Assembly: GCF_026914265.1 (NCBI RefSeq)
Contig: NC_069133.1
Coordinates: 48,609,355 to 48,673,354 of the forward strand
Source: Mya arenaria
Lineage: Eukaryota
Length of the DNA stretch: 64,000 nucleotides
Reading direction: 5' to 3'
Shown here: positions 1-64,000 of the stretch, in pieces
Layout: every line of letters begins with the position of its first letter
Position numbering within the stretch: position 1 is the stretch's first letter
Position numbers and translations under genes: made by a program
Notes under the pieces: generated by a model
Databases searched by the model: none
What the model was told of the DNA's origin: nothing
What the model saw: only the letters and a program-made list of their open reading frames with translations

Positions 1-3000
1 CAGTGCCGGATGAATGCGATGGTTTTGTCTTCGCTTTAAATATAGCGGGGAATGGGCCTTACCTAGGGTCCCTTGGGTGCGGGGGCATTTGGCGGGGATT
101 TAGCCATCTGTTCGTTCCCGCAGGGCTGGGATTTTAGCCGGGGTTGGCTGGACCGAAAGTCAAAGTCCCCGCTATTCCCCGGACCTGGGGGGGGGGGGGC
201 GTGGTTACAATTGACTGGTGCATAAGCAAATGATTTGTGCACACATTAAAAAATATTTATAATATCTTATAAGCGTTGTGTTTGCGCTCTTTTACCTGGA
301 TAATTTGTGGCCACGTAGCTATTAATTGATAAATCAAAGCTGATATTGTTTTAGCATTTACACAAATAATATGCTTTTTTGTTTTGATCATTAAGTCAAA
401 TGAGTAAAATGTAATATTGCCATAACAGTAAAATAAATATAAAAAAATGCGTCAACCTATATTGTCAATTGAAAATATTGTAAAATTGATAATGGTATAG
501 AAAAATATCAGTATAGTTTTATGTGAAGGTAAATATTTGGCTTGAACACTAAAAAGAAGCCAAAGAATTTGCAGTCAAGACGGCAACCTATATATGGAGC
601 TGCAACCTATCTCTGTACAATCTTTTAAAATCTTTTAAATATTTGTTCACAAGTACACGTACTTGTTATATTTAAACAAAACTTTTGTTATATGCGTTTT
701 TCACAAACCATTACCTCATTTTCTGCTAAATCCGAGCCGAAATGATAAATGGGCCTGTAACCTACCAGTCGGAGTGCGTACATGTTGGAAACATTGCAGA
801 AGTGTTCTCGAAAACGTTTACAGTTTCAATGAAAATATGGATATGCTTATACACATTAGGTAGATGGGCATATGACAGGCTATGTTTAAATACCAAGAAA
901 CTATAATAATTATAGGTATTAACTTGATTTTCGTCTCGAGTCGAGCGGTTTGGTGACGCCATCTTGCACTGAAACCAACCATTTGGTCACGTGGATTCCC
1001 TGTCGTGCCACTTTGAAAGTCTTAAAACAGCGCATGTGTTGTCAGAAAAATATAAGCTTATAATATTTTCTGTTTTGGAAATGTTTTTGTAAGTTCTATA
1101 TTTTGGTAACACGTGTTAGACTAATTCAATTCACCGTTTCATTAGGACTGTAGGACATGCAATGAGAATGTAGCTTAAACAAAGATATCTTATATTACAA
1201 TATGACAATATTTATAAACATGACATTAGTTATAAACAATTCAAATGCAAAATATATCGATATACATCAAATAAAAACCAAATTTAACAAAAATAGATCA
1301 TGGATTTTAAGAATTAATTTAATAGTCAACTATCCATAAATGTACAGCAAAAATATGCTCTGATTTTTGCCACAGCGGATCCGTTTCCATGGCATATCGT
1401 GCAATTATTCAACGAATAAAATAGTACATGTGAATGGCATGGGCTGATATCTTATAAGAGGGACCATGCATGATATGTGCATCCACTGGGCACGAAATAC
1501 GGGCCGCCGCACAGCACTCATGACAGACTGTTGTATATAAGATATCATTTTATGGTTGTTCATTGGCAAACCAAAGTGCACCTCTACCAACGTCAACCAA
1601 AGTAAAGACCGTGTAGCTACGCAGGCAGTGATATGATTCATGAGGCATTAACACTAAAAAACAAATATTCGGTTAGACTGTGAGCAATTGTCTTGATTGC
1701 CAATTAAACAATAACCAAACCATGGCGTTCCAACATATGGGAGACTCTTAAAGTGACACTTAGTAATGGAAAATATTAATTACTGATAACAAAACTGTAA
1801 CCGTGTATTTATTAGCAGAAAGTTCTTTTTTTAAACGATTGGTGAATGCTTAAAGATTTACTGTGGTCTACTATAGCCCCAAAAGGTAGAAATACCATGT
1901 TTTATGAACATTTCTTTCAAATTAAACTCGGTATTCTTCATAAAAACCATTGTTTTCGACATATATCAATCCTTTTTGATATTAAAACAGTACTACAAAT
2001 TATGGTAAATCTTATTTGGGAGTAAGAGTGCATCTTTAAAGAAAATAACAGGTTAGCAAATCACAGGTTATTGCCGTCGTTGGGAATTATTAATCTGGCA
2101 GTGCGTATGAATTTATTAATATATATATAGTCTAGACCTAAACTGTTATCGTGTGAGACTGGTCTCTTATGTTTTGATTAATCGCGCAATAGATCGCAGG
2201 CAATTTAACAATTCTTTTTGTGCAACATGAAGTTATAAATTCAATGAAATATTTAAGATTATTTTTTAGCTTTTCTCAATTTCACGACTTTTATTCTTGA
2301 AGTTACAAAATAGGAAAAGAAAACGAAAATGTACATTAATAAACTTCAAAATGCATCTTTGCGTTTAACAAAATAAATCAACTACAGTAATTTTATAAGT
2401 GGTTGCTGACATTTGAACAATGCAAAAGATGTAAAAAAGCAAAACCCTCAGAAAAAGACGTACTCGTATTTTATGTATATTTACATTTGCCAATTGTTTA
2501 TGTTGATAAAACTTGAAGGGTGCAATGGCGTTATTTTTAATTTTAATATTGCCCTCCAAATGGATAAGCGCGCCGTCATTTATATTATAACATAAGACGT
2601 TTTGAAAATTAGCTATTCCTTTATAAAAACGTAAACATTTCTCTATGAACAAAATACTCAAATACAGAAATTACCGCTAATTTTGAATCGTAATGAATAA
2701 TTATTTAAATTGCAATTTGCTCGCGTGCCCTATTGCGTTTTAACAGCATAAAGGCAAGAAAAATGCAATCAACACTTTAACAACTGCAATAAGAATACGG
2801 GTTTCATCACACATAATTTTCCCATCTTACAATTATATTGTCTAAAACTTAAAAACTAATGTCGACCTGAAATGATTAAATTAACAATTCACAGTTGAAC
2901 ACAGTGGTTTTAAAAAATTGTATTTCCAGTTTCACGTTTTAAACAGAACAATACAACTGTTGAACAACGACACTTTATTACTACATTGCTGTGTCTAGAA

Positions 3001-3601
3001 AAACACACTGTTAATGCACAGTATACCGGATGTAAGTTGGCTTAAAGAAACCCTTTTTTATATATGTACATTCCTTTCGCTGTTACATTCTTAATCTAAT
3101 GTATCTAAGGAACACAATTCTTGATACACTACAGCGTATTTCTCTATTGTAGTAAGTTATTCATAGTGAATACTATGTTTCATATATAGCTATGCTTGTG
3201 GTCGGTATTGTATTTCACTTTATGTTTTGGTTTGAATGAATAAACATGTATGTTTATTAGAGTTTATCAAGGTCTGCCCGCGCCCATTGGCTGCATTATG
3301 GCTTGACCCCGCCGTGACGCTATCACGACTTAAATTGTGTTTAAATGCCGTAAGTGACATGAGATAGAAGTGACAGCAATTCGCAGTCAAATCCAAAGAT
3401 TGGAAGACTTGAAGAAACAGAGTGAGATTCAAGAGATCCGGGTGCGATACCATAGCTCTTTGATAAGAGACCTCTTTAACGTGCTCGGTTTCTCCGCCTT
3501 GTCACATTAATTTAATCGGTTAAAATTATGGGAACGAAATTTATAATGAACAAAAGTAGACGAGCTCTTTTTTGACATCCGCAACACTTTATTTATAGTG
3601 T

Positions 3602-3745
3602 GCCTACAACTTAGTACCTTGTGGTCACAACTTAGTAATTTGAGGCCACAACTTAGTAACTTGAGACCACAACTTAGTAACTTGCAACTTGGTAACTTGA
3701 GGCGACAACTTAGTAACCCGAGGCCACAACTTAGCACCTTGTGCG
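3602..3745. repeat. 21-bp minisatellite x about 7 (ccacaacttagtaacttgagg)
   Basis: Direct reading. Explains the minus-strand ORF 3507..3737 with the LSCGLKL periodicity. Confidence 0.85.
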
Positions 3746-3825
3746 ACTAGTCTGACCAGTCAAAACAGCTGTTTCATTTTTGTAATCTTTGCTTTGGAAA
3801 TAAATAACTGAGGAAGTTAGCCTCT

Positions 3826-4110
3826 TTAACGGTCCGCCCGGTTAGCTCAATCGGTAGAGATTCCCGGGCGGGCCAGGTCACTTCTGTTGTGATTGGTTAT
3901 GAAATTCTTTCTACAACCATTCGCACTGTACCACTGCCCATGGCATGTAAAGAAGTTGTCAGTTCCTTGCAGAGGTGAAGGCACCTAGTACTGGTTCTGC
4001 CCAGGATAGGTGTGCGGTGGTCGAACTGTCACTCTGGGACCCTTCAATGTGCTCACGCCGGGACCCGGAGTATAAACTACTAACACCCCAACTCCCCCCC
4101 CCCCCCCCCC
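3826..4110 (+). mobile_element. Possible tRNA-derived SINE: tRNA-like head (GCCCGGTTAGCTCAATCGGTAGAG, an A-box-like sequence), a degenerate B-box-like GGTGGTCGAAC, and an about 22-nt poly-C tail
   Basis: The head resembles the tRNA acceptor plus D-arm but the cloverleaf is not completed. It ends in a homopolymer. Confidence 0.3.
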
Positions 4111-4594
4111 TCCTCTTTAACATTTGATATTGCACAACTACCTGATGCGTATGTTGGTGGGGAAATTCGAGCAGCTAATAAAATGAATGATTTGTTAGAT
4201 TATTTGTGTACAAAATACCAAACCCATAGAAATGTACCATTTTGGTCAACATGGTAACCAAGCGCAATATACAAGACATATCGTAGATGACGTATATATC
4301 AAAAGGGTCTTTCAGGAAAGTGTTCGTTCGAACTCGTACGGTATAAATATTTTTAGATAAATTTCAGGTCGTGTTCTTTTTTATGTAGCATGCCAGACTG
4401 GATGATAATCAACAATTACGTCAATCTTACTCTAGCCTAAAATTTTGGGAAACTATAGCAGTAGCCGTGGAACACTACCACCGAAAGAATGTACATATTT
4501 ACGAAAACGTGGTTTCTGAAAACCAACTTTCATTCGATATTCTAGTACCATGTATAAACAGATATATCAAGATTTATTTCAAAATAATGTAGTA

Positions 4595-4795
4595 CATTTG
4601 TACAGTCGAAACCCGTTGGGTCGAACTTACAGGGACCGGCGAATTTACTTCGAGACTCGCAAAGATCGAGCCAAGCGGGAAAACTTACCTTCAGTTTGTA
4701 AAGACCGGTCCTTTACATGTAGTTCGAGCCAACGAATAATTCGAGTCAAACGATTTCGAGCCAACGGGGTCCGACCGTATTATAATGTTGTATTG
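4595..4795. repeat. About 200-bp imperfect palindrome (hairpin-forming, MITE-like) with internal TTCGAGCCAACG direct repeats
   Basis: The arm 4601-4650 is an imperfect reverse complement of 4700-4790. Confidence 0.4.
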
Positions 4796-6699
4796 TGCTT
4801 CATGTATTTATAAAGTATAACTGAAATCAGAATGAACATAATGCTAAAACGAATGTGTTGAACCTAACCGTTCATTTTATTATATCAGGCCGATATTTCT
4901 ACGAATACGAATACGAATGTGTATTTGTATGAAAGGCCGCCAGAAATCAACCTCTTCATGAACTCTTCCCGTTGTTTACTACATTCATATACAAATTTTG
5001 CTTCAATGTAAATCTCTCTATTGTTTTCAACAGCCATAATTCTGGTGAATAAATGTACAGTTTCTAAATGATTTAACTAATAAGGAGGAAACCTATTTCG
5101 TCTTATGTATCCTACAATAATCTTAAGAAAGTAGTACACATTTCACCTTGTCTGTGAACTTTCTATCACTGCCTAGGGATTGCCATTCCAGATAATGTAA
5201 AAACACATACTTTATTTATATAGAATACAAATGTTTCACAAACTGAACACAGACTCTTTGTAAATGAAGACTAGACAGTCGTTATACGTCTGAAAGAGTC
5301 AGATATGATTATCCCGTCAGTAGGCGTATAATCAGTCGTATTAAGAGGATAGTTTTAATGTTCCCACACACCATTATGGATTCGGGAAAAGTCAAACGCC
5401 CCCCACGTTTTAGCTACCGTATTATATCATGTATAGGACGCTAGCATAGATAGGACGCAGGCAAAAAAAAATGTCGAGAAAACGGGTAAAACCCCTTAAT
5501 ATATAAGATAGGACGCAGCGGAAAAATGTCAAAATCGGAGCCGAAAAATTGAGGTTGGTAAAGTATTTATAATATATATTGAAGTAAAAACACAAACAAA
5601 AATTGTATATAAGGCATATTTCGATAAGTGTCTTGTGTATTTCGATAATTATCGTCGTATTTCGGTAATTAAGCGTACACAACAATGATATATGTCTTGA
5701 CATTTTGCGAACATTCACGCATAATATAAGACTTGTACAAATGCTGTAATAGACTAGTTCTGACTGACAGTCAATCGTTGCAACCGTTGCATCTCCCGAC
5801 ATGCCTTCTGAATGACAGTCAACCGTTGCAACCGTTGCAAAACTGTGTATTGTCAAAACTAATGATTGTTTTGATAAGGCTTGTCGCTGCGCGGATTAAA
5901 GCATGTCAGCATAATTATTGCGTGTCGGTAATTAGCGTTGCCAGCAGAAGGCACCTTGGGTAAAGTGCGAACAAACAACAATACGGTATTACCATCGCAA
6001 TAGTTCGTTCTATTGATGTTTTTCTAATGACAGACAGCGGGTGTTTTTCACACCTTCGCACCTTTGAAAAGATTTGATAGTGACAATAATGCTACTTTGC
6101 GTTATGCACATTCCTTTATTATTTTTTTAAAACAGTAACATACAACAAAATGTTTTGTAAAATATCGAAACATTAAAATCATGAACAACGATTAATTGAT
6201 AAATACCTCCTTTCCCGATTTTCCGTTGCCGTTATAACTCAATCCAGTTAAAGTGCTGACTCACATCGAGTTTTTGTCAGTAGCGTCCCTTTTGTAAAAA
6301 AAAGGTAGTTAGCATGTCAATTCCTTTCTCTTTTATTAGGTTAACCAGACAAGTACAGCCTAAATGTTGTTGACAGCATATGCTGCAAACCGTCAGTGGC
6401 GTATATAGGCTTAAAAACTTGTAGGCCCGATCGTTTTCTGTGAGTTTTGGGACTTTTTTTATGTGCATTAGACACACTTAGTTATATTTGCAATGATAGC
6501 AATAAAATCAAGCAAAAAACCCTGCATGTAGTTTAAATAAACGCAAAAAATTGATTAATATTAAACAAAATATTAAGTTGTTTCAAAGTGTTTGAATAGC
6601 TATTAGATTTTATTGCGTTTTGGGGGTTATTTAAATTTTGTCGTTTTTACAAAACGTTGTAGGCCCAGGCCTACAAGGCCTATAATATGTATGTACGCT

Positions 6700-6742
6700 T
6701 CTATATATATATATATAACATAGCATAACATAACATAACATT
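6700..6742. repeat. (TA)n followed by (ACATA)n microsatellite
   Basis: Direct reading. Confidence 0.8.
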
Positions 6743-6911
6743 GTGTTTATTGTAATATAAGGCCACCAGCCCAGAATACATGTAACAAATTGTAGTATTT
6801 AGTACGTCAAATATGAACTATATTGGATATTTATAAAACATGTTTTATGTTGTTGCACAAATCAAGCATATCAAAGTAATGGTCATATACAAATATATGT
6901 AAACATATAAC

Positions 6912-6935
6912 CACACACACACACACACACACACT
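6912..6935. repeat. (CA)n microsatellite
   Basis: Direct reading. Confidence 0.85.
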
Positions 6936-7099
6936 CACATATACATATAGATAGTTCCATTTCATGTATTAGTAGTTGTACAATAAATTATCTGTGTAAG
7001 ATCAGTTGCTTTCTCAAATCGAATGCTTTATACACGAATTTAGTTAGCGAGAATATCTCACTAGTGGCATCAGTGCACATTATATTATTGAACAATTGA

Positions 7100-8650
7100 A
7101 AGCTTGAATGAGTGAGCCAGGTAGTCCGGAACAGTTCACGTCGTAAACCATCGTAAGAAGGACAGACCAGAAGAAAGTGGTACTCATCTTCTATTACATT
7201 GTAACCAGTACTCGAGCATAATGGACAGGATCGGATTTCCCGTGCAATATTCTAGTGTCTTCCTTTTTCTATCATATCAAGCGTATGACCTGAGCATCTT
7301 AAGTTTGCAAAACATTTTTTCCAAGGATATGGTAGGTCTATTGACAAATAACGTTCTGGGTCAAGAAGAGTTTTATAGTGTTTATAATGTTCAGCTTTTG
7401 GTGACGACTCAATATTTGCATACAAGTTCTGTATGGAACAGTCTTTCAACCTGTTCGTGAACATTTTCATGAATATGTTTGGTTGACCAACATCTTGCGC
7501 TATCCATGCGTATCCAAAGCCGTGTTCAAATATGATATTTTTAATGTGTGTTACCCAACTACTACGACCAGCATTATCCATATTCAAAAGCATAATGTAA
7601 CACTGACGTGGATATCTATTACTGGTCATGTTCATAATTTTGATCCAATATCTAACACATTTTGGAAGATAAATTGTCAGCATTGGTAGTCTACCACACT
7701 CGCTCAAAGCAAAAAAGTTTGAAACTGTTCTATTTAGCCCACACAGTTTCTTGCAGAAGTTATAATGCACTTTTTCTATGTTCTGGCAGTATTTGTATCC
7801 CCAAATTTCTGACGAGTAACATAAAATTGGCGTTACCATAGAGTCGAATAGTTTAAACGCATCTTTGATATGAAAATGACCAAAATGATTTTGGTAGCGG
7901 AATATAACTGAAATTGCTTTCGTTACCTGTTTTGAAAGATGATCGGTTGTCATAGCCCATCTTAATTTAGGCGTAAAAAATGAGCCGAGGTACATATATG
8001 ATGACACAACTTCAAGTTGTATTTCCCTGTACCACCATCTTTCATAATGCCGCAACGTGCCCCCGTTTCGGAAAACCATTACTTTTGATTTGTCCGTATT
8101 AATGTTCATACCTGTGCTGTCACAGAACCTATCGATAAGGTTAATTTGAGCTTGTAGATTACGGGCTCTATATATATACATGGGTGGTAAAAATAACACA
8201 TACAATTGCATAAGCCATATACAGTTAAAATGTTTTCTAGTTCTTAAGTTTTACACAATATAATTTTACAGGCGGATAGCGGATGCGTATTAAATGGTTA
8301 CTTATTATGGACCCGTGCACAAGAAATACAATTCGTACAAAGGTTCCTGTTTTCGCCTTCGTTTCGTCGCTCCTTCGCCTTCGTATCTTCCTGTCTTCGC
8401 CTTCGTCCCTTCGCTCCTTCGCCATCGTACTTTCCTGTCTTCGCCTTCGTCCCTTCGCTCCTTCGCCTTCGTACTTTCCTGTCTTCGCCTTCGTCCCTTC
8501 GCTCCTTCGCCTTCGTACTTTCCTGTCCTCGCCTTCGTCCCTTCGCGTCTTCGCTCCTTCCAGTAAGGGCGAAGACACGATGGCCCTACCGGTAATCTTT
8601 CTCGCACTCTCTCGGCTCGAACCATACTCACAGTAACGCAGAAATGCATA
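7100..8650 (-). mobile_element. 5'-truncated non-LTR (LINE) retrotransposon fragment: C-terminal part of the reverse transcriptase/ORF2 (ORF 7252..8211 minus strand) plus degenerate upstream region
   Basis: The 319-aa ORF carries LINE RT C-terminal hallmarks: NINTDKSKVMVF, YLGSFF, and a downstream ...LRCSGHTL... region like the LRTGH motif of many LINE ORF2 tails. The upstream RT core domains are absent from the ORF, so the element is truncated or decayed. Confidence 0.6.
8356..8565. repeat. 44-bp tandem repeat x about 4.7 (ccttcgtcccttcgctccttcgccttcgtactttcctgtcttcg)
   Basis: Direct reading. Produces frame-shifting R/E-rich pseudo-ORFs on both strands. Confidence 0.85.
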
Positions 8651-10314
8651 TCAGACGGAGCTCTAATGAATTGTTCAACGAATGTTTTGTGGAAAGTGGC
8701 GGAGCCGGACCATGTTAAACCACACAGGACAATCTTTATCGCTCTCCCATGGCAACGAAGACGGAATGTTTGTTTTCATGGTCAGACATGCATCATCTAT
8801 GAAAAAACAGCTTTTGTTTTTCAAATTGAAATTAGCTTACAATATGCGTTTTTGCTTCTTCGAGCGCATATTGAACGAACCATCCATGGTCAATGTGCCC
8901 CCAAACCCCGATCCCACTACCACTGTTTCAGATGTTTACGTTTTCAATATTGCGTTCTAGCAAGTTGTGCAAGTTCTATAGACGATCTGAAATTTGTTTT
9001 CTTATTTCAGGACGTTTACATCAACAGAACATGTGCATGTACATGTAGTTAAATCTATGTAAAATTACATTTGATTACAAGTTTGTTTGTTTTCTTAAAT
9101 TTTCGAGTAAAAACTTCTGAAAACAGAAAACACCAGACCATCATCTCACTCTTTACTTCCATGTTTTTATTGTGATCCCGACATAATAACTAATATCCAT
9201 ACAAACATACCTGATAAAGATGAGCACTAGCGTCGAATCTATGTATCGGATGATGATGGATATAAGATGATCGTCAAGAAGTAATAAGTCCGTCAGGTCT
9301 CAGTCGTGGTCAGTCAAAGTCTATCTGTTTCCTGCTAGCTGGTTCCCTACATCAGCTTCTATTAGACTGGTTATCATAAATGAATAATATGACTGGTTCC
9401 CAGATCACAACATTTTTAAGTACTGCAACGGAAGACGCATAGGAACATTTTCAACGAATAACAGACTGTTAATTAAATTGTGACAATTTTAACCCGCATA
9501 TGAAACTGTGGGCGAAACGTTCATCCTAAACTCAATAATAAATTGTAGCTAATGAGAAATATCTTATGTTTCAATTTAAAATGAAAAACATTAACAATTA
9601 CTCTGGAAGCTTCATTCGCATTAACCTGGCTCGTCTTGGTAAGTGAAAAACAGAATGTTAAACTTGAATATAAATGACCGCTTTCGATTGAAACAAACAA
9701 AGTTATAATTTTAAAAAGTCATTTGAAAAGAATATAATTATCTTTGATTAGATATATTTACAGTTCTAAACCATTTAATCATATCCGTAAAATCCGATCG
9801 TGTGAAATTTCTCGCGTTATCCGGGTTATAACTATCCTTTCCCGTGTAGCCTTCCCATGTAGCCTGCCCTTTAAGCGCAATCATACCTGGGAAATGGCCG
9901 AGGATAATTTAAGCGCAGTCTCCCATCGCAATGAACTCTCCCTTGCCGTAAAGGCAAAGGGAAGTAACCGCTGCATCATTTCAATACTCTTCATATTGGA
10001 GATAATGTCAACAATCCTGAATTACTTTTTGTGGTGAAATCGTTGTTAAGCATGATGAAACAAGTCTGTAAGTATGCATTTAAGTTAGTAAGTAAATTTG
10101 TGATAATGGTGCTACACGTACAGTATTTGAACGCTATTGCTGACTGTATATTGCTCTTAAAGATTGAAACTATACAACTTAATATAATTTGATGATTTGT
10201 GTAAGGTGTGTCAGTCTCTGATCAGCTGACACTGACAGCTGGGCTGCGGAGTCAGATCCGGTGAAATATTTTGTATTTTTCAACTTTGCTGTATTTGCAT
10301 GATAGAAGATCATC

Positions 10315-10366
10315 ATGTCAAGCAGAGGGAGTGAAAATCCATTGCTGTCAAAATGGACAACAACAG
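10315..10366 (+). CDS. TEP1: TEP1-like exon 1 (ATG; [18 protein letters not shown]), putative
   Basis: ATG followed by a short ORF ending at a GTAATT donor. Phase 1 matches the next exon. The assignment is inferential. Confidence 0.4.
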
Positions 10367-13300
10367 GTAATTTGCTTGTATAAATATATGCAATTCTATA
10401 TTATATACTGAGTATACATTTGTACATGTACAACTATTGGTTTCTAATATGTAACATATCCAATAACTACTAGTCGCCCATCAATAGGGCATACTTTTCT
10501 TCTAATTTTAAGGCTTTTCTAAGGGAACATGGAAACAATTTCTAAAGCACTGAAAGTTTCATAAAATCTTTAATCAACATCACTTTAAAGCTGCATTCTC
10601 ACAGATTGAATGTTTTGACAACTTTGTTATTTTTATACCCCCACAAACGAAGTTTGAGCGGGTATATAGGAGTGAGCTTGTCGGTCGGTCGGTTTTCATG
10701 GTTTCCGGACGAGAACTCATGAAAGGCTAGACAGATTTGAAAATTTTTTGGTACACAGGTGTAACATCATGAGATACAGGTCAAGTTCGATATTGGGTCT
10801 GGTGGGGCCAAGGTCAAGGTCACTGTTACTAAAAATAGAAAAACGGTTTCCGGACAATAAATCATGAAAGGCTAGACAGATTTGAAAAATTTTTGGTACA
10901 CAGGTGTAACATCAGAAGATACAGGTCAAGTTCGATATTGGGGCTGGTGGGGCCAAGGTCAAGGTCATTGTTACTAAAAATAGAAAAACGGTTTCCGGAC
11001 GATAACTCATGAAAGGCTAGTTTTTCTTGTCAGCAGTGTAACTTCTAAATTACTCAACAGATTTAAATAAAACAATACATGCATGATAAAAGAAGATGCA
11101 GTGTGCAGTAACCTTGGAGTTATGGCCTCTTTTCAAAGGAATGGTTTGCCATTCCTGTGTCCAGGCGGCATTTGGGGGTATTCGTCACTCCTGTGACAGC
11201 TCTAGTTTGTCTTGGAACAAGCCAATTTTTGGGTAAAAATCTAGGGAAACCAGTTATTTAAGACTGCTGACAAAAATTTAGATCACAGATTTTTATATTT
11301 AAGTTTAAAATTGATGTTTTATGCATTTTTCTTAAACCGTTAGTAACCGTAAAAAATTAATTTTCAAACGGAAATATGAAAATCTGCGATCTGATCTTTT
11401 GTCAGAAATCTTTAATCATTAGTTTGCAGATATTTACGCAAAAATTTGCTCTTTCCAAGACATGAAATAAGAAAGTTGTAAAAATGTTATATCTGTGAGA
11501 GTGCAGCTTTAAGAAGTACATATGCATATAATTTTAACTGTATTTCAATAAAACATTTTTTTTTTTTGGTTCAAGAATTACACAGCTTTTGATATATGTT
11601 GGTTGTCTTGCATAATTAAAATAAAACTGACTTCATCTTAGGATTAGCTGGCTCTCTCCAGTCATCCACACTTTTATCAGGGAGTGTTGGTCAGGACACG
11701 CGAAAACGGAAACCAGATAGCAAGAAATCAGATGTTTGTGAAAAAAAGTCTCGAGACAGCCTCCTGTCTGGCCTCACAGGCAACACATTGCTGGGTAGTA
11801 CTGGTTCAAAGTCTACAATGCTCAGTGAGTAATCATGTGCTGGTGACTATTTGATAGTCATTTTTCATTATGTGTATTTCTCCATTTTTTCCTTAGGGCT
11901 ATTCCAGTTAAACATATGTCCCACCCCAGGACGGCAAAATAAAGAAATTCTGTAGGGGGTAGGTCTTTTTCTTAATTTGCTACTGTAGGGGGTGGTGATA
12001 AGTCCAATTTCGCTTCTATAGGGGGGCGTCATTTTCTTTTTTGCTTTTGACCGTATCTGCTCATTTATATTCACTGCCCGATGGTGAAATACCGTTTTTT
12101 TTTATCCATATAACATATTTTACCGAACGTCGTGTACAGAATTGGTTTGGATACAAATCTTCGCGATATTACGCGTCGGTTCCGCGGTACCGGAAATCAG
12201 AAGAAGTTGCGTCCTTTGACAACAAGATGGCGGAGGCGCCAGAATTTGTAAAGTCGTGACCAACCTACAAAATTGGCTAGAAACCAATAGTTGCGCCGCA
12301 TGTGTGGATACGTTTCGTGGTAAGTATACCAAATTGCAGTGTTCGACACTAACGGGGTCCCGGGATCCCGAGGACACCAGTTTTTCAGGAGGGACACCTG
12401 AACTTCGAAGTCCGGTATTCCGTCGGGACACTTTAAATTTCTGACTGATAAACGCTAAATATCAATAAATAAGTAGCATTTAATTAATTTATTACCTAAA
12501 TTCGGGCTCCCTAAATTTCTTGACAGCACATGTCAAAACAATATTATTAATTATCATTATCGGACTCATCAAAGCCACGGATAGGTCCGTGTCAAAGCGA
12601 AAGTATAGCTGACTATTTGACTATAGTTACGTCATGAATCTATAAATAAACAGGTCATTTCACAGGCGCATGCAGGTTAACGCTTCCGTTTTGTTGTTTA
12701 CATTTTAAACAAGGTCAGAGCTGACAGAGATTTATTATCGGTAAAATACTTATGTGGAATTGTTTTGCTTATGTGTCAGAACCGCCCAAAAAGATGCCAA
12801 CTCTGATGATACCTTTTATATAATATGATGCGACCTTTGAGTATTTACAGTAACATTTACGACACAAAAGAACTGCATCCTACATTCAGCATTCTTTGTT
12901 AATTGGCATTCAACTTATCAATATTCTTTGTTAATTTTAAAGACATATATTTTATGCCTTGATAAAAAATAATAGAAATAAAATTTGCAGGGTTTTATTC
13001 ATTAATTCAATAAATTTATAAAATTTTATGACTTTTTGGCGCGAAAATTAACATGTATACACAATTTTTGGTCGTCTGCTCTTCCAGTATGCACTACGAC
13101 TGTTGGGCAGTCTGATTGATTTATCAACAGCTCTACTAAATATTGATTGGAGTTTTCACAAGCCAGATGTAATATTCCTACAGTTTCTTAATGAAAAGCA
13201 CCGACATTTGACAAGACCCTGAACCATGATGTATTTTATGCGTATTTTCCAAAAATCTAAAAATAGTAACAACATCAAGTTTTTGTTTACATTGTATCCA

Positions 13301-16300
13301 TCTCTGTTTTTGACTGAAAACAAAAGGGACTTAAGACATTCTCCCGCTTTTGAACCCAATCTACCAACTTAGAGACCAAAATATACCTCACTGCCATTCA
13401 GTGCTACTAACCTGTCATTACATGCTGCTGAAAACATGTATAATAATTATGGTGGTTTATACTTGCATTACAAATTGAAAAGTAAAAGGATGTTGAATTT
13501 AATATTAAAACAGGCTCAACAATGAAAAAATGTAAAAAGTGGAAGGGACTCCTAATTTCAGGAAGGGACACCTGATTTCAAATGTTGGTGTCCCTTCGGG
13601 ATCCCTTGGAAAAATGGTTAGTGTCGACCCCTGAAATTGACAACAGTTGTCTAGAATTTTATTAGAAATCATAATTTGTACGTATTGCGTAAATGTTATA
13701 AATCCGAATGTTTCGTCCCCTTAACATTTCGACCACAAGTTATTTTAAGGTTGTATATAATTACATGGGTGAAAGTTTCAGCCTCATGTGGCTTAATATG
13801 CACTTATAGCAAATATGAAGAAACAAGAGAACCGTGGTGTGTAGGTTATAGTCCATATAATGGAAAATAACCAAATTTATTAATGGAAAATAACAAAATT
13901 TATTACAAGCGAAGCCCAGTAATAAGTTTTGTTATTTTCCATTACATGAGCTGTAACCGACTTATAGTTCACCCTAGTTTCTAAGCCAATCATCGAACAA
14001 GGCCGTATACAGCGTGCCCATTGGCTGCTCGAAGTTCATTTGGCGCGCGCCATGTCTGTTGACCTAGTTATAATAATTAACTTATTGGATGCAGATGTGA
14101 TCTTATATGAAACCTATTCGAGCAAAGATTTGAAAATCTCTGGGTGATGATTGGCTTAGAAACTAGGGTGAGCTATAAGGTCCTATATAGCTCACCTGAT
14201 CAAAGAGTTACAAAAGAGTAATTGCAAATAATCTTTGCATATAGACGTATAAAAAAATAAACTTCTCAAGGGGGTCCGAATTTGCTCAAAAAATATTCTA
14301 AAGGGGGTTCTTTTCTCATCAAATAAACTTCTGAAGGGGGATGGTCCATTTTGAAAGTGCCTTCCTGGGGTGGGACATATGTTTTACTGGAATAGCCCTT
14401 ACATGAATACTTCTTTTTTTTTGTTAATACATTGTACACAATATAAAATATATGCAAGTTTATACCATGCTTTTCATAAACTGTAACATTTCTAAGATAA
14501 TTATGCAAAAACAAGGTTAGTTGATAGGGAATTTCATGTTAAGGGCTGAACATAAACTACATGCCATGTATGCTTTTTGTTTTTTAATTGTTAAAAGTTG
14601 ATTTCAATATGCTAATAGATGAGAAATTCACAGTTTAAGCTGAAAACACTACTGTATATAAAATATAAACTGGGAACAATAACCATCCTAATCCTACTTC
14701 CAGATGGAAACTGAGTAGCATTGAGTAGATATACATGTACAAATACAGCTATCATCTTTTTTTGTTCTAAAATACAGGCAGGGGAAATTTAGGGTTTTCC
14801 CTTACTTCGAGTCTTCTGAGCAAGCCCAGTACGGACAGTGACGACCAAAAACGACCTTTCTCCCAGCTCAGTAACTCAACCACTTCTAGCTTCTCTTCAA
14901 CACTTCTTAAGGTACTGGAACATGTATACCAATAGAATAAAGAAGCTGTGTATGCTAAAAACATTTGTATACTTTATACCTGGGAAAATGTTCAATATAT
15001 ATATATAGAAACTTGAACAAGTATAATACTGAAAATAATGAGGGAGTACACCTCACCTCACTTCTAGAGTTATCTGAGTTGCATTGAAAGTTTCAATGAT
15101 TGAGATGAATTACCGTTTAATCAGCAAATGTAACCATATCATATTTAGATAAGTTTAACATCATGCACATTTTTTTCTGCTAGCATATATGTTTAAAGTA
15201 TTTTAGATTACTTTAATTTTGTGAGGTTTTATTTTTGCTTTTATCCTCCATTATAAAATATTTCTCACTGCAAATTTCAATTCTCGCTCTAAGTAAAAGC
15301 TGCACTCTCACAGATAGAAAGTTTTGACAATTGTTTATATTTTTGTCTTGGAATGAGCCTATTTTTTATGACAATCCATGGAAACCAGCTATATAAGACT
15401 GCTGGCAAAAATTTAGATTGCAGATTTTAATATTTAAGTTCAAAAAGTGATTTTTTATGCATTTTTCTTAAACCGTTAGTAACAGTTTAAGCCATTAAAC
15501 ATTAATTTTCGAATGGAAATATGAAAATCTACGATCGTTTTTTTGTCAGCAATCTTATATCATTGGTTTTGGGATATTTACGCAAAAGTTTGCTCTTTCC
15601 AAAACAAAAAATAAAAAAGTTGTAAATATGGTTCATCTGTGAGAGTGCAGCTCTAAGCAACAAATAGTGTAATTTAAATTTAGTTTCGAAAAACATTCAA
15701 TTATCATCATAATATTCAAAGTGGATTGTGCTTTTCAGACTGGATTAACCCTTACTGGAAACACGTCATCAACAACTAGATCAACAGGATCATGCTTTTT
15801 GTCACATGGCAACAGTTCCCTGGCAACAGGCTCTTCTTTAGCAGCCACAGGTTCTTTAGCTATAGGGTCAGCTTTAACAAAAGGATCCACACTAATGAGC
15901 CGTCAAGGGTTACAGTCCACTAATTTGGGCTTAACTTCAGTAAAATTAGAATCATCCTCTCATCTTGGCCTGTCAACAGGAATTTCAAGCACATTGCTGT
16001 GTAGTGTCAGCACTGGCTCAGCAAAAAGTGGTGGGCGTAAGATCAAAACTGGTGGCAAGAAAAAAGAAAAGTCAAGAAAGAAAATCAAACTAGGCAAATA
16101 TGAGGCCCCTACTCCAGAGTATAACCTGACCAATGAGGTGCCAGCAGTGAAAGAAATCTCAATGCCGAAGTTTACACCCCCTGATTTAGACAGGACCCTA
16201 ATGGCTGGGGCAAAACTGCATGATGTTAATGGGATGAAGGTATTATGAATTAATATTTTATATATGTTATGCAATATGCATGTAGATAATTAGACATTCT

Positions 16301-19300
16301 AGAAGTGTATTGTAAGTTCTTGTTGTAGGATATTATTGATCTTTGTGCTGATATTTGTTGAAATATCATTTACTTTCTTTGATAAATGGGGCCATATTCA
16401 TCAAGCATCTTAGTGAATATTTTCAACTGAGTGAAGAATTCTTAATTTTTGACAACAACTATTTTAAATACTCTCTTTTTTTAGAACGTTTTCGGTAAAA
16501 AAAATGCAATTTGAAAATTGTCACTAAGATTCTTAGCGAATATGACCCCTGATGCTTATTTTGTGTCATATTAATTTTTGTATGAGTGGTGTTATTTCCT
16601 TTTTGTCACATTCTTTATGCTTTACTATTTTTGGGGTTTGACACAGTCATACTTAAATGAATTGGAATATTGATACATGTAGTTTATGGATACTCCTAAT
16701 TTTATAGTCAATTAGTTTCTTAAATAATACTTAAATGAAATCTTAAATCTTCAAAACCCTTTGTTTTCAGTTTGCTCTGGTTAATGCAGTGAGTGGTTCT
16801 CTGATTTGTCAGCCAGACTTCAAGTCAGGAGCTGACCCAACCCGCGTTACCTTGGTTACAATGTCAGAGAAGGTCATCTGTTATGACCCGGAGTTCGTTC
16901 TGAAGGTGAGTGCAAAAATCAGTCCTAAGTTTAATTGGCTTTGAAATTATCATGTCTTTTTAACAGAGCTATGCTGAATTTTAAAGAGAAAAAAAGTGGG
17001 TTATTGCAGGCTTGATTTTATGGTTGTTGTTACCTTAAACCTTTATTCTTGTTGGTCATGATGGGTATCAAACACACAACCTGTTTGATAAGAGGCAAAC
17101 ACCTGGTAAACCAAAATACCACTCTTTTTTTATTTAATATTTATGAAGTCATAATGCACTTAAAAAATATATCTACTTGCCATGCTCTATCATATGTTTT
17201 TATCATTCTGTTTATAATACAGTGTGTTTCTTTAAATGGTTTAACCATCAATCTACATGCTTATAATGTAGAGCCAGAAGTTAAAAAATGCAACACACGT
17301 CTTTGGAATTTTAGCTAGCGCTATACAGCAGGAAGCAGTTGAATATCCGGACAACAAGCAACTTCCTTCTAGCCCTGGCCTCCCATATACCGGCATGTAG
17401 ACCGTACCTGAAGAGATACTTCAACGTCTCAATAGCCCTGCCCTCAGACTGGATTGAAGTTGCTGAGATATACTCAGTATGTCCATACAATTATATGTTC
17501 TTAATAGGATCATTTCATTCACTTTCTGTTGAAACTAAACAGTAAGTTATTGCCTTTGTCTTGTCATTTTGAGTGATACAGTATCATTTTTTACAGTTTT
17601 TATTTACTAGTAGTTCCATTTTAATTTTATGCAAAAGGTTTTCTTATTGCTTTATATGCTATATAATAACAGTTATAATGGGACAATAGTATGTTGGCCT
17701 TGGATATAGTTAAAGGCATATCATTGATGTCCTAAAATTCATCTTTTTTGAGAAAATAACTTAAGAAATTTACAAAATGTTGTCATAATCTTGACTGTCT
17801 AGTTACAAAAGTTTGAACACCTTTTATCTTAAGACAATGTTAACCTGGAACATGTAGTTATAGTTACGGCACCCACAACCCAAGTTATTAAGATTATACC
17901 AGAATGTTTCTTTACAACTGTATAACTTTAATTTAGAGAATTGAGGGTGACGTAACTGTTTTTCTCCATGTTGTCATGGTCAACATTCGATAAGGCCCAT
18001 GCCAACGGTTACCATTCAGATATGGTAGTACATGTAAATGTGCTGACATAAACAAAGAAACACTCTCAAACATGGTACAATTGAGAGTTATATCACAAGT
18101 ACCTACTTTCAGGCATTCCCTGAGAAGACTCTGCCCCTTGGTTCCCTTCCATCAGCTCTACGGAGAGCCATGGTGAACAAATTCCCGGACTTTGACAAAT
18201 ACCAGTTGGGTAAGCAGAGATATTCACATGTACTGTACTATTGACCGGAAAGCATCATTTTGATCTTTAAAAATGTCAATGAAATGATTACATGTATGTA
18301 AATTGACTTTGAAGGAGAAAAGCAGTACTTTATAAATGGCCTAATCTAAATCTAAACTTGGTAAATTTCAGTTTACGTCCTGATAGAACTAGGATGGAAA
18401 AAAGTACACCGGTAGATTTCATTTGTATAGGTTTTGATTTAAGTATGTGTAATAGACTGATTAAAATCTTGCTATTGTGTTGCCCAGTTTAGGCAGATTT
18501 TGGTATAAAACCTTTTTATTTTTAATGTAATTTAGCCAAGTACAACAAGGAGAGCTCCGGCAAGAAGAAGAGAAAGAAGGAGAGGCTGCAGAAAGAGCAG
18601 TCAGGGGAGGCAACCAGAGGTGGAGGCAGGGGAAGGTACTCTAGACTGTTAAGGAGTTGTAAATACAGTTAGCGGTAATAATAATAATAATGTTATGCAA
18701 TAATAATTAAAAAATCAGAGCAGTCAACCCGAGTTGGAGGAGGGGAAGGTAACTGTGTTGTTATTCAGAACATATTATTAGGACATTTCTCAATTCAATT
18801 TACTTCTGTGAATTGATATGATTATGTGTCCATCTGTCACCTCAGAGGTTGTGAGTCCCCATCAGTCCCCAGGGGTGCTCCCTCATGGACACCCTAAGGG
18901 CCTACATTTACCATCACCTTCAGTCAGACTCTCAAATGGGCAATTAACAAGCTATATCATGTTACAACAACACTTTGGCTATATGTTAAACAAATTTCAA
19001 ACTCAAACTTACATGTGTTTCTCTATATCAAGGGGCCGAGGTGCGTCTCGGGGATCACGAGGTGGCCGTGGGGCCAGCAGAGGGGCCAGGGGCGGGACAC
19101 AATCTGCCCCAGCAGGGAAGCCAAGAAAACGATCCATGCTGGATTCTGACACCAGCAGCTCTGAGTCTGACTCTGAATCTGACTCTGACTCTGATGAAGA
19201 GTATGAGAAATATAAGAAGGTAGGTTTGAGAAGGTTTTTGTTAGGCCAATTTTGTATTTGAATGTACCAGTAGACTGGACACCTTGAATTGTAGGTACTA

Positions 19301-22300
19301 ATTTACCATAAAAGTACAGATAATTCATACCCTTAATATTATGGTTGACTTGAAATTCATCATGATTTTTTTTGAATATTCAACAGAAGTGATTTGATTA
19401 AGTTGAACAAAAAATTCTAAGAATTTGATATATAATCATAATTATGAGATATGATAGATGTTTAGAAACTAACTACATACCATTCTTCCACATGTATATG
19501 TTTGTCTTCCAGGACATTGTGTATGATGATGGAGAGAGCCCTGAACAGTTACAGAAGATGAGCTTCACCCTGAAGCAGCTTATCCGGAAACTACACATCA
19601 CCGAGCCAGTGGAACATGTCATGTGCCTTATTGGGAAAAAGTAGGTCACTTGTACATTGGTACATGAGAACATATTGTAGGGTTATAAGGCTTATACATG
19701 TAGTAGTCTTAAATAATAGATGTGTTAAACTTTTTTTTCTCATCCCTAACATAGTGAAGGATTTGCCATATAAAAAATCATAAAAAAATCTGTCCACGTA
19801 CAATTATTAAGAGTAATACATGTAGATAACAATACTGCATGTAGCTTGGTAAGTGGAGCATGTCAGGTGTGTCATTGAAAAAAGTAGGGCCGTGTATTGA
19901 TACATAAAAATATATTGTAGGTATGTTAAGGCGTATGTGCATGTAGGTACATAATTATACTGCATATCACTTGGCCAGTGGAAAATATGATATTTCTAAT
20001 TGGCAAAAAGTAGGTCCGTTGAGTACATGTGTATTGATACATAAGAACATGTTGAAGGGATGTTATAAAGGAATGTACATGTTGTTGATACATAAATTAA
20101 ACATCACTGAATATATCCTACGTGTTGAGTGTGCCTTTATAGGTAGGTCATTTATAGTGGCATCATCTTGGTGTATACCAACTTTTGATCATTACACAGT
20201 GTAACATGCCATATGCTTCATTGAGAAAAGAAAGCTGAGTTCCGTCATAGTCAACTTCTGGTTTTCATTGATAACTCAATTTTTTGTGGCATGGTGTCTT
20301 GTTGCTTAAGTTTGGGAATCTGGGTCACAAGGGCACTTGAATTGAAATGAAATCTTGCACTTCATTCTTGGTCAAGGGTGCTTGTTCTTATAACTATGTA
20401 AAAGAAAACACAACTCCTAGTGCATCATTGATCCACTGTGGAATAAAGGTTCAAGCCGTATAAAATGGTATTAAAATGACCTTGTTTTCACCCTTGATAA
20501 CAGTAAACTATCATAAGTTAATTATGTAATCACACTAAATCATTTAAATGACAAAACTTATCTTCATGAAACTTGATGTATATGTTGGTCTCGCATTCCA
20601 GGTACCCAACAACCCTAGAAGAGTTTTACAGATGCCGGTTACCAGGAACATTTGATGAAGAGCGAGCTGGAAAGCGTATGAAGCTGCCTGTCCCAGAGAC
20701 ATGGGAGACTCAGGTGTCACTTAAGGGGAACAAGGCAGCGACATGGCAGGAACTGCTAGGTAGGGGGACTTTTAACTTAGATATAGATTCACATGAAATG
20801 ACACATAGTTTATGTGTTTTTATACTGAGCCAATAAACTCTTTGGAGACCCAGGTGGCCATTCCACCAAAAATCCTATATACCCTTTCATAAAACTTGCG
20901 GCATACAGGGGGATGAGCAGCTTAATGCTTTAATCTTAAACTTTGAAAACCAATATGTGGTTTTAAAGTGTAGGAATTAAAGACATTGGAGAAATGTTAA
21001 GCTTGCTTTTTTGAGAAAGCAGTTAAGAAACATAATAAAAAATAACATTTTTCCACAGTATTCCAAAGTAAGATGAGAAATGTAAGAAAGAGCAAATCAT
21101 CAACAAAGAAACAATGCAATTAACCTGTGGATGTTTTGCACAAGAAAGATTTATTTTTCATGACACTACCAATGTGTTAATCTAAATCCATGTGATATTT
21201 GCAGATCACAAGAAGTTACCCTTCATGGCAATGTTGCGTAACTTGAGAAACCTGATTAAAGCTGGGATCTCCTCCAAACACCACACTGGGATCATTCGAA
21301 GGCTCACTGATGATGTAAGGTTATAGAGAACATCTTAGTCATGGAATGTGTCACACAGCAAAACTTAAACACACATTGGTTTTATATTATTTTCTTTATT
21401 ATATAGTACAATTCATTCTTGAACTTGTTTTCAAGGTTAGGGTTTTCTGACTTTGGCCCAAAATTTGTGACATTGGTCAAATTCACACATAATTATTCAA
21501 AATTATTGTATCTATTTCACTCTAACAGTACTGTTACCGATATGCAGAATTGGTAATCCTATTTTTCATATCTTTTAATGAAATGCATACTTATATGCAT
21601 CCAGAGGCATAATTGTTATTTACAGTTGCTTCTCAAGCTCCAGATAGTGTTTTGAAATTACACATTTATAGAAATATTTATGTACATACTTTGAAAATGT
21701 GAAGCGCAAAACAAGTGACCTTCAACTGTATAACTACATAATTTACAACCTTTTATCAAAGTAAAGACACTGCACAAATGTTCACAAATTCATGACATAA
21801 GTGTCTACAGAAGCTCTCAAAACTTTCTTCAGTCAAGAACACATTCATGTTCATGGTTTTAACCACTTGAGCATGAGCCAATTAACATCCATTCTCTATA
21901 CACATTGTGAACATTGCAAATTGATTTTGATAAAGGGTAGTACTACATCTGTTAACACTTTTGTTACAATGTTTTTTTCAACCATTTTGAGTTGGGCTGG
22001 GGCTTTTTAGATTGGGAAAAATACCTCATTTTGACTAAAATTGACAGTTTGTGTGATCAAGTATATTTCTATTTGTGTTAGCAGTCAAATTGCCATGCTA
22101 AATTGGTCAGAAAAGACACTTTATTGTAAAGACTATGTTAACATTTACATGACTGTATTGAATCAAAGCTAAGGTGACATTGTATTACACTATAGTACCA
22201 TAACCCTTTTTCCATCTTTCAGAGACAAGTAATCAACAGCAAGCAGTTTCCATTCAGATTTTTCTCAGCTTATGAAGTACTGGAACAACTTCAAAAGGAT

Positions 22301-25300
22301 TATGAAACATCCCGTAAGTTAATGTTAATGGACCATAGCAGTTTATGGTTTGTTCAGGAAACTTAGGAAAAATCATCAGAGAAAAATGCTAGCTATTTTC
22401 CTTGCTGTGATCTTGTCTGTGGCTGGGTTGCTCATATTTTTTTTAACAATAACTAAGTTTTAAAGAACTAAGTCTTAAGGTAGTTGTATAGCTGTCCAGC
22501 TTTCACCTATAAGGTCATGTGTTCAAACCCCACCAGGGACACATTCTCTCGACCAAAAAGGCCCAGTTGTTTTCTATCCATAAAACAGACTTGAGGGTTT
22601 ACATCAGCTGTCAGGTTTCTTCACAATCGAGTGGAACTATATTAATATAAACTGACATGGCAACCATGGGGGGCAAACAACTATGCTTGTGAAAGTAGAG
22701 AATTCACAGTAAATTACTTATACTGGATACATTATCCAATGTATCATCTCAAAAAATATTATTATTATTATTTCCCAGAGGCAGCTATAATAGCAGAGGC
22801 TGAAGAAATGGCAGCTGGTGGAGGCCAACCTAAGCATACTAAGGCGAAGAAAGAGAAACTGACGGCTGACAACTGGTGGGCCATCAAGAAACAGAGGAAA
22901 AAGGAGAAGGACAAAAAACCAAAGTGAGTCTGATTGTTTTTGTGAAGGATTTGGTATCATCTGCAAATACATGAGACAAATTGGTATAAACTTGTCCAGC
23001 ATTCGTGTCATCATCAACACTGTCATTCATTTCTGATCAATGATACTTTTGAATAATGTTTTAAAGATTTTTTAGGCTTGGTTCGCTCCTTGGTTATGGT
23101 CAGTAGATGACCCTAGGTGACCCCATTTGATTTTAGGGTCATGAGTAGATCAAAGCCAAGGTCATGACAATATTTATTGCCCCTTTCAGCCATCACTTTT
23201 GTTTTGCAAAATTCTAGTTTTAAATTACATATCATTTCTTTTAATATATGTAGTCTTTTATTTGCAAACATTGTGGATTAGCTGGTGTGGAATTAGTTTT
23301 GGTCATTTCCTTGATTTCAAATTAATTTTATAAAATCTAAAACATTAAAACATAGAATTGTTTAGTATATTTTTATCATGAAATGATAATTTGATGTATC
23401 TTTGGTAGGGGGGTAAATGCTTGCCTGTAAACCACACTTGTACCATGTTTAAGAGAGTTTTCTTGGTGTGCGTCTCTGCATTATCCTCCACATTAGAATG
23501 GTAACAAGAAGGCGGAGCATACCCATGCAATTAATAGTGTTGAGGATATGACAATGCTTTTCATTTATAGAAATGCTTGTTATTGAACGTTGTCCTTGAC
23601 AACATGGTACAAACAGTTACTAGTGATTAAGTTTATACAACTCACGCTTTGTGTTATGTAGAATTGTTATAGTTCTAGTAGCAGTGGCAGTTAATATTTC
23701 TAATTAAAAACTTGAATCAAAAAGCCCTAGACACATCTGTGACGAGAGCCACAGTGTACAATGTTGCTAGACTGAGCAGGAAAAGTTTTTTGTGTACCTC
23801 AGAGCTAAACAAAAATGATATCCACATTTCAGGGAGACGCCTTTTGACTCGGGAATCATAAACCGGTACAGGAAAGCCCTAGACACAGCTGTGAAGATTG
23901 CAACTGTTTACAATGTGGCTCCTATCAGAGGAAGGACTTTAATACTGTGTAATGTCAGTTCAGCAATGGATGCTCCCTGTACAGCAGCTCGAGGGCTCGG
24001 AAAACCAAGAACTGTAAGTTCAAAGACAAGACAAACAAAATTAAAATACATACATGTATGTGGTAATAAAGATACCGTGTATAACTGGCTGAGCTTGATC
24101 AGAAAAAGAAGACAACTGTGAAGTTAATCTGCAATTTAAGATATAATCATTTAGAAATTGCATAACAAATGTTTTGTTTATTTGAAATACAAAGAAAACT
24201 TAGCTCATAAATAATTATGTTGATTAGTATGTTTATGAGATACCAAAACTGAGAATTTTTAAAATAGACATCTGCATACCCCAATACATGAAGTAGTCTG
24301 TGAGCATTTGAAAACAACAACATGTTTTCCATTCTATATTACATAGAGTATTTATTGACCTTATTTTTAGATGAGGGAGGTATGCATCCTTCTGGGTCTG
24401 ATGTGCAAGTATTCATGCGAGGACAGCACCATGATCATCTTCGACTCAGACCTGTCTAGATACATCAGCGTGAAACCCAAAACTGGCACAATCTTGGAGA
24501 ATATGCGACTCGTGTTGGAGACTGATGTCACTGAGGGTCGTCTTGGGAACTTCAACGAGGGTCTACCCATGGAGATCTTGTATGACGGTCTGCGAGATAG
24601 AATACAGGTTGATCTTTGGAATCCTTGTGGTTTCATTTCTTTGTTTAATGTTTTTTATATAAGTTTATTCGAGCAGCACTTTTAAAAGGCAATCAAAGGG
24701 ATATTGCTGTACACAGCTTATAAAAGCTCAACAAAGCACGAACACTTGGGCTCATATGAAATGTAAGAAAATCATGTTAAAAAATTGTTGTATCGATGTA
24801 AGAAAAATATTATTCACATGTTTATGTGAGCAATAACTTGCATAAATATACATTATAATTAAGTTGAAGTCTTACGTAATAATATCTCTCTAAACAAGGT
24901 TCCCACTATTCTATCTGAACCTTATATTGTTTTTACCTGTCATATTGGCTTAGTTACCACGTCTGTTTTTCAGAGACAGAAAGTTGAGGAACTGTCATTG
25001 TCTTGGTTTTCACAACGATGTCATTATAAGGGAAAAAATAACTCCATAATTGCCATATCTCAAAAACTGTTGATTGTCTTTTGTTCAGCAGTGCTCTTGT
25101 TTTCTATTGGGCTAAGGATAAAAATCATTTAAGATTAATCATTTAAAATATTCATACGTTCAGTACAGAACGGAGAGAAATTATATTTTGTAAATGTAAA
25201 TGCAAAAAAAATGTACCCAAAGTACCGGTACTTCCAAAGCTGATATTCTTCAAATTAACTCTCCATTTCAGATTGACAACCTGTTGTTGATGACCGTGTC

Positions 25301-28300
25301 CGGTAGTGAGGTAGGTCAGAGACAACTAGTGAACTCATTCATGGAGATGTACAGAAGAATAGTGAACCCTGACCTACTCTATGTCAATGTGGGCTTTGCT
25401 GGAAAATCCTCTGGGTATGTTGTTTCTTACCTTGAAATCATAAATATTCTTTAATAGTTTAAAAATACTTTCATGCAGCAAACATTTCCATCAAGTTCTC
25501 GGACAACCCAATTTAATGTTCATGTAGGTCATTCAGTGCACCTCGGCAATTTTCCATCCAAACAACCTCGGATATATGTCGGTACATAAGCAGAAGAAGG
25601 TCTTAAAATTTAAAAAAACAGTATTAATTAATTGTAGTGTTTTAACATGTATTGTGTATTACTAAGTCTAAATTGATTGAAGTGAAATATTGCATAAATA
25701 ATTATGACTCACTATAGTCAAATCATTAAGTTTAACTGCTAAGTTGAAATTACTATGCGATCTACTTGCATCTTAGTTAAATGTAATGATTTCTGACATT
25801 TTAAATTGTCCATGGATATCCGAGGTTGTTTTCTATGGAAAATGGCCAAGGTGTTCCGAATACGTGTAGGTATGTCTGAGAATGTAAATTCTAGAGAAAT
25901 GAATGGTAATATTTTGAGGGTTTCAATTTTGAATATAAATCAATTTGATTAATGTTTAAGAATATTTTTAAGGTACATTTACATCTTAAAAAACGGTATG
26001 ACCTACTTTTGCTTTATAAATGTAATAAAATAGCAGTCTTGGTCTTTAGTATTGAGCTGAATGATTTGATAATGATCATCTATAATTTTTGCTTTGCAGG
26101 TTTGCCAAAGACATCAAACCAGAGCATGAGAATAACATCTACATCTCGGGATTTAGTGATCAAATTTTGAGGTACCCGGTAGTTGAGATTTTTAGACTAT
26201 TCTTTGCTGACAACTTGAGAAAAGCTTTTAAGACAATGAGAAATATTCCTCCTTCAAAAATATATCAGTTAACAAGCAGTTGTAATTGGTAAGGTAAGGT
26301 ATAGGATTTGTTAAATGAATAATCGATATTAAAAGTTTATCAATTAACATACATAATTGTATACAAGTGTATGTATATTGCTGTAGTGTTAAAATATTTG
26401 ATTGTTTCTTTGATTTAAGAATCTAGCTAGTTGATTTAGGCTCAGTTCACTTTACTTTTTCTTTAAGGGAGTTTGAGATGGCTAATCATTGATAATTATT
26501 CTGAATATATTTATTTAAAGGTTTATTGCTGAGAGAGGGGACGGTGGTCAGTTACGGCATGTTGAGAAGATAGACGAAGCTTTCAACCTGAAGCCACTCC
26601 CAACCCCACCGGGGGAGAAGCTGGCCCCACCTCGAGTTGACCCCGAAACACCTTTGCAGATGGTTTCTTATACACCAAGGTATGGATGTGTCCAATATTT
26701 CTTACAGCCTTGATATTTAAAACCCAAAGCTCCTATCCACTCCACTGGATCAGATGGTGTCCTCCTGGAGTAGTATACAAGGCTTTTGTCTAAAAGCAAT
26801 ACTTATGCTCTAATTTTGTTAGAGTTTCATTCCACTAATATTTGCTACTCTTTCTCATCATAAGTTCAATACCCAGAAACAACATCTTCAGATGGATTCC
26901 CACACTCACAATTACGGTATTTTTTGAAGATAGTGATGTAAAATTGATGTACTGTAGAAAGTTCTTATTTCAGGAGTCTTTTATTGTAATAGTAATTCCC
27001 ACCATCTTGCCTTTCAAGGGAAAACTAAACCTTATTAAAAACACAAACATTTTAACAAAAATATGTTGAAGTTTTGACCAACTAAGCATGATTTGATATT
27101 TGCATGTATTCAACAATTGTCAAAATTGTAAATTTGGTTAAAATTTTAAATTCTTGTAAATTTGTTTAAAGGAAATGCTTTTCAAGTCCTAATATGGTGA
27201 TTCATTTGTTTTCTTCAGATGGCGTACAGCCCGCGTCTTCATCTCCTCAACATTCCGTGACATGCACGGGGAGCGTGATCTACTGACCCGGTTTGTGTTT
27301 CCAGAGTTACGTGCCCTTGGCAAGCAGCACTTCATCAATGTACATGAGGTTGACCTTCGCTGGGGCGTAACAGAGGAAGAAACTAGGAACTCAAAGTATG
27401 ATGACCCAGTATTATTTTTGGAATACAACAGAGTGTTAGTGCTGTATGGCTAACGGCCAGTTGCCCAGCTGTTTTTTATCCATTCTAGTTTTATACAAGA
27501 AAAACTTACAGTAAAAATTACCAAGGGTTTACCGTAATTAGTTTTAATCCAATAAATTTGGTTTAAGAAATTTGAGCAACGGCCCAATGGTCATTAATGC
27601 ATCAGTTAATCAGTGAAGATTTATTAAGTATTATTAAGTTTAAGTGTTTCTATGGCTGAATAAATGAATCTTACAAATAACAAGCTTTCGTCCTTTTGTT
27701 CTTGGATTAATTTCCAACAGTCAGAGTTATTGAGAACATTCCAAAATCCATCTGCTGTTTATTGATGGCATTATATGTGGTTGTTACATGTATGTTCATG
27801 TAGGATCTCATTAGTTATGAGTTGATTGATTACCTTTGTCAACTGTTCACATGTAAAATACTCTTATATAATTATTGATATGCTTGGTACACTTTTCTCT
27901 TTACCCCAGAACATTGGAGCTATGCCTCTCTGAAGTTCAGCGGTGCCAGTTTTTCCTTGGAATTCTGGGAGAGAGATACGGCTGGGTGCCCGACGAATAT
28001 ATAGTCCCAGACACTCCTGAGTTTGCCTGGGTGCGGGAATACAAGCCCGGGGCTTCAGTTACGGAGCTTGAAATGCAGGCAGGGGCTCTTGGGCTTCACC
28101 CGAAAACTGATAGGAGAGATGTGGCTTTCTTTTTCATCAGGGATAATGGCTTTCAATGGTAGGTAGATTTCATATTAAATTAGTTAGTCTGTTTCTATGA
28201 TAAATAGAGGTGTAGTCAACAGATTCAGATTTGTGGACTTACAAGCCGAAATTTTTATATCAGTGCTTGCCATCTTCAAACTTAAACAAGCCCTGCTATA

Positions 28301-50293: not shown

Positions 50294-50960
50294 GTAAATG
50301 ACTGGGTATTAGACGCACTTTTTTCCCTCAGATTTTGATGCAAAAAAATGCCTGCGTATAATACCCAGTAACAATTTTTTGAACTTTTTTTCTGAGGTCA
50401 ATTTCAAGCCGAGAGTTTGTTTAGATTTATGTAGAAAGGGATGTTACTCGCGTCATATTGATCGAGTATATACGGGTTAAAACGGCAGTTGAAGATCGGG
50501 ATACGGTATATCGTAAGACGTTTATAATTTCAACAAAAATATTTTTCGATTAAAGTTACCGTAATTCACCTAAGAGTTCGGACACTCTAAATATTTGGAC
50601 ACCCATAATTATTTCCCCAAATAATTTATTTTGCGTACCTAATTTTCGGGCACCCAAAGGACATCAATCATAACTTTCATAGTTACCAAGTTTCACAGAC
50701 GAAGATTATTGATTTTTATCTTTACAATGCCTGGCTAGATTACCTAACCGTTTAGTTACTACCCATCCTAAACGATTTATTGCCTGTTGAAAAGGAAGTG
50801 TGTAACTAATCCCTGAACTTGTTTCCAGGTTGGACATTTCTTCTGCCTCTCCCCTGTAACAGCCATGTGTCTGCTTGGACCTTACAAACACTGTCATCAT
50901 GTGCCACTGGCGTACGGGGATGAACTGGGAAATGTCAACATGCTCTTGTGGAGAACTTCA
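10315..50960 (+). CDS. TEP1: Span of a multi-exon gene (about 50 coding exons, about 2.6-2.7k aa) encoding a telomerase-associated protein 1 (TEP1)-like protein: S/T-rich TEP1_N-like N-terminus, TROVE module, vWA-like segment, DUF4062-like segment, NACHT NTPase, WD40 repeats
   Basis: Exons are listed below. Every junction has an AG acceptor and GT donor, and intron phases are consistent across all about 50 exons. Motifs readable in translation: [13 protein letters not shown] (TROVE-like), [17 protein letters not shown] and [14 protein letters not shown] (DUF4062-like), [11 protein letters not shown] (Walker A), [12 protein letters not shown] (Walker B), and multiple GH...WD/IKIWD WD40 units. 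Confidence 0.8.
10586..11512. mobile_element. MITE-like element copy 1 with about 20-bp terminal inverted repeats (AAAGCTGCATTCTCACAGAT … ATCTGTGAGAGTGCAGCTTT). It contains an internal 153-bp tandem repeat. Located in TEP1 intron 1
   Basis: Both termini are exact reverse complements. The about 300 bp at the right end is about 85% identical to copy 2 at 15340-15656. Confidence 0.6.
10701..11025. repeat. About 153-bp tandem repeat x about 2.2 inside MITE copy 1 (GGTTTCCGGACGAGAACTCATGAAAGGCTAGACAGATTTG…)
   Basis: Unit starts at 10701, 10854 and 10990. Confidence 0.8.
11642..11824 (+). CDS. TEP1: TEP1-like exon 2, S/T/L-rich ([30 protein letters not shown]...)
   Basis: tcttag acceptor and GTGAGT donor. 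Composition matches the TEP1 N-terminal repeat region. Phase is consistent with neighbours. Confidence 0.45.
11895..14400. mobile_element. About 2.5-kb structure bounded by about 130-bp inverted repeats (11895-12030 versus the reverse complement of 14265-14400) with further nested inverted repeats (12340-12430 versus 13535-13640; 13950-13995 versus 14147-14185; palindrome 13870-13930). Foldback-type or TIR DNA transposon candidate in a TEP1 intron
   Basis: Exact reverse-complement blocks, for example AGGGCTATTCCAGTTAAACATATGTCCCACCCCAGG versus CCTGGGGTGGGACATATGTTTTACTGGAATAGCCCT. There is no transposase ORF. Confidence 0.4.
14778..14911 (+). CDS. TEP1: TEP1-like exon 3, S/T-rich ([28 protein letters not shown]...)
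   Basis: atacag acceptor and GTACTG donor. Only phase 1 entry gives an open frame, and it ends in phase 0 to match exon 4. Confidence 0.5.
15296..15656. mobile_element. MITE-like element copy 2 (same TIR family, about 360 bp, no internal expansion), ending about 80 bp upstream of TEP1 exon 4
   Basis: TIRs AAAGCTGCACTCTCACAGAT … ATCTGTGAGAGTGCAGCTCT. The internal sequence is collinear with copy 1. Confidence 0.6.
15739..16239 (+). CDS. TEP1: TEP1-like exon 4, long S/T/G-rich low-complexity region plus KKKEKSRKK basic patch
   Basis: Open frame of 167 codons matching the supplied ORF 15721..16248. cttttcag acceptor and GTATTA donor. Confidence 0.7.
16771..16905 (+). CDS. TEP1: TEP1-like exon 5 ([45 protein letters not shown]), start of TROVE-like module
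   Basis: ttttcag acceptor and GTGAGT donor. 45 codons, phase 0-0. Confidence 0.8.
17315..17476 (+). CDS. TEP1: TEP1-like exon 6 ([36 protein letters not shown]...), TROVE-like
   Basis: ttttag acceptor and GTATGT donor. 54 codons. Confidence 0.8.
18113..18209 (+). CDS. TEP1: TEP1-like exon 7 ([32 protein letters not shown])
   Basis: tttcag acceptor and GTAAGC donor. Ends in phase 1. Confidence 0.7.
18536..18635 (+). CDS. TEP1: TEP1-like exon 8 ([33 protein letters not shown]), basic
   Basis: tttag acceptor and GTACTC donor. Phase 1 in, phase 2 out. Confidence 0.65.
19033..19219 (+). CDS. TEP1: TEP1-like exon 9 (RG-repeat then acidic [12 protein letters not shown] tract)
   Basis: atcaag acceptor and GTAGGT donor. 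In frame with the supplied ORF 18818..19261. Confidence 0.7.
19513..19640 (+). CDS. TEP1: TEP1-like exon 10 ([43 protein letters not shown])
   Basis: cttccag acceptor and GTAGGT donor. Confidence 0.75.
20602..20759 (+). CDS. TEP1: TEP1-like exon 11 ([52 protein letters not shown])
   Basis: attccag acceptor and GTAGGG donor. Matches the supplied ORF 20573..20836. Confidence 0.75.
21205..21314 (+). CDS. TEP1: TEP1-like exon 12 ([37 protein letters not shown]), TROVE-like
   Basis: tttgcag acceptor and GTAAGG donor. Confidence 0.8.
22223..22313 (+). CDS. TEP1: TEP1-like exon 13 ([30 protein letters not shown]), TROVE-like
   Basis: ctttcag acceptor and GTAAGT donor. Confidence 0.8.
22779..22923 (+). 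CDS. TEP1: TEP1-like exon 14 ([49 protein letters not shown]), Lys-rich linker
   Basis: ttcccag acceptor and GTGAGT donor. Phase 1 in, phase 2 out, consistent with both flanks. Confidence 0.6.
23833..24013 (+). CDS. TEP1: TEP1-like exon 15 (…[46 protein letters not shown]), vWA-like
   Basis: catttcag acceptor and GTAAGT donor. Confidence 0.8.
24371..24607 (+). CDS. TEP1: TEP1-like exon 16 ([27 protein letters not shown]...[10 protein letters not shown])
   Basis: tttttag acceptor and GTTGAT donor. 79 codons. Matches the supplied ORF 24371..24685. Confidence 0.8.
25272..25414 (+). CDS. TEP1: TEP1-like exon 17 ([48 protein letters not shown])
   Basis: atttcag acceptor and GTATGT donor. Confidence 0.75.
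26100..26171 (+). CDS. TEP1: TEP1-like exon 18 ([24 protein letters not shown])
   Basis: tttgcag acceptor and GTACCC donor. Phase 2-2. Confidence 0.7.
26521..26679 (+). CDS. TEP1: TEP1-like exon 19 ([53 protein letters not shown])
   Basis: tttaaag acceptor and GTATGG donor. Confidence 0.7.
27219..27395 (+). CDS. TEP1: TEP1-like exon 20 ([59 protein letters not shown]), DUF4062-like
   Basis: tcttcag acceptor and GTATGA donor. Matches the supplied ORF 27262..27453. Confidence 0.8.
27910..28158 (+). CDS. TEP1: TEP1-like exon 21 (…[38 protein letters not shown]…)
   Basis: accccag acceptor and GTAGGT donor. Matches the supplied ORF 27875..28162. Confidence 0.85.
28676..28789 (+). CDS. TEP1: TEP1-like exon 22 ([38 protein letters not shown])
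   Basis: ctttcag acceptor and GTAAGA donor. Confidence 0.75.
29135..29255 (+). CDS. TEP1: TEP1-like exon 23 ([41 protein letters not shown])
   Basis: aatttcag acceptor and GTATAA donor. Confidence 0.75.
29832..30014 (+). CDS. TEP1: TEP1-like exon 24, NACHT Walker A (…[37 protein letters not shown])
   Basis: tttttcag acceptor (the upstream catgcag acceptor would give an in-frame stop) and GTAAGT donor. The P-loop motif is clear. Confidence 0.85.
29920..30170 (+). repeat. About 95-bp tandem triplication. Copy 1 is the 3' end of the Walker A exon plus its GTAAGT donor. Copies 2 and 3 are intronic, and each retains GTAAGT
   Basis: …catctcactacctggaaaacctggaacagggaaaactgctttgctgGTAAGT / …catctcactacctgaaaaacctagaacagggaaaactccattgctgGTAAGT / partial third copy. 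Confidence 0.8.
30393..30568 (+). CDS. TEP1: TEP1-like exon 25 ([48 protein letters not shown]…)
   Basis: cttcacag acceptor and GTAAGC donor. Confidence 0.8.
30943..31090 (+). CDS. TEP1: TEP1-like exon 26, NACHT Walker B (…[30 protein letters not shown])
   Basis: ttttttcag acceptor and GTATAT donor. Confidence 0.85.
30990..31345 (+). repeat. About 120-bp tandem triplication. Copy 1 is the 3' end of the Walker B exon plus donor. Copies 2 and 3 are decayed intronic copies (GGATGGATTTGA/TAACATGGA…CCAAAAG GTATA…)
   Basis: Direct alignment by eye of three units. Confidence 0.75.
31501..31677 (+). CDS. TEP1: TEP1-like exon 27 ([44 protein letters not shown]…)
   Basis: tattttcag acceptor and GTTCGT donor. 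Matches the supplied ORF 31447..31686. Confidence 0.8.
32161..32253 (+). CDS. TEP1: TEP1-like exon 28 ([31 protein letters not shown])
   Basis: ccttttcag acceptor and GTAAGT donor. Confidence 0.75.
32902..33034 (+). CDS. TEP1: TEP1-like exon 29 ([45 protein letters not shown])
   Basis: caccag acceptor and GTAAGA donor. Confidence 0.75.
33700..33867 (+). CDS. TEP1: TEP1-like exon 30 (…[55 protein letters not shown])
   Basis: ctctttcag acceptor and GTAAAG donor. Confidence 0.75.
34719..34930 (+). CDS. TEP1: TEP1-like exon 31 (…[45 protein letters not shown])
   Basis: atattag acceptor and GTAAAT donor. Confidence 0.8.
35314..35534 (+). CDS. TEP1: TEP1-like exon 32 ([40 protein letters not shown]…)
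   Basis: gtgtttcag acceptor and GTAAAA donor. Matches the supplied ORF 35293..35538. Confidence 0.8.
35842..36022 (+). CDS. TEP1: TEP1-like exon 33 ([31 protein letters not shown]…[11 protein letters not shown])
   Basis: cttaatcag acceptor and GTATTA donor. Confidence 0.75.
36606..37082 (+). CDS. TEP1: TEP1-like exon 34, four WD40 units (…[11 protein letters not shown]…SIWDV…GHQRRVNSC…IKIWG…IKIWDV…)
   Basis: aaatag acceptor and GTAAGT donor. 159 codons. Matches the supplied ORF 36609..37139. Confidence 0.85.
37498..37617 (+). CDS. TEP1: TEP1-like exon 35 ([40 protein letters not shown]), WD40
   Basis: gctgtag acceptor and GTGAGT donor. Confidence 0.85.
38177..38423 (+). CDS. TEP1: TEP1-like exon 36 ([37 protein letters not shown]…), WD40
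   Basis: tattcag acceptor and GTGGGT donor. Matches the supplied ORF 38153..38452. Confidence 0.85.
39093..39348 (+). CDS. TEP1: TEP1-like exon 37 (…[57 protein letters not shown]…), WD40
   Basis: gtcacag acceptor and GTAAGT donor. Confidence 0.8.
39945..40065 (+). CDS. TEP1: TEP1-like exon 38 ([41 protein letters not shown]), WD40
   Basis: ttgttcag acceptor and GTATGT donor. Matches the supplied ORF 39904..40089. Confidence 0.75.
40683..40838 (+). CDS. TEP1: TEP1-like exon 39 ([52 protein letters not shown]), WD40
   Basis: ttttag acceptor and GTGAGT donor. Confidence 0.85.
41500..41628 (+). CDS. TEP1: TEP1-like exon 40 ([43 protein letters not shown]), WD40
   Basis: gttacag acceptor and GTAAGG donor. 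The donor was chosen to give phase 0 into the next exon. Confidence 0.8.
42231..42369 (+). CDS. TEP1: TEP1-like exon 41 ([46 protein letters not shown]-), WD40. The first AAG|GTGGGT donor is used
   Basis: tattacag acceptor. Only the first of the tandem GTGGGT donors gives the phase-1 exit needed by exon 42. Confidence 0.7.
42355..43150 (+). repeat. 36-bp tandem array x about 22 (GGTGGGTACATATCTGTGAAACTGGTAGAGGGCCAA). Unit 1 is the end of WD40 exon 41 plus its donor. Every unit carries AAG|GTGGGTAC
   Basis: Period of 36 bp, with the first unit 40 bp. Explains the supplied ORFs 42103..43128(-), 42621..43103(-) and 42928..43269(+). Confidence 0.9.
43444..43574 (+). CDS. TEP1: TEP1-like exon 42 ([44 protein letters not shown]), WD40
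   Basis: aattttag acceptor and GTGAGT donor. Matches the supplied ORF 43425..43658. Confidence 0.75.
43575..44110 (+). repeat. 151-bp tandem repeat x about 3.5, beginning exactly at the donor of exon 42. Each unit is a decayed copy of the exon 3' half plus GTGAGTAG
   Basis: GTGAGT recurs at 43575, 43726, 43877 and 44028. Units are …ctacatgtggtgataatggattggtgaaactttggtgcccattatgggtgacagGTGAGTAGGGAGCTGG…. Confidence 0.85.
44685..44887 (+). CDS. TEP1: TEP1-like exon 43 ([40 protein letters not shown]…), WD40
   Basis: ttttctag acceptor and GTGAGC donor. Confidence 0.85.
45347..45416 (+). CDS. TEP1: TEP1-like exon 44 ([24 protein letters not shown]), WD40
   Basis: atttcag acceptor and GTATTG donor. 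Confidence 0.8.
45925..46037 (+). CDS. TEP1: TEP1-like exon 45 ([37 protein letters not shown]), WD40
   Basis: gtttag acceptor and GTAATA donor. Confidence 0.8.
46480..46638 (+). CDS. TEP1: TEP1-like exon 46 ([53 protein letters not shown])
   Basis: ttattcag acceptor and GTGAGT donor. Confidence 0.75.
47384..47507 (+). CDS. TEP1: TEP1-like exon 47 ([42 protein letters not shown])
   Basis: tgtttcag acceptor and GTAAGC donor. Confidence 0.7.
47530..47680. repeat. About 48-bp tandem repeat x about 3 (…tctcagagacaaaagaaagtatatggtttttatggcata…) in a TEP1 intron
   Basis: Direct reading. Confidence 0.7.
48081..48254 (+). CDS. TEP1: TEP1-like exon 48 ([58 protein letters not shown])
   Basis: cttccag acceptor and GTAAGG donor. 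Matches the supplied ORF 48093..48296. Confidence 0.8.
48621..48734 (+). CDS. TEP1: TEP1-like exon 49 ([38 protein letters not shown]), WD40
   Basis: atgacag acceptor and GTAAGT donor (±1-2 bp). Confidence 0.8.
50243..50291. repeat. (TTA)16 microsatellite
   Basis: Direct reading. Confidence 0.9.
50829..50960 (+). CDS. TEP1: Putative terminal TEP1-like exon ([46 protein letters not shown]) with TAA stop
   Basis: gtttccag acceptor, phase-0 entry consistent with exon 49, open to a TAA stop. The assignment is speculative. Confidence 0.4.
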
Positions 50961-53900
50961 ATCAAATAATAGATGTCAGGGGGACTTTGTGACTAAGCCA
51001 AAGACAAGGGCCTGATTTCTCCAACAGTCTCAAACCTGTTACAGAGGCTGATCTGATCAATAACGAGATTCACTAAATCACATAGTTGTTTGTTGGGACA
51101 ACAACAGCCAAATATGTTCTCATTATAAATATTGTTGACACTTTACAAAACATGACACAAAAAATAATTATAACCAAGGAAATTTTGTTCAGATTGGTGA
51201 AATTGGGTTTAGACAAGGGTTGGGGGTTTTTCAGAAAAATTATTTAAAGCTTTAATCATGTTATATTTATAAGATTTAGCACGAAATAAGTGCCGTAGCA
51301 AAGAGAATATTGGACTTTTTTGTTAGGATGTCAATTTAAACTTAGAATTTATTTCACAGTAATATATGAAACGCCTTATTTTAAGCCCCGAAGTTTGGAT
51401 TCAGTGTGAAACTTGAAACCTGTTGATACCTATATATTTAGACAAAAAGAGAAAATCTCTTAACAGTGTGAAAATAATGTATGTAACTGGAAAACTGGAT
51501 GGATGTACAGCTTATAGACTTTGGAGACAAAATATGTGAAAAGTGTGTAGTATGCTTATTCTGTAATAATTATTATATATATTTATCTATTGAAATGAAC
51601 AAAAATAATTGTACATATATAGATGAATGTGAAGATTTCCAAAAAAACAATGTTAATGGTTTTGTGTATTAGAATAGAAGGAATTTCTAGTTTTGTAAGA
51701 GTTCTGTGTATTATGTATATTGGACGAGTGTATGACCGTTAGTATTGTATGATCAAGCAGTTTAGGTGGATACTTTAAAGAGTTGTCCAAAATTAGAAAA
51801 TATACTTGGTGCAATATGATAAGATCAATTTATTGTTTCAAAATATTTATCATTACAACCCAAAAATTAAAGGTTAGAAAAAACAATTGTACAATAGGAT
51901 CATTGATATTTGATGGTCAACTGATGTATATTATGTATAATGTATATAATAGTCACTGGTGTCGGAGTTCACATGAAGATTTAGATAGTTATTATGTGTT
52001 GTTATATTAGATTCATATCAGTTCTATGTTTATTTGACCTATGATCATTGACTTTTGAGATCAAAACATTCTTAGTTTATACATGTATACAAAGTTGTGG
52101 TAGGAAAATCCTGAAAATTCTGTGACAAATTCTCCACCAAGAATACTTCACTGTTAATATATATACTTTTTATTTTTCATTTACATTCATTAAAATATAT
52201 TTCTGAAAATCTGTTATATAGTATGTCGTGTGCTTTAATTGTTAGTGTATGAGTGCTTAGAGATGTCTGTTGAATATTTATTTTATTATATTTAATTGTG
52301 ATATTATTGTACGATTTTGGTTGATATTTTTTGAAAGATTGTGATATGTCAATTACCACGACTCCTAACTTTCTTCAAGTACCTCAATTCATATACTTTT
52401 AGTCTCAAAATTTTGTTTATATTTATTTTTTTATAATAATGTAAATCATGTAGTATAATTTCTGTGATTGTTGTGATTTACCTAAATTTTGCATTCTATT
52501 TTGTGTCTACTGCAAACATGGTAGATATAGGCATTTCATTGTTCAGTGGCATTCTGCTTCGGCGTCTTGACATTTTTAGAGTCTTGGTTTAGACATAATT
52601 TATTTCATGAAAATATACAAATGACAACAAATATTTCATTCTAAGTATTTAAAAATTTGATTAAAAACTAACAGCTTATTAAGAACATCTTGTTCTCTTT
52701 TTTTGGGTGTAAGCTTGTAATGTGCATTAGTCATGAGGTTATGGTGACTTTCACTGCATAAGGTGACATCTGATTTGCAAGGTTTCAAATACCGTATTTA
52801 TCACTTATGTGTGTTTTATATAACTTGTTTGTATTTTTCACATTGGTGATATCATTCATTCAATATGATACTATGATATGATCTATTAATCGATGGCGTA
52901 TTGTGATCTATTAATCCATGGCATTTGTTTATATATCAATTGATGGTGTATTTTTATCCATTAATCAACTGTAATATTGATATTGTGTATCTGAAATATA
53001 CATGCTCATAGCATCTTGTTGAGCTTATTATAGGGTACAAAGACAACAAAGGTTGATATTATATGAATTTAAATTTCTCTTTTTGAAAGAGAGAAGATAT
53101 TAAACTTATAAAGTAAAATTTAACATACTTGTAGAACTCTTTTCTATTTGTTTTTCGACAACGTTTTTCAACTACTCATTTACCATTTTTTCATTATGTA
53201 TCATTTCATATAATTTAATTTGCAGACTGCAGTTTTTGTTAGGTTAAATCAATATTTCCAATGATCAATTTAAAGCCTTAAATAACAGTTTTTTAGACTT
53301 TTGTAAATAGTCCACGGCCACTTCCGCGTTACTTCTAACCATTTTCTTTATGCTTTAGATTTCAAACAACTATAATAAATAATTATTATGTTTTTTAAGA
53401 CCAATTTTAGAAAGAAAACATTGAAAGATCTTTTTGATTTTATTCAATAAAGTGAAACACAGTTTACTAACTATATAAATTCTGCAACCATTAACTGTAT
53501 TTTCATTTTCGCTTTAAAATACTCTACTACATTGAGTTGATAGAAATGCTGATGAACCAGCTCACATGTTTGACATACTTATACTAATAATATAGAGCAT
53601 TTATTAATTACTATAAGCTTAACATTTATAAACGTTAATTAATAGAATCGTTTTCACTGTTACGTAAAAATAAAAAAAATTGTAATTTTTGTATTCGCAT
53701 ATCAAACAATATTGTAACAATTAAACTGAATTTCAATCATGAAGGAATGGTACATTTGTCTATTAATCATAATGAATTCAATTCATTGCTTAGTTTTGCC
53801 TGAAATTGACAATGTTTAAAGTATGTAGGAATAACCTGGCGTTATTGAGAAAAGATCCCGCTATCTTTGTTTATCAAAGCATAGGAACTTTTCTTTGACA

Positions 53901-54224
53901 TACTTAGCAAAGGTGCAATTAATGTCCTTGTTTAGTTATAGGTATATTATATTTTTTACCAACATTCTCTGTGATATGATCAATTAAACAATTGAAATTA
54001 ATTTGATTTTCTTTTTATACCATCTTTTTGTTCATCCACACTTTCATGTTCACTTGAACTTTAGTACCGATCAACTAAATTCAATGAACTTTGGTACAAA
54101 TATTCCCTTCAAGAAGATGATGTTTCTTATACAACACTCAGGCCTAAATTGTAACAATTTTAAACCTATGTTAACCACAGGAAGAAAAAATGTTGCATTC
54201 AAGCCATGAACTTGTCTGATGAAG

Positions 54225-54460
54225 CTCAAGATGTCAAATTTGCAAGTTCAAGGTCAAGCTTGTTGAAGGTCAAATTGTCCAAATTGTAGGTTTCAGGTCG
54301 TTGACAAAATTGCCGGTATAAGGTCTAGTTAAGAAATTGTAGGTTTCAGGACGTTGACAATATTGCCGGTTCAAATTATAGGTTTCAGGTCAAGTTGACA
54401 AAATTGTAGGTCCAAGATCAAGTTGGCAAACTTTTTGGTTCATGGTAAAGTTGTCCAAAT
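54225..54460. repeat. About 55-bp minisatellite x about 4 (AATTGTAGGTTTCAGGTCGTTGACAAAATTGCCGGT…)
   Basis: Direct reading. Intergenic, between the TEP1 and CDC23 3' ends. Confidence 0.7.
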
Positions 54461-55961
54461 TTAAATTGATGTCTGCTTTGTAGCTCTACCGTAATAGTTG
54501 TACCAGTACACCACATTCAATGTTACATTGTTCTTTGCACAGATCTTCACAACTGCCTAGTAGAATACTGGGGTCTGTAGGTCCAAGTAAAAATCTTTTG
54601 GGTTTATTTTGTTATAACAACCAATTTCACATCTGCTTTATAACTTCACATTATTGAATGACTGTTTCAGTGTGATTTGAGCAATGGTGATTACTTCAAA
54701 CTAAAAATGTCCCCATATAAAATAATGGAGCAAACGCCAATGCTTGTCAAGATTTTTCAAACGAACAAGAGCCATAACTAAATAATCATTAAAGCCACGA
54801 TTATGGGCCTTGCTGTTCAAGGGCTCATTGTCACCAGTTGAATATCTTGAAGCAGTTTTGACTTACACCCATGATTGTTTTCCAGCTATGAAGAACTGAA
54901 GCCATCGCAGCTATTTCGAAACCCCGACTTTATCTTCGAAAACAGATGAGCCCATAAACATCTGGTTTCTGATCAAGTGTTTAAAGTAGACACAAAAGTT
55001 ACACAAGCAGAAGCCAATTAACGCTCATCTTTTTTCTTAGTCATAACAGTGGCATTTCCCAACATATATTTTTACCAGAGTTATACACTTGCTACAAGTA
55101 TATAGCCATTTTGAAATGTGCAACTAGTCTTAAAGTGTGCACAGAGATCAATATCTATGATGGCGGAAACAGTAGCTCTTCTGTCTCAGCAAATGTAGGA
55201 ATACATGTTTGTGTAAATCTCGACCAAGACAACTAACACATTTACAATTTTATTTATGCGATAACAATTTAACATCAGTTTTAAATGCGCAATGGATGAG
55301 ATTCCTATGGCCTTACCATTAATACTCTATTAAAGTATTAAACAAAACAGTTAGCCATCACTAGTCATTATGTGACAAGCAATTACACACAAATCCCTGG
55401 CCATGAGTAATTGACATTCCTCTTGATTGTTGGCCGGGGTCCATAGTCAGTAGATTAATATTATTACAATATGGTCTTGTTTTACCAACTCAAGGGCGAA
55501 ACTTCATGACTGATGTAGCAATCTTACTGGTTATCACACAGTTCAGTAACAATCAGACTTGAATCAGCATCAGTTACAGTACAAGAGACCAGCTAAGGAA
55601 GTGAATTTCATACATGCACCTCTCGACTCTTCCCAAAATGAAAATAGATCACAAATAAGCTTCACCCAACAAGCAAAGTTTTCTATTGGTCTGGGCCCAT
55701 TAGTCTCAAAGCAACGCTCTTGACAATTTAAACTTAGTGTAAATTGCCAATTATTAAACAAAGAATAATTTACATCCTTTCTACTTCAATTAGACTTTTA
55801 GTATATAACCATTTACAGTTTTCATCAATAAAGTATTTGTTACATGTCCAATAATCAAGAAGAAATAGACATTCTGACCCAGTTTCCTGAAGGTAAGGTT
55901 AAAAATGCTATCGCTAACAAGATTTTTCATGTCATAATCTTTGAACTAAAGATTTTTACAT

Positions 55962-56153
55962 TGTTCAAGGTGTGTTAAACCTAAGATTCATGACAGTAGG
56001 AAAGTTGAGTGGTGTGTTGTTATGTGTCTGGAAGGAGTCATTGTTTGTAATCGACCCGTATGTATCGTCCATATTTGTATCTTGTCTCATCGCTGGTTTC
56101 TCCCCTCGTAGATGCTGAATCTGCTTTAAGATGGCTTTGGCTTCTTCCCGTGT
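55962..56153 (-). CDS. CDC23: Last coding exon of the CDC23/APC8-like gene (TREEAKAILKQIQHLRGEKPAMRQDTNMDDTYGSITNNDSFQTHNNTPLNFPTVMNLRFNTP*)
   Basis: Minus-strand ccttttcag acceptor. Open to the stop, within the supplied ORF 55965..56177(-). Confidence 0.55.
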
Positions 56154-56207
56154 CTGAAAAGGTAATGAATAAATCATAAGGCTAAAAAAGATACAATATC
56201 ATAAACA

Positions 56208-56520
56208 AGCTCTTGATGTAACATTGGTAGCCCTTAATGTAACATTGGTAGCTCTTGCTAGCTCTTGAAGTAACATTTCTAGCTCTTGATGTAACATTTC
56301 TAGCTCTTGATGTAACATTGCTAGCTCTTGATGTAACATTTCTAGCTCTTGATGTAACATTTCTAGCTCTTGATGTAACATTTCTAGCTCTTGAAGTAAC
56401 ATTTCTAGCTCTTGATGTAACATTTCTAGCTCTTGATGTAACATTTCTAGCTCTTGATGTAACATTTCTAGCTCTTGATGTAACATTGCTAGCTCTTAGT
56501 GCAACATTGTTTGCTATTTA
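56208..56520. repeat. 21-bp tandem repeat x about 14 (TAGCTCTTGATGTAACATTTC) in the last intron of the CDC23-like gene
   Basis: Direct reading. Explains the supplied ORFs 56199..56486(-) and 56255..56644(+). Confidence 0.9.
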
Positions 56521-56834
56521 TACATCATTGATAGCTCTTGATAAAACATTGCTAACTAATTTTGCTATCTATACAGGGCTTGATCATTGCAAGTTCTTAT
56601 TGTGCTTGTTTAATGGTCACTACTTTGTATTATTTACCACCTAAAATCAATCTTTCCAAGTTGAGAAAAACAAACAGCTATAATGTAAATCATTGTAAAG
56701 TATCATTATTCTTCAGATACATACATTTTCATTGCTAATTTTGCTGACAAAAAGCTTGTATCAAATTCTTTAATATGTGTTATGGATTTCTCTATTTATA
56801 ACATTTAAAATGTATGATATAGATAATGAAATAC

Positions 56835-56960
56835 CTCTGTGAACTCAAGACAAGTCTGAGCGGCTTGATAAGCAGCATCCAACATGTTGTTTCTCAGATA
56901 ATAGTTGGCGAGATACTTGTACGCTTCACTCTGGCCCTCGTAACTCTGTGACTTTCCAGG
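56835..56960 (-). CDS. CDC23: Penultimate coding exon of a CDC23/APC8-like TPR protein (PGKSQSYEGQSEAYKYLANYYLRNNMLDAAYQAAQTCLEFTE)
   Basis: Minus-strand ctacag acceptor and GTATTT donor, phase 0 into the last exon. The pattern E.Y..LANYY…LD.A…AQ.CLEF.ETREEAKAILKQI matches my recollection of the CDC23 C-terminus (…FLANH…LEEAE.YCTRLLDY…EKETAKSLLREI). Confidence 0.55.
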
Positions 56961-57470
56961 CTGTAGAATACAGAAGATTGAACATAAACCATAGTAATAT
57001 AATATACTGTAATTTAGATATGTCTCGACAGTATAATATGTGGCGTCTTAGATGTTATTTCTCTGAATACAGTTTGCAAGATACTTGTACAACTCACTCT
57101 AGAGTTGTTCACCTCTGTGTCATTCTGGGCTGTAGAATAAGATTTAACATTATAATTAAAATAACTAAATATATTCTAATCTAAACAAGTTTGTGCAGCC
57201 TTAATTAAATTGTCCAACTTAATGTTTTTCCACAAATAATTAGCGAGGTAGTTGTTTGCTTTACTCTAGCCCTCATCACTCTGGAACATTTTTGGGCTGT
57301 AAGACTCAGAACATTACATAAATAATAATACTGTGGTATAGTCTAGACATGTCTGCGAGACATTGATAGACATTACTCTAAATTTTCACTCTGATCCAAA
57401 TAACTCCGCATCTTTTCCGGCCATTGAAATACAGACAGTTTCACTCTGATTCTTGCACTTTTTAACTGTG
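56835..57470 (-). repeat. About 170-bp tandem array x about 3-4. Copy 1 contains the CDC23 penultimate exon. Upstream copies (about 57040-57140, about 57225-57310 and about 57380-57460) are progressively decayed
   Basis: GATACTTGTACGCTTCACTCTGGCCCTCGTAACTCTG / GATACTTGTACAACTCACTCTAGAGTTGTTCACCTCTG / GGTAGTTGTTTGCTTTACTCTAGCCCTCATCACTCTG, each followed by GGCTGTAGAAT/GGCTGTAAGAC. Confidence 0.75.
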
Positions 57471-58237
57471 AGATATCATAAAATATTTTAAACAAATACT
57501 ACTTGTAAGGTTCAGTATGACGATGAACTTTGTTACTCTGCCAATTAAATATGTTTGAGCATGCATGTACAGTAAAACTGCGGTGGTTCGAACAGGCGGT
57601 GGTTCGAGAACCGGCGGTCCCTCGAGGTCGGAGCTTGGTCCCGAACATTTTTCCTTCTATTTTCATATAAAATATACTGATGCTGCATCGAAACCTAATT
57701 ATGTCAAGGAGTCGAGGACAATAGGGGGTCCCAAATACACAAATCATGCACAAAACCTTATGGCTCCCTCGAGGTCATAATTTCACACTTTATCCCGAAC
57801 GTATGTCCCAAGAAAAAAAAACAATTGCTAGGAGTTTTCGCAAGTTCTAAAAAAAAAAAGACAGTTAAAGGAGATTTGATTAGGTGTGAAAAACGTTCTT
57901 CACTGTTTACGCATTACCAATGATAGTTGATAAGGGCATTTGAGAAGATAATTAATAGTTTTAACAGTTTCGCGAGACAGACAAGATGCGCCAATCGTCA
58001 ATCCTTGAAGTTCTGAATCTTAAATCTGACTAATGCCATAATTTGTACTGTCATATTTAAATGTTGAATGTTTAGAAAATGTGTTTTTCATAAAAAATAA
58101 ACATAAATATTTATTCATCTTTAATTGTTTTTCTTTTACACTTCGTATACGAGGGCCTTTGAACATATGAGCGATTTCCACAACACAACACATAATCGGT
58201 GTCGTAGTAAACAGTCGGTTTGACGACTTAAAAACTT

Positions 58238-61200
58238 GTATTGTAGAAGTTATGGGACTAGCTGGACATGTGTGTGTTGTAGTAGTTATGGGACTAGCTG
58301 GACATACGTGTATTGTAGTAGTTATGAGACTAGCTGGACATACGTGTATTGTAGTAGTTATGGGACTAGCTGGACATACGTGTATTGTAGTAGTTATGGG
58401 ACTAGCTGGACATACGTGTATTGTAGTAGTTATGGGACTAGCTGGACATACGTGTATTGTAGTAGTTATGGGACTAGCTGGACATGTTTGTATTGTAGTA
58501 GTTATGGGACTAGCTGGACATGTGTGTATTGTAGTAGTAGTTATGGGACTAGCTGGACATGTGTGTATTGTAGTAGTTATGAGACTAGCTGGACATGTAT
58601 GTATTGTAGTAGTTATGGGACTAGCTGGACATGTATGTATTGTAGTAGTTATGGGACTAGCTGGACATGTGTGTATTGTAGTAGTTATGGGACTAGCTGG
58701 ACATGTGTGTATTGTAGTAGTTATGGGACTAGCTGGACATGTTTGTATTGTAGTAGTTATGGGACTAACTGGACATGTGTGTATTGTAGAAGTTATGGGA
58801 CTAGCTGGACATGTGTGTATTGTAGTAGTTATGGGCCAGCTGGACATGTGTGTATTGTAGTAGTTATGAGACTAGCTGGACATGTATGTATTGTAGTAGT
58901 TATGGGACTAGCTGGACATGTATGTATTGTAGTAGTTATGGGACTAGCTGGACATGTGTGTATTGTAGTAGTTATGGGACTAGCTGGACATGTGTGTATT
59001 GTAGTAGTTATGGGACTAGCTGGACATGTTTGTATTGTAGTAGTTATGGGACTAACTGGACATGTGTGTATTGTAGCAGTTATGGGACTAACTGGACATG
59101 TGTGTATTGTAGTAGTTATGGGACCAGCTGGACATACGTGTATTGTAGTTGTTATGTGACTAGCTGGTCATGTGTGTATTGTAGTTGTTATGTGACTAGC
59201 TGGACATAAGTGTATTGTAGTTGTTATGTGACTAGCTGGACATGTGTGTATTGTAGTTGTTATGTGACTAGCTGGTCATGTGTGTATTGTAGTTGTTATG
59301 TGACTAGCTGGTCATGTGTGTATTGTAGTTGTTATGTGACTAGCTGGACATGTGTGTATTGTAGTAGTTATGGGACTAGCTGGACATGTGTGTATTGTAG
59401 TTGTTATGTGACTAGCTGGACATGTGTGTATTGTAGTAGTTATGGGACTAGCTGGACATGTGTGTATTGTAGTTGTTATGAGACTAGCTGGACATGTGTG
59501 TATTGTAGTAGTTATGGGACTAGCTGGACATGTGTGTATTGTAGTTGTTATGTGACTAGCTGGACATGTGTGTATTGTAGTAGTTATGGGACTAGCTGGA
59601 CATGTGTGTATTGTAGTAGTTATGGGACTAGCTGGACATGTGTGTATTGTAGTTGTTATGTGACTAGCTGGACATGTGTGTATTGTAGTAGTTATGGGAC
59701 TAGCTGGACATGTGTGTATTGTAGTAGTTATGGGACTAGCTGGACATGTGTGTATTGTAGTAGTTATGGGACTAGCTGGACATGTGTGTATTGTATTTGT
59801 TATGTGACTAGCTGGACATGTGTGTATTGTAGTAGTTATGGGACTAGCTGGACATGTGTGTATTGTAGTAGTTATGGGACTAGCTGGACATGTGTATATT
59901 GTAGTAGTTATGGGACTAGCTGGACATGTGTGTATTGTAGTAGTTATGGGACTAGCTGGACATGTATGTATTGTAGTGGTTATGGGACTAGCTGGTCATG
60001 TATGTATTGTAGTAGTTATGGGACTAGCTGGTCATGTATGTATTGTAGTAGTTATGGGACTAGCTGGTCATGTGTGTATTGTAGTAGTTATGGGACTAGC
60101 TGGTCATGTATGTATTGTAGTAGTTATGGGACTAGCTGGTCATGTATGTATTGTAGTAGTTATGAGACTAGCTGGACATGTGTGTATTGTAGTAGTTATG
60201 AGACTAGCTGGACATGTGTGTATTGTAGTAGTTATGAGACTAGCTGGTCATGTATGTATTGTAGTAGTTATGGGACTACTGGTCATGTATGTATTGTAGT
60301 AGTTATGGGACTATCTGGTCATGTATGTATTGTAGTAGTTATGGGACTAGCTGGACATACGTGTATTGTAGTAGTTATGGGACTAGCTGGACATACGTGT
60401 ATTGTAGTAGTTATGGGACTAGCTGGACATACGTGTATTGTAGTAGTTATGGGACTAGCTGGTCATGTGTGTATTGTAGTAGTTATGGGACTAGCTAGAC
60501 ATGTGTGTATTGTAGTAGTTATGGGACTAGCTGGACATGTGTGTTTTGTAGTAGTTATGGGACTAGCTGGACATGTGTGTATTGTAGTAGTTATGGGACT
60601 AGCTGGTCATGTGTGTATTGTAGTAGTTATGAGACTAGCTGGACATGTGTGTATTGTAGAAGTTATGTGACTAGCTGGACATGTATGTATTGTAGTAGTT
60701 ATGTGACTAGCTTGACATGTGTGTATTGTAGTAGTTATGTGACTAGCTGGACATGTGTGTATTGTAGTAGTTATGGGACTAGCTGGACATACGTGTATTG
60801 TAGTAGTTATGGGACCAGCTGGACATGTGTGTATTGTAGTAGTTATGGGACTAGCTGGACATGTGTGTATTGTAGTAGTTATGGGACTAGCTGGACATGT
60901 GTGTATTGTAGTAGTTATGGGACTAGCTGGACATGTATGTATTGTAGTAGTTATGAGACTAGCTGGACATGTATGTATTGTAGTAGTTATGGGACGAGCT
61001 GGACATGTGTGTATTGTAGTAGGACTAGCTGGACATGTATGTATTGTAGTAGTTATGAGACTAGCTGGACATGTGTGTATTGTAGTAGTTATGAGACTAG
61101 CTGGACATGCGTGTATTGTAGTAGTTATGGGACTAGCTGGACATGTGTGTATTGTAGTAGTTATGGGACTAGCTGGACATGTGTGTATTGTAGTAGTTAT

Positions 61201-63836
61201 GGGACTAGCTGGACATGTGTGTATTGTAGTAGTTATGGGACTAGCTGGACATGTATGTATTGTAGTAGTTATGAGACTAGCTGGACATGTATGTATTGTA
61301 GTAGTTATGGGACGAGCTGGACATGTGTGTATTGTAGTAGGACTAGCTGGACATGTATGTATTGTAGTAGTTATGAGACTAGCTGGACATGTGGGTATTG
61401 TAGTAGTTATGAGACTAGCTGGACATGCGTGTATTGTAGTAGTTATGGGACTAGCTGGACATGTGTGTATTGTAGTAGTTATGGGACTAGCTGGTCATGT
61501 ATGTATTGTAGTAGTTATGGGACTAGCTGGTCATGTATGTATTGTAGTAGTTATGGGACTAGCTGGTCATGTGTGTATTGTAGTAGTTATGGGACTAGCT
61601 GGACATGTGTGTATTGTAGTAATTATGGGACTAGCTGGTCATGTGTGAATTGTAGTAGTTATGGGACTAGCTGGACATACGTGTATTGTAGTAGTTACGG
61701 GACTAGCTGGTCATGTGTGTATTGTAGTAGTTATGAGACTAGCTGGACATGTGTGTATTGTAGTAGTTATGGGACTAGCTGGACATGTGTGTATTGTAGT
61801 AGTTATGGGACTAGCTGGACATGTGTGTATTGTAGTAGTTATGGGACTAGCTGGACATGTGTGTATTGTAGTAGTTATGGGACTATCTGGTCATGTGTGT
61901 ATTGTAGTAGTTATGTGACTATCTGGACATGTATGTATTGTAGTAGTTATGGGACTAGCTGGACATGTGTGTATTGTAGTTGTTATGTGACTAGCTGGAC
62001 ATGTTTGTATTGTAGTAGTTATGGGACCAGCTGGACATGTATGTATTGTAGTAGTTATGGGACTAGCTGGTCATGTGTGTATTGTAGTAGTTATGAGACT
62101 AGCTGGACATGTGTGTATTGTAGTAGTTATGGGACTAGCTGGACATGTGTGTATTGTAGTAGTTATGGGACTAGCTGGACATGTGTGTATTGTAGTAGTT
62201 ATGGGACTAGCTGGACATGTGTGTATTGTAGTAGTTATGGGACTATCTGGTCATGTGTGTATTGTAGTAGTTATGTGACTATCTGGACATGTATGTATTG
62301 TAGTAGTTATGGGACTAGCTGGACATGTGTGTATTGTAGTTGTTATGTGACTAGCTGGACATGTTTGTATTGTAGTAGTTATGGGACCAGCTGGACATGT
62401 ATGTATTGTAGTAGTTATGGGACTAGCTGGTCATGTGTGTATTGTAGTAGTTATGAGACTAGCTGGACATGTGTGTATTGTAGAAGTTATGTGACTAGCT
62501 GGACATGTGTGTATTGTAGTAGTTATGAGACTAGCTGGACATGTGTGTATTGTAGAAGTTATGTGACTAGCTGGACATGTGTGTATTGTAGTAGTTATGG
62601 GACTAGCTGGTCATGTGTGTATTGTAGTAGTTATGAGACTAGCTGGACATGTGTGTATTGTAGTAGTTATGAGACTAGCTGGACATGTGTGTATTGTAGA
62701 AGTTATGTGACTAGCTGGACATGTGTGTATTGTAGTAGTTATGGGACTAGCTGGACATGTGTGTATTGTAGTAGTTATGAGACTAGCTGGACATGTGTGT
62801 ATTGTAGAAGTTATGTGACTAGCTGGACATGTGTGTATTGTAGTAGTTATGGGACTAGCTGGTCATGTGTGTATTGTAGTAGTTATGGGACTAGCTGGAC
62901 ATAGCTGGACATACGTGTATTGTAGTTGTTATGGGACTAGCTGGTCATGTATGTATTGTAGTAGTTATGGGACTAGCTGGACATGTGTGTATTGTAGTAG
63001 TTATGGGACTAGCTGGTCATGTATGTATTGTAGTAGTTATGGGACTAGCTGGCCATGTATGTATTGTAGTAGTTATGGGACTAGCTGGACATGTGTGTAT
63101 TGTAGTAGTTATGGGACTAGCTGGTCATGTATGTATTGTAGTAGTTATGGGACTAGCTGGTCATGTATGTATTGTAGTAGTTATGGGACTAGCTGGTCAT
63201 GTATGTATTGTAGTAGTTATGGGACTAGCTGGTCATGTATGTATTGTAGTAGTTATGGGACTAGCTGGTCATGTATGTATTGTAGTAGTTATGGGACTAG
63301 CTGGTCATGTATGTATTGTAGTAGTTATGGGACAGCTGGTCATGTATGTATTGTAGTAGTTATGGGACAGCTGGTCATGTATGTATTGTAGTAGTTATGG
63401 GACTAGCTGGTCATGTATGTATTGTAGTAGTTATGGGACTAGCTGGTCATGTGTGTATTGTAGTAGTTATGGGACTAGCTAGACATGTGTGTATTGTAGT
63501 AGTTATGAGACTAGCTGGACATGTGTGTATTGTAGTAGTTATGGGACTAGCTGGTCATGTGTGTATTGTAGTAGTTATGGGACTAGCTGGACATGTGTGC
63601 ATTGTAGTAGTTATGGGACTAGCTGGACATGTCTGTATTGTAGTAGTTATGGGACTAGCTGGACATGTGTGTATTGTAGTAGTTATGGGACTAGCTGGAC
63701 ATGTTTGTATTGTAGTAGTTATGGGACTAAATGGACATGTGTGTATTGTAGTAGTTATGGGACTAGCTGGACATGTGTGTATTGAGTAGTTATGGGACTA
63801 GCTGGACATGTGTGTATTGTGGTATTTATGGGACTA
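58238..63836. repeat. Satellite DNA: 36-bp unit (TGTAGTAGTTATGGGACTAGCTGGACATGTGTGTAT) x about 155, about 5.6 kb, with variant subfamilies and local higher-order repeats of about 310-360 bp
   Basis: Direct reading. Identical 85-aa pseudo-ORFs 360 bp apart (61661 versus 62021). The repeated block 60990-61130 versus 61310-61450. Runs of a GTTGTTATGTGACTAGCTGGTCATG variant at 59150-59350 and of TCATGTATGTATT variants at 62950-63450. Confidence 0.95.
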
Positions 63837-64000
63837 TTTTAAAATTGGGCCAGCAGATTCTGAGGAGAGCATTTTCAAAGTTTTCCAAACAGACAAATAG
63901 TAAAAAGTAGCCGTAACCCCCTGGAAGCCCTCTTTTTACAAGTCAATATAAGATGTAGAACTTCAGATAGAGGGTCATTTCTGAGATATTATTAAACAAG

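Follow-up and report, generated by a model that had tools for sequence, protein, structure and literature searches.

The window (the whole stretch of DNA that was analysed, 64,000 nucleotides) carries a gene of 50 exons on its + strand, which extends over about 40.7 kb from position 10315 to position 50969 and was rebuilt independently within the window. In the rebuilt model, all 49 introns have GT-AG ends, all phases are consistent, and the joined exons form a coding sequence of 8202 nt (2733 codons and the stop codon) with no internal stops. The exons are 52–501 nt long (median 146.5) and the introns 293–2953 nt (median 559). The host genome is AT-rich and that of an invertebrate, in all likelihood a mollusc or some other lophotrochozoan. 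The rebuild from scratch bore out the phase-consistent TEP1-like model of about 50 exons that had been proposed in the preliminary description and recovered all four exon starts named there (10315, 11642, 14778, and 50829). The 3′ end given there as 50960 had to be corrected, as the coding sequence ends at 50966 and is followed by the stop codon at 50967–50969. The predicted length of 2.6–2.7k amino acids was near the mark, although it is slightly exceeded by the protein of 2733 aa.

The model was built from stop-to-stop open reading frames (ORFs), tblastn matches of homologs against the window, and the scoring of splice sites and phases. The junction scoring penalised lost ORF length and was followed by manual curation against the homologs. 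The placement of junctions by splice score alone was rejected, as it picked many internal cryptic sites. The exons of the final model are listed in Table 1.

From its N-terminus onward, the encoded protein consists of an S/T-rich region, TROVE, a DUF5920 segment, a DUF4062/TIR-like domain, a NACHT domain of the STAND ATPase type, then winged-helix and helical domains, and finally WD40 propellers, about three in number. The Pfam analysis of the spliced protein agreed with the order TROVE, DUF4062, NACHT, and WD40 noted before. TROVE (PF05731) was matched with 356.6 bits over profile positions 21–442 of 442, at aa 291–761. Chance is excluded since this match is one continuous stretch with an E value of 3e-106 after splicing, compared with three broken stretches before it. 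The tblastn matches of the homologs are collinear, exon after exon. The best relatives are those of molluscs and amphioxus (50–59% identity) and of vertebrates (33–40%) over the part from TROVE to NACHT, while the identity to the mollusc relatives over the C-terminus is 44–50%. The preliminary description had allowed for NWD1/APAF1-like proteins lacking TROVE as the best relatives; none were found, and all the named top matches are telomerase protein component 1/TEP1 proteins having TROVE. Judging from the sequence, the locus is very probably an ortholog of TEP1, also called telomerase protein component 1 or vault protein p240; it is intact and looks single-copy.

The closest relatives found are the proteins of Plakobranchus ocellatus and Elysia marginata, which are named 'telomerase protein component 1', together with those of Solemya velum ('hypothetical protein') and Saccostrea cucullata ('telomerase component p80-like') and a C-terminal fragment from Dreissena polymorpha ('hypothetical protein'). 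None of them is near enough in sequence to come from the same species. No retrieved relative is longer than 1873 aa and all are partial; the model described here is full length. The vertebrate TEP1 (in human, telomerase-associated protein 1 or vault p240) has the same order of domains between TROVE and the C-terminal propeller, and it shares the C-terminal motif LA.GD..GNV..L.W; the human protein has 2627 aa compared with 2733 aa here. The literature search found nothing specific on TEP1 or vaults of molluscs. The gene is a routine TEP1 ortholog, an ordinary animal gene and not a new kind of gene. Its value lies mostly in annotation: all 50 exons of a gene that tends to come out of automatic pipelines in pieces are modelled here in full and were checked by hand. 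The TEP1 model by itself raises no new question.

Table 1. Exons of the TEP1-like gene in window coordinates. A slash in a splice site marks the exon–intron boundary; P numbers are homologous proteins; percentages are amino acid identities.
Exon	aa	Positions	Strand	Feature	Evidence
1	1-18	10315..10366	+		ATG at 10315; ends phase 1; donor CAG/GTAATT
2	18-79	11642..11824	+	S/T-rich, LLS motifs	acceptor ...catcttag/G, donor TCA/GTGAGT; collinear with P0019
3	79-123	14778..14911	+	S/T-rich	GT-AG, phase-consistent; within P0019 alignment
4	124-290	15739..16239	+	S/T-rich region, basic patch, LHDVNGMK (conserved) lead-in to TROVE	oyster 'PLHDVNGLK', Solemya 'DDINGMK'
5	291-335	16771..16905	+	TROVE start	tblastn P0004 259-315, 53%; Pfam TROVE
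6	336-389	17315..17476	+	TROVE	tblastn 59-75%; junction picked by homolog alignment
7	390-422	18113..18209	+	TROVE	tblastn 56-67%
8	422-455	18536..18635	+	basic stretch and RGG box start	AKYNKESS in all relatives; donor AAG/GTACTC at 18636
9	455-517	19033..19219	+	RGG box and acidic Ser/Asp run inserted in TROVE	like insert in P0019, P0004
10	518-560	19513..19640	+	TROVE	tblastn 56-80%
11	560-613	20602..20759	+	TROVE	tblastn 68-75%
12	613-649	21205..21314	+	TROVE	tblastn 81-89%
13	650-680	22223..22313	+	TROVE	tblastn 50-82%
14	680-728	22779..22923	+	variable Lys-rich linker	phase-consistent GT-AG; aligned to relatives' variable linker
15	728-788	23833..24013	+	Pfam TROVE end and start of noted vWA-like segment	tblastn 64%
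16	789-867	24371..24607	+	noted vWA-like segment	tblastn 37-47%; weak donor CAG/GTTGAT
17	868-915	25272..25414	+	DUF5920 (PF19334) match	tblastn P0004; Pfam DUF5920 41.9 bits
18	915-939	26100..26171	+	DUF5920 (PF19334) match	donor GAG/GTACCC, set by hand
19	939-992	26521..26679	+	linker to TIR-like domain	tblastn 38-48%
20	992-1051	27219..27395	+	DUF4062/TIR-like NADase domain start	tblastn 63-85%; PDB 11gz_A alignment
21	1051-1134	27910..28158	+	TIR-like domain	tblastn 62-67%; SVTELE/SVTEME alignment to 11gz_A
22	1134-1172	28676..28789	+	TIR-like domain	tblastn; PDB alignment
23	1172-1212	29135..29255	+	TIR-like domain end (YPCDWAG...)	tblastn 46-48%; PDB alignment to chain residue 218
24	1213-1273	29832..30014	+	NACHT Walker A GKPGTGKT	Pfam NACHT and AAA_16; tblastn
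25	1274-1332	30393..30568	+	NACHT	tblastn 39-43%
26	1332-1381	30943..31090	+	NACHT Walker B	tblastn 42-43%
27	1382-1440	31501..31677	+	NACHT end (SPFNNQ)	tblastn 49-52%
28	1441-1471	32161..32253	+	helical and winged-helix region	tblastn 68-76%
29	1472-1516	32902..33034	+	HTH_NWD1-like winged helix	tblastn 58-59%; Pfam HTH_NWD1 29.3 bits
30	1516-1572	33700..33867	+		phase-consistent GT-AG; gapless against relatives
31	1572-1642	34719..34930	+	helical domain	tblastn P0001, 45%
32	1643-1716	35314..35534	+	APAF1_C-like helical domain	tblastn P0001, 43%
33	1716-1776	35842..36022	+	linker to WD40 region	tblastn P0001, 43%
34	1777-1935	36606..37082	+	first WD40 propeller	tblastn P0001, 48%, E 1e-34; Pfam WD40
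35	1936-1975	37498..37617	+	WD40	tblastn P0040; strong donor CAG/GTGAGT
36	1976-2058	38177..38423	+	WD40	tblastn P0063; aligned to vertebrate TEP1
37	2058-2143	39093..39348	+	WD40 and TEP1 second propeller start	tblastn P0040; Pfam PF25047
38	2143-2183	39945..40065	+	TEP1 second propeller	inside continuous PF25047 match
39	2184-2235	40683..40838	+	TEP1 second propeller	tblastn P0040/P0063; donor AAG/GTGAGT
40	2236-2278	41500..41628	+	TEP1 second propeller	aligned to P0122
41	2279-2325	42231..42369	+	TEP1 second propeller	tblastn P0122, 62%; donor AAG/GTGGGT at 42370
42	2325-2368	43444..43574	+	TEP1 second propeller end	tblastn P0121, 61%; donor CAG/GTGAGT
43	2369-2436	44685..44887	+	third propeller	tblastn P0121, 59%, E 3e-19
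44	2436-2459	45347..45416	+	WD40	tblastn P0122
45	2460-2497	45925..46037	+	WD40 blade	tblastn P0121, 56%; acceptor tttag/GCC, donor AAG/GTAATA
46	2497-2550	46480..46638	+	WD40	tblastn P0121; phases consistent
47	2550-2591	47384..47507	+		tblastn P0121, 58% over 24 aa; donor CAG/GTAAGC
48	2592-2649	48081..48254	+		tblastn P0121, 61% over 23 aa; donor AAG/GTAAGG
49	2650-2687	48620..48733	+	Beta-prop_TEP1_C start	tblastn P0121, 51%; Pfam PF25048
50	2688-2733 and stop	50829..50969	+	Beta-prop_TEP1_C end; stop TAA 50967-50969	tblastn P0121, 56%, E 7e-11

The N-terminal region is S/T-rich and contains recurring xLL[S/G] motifs. It should be noted that exons 1–3 are of low complexity and had no match in the default tblastn and Pfam searches, and that an in-frame alternative to the acceptor of exon 2 is also possible at 11680. 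These features would suit a TEP1 core preceded by exons that belong to another transcript or are noncoding, with the true start lying elsewhere. Such a reading is very unlikely in view of the alignment of aa 6–295 of the model with aa 4–300 of the oyster protein P0019 (E 1.6e-26, composition correction off), which thus reaches residue 6. Exon 1 has the motif NPLLSKW, which is matched in oyster P0019 and Solemya P0004 by the N-terminal SLLSKWS and, in part, in amphioxus by NPLLS. Two in-frame stops are located directly upstream of the ATG at 10315, 3–4 codons away, and the 290 aa ahead of TROVE fit the 230–300 aa seen in the relatives. The homology therefore supports the earlier assignment of the exons beginning at 10315, 11642, and 14778 to the same gene as the TEP1 core.

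The repeats previously called TEP1_N-like are not Pfam TEP1_N (PF05386), which had no match in the protein even at E ≤ 1. The human TEP1 has this family, while the protein described here has the S/T-rich N-terminus with the xLL[S/G] motifs instead. Since PF05386 was seen only in the mammalian entries of the protein search (P0017, P0018, P0055, and P0104) and was absent from the TEP1 entries of molluscs, amphioxus, shark, and fish, TEP1_N looks lineage-specific and not family-defining.

The acceptors of exons 2 and 9 (the latter an AAG) and the donors of exons 16 (weak) and 41 (inside a repeat) are probable placements made from consensus and homology only. The junction of exon 9 is uncertain because the AAG at 19032 is unusual as an acceptor, and the exact end of exon 41 is uncertain because a 36-bp array repeats its donor about 22 times, starting with the one at 42370. 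For exon 8, an alternative donor at 18620 is also possible. The donor of exon 18 was chosen because SDQILR/FIAERG is then joined without a break, which is how the homolog consensus SDQILRFIAERG reads. A 49-exon version of the model, which joined 45417 to 46486 (an AAG acceptor, and weak), was rejected, as the relatives showed a 47-aa gap corresponding to a missing WD blade. Exon 45 was found by the comparison with Dreissena and one more relative. Its inclusion gives exon 46 a strong CAG acceptor at 46479 and leaves no unexplained gaps against the relatives.

Three tandem arrays duplicate the 3′ ends and donor sites of exons 24, 41, and 42 into the downstream introns; the copies downstream of exon 42 are degenerate. 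The duplicated donors lie at about 30110, from about 42406 onward, and at about 43725, 43876, and 44027. Together with the weak or unusual splice sites at two junctions, these copied exon ends could be taken as signs of a TEP1 pseudogene that is decaying or has lost its function, or of splicing broken by the tandem donor duplications. We consider this extremely improbable, as the reading frame stays open and in phase through all 50 exons (8.2 kb), the functional motifs are the most conserved (81–89% identity in exon 12 and 63–85% in exon 20), and both the catalytic Glu and Walker A and B are intact. Moreover, each duplicated exon end is intact in its first copy alone, and the other copies contain stops, indels, or a frameshift. 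Such a pattern is what one would expect if the authentic exon is kept by selection. As a more speculative possibility, the tandem donor copies after exons 24, 41, and 42 might serve regulated unproductive splicing. A kinship between the 36-bp satellite in intron 41 and the one located at 58–64 kb was rejected, as they agreed at 18 of 36 positions at the best rotation (p ~0.1).

The TROVE domain is interrupted by an insert holding an RGG box (aa 449–476) and an acidic Ser/Asp run (aa 492–513), both of which distinguish the protein from human TEP1. An RG-rich and acidic insert of this kind is also present in oyster P0019 and Solemya P0004, and the bivalve relatives share both it and the N-terminal LLSKW motif with this gene. 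The TROVE partners of mammalian TEP1 are vault RNA and telomerase RNA; those of the TROVE module in Ro60 are Y RNA and RNAs that are misfolded. By analogy with mammalian TEP1, the module described here would bind a small structured RNA.

In the stretch previously noted as vWA-like, the sole matching family was DUF5920 (PF19334; 41.9 bits versus a cutoff of 27; aa 864–967), and TEP1 of both molluscs and vertebrates aligns collinearly with this region. The vWA label originates from the architecture of human TEP1, which has a vWA domain (bioRxiv 10.64898/2026.05.01.722283). We assume that the PF19334 match is the vWA segment. The search of the PDB with the family profile reached neither a vWA structure nor Ro60; it weakly matched the TROVE-domain entries 9kop and 9l5y.

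This gene has the TROVE module in common with Ro60 (TROVE2), a TROVE-vWA protein of about 540 aa without further domains, and with TROVE-only proteins found in protists and bacteria. The Ro60-type proteins (P0076–P0120) have about 500–700 aa and lack DUF4062, NACHT, and WD40, whereas this gene has all three: about 1740 aa more, with the TIR-like, NACHT, and WD40 parts, follow aa 992, where the TROVE/DUF5920 portion ends. As TROVE-only proteins of about 650 aa occur in many eukaryotes, and as animals also have DUF4062-NACHT-WD40 proteins without TROVE (NWD1, NWD2), the model could be a fusion of two adjacent genes, namely a Ro60/p80-like TROVE gene (exons 1–19) and an NWD1/APAF1-like DUF4062-NACHT-WD40 gene (exons 20–50). 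This explanation is almost certainly wrong, given that the top relatives (P0001, P0002, P0003, P0007, P0013, and others) each combine, within a single protein, TROVE, DUF4062, and a NACHT-type P-loop NTPase (PF05729, or PF24883/PF13191), and that the collinearity of the window with P0001, P0002, and P0004 continues over the boundary between exons 19 and 20. The junction itself is in phase 2, consistent, and has good sites. In addition, the linker from SDQILRFIAERG onward is conserved as a single unit in the family consensus, and the WD40 part fits the TEP1-specific propeller families. A single TEP1 gene is thus the preferred reading. NWD1/NWD2 and APAF-1 resemble it in having a DUF4062/TIR-like effector beside a NACHT/NB-ARC ATPase, helical domains, and WD40, but they lack TROVE, which is spliced here in phase to the DUF4062 exons.

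The NACHT domain (PF05729) was matched with 34.1 bits versus a cutoff of 26.7. The NACHT motifs noted earlier are indeed present, Walker A (GKPGTGKT) at aa 1263–1270 (29982–30005) and Walker B at aa 1352–1361 (31001–31030). The family profile matches the APAF-1 NOD (E 7e-9), and the region that follows matches HTH_NWD1 (29.3 bits) and, just below the cutoff, APAF1_C (21.7 bits). Pfam found 12 WD40 stretches in the spliced protein. The second propeller family of TEP1, Beta-prop_TEP1_2nd (PF25047), was matched continuously over exons 37–42 (226.6 bits, positions 2–255 of 255). Beta-prop_TEP1_C (PF25048) was matched at positions 1–73 of 73, scoring 146 bits with the whole WD region and 95 bits with the C-terminal 498 aa. 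The exon at 50829, which the preliminary description had considered as a possible part of another transcript, aligns to the C-termini of Dreissena P0121 and of P0122, has a motif in common with the relatives, and completes the PF25048 match (73/73), placing it in the same gene. The NACHT-WD40 part plausibly controls the oligomerisation of the TIR-like domain, as in the APAF-1-like STAND proteins.

Rfam searches of the 64-kb window (at the gathering score and at E ≤ 1) found neither vault RNA nor Y RNA nor telomerase RNA; three sub-threshold matches to miRNA models were taken as chance. The window likewise contains no tRNA genes and no MVP or PARP4 genes. Going by the work on mammalian TEP1, the protein would sit inside the MVP vault shell; we infer the vault association entirely, since genes for the partner RNA, MVP, and PARP4 are absent from the window. 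Two ORFs on the opposite strand, 7252–8211(−), which looks like a retrotransposon tail, and 5422–5856(−), had no Pfam match.

The DUF4062 domain (PF13271) was matched with 59.5 bits in the spliced protein. Residues 993–1209 align to chain residues 3–218 of the 220-residue structure of the human TEP1 TIR-like domain, 11gz_A (E 2.7e-60). For the comparison of single residues, the human numbering was taken via the gorilla protein P0018. The human residue E1008 is catalytic in this domain (bioRxiv 10.64898/2026.05.01.722283), and it is kept as E1105 (28070–28072, exon 21). Two of the three active-site Arg residues are also kept, R1005 (27256–27258, exon 20) for human R908 and R1073 (27974–27976, exon 21) for human R976, while Lys replaces Arg at the position of human R954 (K1051).

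The TIR-like domain of mammalian TEP1 converts NAD+/NADP+ to ADP-ribose(-phosphate) and nicotinamide, and its activity is raised by oligomerisation (bioRxiv 10.64898/2026.05.01.722283, 10.64898/2026.09.04.749371). NADase activity is shown by human TEP1 and not by human NWD1, NWD2, or NPHP3 (bioRxiv 10.64898/2026.05.01.722283). From these data and the conserved catalytic residues, the TIR-like domain encoded here is predicted to hydrolyse NAD+/NADP+. The view that NAD+ hydrolysis is ancestral to TEP1 is supported, as the catalytic Glu and two of the three active-site Arg, which were recently found to give human TEP1 its NADase activity within vaults, are kept in a distant invertebrate lineage.

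An extension of this view would be that TEP1 of the invertebrate lineage is an RNA-gated, NLR-like innate-immune NADase, in which RNA at TROVE (with the extra RGG box) leads to NACHT/WD40 oligomerisation and then to NAD+ depletion. We regard this as unlikely. If true, the RNA-gated TEP1 NADase would mirror the bacterial DUF4062 defence systems, and its trigger would be a particular small or foreign RNA. Defence proteins of bacteria that have DUF4062 (NIR), such as Avs, Swarozyc, Vulcan, and Vesta, were compared as one group with NWD1/NWD2 and APAF-1; in this group, the DUF4062/TIR-like effector adjoins a NACHT/NB-ARC ATPase and the catalytic Glu is kept, as in the protein described here. Meanwhile, these bacterial proteins sense phage proteins and are without TROVE, whereas the present gene has it.

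The AT-rich window (GC ~35%) contains short open stretches on the + strand at ~10.3-51 kb. When unspliced ORF pieces were joined in order, Pfam returned TROVE, DUF4062, WD40 and two TEP1-specific propeller families, all fragmented, and tblastn of relatives against the window gave a strictly collinear series of + strand matches. Exons were built by scoring GT/AG sites under phase constraints, and ambiguous junctions were settled by inspecting the DNA. A 49-exon, 2693-aa draft without an internal stop was rejected, as it lacked one WD blade present in two relatives. These relatives, a fragment from Dreissena (44%) and the protein P0122, were recovered by searching with the C-terminal 458 aa, and both carry the extra blade of ~47 aa at the exact site of the weak AAG acceptor of the draft. 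The missing blade was located by tblastn at 45910-46017, and exon 45 is clean in the DNA at 45925-46037 (tttag/GCC ... AAG/GTAATA); it ends in phase 2, compatible with the strong CAG acceptor at 46479. The final TEP1 model comprises 50 exons with GT-AG introns throughout and a CDS of 8202 nt that encodes 2733 aa and ends at a stop codon (50967-50969). No further unexplained gaps emerged when it was aligned with TEP1 of molluscs, amphioxus and vertebrates. This independently rebuilt model agrees with the about 50 exons of the preliminary description and recovers its exon starts at 10315, 11642, 14778 and 50829.

A rough TROVE-to-NACHT concatenation was used as the query for the homolog search. 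The best named matches were "telomerase protein component 1" proteins: the sea slugs Plakobranchus and Elysia and the bivalve Solemya (labelled only "hypothetical protein") showed 50-56% identity, amphioxus 48%, and sharks, fishes and mammals 33-40%. No NWD1/APAF1-type protein without TROVE, the outcome named beforehand as speaking against TEP1, was among the matches to this query. None of the retrieved TEP1 relatives exceeded 1873 aa, against ~2600-2700 aa for full-length TEP1, so the protein collection seems limited to fragments or truncated models, and the missing near-identical match is therefore uninformative on the annotation of Mya arenaria TEP1. Two separate genes wrongly fused could also yield such a model, but this is contradicted by the relatives, in which both halves lie in one protein: the top relatives P0001 and P0002 and the Solemya protein (P0004) align collinearly with the window on both sides of the junction, and the linker between the halves is conserved. 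The TEP1-like gene first noticed from sequence is real and was correctly interpreted: a full-length ortholog of TEP1 and a further member of a well-known family.

Two in-frame stops lie 3-4 codons upstream of the ATG at 10315. An oyster (Saccostrea) protein named "telomerase component p80-like" aligns over aa 4-300 with aa 6-295 of the model (E 1.6e-26, composition correction off), and the first motif of the model, NPLLSKW, has the counterparts SLLSKWS, at the N-terminus of both the oyster and the Solemya protein, and NPLLS, in amphioxus. At the other end, exon 50 aligns with the C-termini of the Dreissena fragment and P0122, and it completes the Pfam Beta-prop_TEP1_C match to the final profile position. 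Given these matches and the upstream stops, it is unlikely that the end exons belong to other transcripts. The S/T-rich N-terminal region carries about seven xLL[S/G/K/C] motifs, which may or may not correspond to the TEP1_N repeats of mammals; recurrent NPLL[S/G/H]-type motifs also occur at the amphioxus N-terminus, and LLS-type motifs at bivalve N-termini. No Pfam family matched this region: TEP1_N (PF05386), to which the repeats had been likened, was absent from the spliced protein even at E ≤ 1.

Domains and other features of the Mya arenaria TEP1 gene and its surroundings
Feature	Position	Strand	Details
N-terminal S/T-rich region	10315-16239 (aa 1-290)		NPLLSK, STLLSG, DSLLSG, NTLLGS, SSLLSK, STLLKT, STLLCS
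TROVE	aa 291-761		Pfam, 356.6 bits
Variable TROVE insert	18616-19207 (aa 449-513)		RGG box aa 449-476, then acidic Ser/Asp run aa 492-513
DUF5920 (PF19334)	aa 864-967		Pfam; in the stretch earlier called vWA-like
DUF4062	aa 993-1209		Pfam
NACHT	aa 1259-1425		Pfam; GKPGTGKT and 10-residue Walker B motif present
HTH_NWD1			Pfam; winged-helix family
APAF1_C-like helical domain			Below Pfam threshold
WD40 repeats	aa 1777-2733		Pfam; include full-length Beta-prop_TEP1_2nd and Beta-prop_TEP1_C
95-bp tandem duplication	29936-30162		2.4 copies, 87% matches; from within exon 24 (P-loop exon), repeats its 3' end and donor CTG/GTAAGT
36-bp minisatellite	42342-43155		22.5 copies, 87% matches; starts in final 28 nt of exon 41
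151-bp unit	43478-44081		~4 copies; copy 1 = 3' two-thirds of exon 42 and donor CAG/GTGAGT
145-bp repeat	10700-11020		2.2 copies; intron 1
82-bp repeat	47528-47687		2 copies; begins 20 nt past exon 47 donor
44-bp repeat	8344-8554		4.8 copies; upstream of gene
21-bp repeat	56258-56554		14 copies; downstream of gene
mir-297 model match	6880-6950	-	37.4 bits (gathering score 90)
MIR6217 model match	13881-13944	+	26.5 bits (gathering score 110)
mir-980 model match	56446-56518	+	24.4 bits (gathering score 47); inside tandem repeat

A profile of the family also reached the nucleotide-binding domain of APAF-1. The RGG/acidic insert in TROVE has similar counterparts in oyster and Solemya TEP1, whereas human TEP1 is without it; it might serve as an additional RNA-binding element. 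That this copy is a pseudogene is contradicted by a coding sequence that is open and phase-consistent over 8.2 kb and by conservation that is strongest in the functional motifs.

Among solved structures, the DUF4062 region corresponds to 11gz_A, an entry named "Telomerase protein component 1" (E 2.7e-60). Two 2026 preprints show DUF4062 to be a TIR-like NADase, at work both in antiphage systems of bacteria and, within vaults, in human TEP1 (bioRxiv 10.64898/2026.05.01.722283, 10.64898/2026.09.04.749371). In the human protein, E1008 is catalytic (bioRxiv 10.64898/2026.05.01.722283), while activity also involves R908 and R976 (bioRxiv 10.64898/2026.05.01.722283, 10.64898/2026.09.04.749371). With human numbering transferred via gorilla TEP1, the corresponding positions are occupied by E1105 (SVTELE), R1005 and R1073 of Mya arenaria TEP1, while human R954 is replaced by Lys. 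Because of this likeness and the kept residues, the mechanism is most likely as in mammals: by analogy, Mya arenaria TEP1 would be an RNA-binding STAND protein resident in vaults, and its TIR-like domain would be enzymatically active, hydrolysing NAD(P)+. Within the 64-kb window, no Rfam family reached its gathering score and no tRNA gene was found; the RNA partner suggested in the preliminary description may be encoded elsewhere in the genome. At E ≤ 1, Rfam gave only three weak miRNA-model matches, far under their thresholds and most likely due to chance.

Three tandem arrays within the gene each begin in the 3' portion of an exon and extend into the intron with copies of its donor site; in each of them only the first copy is intact. 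Copy 2 of the 95-bp array keeps the donor and has a 1-nt deletion, with the P-loop reading lost; splicing from this second donor would lengthen the exon by 95 nt and change the reading frame. Each 36-bp unit contains a donor-like AAG/GTGGGT, giving ~22 potential donors after exon 41, so the modelled end of this exon is uncertain. In the 151-bp array, copies 2-4 keep the donor but contain a TAG as well as indels (-6, +7). A rough estimate does not set the overlap of three arrays with donor boundaries clearly apart from chance.

Upstream of the gene, a 319-aa ORF with an ATG start (7252-8211, - strand; …NINTDKSKVMVFRNGG…YLGSFF…) gave the impression, and only that, of a reverse transcriptase C-terminus from a non-LTR retrotransposon; Pfam yielded no match to it at E ≤ 0.001. 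On the downstream side there is a satellite 5.6 kb long, built of 36-bp units (58237-63836; 155.7 copies, 94% matches). Its kinship with the 36-bp unit of intron 41 was considered and rejected (18/36 matches, p ~0.1, not significant). The satellite has a very strong GC skew (+0.5) and contains long artefactual ORFs in several frames.

Follow-up and report, generated by a model that had tools for sequence, protein, structure and literature searches.

Tandem exon duplications have been reported for about 10% of animal genes, and homologues of exons have been reported in adjacent introns (PMC9013439). Exonic nucleotides that have a homologue of at least 80% identity within the same gene amount to about 2% in human, 0.08% in fly, and 0.06% in worm (PMC9013439). 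Tandem duplications across exon-intron junctions have been described in the potato RdRp gene (PMC4974935) and in Drosophila cases (PMC2891723), and internal gene duplications spanning exon-intron boundaries were treated by Gao and Lynch (2009), as cited in PMC4974935. For Mya arenaria, the tandem duplications treated in the genome paper are limited to somatic ones of about 11 kb and those of the D-loop, and exon-level arrays are not covered there (PMC10663159). Our literature search found no papers on exon duplication in bivalves. Minisatellites and internal tandem repeats carrying splice sites were reportedly described by Zhuo et al. in 2007. Splice sites within repeats of this kind are documented (PMC2812944). 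The array described here, which lies in the CDC23 gene of Mya arenaria, can be assigned from its sequence to one of these known classes, namely tandem exon duplication that leaves pseudoexons.

The window, i.e., the whole stretch of 64,000 nucleotides that was analyzed, contains a TEP1-like gene that matched WAR22045.1 (annotated as TEP1-like, Mya arenaria) exactly, exon by exon, and the 3′ end of a second gene, whose exons further upstream lie beyond position 64000. The exact TEP1 match identifies the DNA as that of Mya arenaria. When the two exons of this second gene were joined and compared with human CDC23, query residues 9-65 aligned with residues 508-566 of 597 (E=1.2e-9), which belong to the C-terminal TPR region; Pfam gave only sub-threshold TPR matches. 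By this homology, the gene is identified as CDC23/APC8 (anaphase-promoting complex subunit 8), the identity that an earlier, sequence-only reading of the same DNA had proposed. The penultimate exon of the gene has an open frame and canonical AG/GT splice sites (acceptor ttctacag/CCT, donor GAG/gtattt). With a small splice-site matrix derived from 45 TEP1 junctions, its acceptor scored 7.8 bits and its donor 6.4 bits, which places them at the 98th percentile among all AG and the 96th percentile among all GT, respectively. Word-indexed protein searches returned only short ORF fragments of metagenome contigs and no annotated Mya protein, and the second search used an over-strict E-value cut-off and missed short exons. 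The orthologue of the last exon was P0001 on contig L003. Comparison of the penultimate exon with its orthologues from four contigs revealed differences mainly at third codon positions, with counts at the first, second, and third positions of 5, 5, and 27 (p=2e-6) and of 5, 6, and 21 (p=5e-4). The coordinates of both exons and of the array are collected in Table 1.

Table 1. Exons of the CDC23/APC8-like gene and units of the exon-derived array, in positions of the 64,000-nt window.
Feature	Position	Strand	Description
Last coding exon, CDC23/APC8-like	55965..56153	-	TREEAKAILKQIQHLRGEK...NTP; stop codon 55965-55967; acceptor ccttttcag/ACA
Penultimate CDC23 exon, functional	56835..56960	-	126 nt, phase 0/0, encodes PGKSQSYEGQSEAYKYLANYYLRNNMLDAAYQAAQTCLEFTE; core of unit 1
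Unit 1	56815..56985	-	flanks and working exon; alignments; profile match E=6e-50
Unit 2, predicted pseudoexon	56986..57155	-	exon-equivalent 57003-57129; profile E=4e-42
Unit 3, predicted pseudoexon	57156..57325	-	exon-equivalent 57170-57296; profile E=5e-44
Unit 4, probable and most decayed pseudoexon	57326..57455	-	exon-equivalent 57332-57420; profile E=0.043 at 57385-57443

The array runs head to tail on one strand (minus) over positions 56815-57455, with a period of about 169 nt and no spacer. The working exon forms the 3′-most unit, and the three other units are located in its upstream intron. Each unit corresponds to the whole 126-nt exon together with 25 nt of acceptor flank, consisting of upstream intron with the polypyrimidine tract and the AG, and about 18-20 nt of donor flank, which holds the GT. 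The first exon-equivalent bases were found at 56960, 57129, and 57296, giving acceptor spacings of 169 and 167 nt. Alignment of unit 1 with unit 2 and with unit 3 gave z=20.4 in each case, and the observed score was reached by none of 1000 dinucleotide shuffles. Global identity to unit 1 was 65% for unit 2 and 62% for unit 3, and 79-82% over the first ~100 alignment columns. Orthologous exons of other species matched units 2 and 3 directly, and the alignments identify these two units with certainty as copies of the exon. Unit 4 aligned to unit 1 with z=5.6, a score reached by 2 of 1000 shuffles and by 0 of 1000 real segments of the window, and a whole-window search with a profile of units 1-3 found it exactly at the expected adjacent position; on these weaker statistics, it is probably a further copy. 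The profile search, which covered the whole 64-kb window, detected no further copies of the 169-nt unit outside the array. Chunked self-BLAST and the profile search recovered the array, which was absent from the TRF output and from the whole-window self-BLAST listing; TRF missed it because the units are too diverged.

These results bear out the array that the sequence-only reading had described, headed by the exon at 56835-56960 and continued upstream by copies at a period of about 170 bp. The acceptor-side strings quoted in that reading are present at 56959-56970 (GGCTGTAGAATA), 57128-57141 (GGCTGTAGAATAAG), and 57295-57307 (GGCTGTAAGACTC), and the alignment of the units to the exon, which it had proposed as a check, placed the homology far beyond chance.

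Units 2-4 are predicted to be dead, given that they have stops by codon 7, are frameshifted, and show no bias by codon position. In both unit 2 and unit 3, a single inserted nucleotide shifts the frame and the seventh codon is a stop (for unit 2, CCC AGA ATG ACA CAG AGG TGA, with stops in all three frames), and about 40 nt are missing from within unit 4. When unit 1 was compared with the copies, the differences were spread over the codon positions (13, 13, and 21; 12, 13, and 21; and 8, 11, and 16). In translation, the copies still show ...YKYLAN... and ...AAQTCLD..., and unit 4 keeps the exon end ...CAGACATGTCTAGACTATAC (QTCLDYT, compared to QTCLEFT in the exon). Units 2 and 3 have ten derived states in common, among them CAG>TAG (stop) and a 3-nt deletion at the donor, that neither unit 1 nor the outgroups possess; unit 4 does not have these derived states. 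On this basis, the two units are interpreted as sister copies of equal age, with only unit 4 being older, so that decay with distance from the exon is only partly progressive. The sequence-only reading had copies decaying progressively upstream, which is right for unit 4 but not for the two equally old sisters. Since the nonsense mutation and the donor deletion are common to units 2 and 3, their ancestor appears to have been dead before it duplicated.

We consider the array to be a relic of small DNA-level tandem duplications within Mya arenaria CDC23/APC8 that has become neutral debris, with a probability of roughly 0.85. A segment of about 169 bp, comprising the exon and both splice flanks, would have undergone at least three head-to-tail duplications. 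The first event would have given rise to unit 4, the second to a copy that gained the nonsense mutation and the 3-nt donor deletion, and in the third this dead copy would have been duplicated, giving units 2 and 3. The 3′-most copy, the only one contiguous with the rest of the gene, would have been kept by purifying selection, and the other copies, being intronic, would have drifted neutrally, with about 0.4 substitutions per site accumulated since their origin, as estimated from first and second codon positions. With their donors lost or weakened, as scored with the small 45-site matrix, the copies would not be defined as exons and would be removed with the intron. Any copy that was included would introduce a stop within 7 codons and would be expected to become a target of nonsense-mediated decay. 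Both the expected lack of exon definition and the stop upon inclusion argue that the array most likely has no protein-coding role. It would represent one case of the junction-spanning tandem duplications that are over-represented in the window, and such duplications would be tolerated because one outer copy keeps working.

No copies were found upstream of the orthologous exon in about 1000 nt of contig L001, 175 nt of L002, and 785 nt of L004. The lack of a copy in the orthologous introns of L001 and L004 indicates that the event was specific to the Mya lineage, with only coarse timing, since L001, L002, and L004 come from distant species. The exon boundaries are the same in these three contigs; therefore, no new intron position was created, and intron gain by tandem duplication (Rogers model, exonic AGGT) was rejected. 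In contig L004, which belongs to another species, the orthologous CDC23 exon has a 75-nt x 8.8 array of its own, independent of that in Mya and young (95% identity). No arrays were found in the TEP1 genes of relatives (contigs L005-L011), among which L009-L011 have few or very short introns and are weak comparators.

Beside the CDC23 array, eleven TEP1 exons in the window carry similar arrays. A same-strand non-exonic copy within 1.2 kb was observed for 12 of the 48 exons, compared to 7 of 400 length-matched non-exonic control segments (odds ratio 18.7, p=1.7e-8). A splice junction was spanned by 11 of the 13 long-unit arrays, where 20-35% would be expected (p=3e-5 to 4e-4). Array units ranged in length between 36 and 422 nt, with half of the lengths falling within 142-169 nt, near one nucleosome repeat. 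The TEP1 and L004 arrays (36-nt x 22, 75-nt x 8.8, and 151-nt x 3.6) contain a 5′ splice site in every unit. An informal look at the array boundaries gave intronic shares of 8 to 358 nt and no obvious breakpoint or microhomology rule.

The sequence-only reading had seen in CDC23 the same signature as in TEP1, and had taken the second gene as evidence of a lineage- or genome-wide process and not of a TEP1 peculiarity. Junction duplication does occur in both genes; however, the TEP1 arrays comprise part of an exon and a single junction, in most cases the donor junction with downstream sequence, whereas the CDC23 array comprises the whole exon and both junctions and lies upstream. Similarly, the exon and array counts and the L004 array speak for a process that is not peculiar to TEP1, but two neighboring genes and one foreign contig do not establish that it is genome-wide.

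The local excess could be due to a mutational preference for exon edges, to better survival of duplications there, or to both. As a tentative reading, exon-intron junctions of Mya arenaria, and perhaps of bivalves, may be mutational hot spots at which short tandem duplications and minisatellites arise. In that case, a large share of exons would be expected to carry junction-anchored pseudo-splice-site arrays, from which novel splice sites, extensions of exons, and alternative exons would continue to emerge. It is possible, though doubtful, that duplications arise uniformly and that the exon-anchored excess reflects only survivorship and detection. In that case, arrays that include an exon would remain recognizable for longer, because selection would keep one copy unchanged and DNA next to exons would be protected from deletion. 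In simulations, the detectable lifetime of junction arrays was indeed 1.5-fold longer (0.366 compared to 0.242, mutation rate x time), and the exon-anchored arrays of the window are mostly old (66-82% identity), the sole long-unit intronic array (10700-11020) being young (94%). However, the excess persisted after allowing for a 1.5-fold lifetime (p=2.6e-5 over the entire window and 3.7e-4 within the genic span), the exon-centered odds ratio stands at 18.7, and young exon-anchored arrays do exist, with identities of 88% at 29936, 87-94% at 43482, and 95% in L004.

For the CDC23 array itself, we considered a regulatory role, in which the copies, though likewise born by tandem duplication, would serve as poison exons or decoy 3′ splice sites and adjust CDC23 output through unproductive splicing and nonsense-mediated decay, with the acceptor side now under selection. 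The acceptor of unit 2 is kept at 5.8 bits, with an AG 5 nt downstream that scored 7.1 bits, and that of unit 3 scored 8.0 bits, as strong as the acceptor of the working exon; inclusion from the acceptor of either unit would lead to an in-frame TGA as the seventh codon. At 20 of 21 aligned positions, the acceptor flank of unit 2 was identical to that of unit 1, and the 5′ part of the copies has outlasted the 3′ part (76% compared to 52% in unit 2, p=0.002; 69% compared to 51% in unit 3, p=0.02), a bias that pure neutral decay does not predict. This bias could be due to gene conversion from the exon or to some acceptor-side constraint, and a short gene-conversion tract would explain it equally well. 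The homologous donors, on the other hand, are weak or lost in every copy, being weakened to 2.9 bits in unit 2 and changed from GT to AT in unit 3, which makes exon definition unlikely. The acceptor AG is retained in units 2 and 3 but not in unit 4, where CAG has become ATG and the acceptor is gone. Nothing is conserved across species either, as L001, L002, and L004 have no counterpart. Hence, of the features of a poison exon, the premature stop upon inclusion is present, whereas usable sites at both ends and conservation are lacking, and a regulatory role is improbable.

Less probable still is that the copies descend from a cluster of mutually exclusive exons that was once functional and later died in Mya. 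In favor of this, the exon is symmetric (phase 0/0, 126 nt), and clusters of this type typically arise from units that comprise a whole exon and both of its splice sites (PMC9013439). However, the common nonsense mutation and donor deletion show the ancestor of units 2 and 3 as already dead when it duplicated, the substitutions have no coding signature, and the orthologous introns of three other species are without a copy. The copies contain no open frame in the same phase, and their two splice sites are not both functional.

Chance similarity, low complexity, or a transposable element with a captured exon can be dismissed as highly unlikely, even in an AT-rich region amid satellites, by z values of about 20 that no shuffle reached, by the exon peptides still legible in the copies, by the exact contiguity of the units with the parent exon and the lack of a dispersed copy in the 64 kb, and by the lack of a tRNA or Rfam feature. 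A 5.6-kb satellite of 36-nt units (58237-63836) lies in the intron upstream of the array. Neither this satellite nor a 21-nt minisatellite (56208-56554) showed similarity to the CDC23 exon or its splice sites, by eye and in frame translations. A mir-980 Rfam match in the 21-nt minisatellite (24 bits, compared to a gathering score of 47) was treated as chance; no Rfam feature was above threshold, and no tRNA or SINE-like gene was found at 55000-58300. An 82-nt array at 47528-47697, 21 nt past the donor of exon 43, was tested and rejected as not exon-derived.

As a relic of intragenic tandem duplication, the CDC23 array taken alone is a textbook by-product with no likely function. Its dead copies can be regarded as dated exon fossils, at about 0.4 neutral substitutions per site, and they suggest by which steps an essential gene can render the duplicate of a whole exon harmless, with the donor lost first and the acceptor kept. 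Together with the eleven TEP1 exons and the L004 array, they point to an unusually high rate or survival of junction-spanning duplications in the lineage. If confirmed genome-wide, this would matter for bivalve gene annotation, because decoy splice-site arrays mislead gene predictors, and it would bear on the birth of exons and splice sites and on what targets duplication to exon edges.

Among the described systems, tandem exon duplication (Letunic, Copley, and Bork, 2002, as cited in PMC9013439; Ivanov and Pervouchine, 2022, PMC9013439) resembles the CDC23 array in its head-to-tail exon copies with splice flanks. As in that work, the array was found by exon-intron homology and represents a lineage-specific event (PMC9013439). 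It differs in that all extra CDC23 copies appear dead, with no potential for alternative splicing as coding exons, and in the high local density, with 25% of the exons in the window having a copy. Mutually exclusive exon clusters such as those of Dscam1 and tropomyosin (PMC9013439) likewise derive from tandem duplication of a symmetric exon with both splice sites; the CDC23 copies, unlike these, have stops, frameshifts, degraded donors, and no conservation, and do not form a functional cluster. Internal boundary-spanning duplications (PMC4974935, PMC2891723) are similarly small and include a junction, so that splice signals are inherited and one set keeps working. Those papers deal with the creation or sliding of introns, whereas the intron positions of CDC23 are unchanged and its duplicates are intronic debris. 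Splice-site minisatellites (PMC2812944) find their counterpart in the TEP1 and L004 arrays, with a 5′ splice site per unit. In contrast to those minisatellites, the arrays described here have their origin at the edge of a coding exon that is conserved, the first unit being the working exon end, and the Mya CDC23 array is old, low in copy number, and not expanding.

A query joining the two CDC23-like exons of the window matched residues 508-566 (597 in all) of PDB chains of human CDC23 at E=1.2e-9, and the metagenome contigs L001, L002, L003, and L004 yielded orthologous CDC23 exons; the gene identity proposed in the sequence-only reading is therefore correct. Pfam gave sub-threshold TPR matches only. 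The CDC23 exons further upstream lie outside the window, and the intron runs beyond position 64000. This intron carries a 36-nt satellite upstream of the pseudoexons and, just upstream of unit 4, a GC-rich stretch whose repeated motif resembles a tRNA T-loop, with no tRNA found there by ARAGORN. In the last intron, a 21-nt minisatellite, by eye not exon-derived, gave a sub-threshold Rfam match to mir-980 that is most likely due to chance.

When the minus strand is read, four consecutive units align, each spanning the whole exon with 25 nt of flank on the acceptor side and ~18-20 nt on the donor side. The acceptor-side strings quoted earlier are present, with homologous acceptors spaced 169 and 167 nt apart, and the proposed alignment of the units to the exon holds at the z scores in the table. 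Over the first ~100 columns, units 2 and 3 are 79-82% identical to unit 1. Unit 4 lacks ~40 nt internally; its alignment score was reached by 0/1000 real window segments, and searching the whole window with a profile of units 1-3 placed it at E=0.043, at the sole position expected for a fourth unit, with no further copies in the 64 kb.

Coordinates and properties of the CDC23 and TEP1 features (positions in the window unless a contig is named; z scores and shuffles refer to alignment with unit 1)
Feature	Position	Strand	Properties
CDC23 terminal coding exon	55965-56153	minus	TREEAKAILKQIQHLRGEK...NTP*; preceded by ccttttcag
CDC23 penultimate exon	56835-56960	minus	126 nt; phase 0/0; flanks ttctacag and gtattt; encodes PGKSQSYEGQSEAYKYLANYYLRNNMLDAAYQAAQTCLEFTE
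Unit 1	56815-56985	minus	exon segment 56835-56960, the working exon; reference for identities; acceptor 7.8 bits (98th percentile of all AG), donor 6.4 bits (96th percentile of all GT)
Unit 2	56986-57155	minus	exon-equivalent 57003-57129; 65% global identity; z=20.4; 0/1000 shuffles reach score; acceptor 5.8 bits (7.1 at AG 5 nt downstream), donor 2.9 bits
Unit 3	57156-57325	minus	exon-equivalent 57170-57296; 62% global identity; z=20.4; 0/1000 shuffles reach score; acceptor 8.0 bits, donor lost (GT>AT)
Unit 4	57326-57455	minus	exon-equivalent 57332-57420; 62% identity (120 columns); z=5.6; 2/1000 shuffles reach score; acceptor lost (CAG>ATG)
GC-rich stretch	57560-57640		motif GGCGGTGGTTCGA(A/G)(C/A)A
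Satellite, CDC23 intron	58237-63836		5.6 kb; 36-nt units, ~156 copies, 94% identity; strong GC skew, 0.26-0.55
Minisatellite, last CDC23 intron	56208-56554		21-nt x 14; 55 nt from last exon's acceptor
L004 orthologous CDC23 exon	L004 786-911
L004 array after CDC23 exon	L004 863-1517		75-nt x 8.8; 95% identity
TEP1 exons 8, 22, 24, 31, 38, 39, 40			exon tail + donor; copies downstream
TEP1 exons 13, 23, 27, 28			exon-head copy in upstream intron
TEP1 arrays	19590-20108, 23702-23920, 29936-30162, 30292-30516, 30989-31347, 32770-32812, 33568-33781, 35931-36128, 41565-42061, 43482-44080	plus
Satellite from TEP1 exon 39	42322-43155	plus	36-nt x 22.5
Tandem duplication, TEP1 intron 1	10700-11020		145 nt x 2.2; 94% identity; not exon-derived
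Tandem duplication	47528-47697		82 nt x 2; 80% identity; starts 21 nt past exon 43 donor; not exon-derived
319-aa ORF upstream of TEP1	7252-8211	minus	no Pfam match at E<=0.01; adjoins 44-nt x 4.8 satellite, 8344-8554

In units 2 and 3, translation from the acceptor that each retains runs into TGA at codon 7, and each carries a 1-nt insertion and stops in all frames. Where unit 1 differs from the orthologous exons, it does so mainly at third codon positions (5,5,27 by position, p=2e-6; 5,6,21, p=5e-4); its differences from units 2, 3, and 4 are scattered over the codon positions, not significantly uneven (13,13,21; 12,13,21; 8,11,16). First and second positions diverge by 31%, or ~0.40 after Jukes-Cantor correction, a value that estimates the copies' neutral age, and third positions diverge about twice as much, which is what drift of unit 1 at those positions as well would produce. 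Preservation is significantly better in the 5' part than in the 3' part (76% vs 52%, p=0.002, in unit 2; 69% vs 51%, p=0.02, in unit 3), and in their acceptor flanks units 1 and 2 agree at 20/21 positions; a short gene-conversion tract or weak constraint could explain the better-kept part.

Splice sites were scored with a position weight matrix built from 45 TEP1 junctions in the window. By these scores, acceptors persist in units 2 and 3 and donors are gone or weak, which suggests that the copies would not be defined as exons and would be removed with the intron; any copy used in splicing would give a substrate of nonsense-mediated decay.

Units 2 and 3 each lie nearer to unit 1 than they do to one another (55%), a pattern that fits two copies drifting away from a frozen unit 1. 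They have in common 10 derived states missing from unit 1 and the outgroups, among them CAG>TAG and the loss of 3 nt directly upstream of the donor, and are therefore sisters from an already dead copy. Unit 4 is without these states and more decayed, and is therefore an older, separate copy, so that at least three duplication events are needed. Of the progressive decay described earlier, the greater age and decay of unit 4 stand, and a stepwise order of units 2 and 3, as sisters, does not. No exon copies were found upstream of the orthologous exon in ~1000 nt of L001, 175 nt of L002, or 785 nt of L004, and between the window and these species the exons alone align; the duplications are therefore confined to the Mya lineage.

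Searching the full protein library with a WD40 exon of the neighboring gene identified P0037, WAR22045.1 ('TEP1-like protein, partial [Mya arenaria]'), which maps exon by exon to plus-strand 9894-51694 as 46 exons with GT-AG junctions; the window is therefore soft-shell clam DNA. The deposited model includes a 20-nt micro-exon (28676-28695) and weak-looking donors (GAT|gtggct and TAT|gtgaag, including the junction at 28120); the protein is labeled partial, and the annotation near 28120 and 28676-28695 may be wrong. In our reading, the translated ORF upstream of TEP1 looks like the end of a retroelement ORF. Of the 46 TEP1 exons, 11 are accompanied by tandem pseudo-copies that are anchored on a single splice junction. 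Apart from exon 39, the ten arrays have identities of 66% to 94% and periods of 96 to 422 nt. The exon 39 satellite repeats the exon's last 28 nt (ISVKLVEG) with the donor GTGGGT, placing ~22 consecutive 5' splice site copies directly after the real one. The duplications in intron 1 and past exon 43 are the window's only long-unit tandem duplications without exon origin.

Local direct repeats were collected by chunked self-BLAST of the window and overlaid on the exon map. With p values that hold for this window only (clustered controls, one 64-kb window, one dominant gene), 12/48 exons, CDC23 included, had a same-strand non-exonic copy within 1.2 kb, compared with 7/400 length-matched non-exonic controls (odds ratio 18.7, p=1.7e-8); of the seven positive controls, the array at 10700 alone accounts for five, and the other two come from the pseudo-copy of exon 27 matching its own exon. 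Under the same restriction, 11/13 long-unit arrays cross a junction, against 20-27% expected from target size. In a simulated detection pipeline, junction arrays stayed detectable 1.5 times longer, raising the expectation to 27-35%, and the excess persisted (p=2.6e-5 to 3.7e-4), weakening to p=0.003-0.02 with five short-period satellites counted as non-exonic arrays. Mutation may favor exon edges, arrays may survive better beside exons, or both may contribute to the excess.

Contig L004 (Ga0224511_10243538), from another species, has a CDC23 exon 83% identical in protein, and each unit of its array joins the 49-nt exon end (LDAAFQAAQTCLEFTE) to a donor (GTAAGT or GTAGGT) and 26 nt of intron. 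The exon duplicated in Mya has here undergone a separate and young event on its donor side. Together with the counts in the window and their caveats, it supports the earlier suggestion that the pattern is not a TEP1 peculiarity. A 43-nt x 7.9 minisatellite in L001 (598-937), not exon-derived, ends 85 nt upstream of the CDC23 acceptor and illustrates how common minisatellites near exons are in these genomes. Exon-anchored arrays were absent from L002, L003, and the short TEP1 contigs L005-L008. None occurred among ~21 TEP1 exons, with introns of ~100 nt, in L010 and L011 (GCA_029980185.1), and the arrays are therefore not intrinsic to TEP1.

We consider it highly probable (about 0.85) that the CDC23 array consists of neutral remnants left by three or more small tandem duplications, each of which would have copied the whole exon with its splice sites to yield units 2-4. 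A conserved poison exon was rejected on the weak or lost donors and the lack of copies in L001, L002, and L004, and a mutually exclusive exon cluster on the stop at codon 7, the insertions, the weak or lost donors, and the lost acceptor of unit 4. A transposon was rejected with no other copy in 64 kb, and intron gain on the exon boundaries shared with L001, L002, and L004.

Exon-level tandem arrays are not mentioned in the Mya genome paper (PMC10663159). Tandem exon duplication and exon homologues in neighboring intronic DNA are already well described, with ~2% of exonic nucleotides in human, 0.08% in fly, and 0.06% in worm having within-gene homologues at >=80% identity (PMC9013439). Tandem duplications across exon-intron junctions are likewise known, and are discussed mostly for how introns are gained or slide (PMC4974935, PMC2891723; Gao and Lynch 2009 as cited in PMC4974935). 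What stands out is the local density and recurrence of junction-anchored arrays; the locus itself is ordinary, and its array is a further case of the known tandem duplication of exons and junctions.

Follow-up and report, generated by a model that had tools for sequence, protein, structure and literature searches.

Minisatellite/VNTR arrays consist of units of roughly 10-100 bp, extend over 0.5-30 kb and are often intronic or subtelomeric, and tandem arrays of such kind are common in eukaryotic introns. In minisatellites, unequal exchange and gene conversion classically leave maps of clustered variants together with duplicated blocks, and VNTRs are usually defined by copy-number polymorphism between individuals. 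Long tandem arrays are also frequent sites of misassembly. In a second group of systems, tandem repeats are carried by mobile elements or dispersed among genes. According to PMC10048060, oyster Helitrons contain up to ~90 tandem monomers, and Helitron-borne repeats can seed satellites; in PMC4537270, dispersed tandem repeats near genes are reported to modulate expression in some species.

Here we characterize a non-coding array of the minisatellite type (36 bp, about 155 copies, 5.6 kb) within a 64-kb window, i.e. the whole stretch of DNA that was analysed. In our main reading, to which we assign a probability of about 80%, the array is located in an intron of a minus-strand homologue of CDC23 (APC8), upstream of the penultimate exon. 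The coordinates of all features are listed in Table 1.

Table 1. Features of the 36-bp array and of the adjacent CDC23 (APC8) homologue (positions in the window)
Feature	Position	Strand	Basis or details
36-bp tandem array	58237..63836	.	TRF, composition, unit list, wrap-around alignment
Subfamily run of CATACGTG	58277-58456		
Internal duplication, 287-bp period (7 full units and one 35-nt unit), about 2 copies	58551..59076	.	239 bp at 100%
Subfamily run of GTTGTTATGTGAC / GTAGTTGTTATGTGAC, 6 units	59143..59358	.	unit list
Internal duplication, 318-bp period (8 full units and one 30-nt unit), about 2 copies	60817..61494	.	259 bp at 100%, then one mismatch in the next ~100 bp
Internal duplication, 360-bp period (10 units), about 2.2 copies	61699..62483	.	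100% over 425 bp versus about 94% at other multiples of 36
72-bp dimer zone, ATGAGAC unit alternating with GTAGAAGTTATGTGAC unit	62442..62837	.	unit list; variant string CJCJDCCJACJD
Subfamily run of GGTCATGTATG, 9 units	63100..63421	.	unit list, wrap-around alignment
Last coding exon, CDC23 homologue (TREEAKAILKQIQHLRGEKP...RFNTP and stop codon)	55965..56153	-	
Penultimate coding exon, CDC23 (APC8) homologue, 42 codons (PGKSQSYEGQSEAYKYLANYYLRNNMLDAAYQAAQTCLEFTE)	56835..56960	-	AG at 56961-56962, GT at 56833-56834
Two decayed pseudo-copies of the penultimate CDC23 exon, with in-frame stops	57052..57290	-	between the real exon and the array; blastn self-match 74% over 103 nt, tblastn, direct reading

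Organization of the tandem array

Tandem Repeats Finder describes the locus as a single tandem array with a period of 36, 155.7 copies, 94% matches, 1% indels and a score of 9529. The units are arranged head-to-tail over 5600 bp at one discrete locus. By wrap-around alignment the array was resolved into 155 full units and two partial end units of the consensus TTGTAGTAGTTATGGGACTAGCTGGACATGTGTGTA, with a mean identity to the consensus of 95.8% and 44 distinct ungapped variants, while the anchor spacings are exactly 36 in 113 of 132 cases. Both methods agree with the original prediction of a ~155-unit, 36-bp array of 5.6 kb, and its estimates of the distance to the nearest CDC23-like exon (~1.2 kb) and of the sequence left in the window past the array (~160 bp) correspond to measured values of 1276 bp and 164 bp. 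The plus strand of the array is G/T-rich, with a GC skew of about +0.5. The edges are sharp, the flanks contain no decayed units, and the remaining 58 kb of the window contain none of the unit's 12-, 14- or 16-mers. The array is an ordinary non-coding repeat array in which nothing unusual was found.

The variant units are clustered, as had been proposed from the runs visible in the sequence: identical non-consensus units stand side by side in 15 pairs, compared with 3.6 +/- 1.8 pairs (maximum 11) in 5000 shuffles of the unit order. In the run of GGTCATGTATG units, two neighbouring 35-nt units share an identical 1-nt deletion. Units carrying the ATGAGAC variant are scattered and are also found in dimers. 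The A26->T variant is present in 37 units and the G15->T variant in 21 units, and for each of the site pairs 26/32, 15/26 and 15/32 all four combinations were observed. Because these three common variable sites coexist in all combinations, either recombination or gene conversion has shuffled the variants, or they arose repeatedly.

Three multi-unit blocks are duplicated exactly within the array: 425 bp at lag 360 (61699-62123 and 62059-62483), 259 bp at lag 318 (60817-61075 and 61135-61393), and 239 bp at lag 287 (58551-58789 and 58838-59076). The copies are 100% identical, whereas neighbouring monomers are about 94% alike and other lags give about 94% or less. The longest informative runs comprise 11, 6 and 6 units, versus a mean of 1.0 and a maximum of 5 in 500 shuffles of the unit order. 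Blocks repeating at 360 bp and at about 310-325 bp had been predicted, and they correspond to the first two of these duplications; the third had been missed. These blocks had also been termed higher-order repeats. The term captures the fact that, at all three lags, block copies are more alike than adjacent monomers, but it fails in that no multimer is propagated many times along the array: each block is present in about 2.0-2.2 copies, and the three differ in period (287, 318 and 360 bp) and in unit composition. The blocks are single recent segmental duplications, most likely resulting from out-of-register exchange, and do not constitute an established higher-order repeat. The predicted origin by unequal crossover is retained, out-of-register exchange being the best explanation of the multi-unit blocks. 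In principle, the 100% identity of the blocks could also be an artefact of assembly or polishing.

Genomic context and proposed origin of the array

The two exons adjoining the array, when spliced, encode 103 amino acids that match residues 508-566 of the 597 residues of human CDC23 (E = 1.1e-9 in a PDB search), and this match is significant and collinear with the CDC23 C-terminus, confirming the neighbour named in the original prediction. The tblastn search with a human CDC23 query and the independent PDB search agree on the matched region. Pfam matches of the encoded protein to TPR/ANAPC3 are weak and sub-threshold. In the protein database only metagenome fragments were matched, P0001 and P0002 for CDC23, and the penultimate exon has 73-77% nucleotide identity in two metagenome contigs. 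The source organism is a eukaryote whose DNA has ~35% GC and contains spliceosomal introns. The neighbouring TEP1-like gene, whose match in the protein database is the metagenome fragment P0006 (82% identity), ends about 9 kb from the array.

Exons encoding CDC23 residues 1 to about 507 were found by tblastn nowhere in the 64-kb window, which does not contain a full-length CDC23 with its N-terminal ANAPC8 domain and TPR array; these exons presumably lie beyond position 64000. Between the penultimate exon and the array, tblastn and Pfam revealed no further CDC23 exons, the two decayed duplicates of the penultimate exon being the only related sequences, and the minus strand at 57.0-58.24 kb contains no TPR-like open segments. 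The interval of 57.5-58.2 kb, where CDC23 exons would have spoken against an intronic array, is among those free of such exons. The array had been placed either inside a CDC23 intron or just upstream of the gene. Since the adjacent exon is the penultimate one of a minus-strand gene, the upstream position is excluded; since the window lacks coding sequence for residues 1 to about 507, an intact gene would have the array in an intron. The intron upstream of the penultimate exon is, on that condition, the most likely location. The position of the array among genic exons, those of CDC23 with the TEP1-like neighbour close by, would argue for euchromatin. In the relative L001, the homologous CDC23 intron is occupied by a different, unrelated array (43 bp x 7.9), so tandem arrays arise repeatedly in this intron. 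Kinship with that 43-bp array, as well as with the arrays of 36 bp at 42342, 21 bp at 56258 and 44 bp at 8344 elsewhere in the window, was rejected, as the alignment scores were not above those of shuffles.

We propose that the array is a self-propagating by-product of replication and recombination, in which: i) new unit variants would be created by point mutation and small indels; ii) subfamily runs would result from their local spread by slippage and unequal exchange between sister chromatids or homologues; and iii) the exact duplications of 287-360 bp would stem from occasional exchanges 8-10 units out of register. For the host gene the array would mainly mean 5.6 kb of extra intron. The only donor-like sites of a unit on the transcribed (C/A-rich) strand are weak GTCC ones, and therefore the array should be spliced out without new exons. 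We assume that the array is neutral, with no sequence-specific function detectable in it.

Alternative explanations and implications

The alternative that survives best, although we regard it as unlikely, is that the array represents one locus of a genome-wide satellite, or the central module of tandem repeats in a Helitron/Helentron- or MITE-type transposable element, which was inserted in the CDC23 intron and then expanded. The original prediction had called the array a satellite, a name that would presuppose an abundant family with many loci. Tandem repeats in Helitron-type elements and their growth into satellites are documented in PMC10048060, other tandem arrays are numerous in the window, and the sharp edges and flanks free of decayed units are such as an insertion would give. 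The motif TTAAAA found within 10 nt of both junctions hints weakly at a target-site duplication, but a 6-mer common to AT-rich flanks can easily occur by chance. Furthermore, neither the unit nor either flank is repeated elsewhere in the 64-kb window, the flanks share no terminal inverted repeats, and nothing matching the unit was found in the sequence collections searched, all of which lie outside the source genome, or in the literature. Specifically, two-unit and one-unit patterns gave 0 matches in metagenome contigs, the unit gave 0 matches in prokaryote genomes and viral contigs, and four of its 14-16-mers had 0 occurrences in the literature searched. Element termini, hairpins, inverted repeats and conserved flanking modules were likewise absent from the one 64-kb window, in which the right flank spans 164 bp. 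Within this sampled sequence, three observations speak against an association with a transposable element: the flanks are not repeated in the window, they are not linked by inverted repeats, and decayed units are missing past the edges. A satellite or transposable-element origin would account for how the array came about and is in itself compatible with a non-coding, intronic array.

Less probable again is the possibility that the two CDC23 exons belong to a 3' fragment or a partial duplicate of the gene, in which case the array would be intergenic or would mark an assembly join. The window contains only the last ~90 CDC23 codons, the two decayed copies of the penultimate exon point to local duplication activity in the same intron region, and arrays of this length are prone to the assembly errors mentioned above. 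However, direct reading showed that both exons have intact frames bounded by canonical AG/GT splice sites and a proper stop codon. They are moreover conserved at the protein level in contigs from two other organisms, and the gene and its TEP1-like neighbour are arranged tail-to-tail in what is otherwise an ordinary genic region.

The 36-mer might be a species-wide dispersed or chromosome-structural (e.g. centromere-associated) satellite, with its 5.6-kb copy in an intron of CDC23, which encodes an essential APC/C subunit, serving as a source of local chromatin or small-RNA effects that modulate CDC23 expression, by analogy with the proposal made for TCAST1 near genes of Tribolium; we give this scenario very little weight.

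A protein-coding tandem-repeat exon, either Thr/Pro/Ser-rich and mucin-like (HTCPASPITTTI, minus strand) or Cys-rich (CSSYGTSWTCVY, plus strand), is effectively refuted by the stop counts, the frame-breaking indels, the codon-position pattern and the lack of homologues. The unit length is divisible by 3, the consensus is stop-free in three of six frames, open stretches reach 801 amino acids (295 on the minus strand), the array yields ORFs of up to 799 amino acids with prokaryote-style ORF finders, and the sites that vary most are third codon positions in the minus frame; but three open frames are the commonest outcome for shuffled units (1820 of 5000), and every genomic frame of the array contains 97-230 stop codons. 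The A26->T variant changes TGT to TGA in the sole minus-strand frame open in the consensus, and G15->T creates TGA in the +B frame. Of seven independent indel events, five disrupt the frame; indels of -1 and +10 interrupt the +A frame, where the variation at first, second and third codon positions amounts to 91, 72 and 31. The uninterrupted reading frame expected of a mucin-like PTS repeat does not run across the array, and a translated stretch of 432 amino acids had no homologue among 5.8 billion proteins. A structured RNA or hairpin-forming DNA was also rejected: folding energies were no better than those of shuffles (z of +0.55 for DNA of the plus strand and +0.54 for RNA of the minus strand), indicating no unusual secondary structure, and no Rfam families or tRNAs were found in the entire window.

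Given a non-coding minisatellite-type array in a CDC23 intron, the significance of the locus is little beyond annotation. The region 58237-63836 should be masked as a tandem repeat without a gene call, and the CDC23 gene model should span it as an intron. The three perfect internal duplications illustrate very recent out-of-register exchange cleanly and on a small scale, and they would make the locus a useful hypervariable marker in any population-level study of the species. If the unit proves abundant genome-wide, it would be a further case of a satellite within an intron of an essential gene.

Comparison with known repeat systems

Helitron/Helentron elements and MITEs of bivalves and insects resemble the array in their internal stretches of short tandem units, from which satellites can develop (PMC10048060). 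The array differs from them by the absence of element termini, hairpins, inverted repeats and conserved flanking modules in the sequence sampled, and its ~155 copies exceed the ~10-90 quoted for such elements. Dispersed euchromatic satellites, such as the TCAST-like repeats of Tribolium castaneum, the Drosophila 1.688 repeats and the oyster satellitome, are tandem arrays in gene-rich euchromatin and in introns (PMC5844308, PMC3411249 and PMC10048060), a setting that the present array probably shares. These families are defined by many dispersed copies, found usually as short arrays and often linked to transposable elements, whereas here one locus of 155 units is visible, with no transposable-element module in the sampled flanks.

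Satellites with higher-order repeats, exemplified by primate alpha satellite, are similar in that monomers about 94% alike are combined into multi-monomer blocks that are 100% alike. The difference lies in the copy number of the blocks (about 2 each here versus tens to thousands in a true higher-order repeat), in the unequal periods and compositions of the three blocks, and in the setting, which is 5.6 kb within a gene as opposed to megabase heterochromatin. The unit is not G-rich in the manner of many hypervariable vertebrate minisatellites, and the array is represented by one haplotype sequence. Minisatellites/VNTRs are nevertheless its closest counterpart: a 36-bp unit repeated head-to-tail in a discrete, non-coding 5.6-kb array falls within the ranges of unit size and array length given for this class, and the interspersed variants and the genic, probably intronic setting likewise fit it.

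Unit structure and subfamily organization of the array

A single tandem array was identified by Tandem Repeats Finder at 58237-63836 (period 36, 155.7 copies, 94% matches, 1% indels, score 9529), which confirms the ~155 units of the original prediction; the unit and both junctions were also seen on direct reading of the sequence. When aligned to the consensus TTGTAGTAGTTATGGGACTAGCTGGACATGTGTGTA in wrap-around mode, the array resolves into 155 full units plus two partial ones at its ends, with a mean identity to the consensus of 95.8% and pairwise identities of 92-94% that fall only slightly with distance. The ungapped units comprise 44 distinct variants, the exact consensus occurring 38 times, and most of the variation is held by positions 15 (G/A/T), 26 (A/T), 32 (G/A/T), 8, 30-31, 7, 19 and 21. 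The plus strand is strongly G/T-rich (GC skew ~+0.5), and every unit contains the palindromes ACATGT and CTAG/AGCT and the 12-nt tract ACATGTGTGTAT, a perfectly alternating purine-pyrimidine, (TG)n-like motif. No 12-16-mers of the unit were found outside the array within the window.

Variant units cluster along the array, as had been claimed: 15 pairs of adjacent identical non-consensus units were counted versus 3.6 ± 1.8 (maximum 11) in 5000 shuffles of the unit order. The predicted higher-order blocks of 360 and ~310-325 bp are present as exact duplicates at lags (the distances at which a multi-unit block recurs) of 360 and 318 bp, and a third pair at a lag of 287 bp adds to these two. The informative runs in the three blocks span 11, 6 and 6 units, whereas shuffled unit orders never exceed five. 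Each block has only ~2 copies, and the three are unlike in period and content. The identity signature of higher-order repeats is present and their propagation is absent; the blocks are independent, very recent segmental duplications within the array. At sites 26/32 the common variants are found in every one of the four possible combinations, as they are at 15/26 and 15/32, which points to recurrent mutation or to the mixing of variants by recombination or gene conversion.

Features of the array, its reading frames and the surrounding window
Feature	Coordinates	Strand	Details
Tandem repeat	8344-8554		44 bp × 4.8
Tandem repeat	10700-11020		145 bp × 2.2
TEP1-like gene	~15600-49000	+	large, multi-exon; DUF4062 (PF13271) and many WD40-like exons
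Tandem repeat	29936-30162		95 bp × 2.4
Tandem repeat	43525-44068		151 bp × 3.6
CDC23 last coding exon	55965-56153	minus	follows the 56835-56960 exon
CDC23-like exon	56835-56960	minus	AG 56961-56962, GT 56833-56834
Subfamily runs	58277-58456 and 60330-60437		CATACGTG
Subfamily run	59143-59358		GTAGTTGTTATGTGAC
Subfamily run	63100-63421		GGTCATGTATG
72-bp dimers	62442-62837		
Duplicated block, lag 287 bp	58551-58789 = 58838-59076		239 bp, 100%
Duplicated block, lag 318 bp	60817-61075 = 61135-61393		259 bp, 100%; a single mismatch over the following ~100 bp
Duplicated block, lag 360 bp	61699-62123 = 62059-62483		425 bp, 100%
Stop-free frame of the unit		+A	CSSYGTSWTCVY
Stop-free frame of the unit		+B	VVVMGLAGHVCI
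Stop-free frame of the unit		minus	HTCPASPITTTI; mucin-like look

Placement relative to CDC23 and neighboring repeats

The two exons to the left of the array, once spliced, encode 103 residues with a match to the human CDC23 chains of APC/C structures (E = 1.1e-9, residues 508-566 of 597), and TPR/ANAPC3 matches in Pfam are sub-threshold only. This position in the protein identifies the pair as the last two coding exons of CDC23 (APC8), and therefore the remainder of the gene must sit at larger coordinates, in the direction of the array. The array had been predicted to lie inside a CDC23 intron or just upstream of the gene; the latter is excluded by the minus-strand 3' exons, and the former probably applies, with an intron of at least 7 kb, unless the two exons represent a gene fragment. 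Since no more than 164 bp of the window lie beyond the array, we infer the intronic placement rather than observe it. CDC23 exons at 57.5-58.2 kb, named beforehand as evidence against it, were looked for with tblastn and Pfam and none was found: a human CDC23 sequence, used solely as a probe, revealed no exon in the whole window beyond the two mapped ones, and minus-strand open segments at 57.0-58.24 kb gave no TPR-like Pfam signal.

In the stretch from the real exon to the array, the only CDC23-related sequence consists of two decayed tandem duplicates of the penultimate exon (~57052-57131 and 57185-57290, minus strand), both with in-frame stops and one including the acceptor region. The same intervening segment has a GC-rich patch, ggtggttcga...ggcggtccctcgaggtc, at 57575-57640, with an A-run ~170 bp downstream (57812-57822); this may be a SINE-like insertion, and ARAGORN and Rfam returned nothing for the patch. 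The last CDC23 intron, which separates the two mapped exons, contains a 21-bp × 14 array (56258-56554, 91% matches) that is open in several frames, e.g. as LHQELEM repeats.

The same CDC23 exon is present, at 73-77% nucleotide identity, in two short metagenome contigs of related organisms. In one of these contigs, L001, a 43-bp × 7.9 array (598-937) with a unit unrelated to the 36-mer lies in the homologous intron, 87 nt upstream of the exon; the CDC23 intron has therefore gained tandem arrays more than once.

The whole window is unusually rich in tandem arrays. CDC23 is arranged tail-to-tail with a TEP1-like gene, some database relatives of which carry the name 'telomerase protein component 1' (TEP1). 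Another 36-bp array, not related to the main one (42342-43155, plus strand, 22.5 copies, 87% matches), starts where one of this gene's WD40-coding exons has its 3' end, or just ahead of that point. Each of its units has a donor-like AAG|GTGGGTAC, making ~22 consecutive potential 5' splice sites, apparently through tandem amplification of the exon-intron junction. At 6991-8250 (minus strand), stop-free segments of 332 and 87 aa resemble, by eye, the C-terminal portion of ORF2 from a non-LTR retrotransposon, with a Cys/His motif (CPLC...H...CP) at the end.

Origin, coding potential and occurrence elsewhere

The array edges are sharp, and flanking segments show no better fit to the consensus than shuffles do. 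Both junctions contain TTAAAA, which is regarded as chance. The array may be derived from internal repeats of a transposable element, as in Helitron-type elements, whose internal tandem repeats are described in PMC10048060, but its flanks have no further copies within the window and no inverted repeats were found linking the two, the right flank being 164 bp.

A coding role could be suggested by a unit length that is a multiple of three, a consensus stop-free in three of six frames, and ORFs of up to 799 aa in a bacterial-style ORF list. This reading fails, because three open frames are the commonest outcome among shuffled units (1820 of 5000), stops number 97-230 across the array in every genomic frame, ~5 of 7 independent indel events shift the frame, variation in the +A frame falls chiefly on codon positions one and two, and a 432-aa translated stretch has no homologue among 5.8 billion proteins. 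TGA arises in the minus frame through the common variant A26->T (37 units) and in +B through G15->T (21 units), and indels of -1 and +10 break +A. Folded as DNA (plus strand) or RNA (minus strand), three units are no stabler than shuffles (z ~+0.5), with no consequence of the alternating tract and palindromes detectable by folding; Rfam and ARAGORN gave no matches over the whole window.

The exact unit is absent from metagenome contigs (two-unit and one-unit patterns), prokaryote genomes (one per species) and viral contigs, collections that do not include the source genome. Its sequence has no exact match in the full text of about 8 million papers and appears to be previously undescribed.

Proposed mechanism and comparison with known systems

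We conclude that the array is of non-coding minisatellite type and is neutral or nearly so. Replication slippage, unequal exchange and gene conversion would maintain and reshape it, and it would be transcribed passively within a CDC23 intron. Alternating purine-pyrimidine tracts generally favor slippage and recombination, and the ACATGTGTGTAT tract in each unit may act in this way, judging from its sequence. On the transcribed strand, direct reading finds GT dinucleotides only in the GTCC context, making them poor splice donors, which is consistent with tolerance of the array in an essential gene.

Among known systems, the array differs from coding tandem repeats in failing the coding test, and it shares with higher-order-repeat satellites their identity signature without their propagation. 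It agrees with minisatellite/VNTR-type arrays in all features that could be tested. Tandem arrays in euchromatin and introns are well documented (PMC5844308, PMC3411249, PMC10048060). The kind of array is thus already known, and its unit sequence appears to be new.
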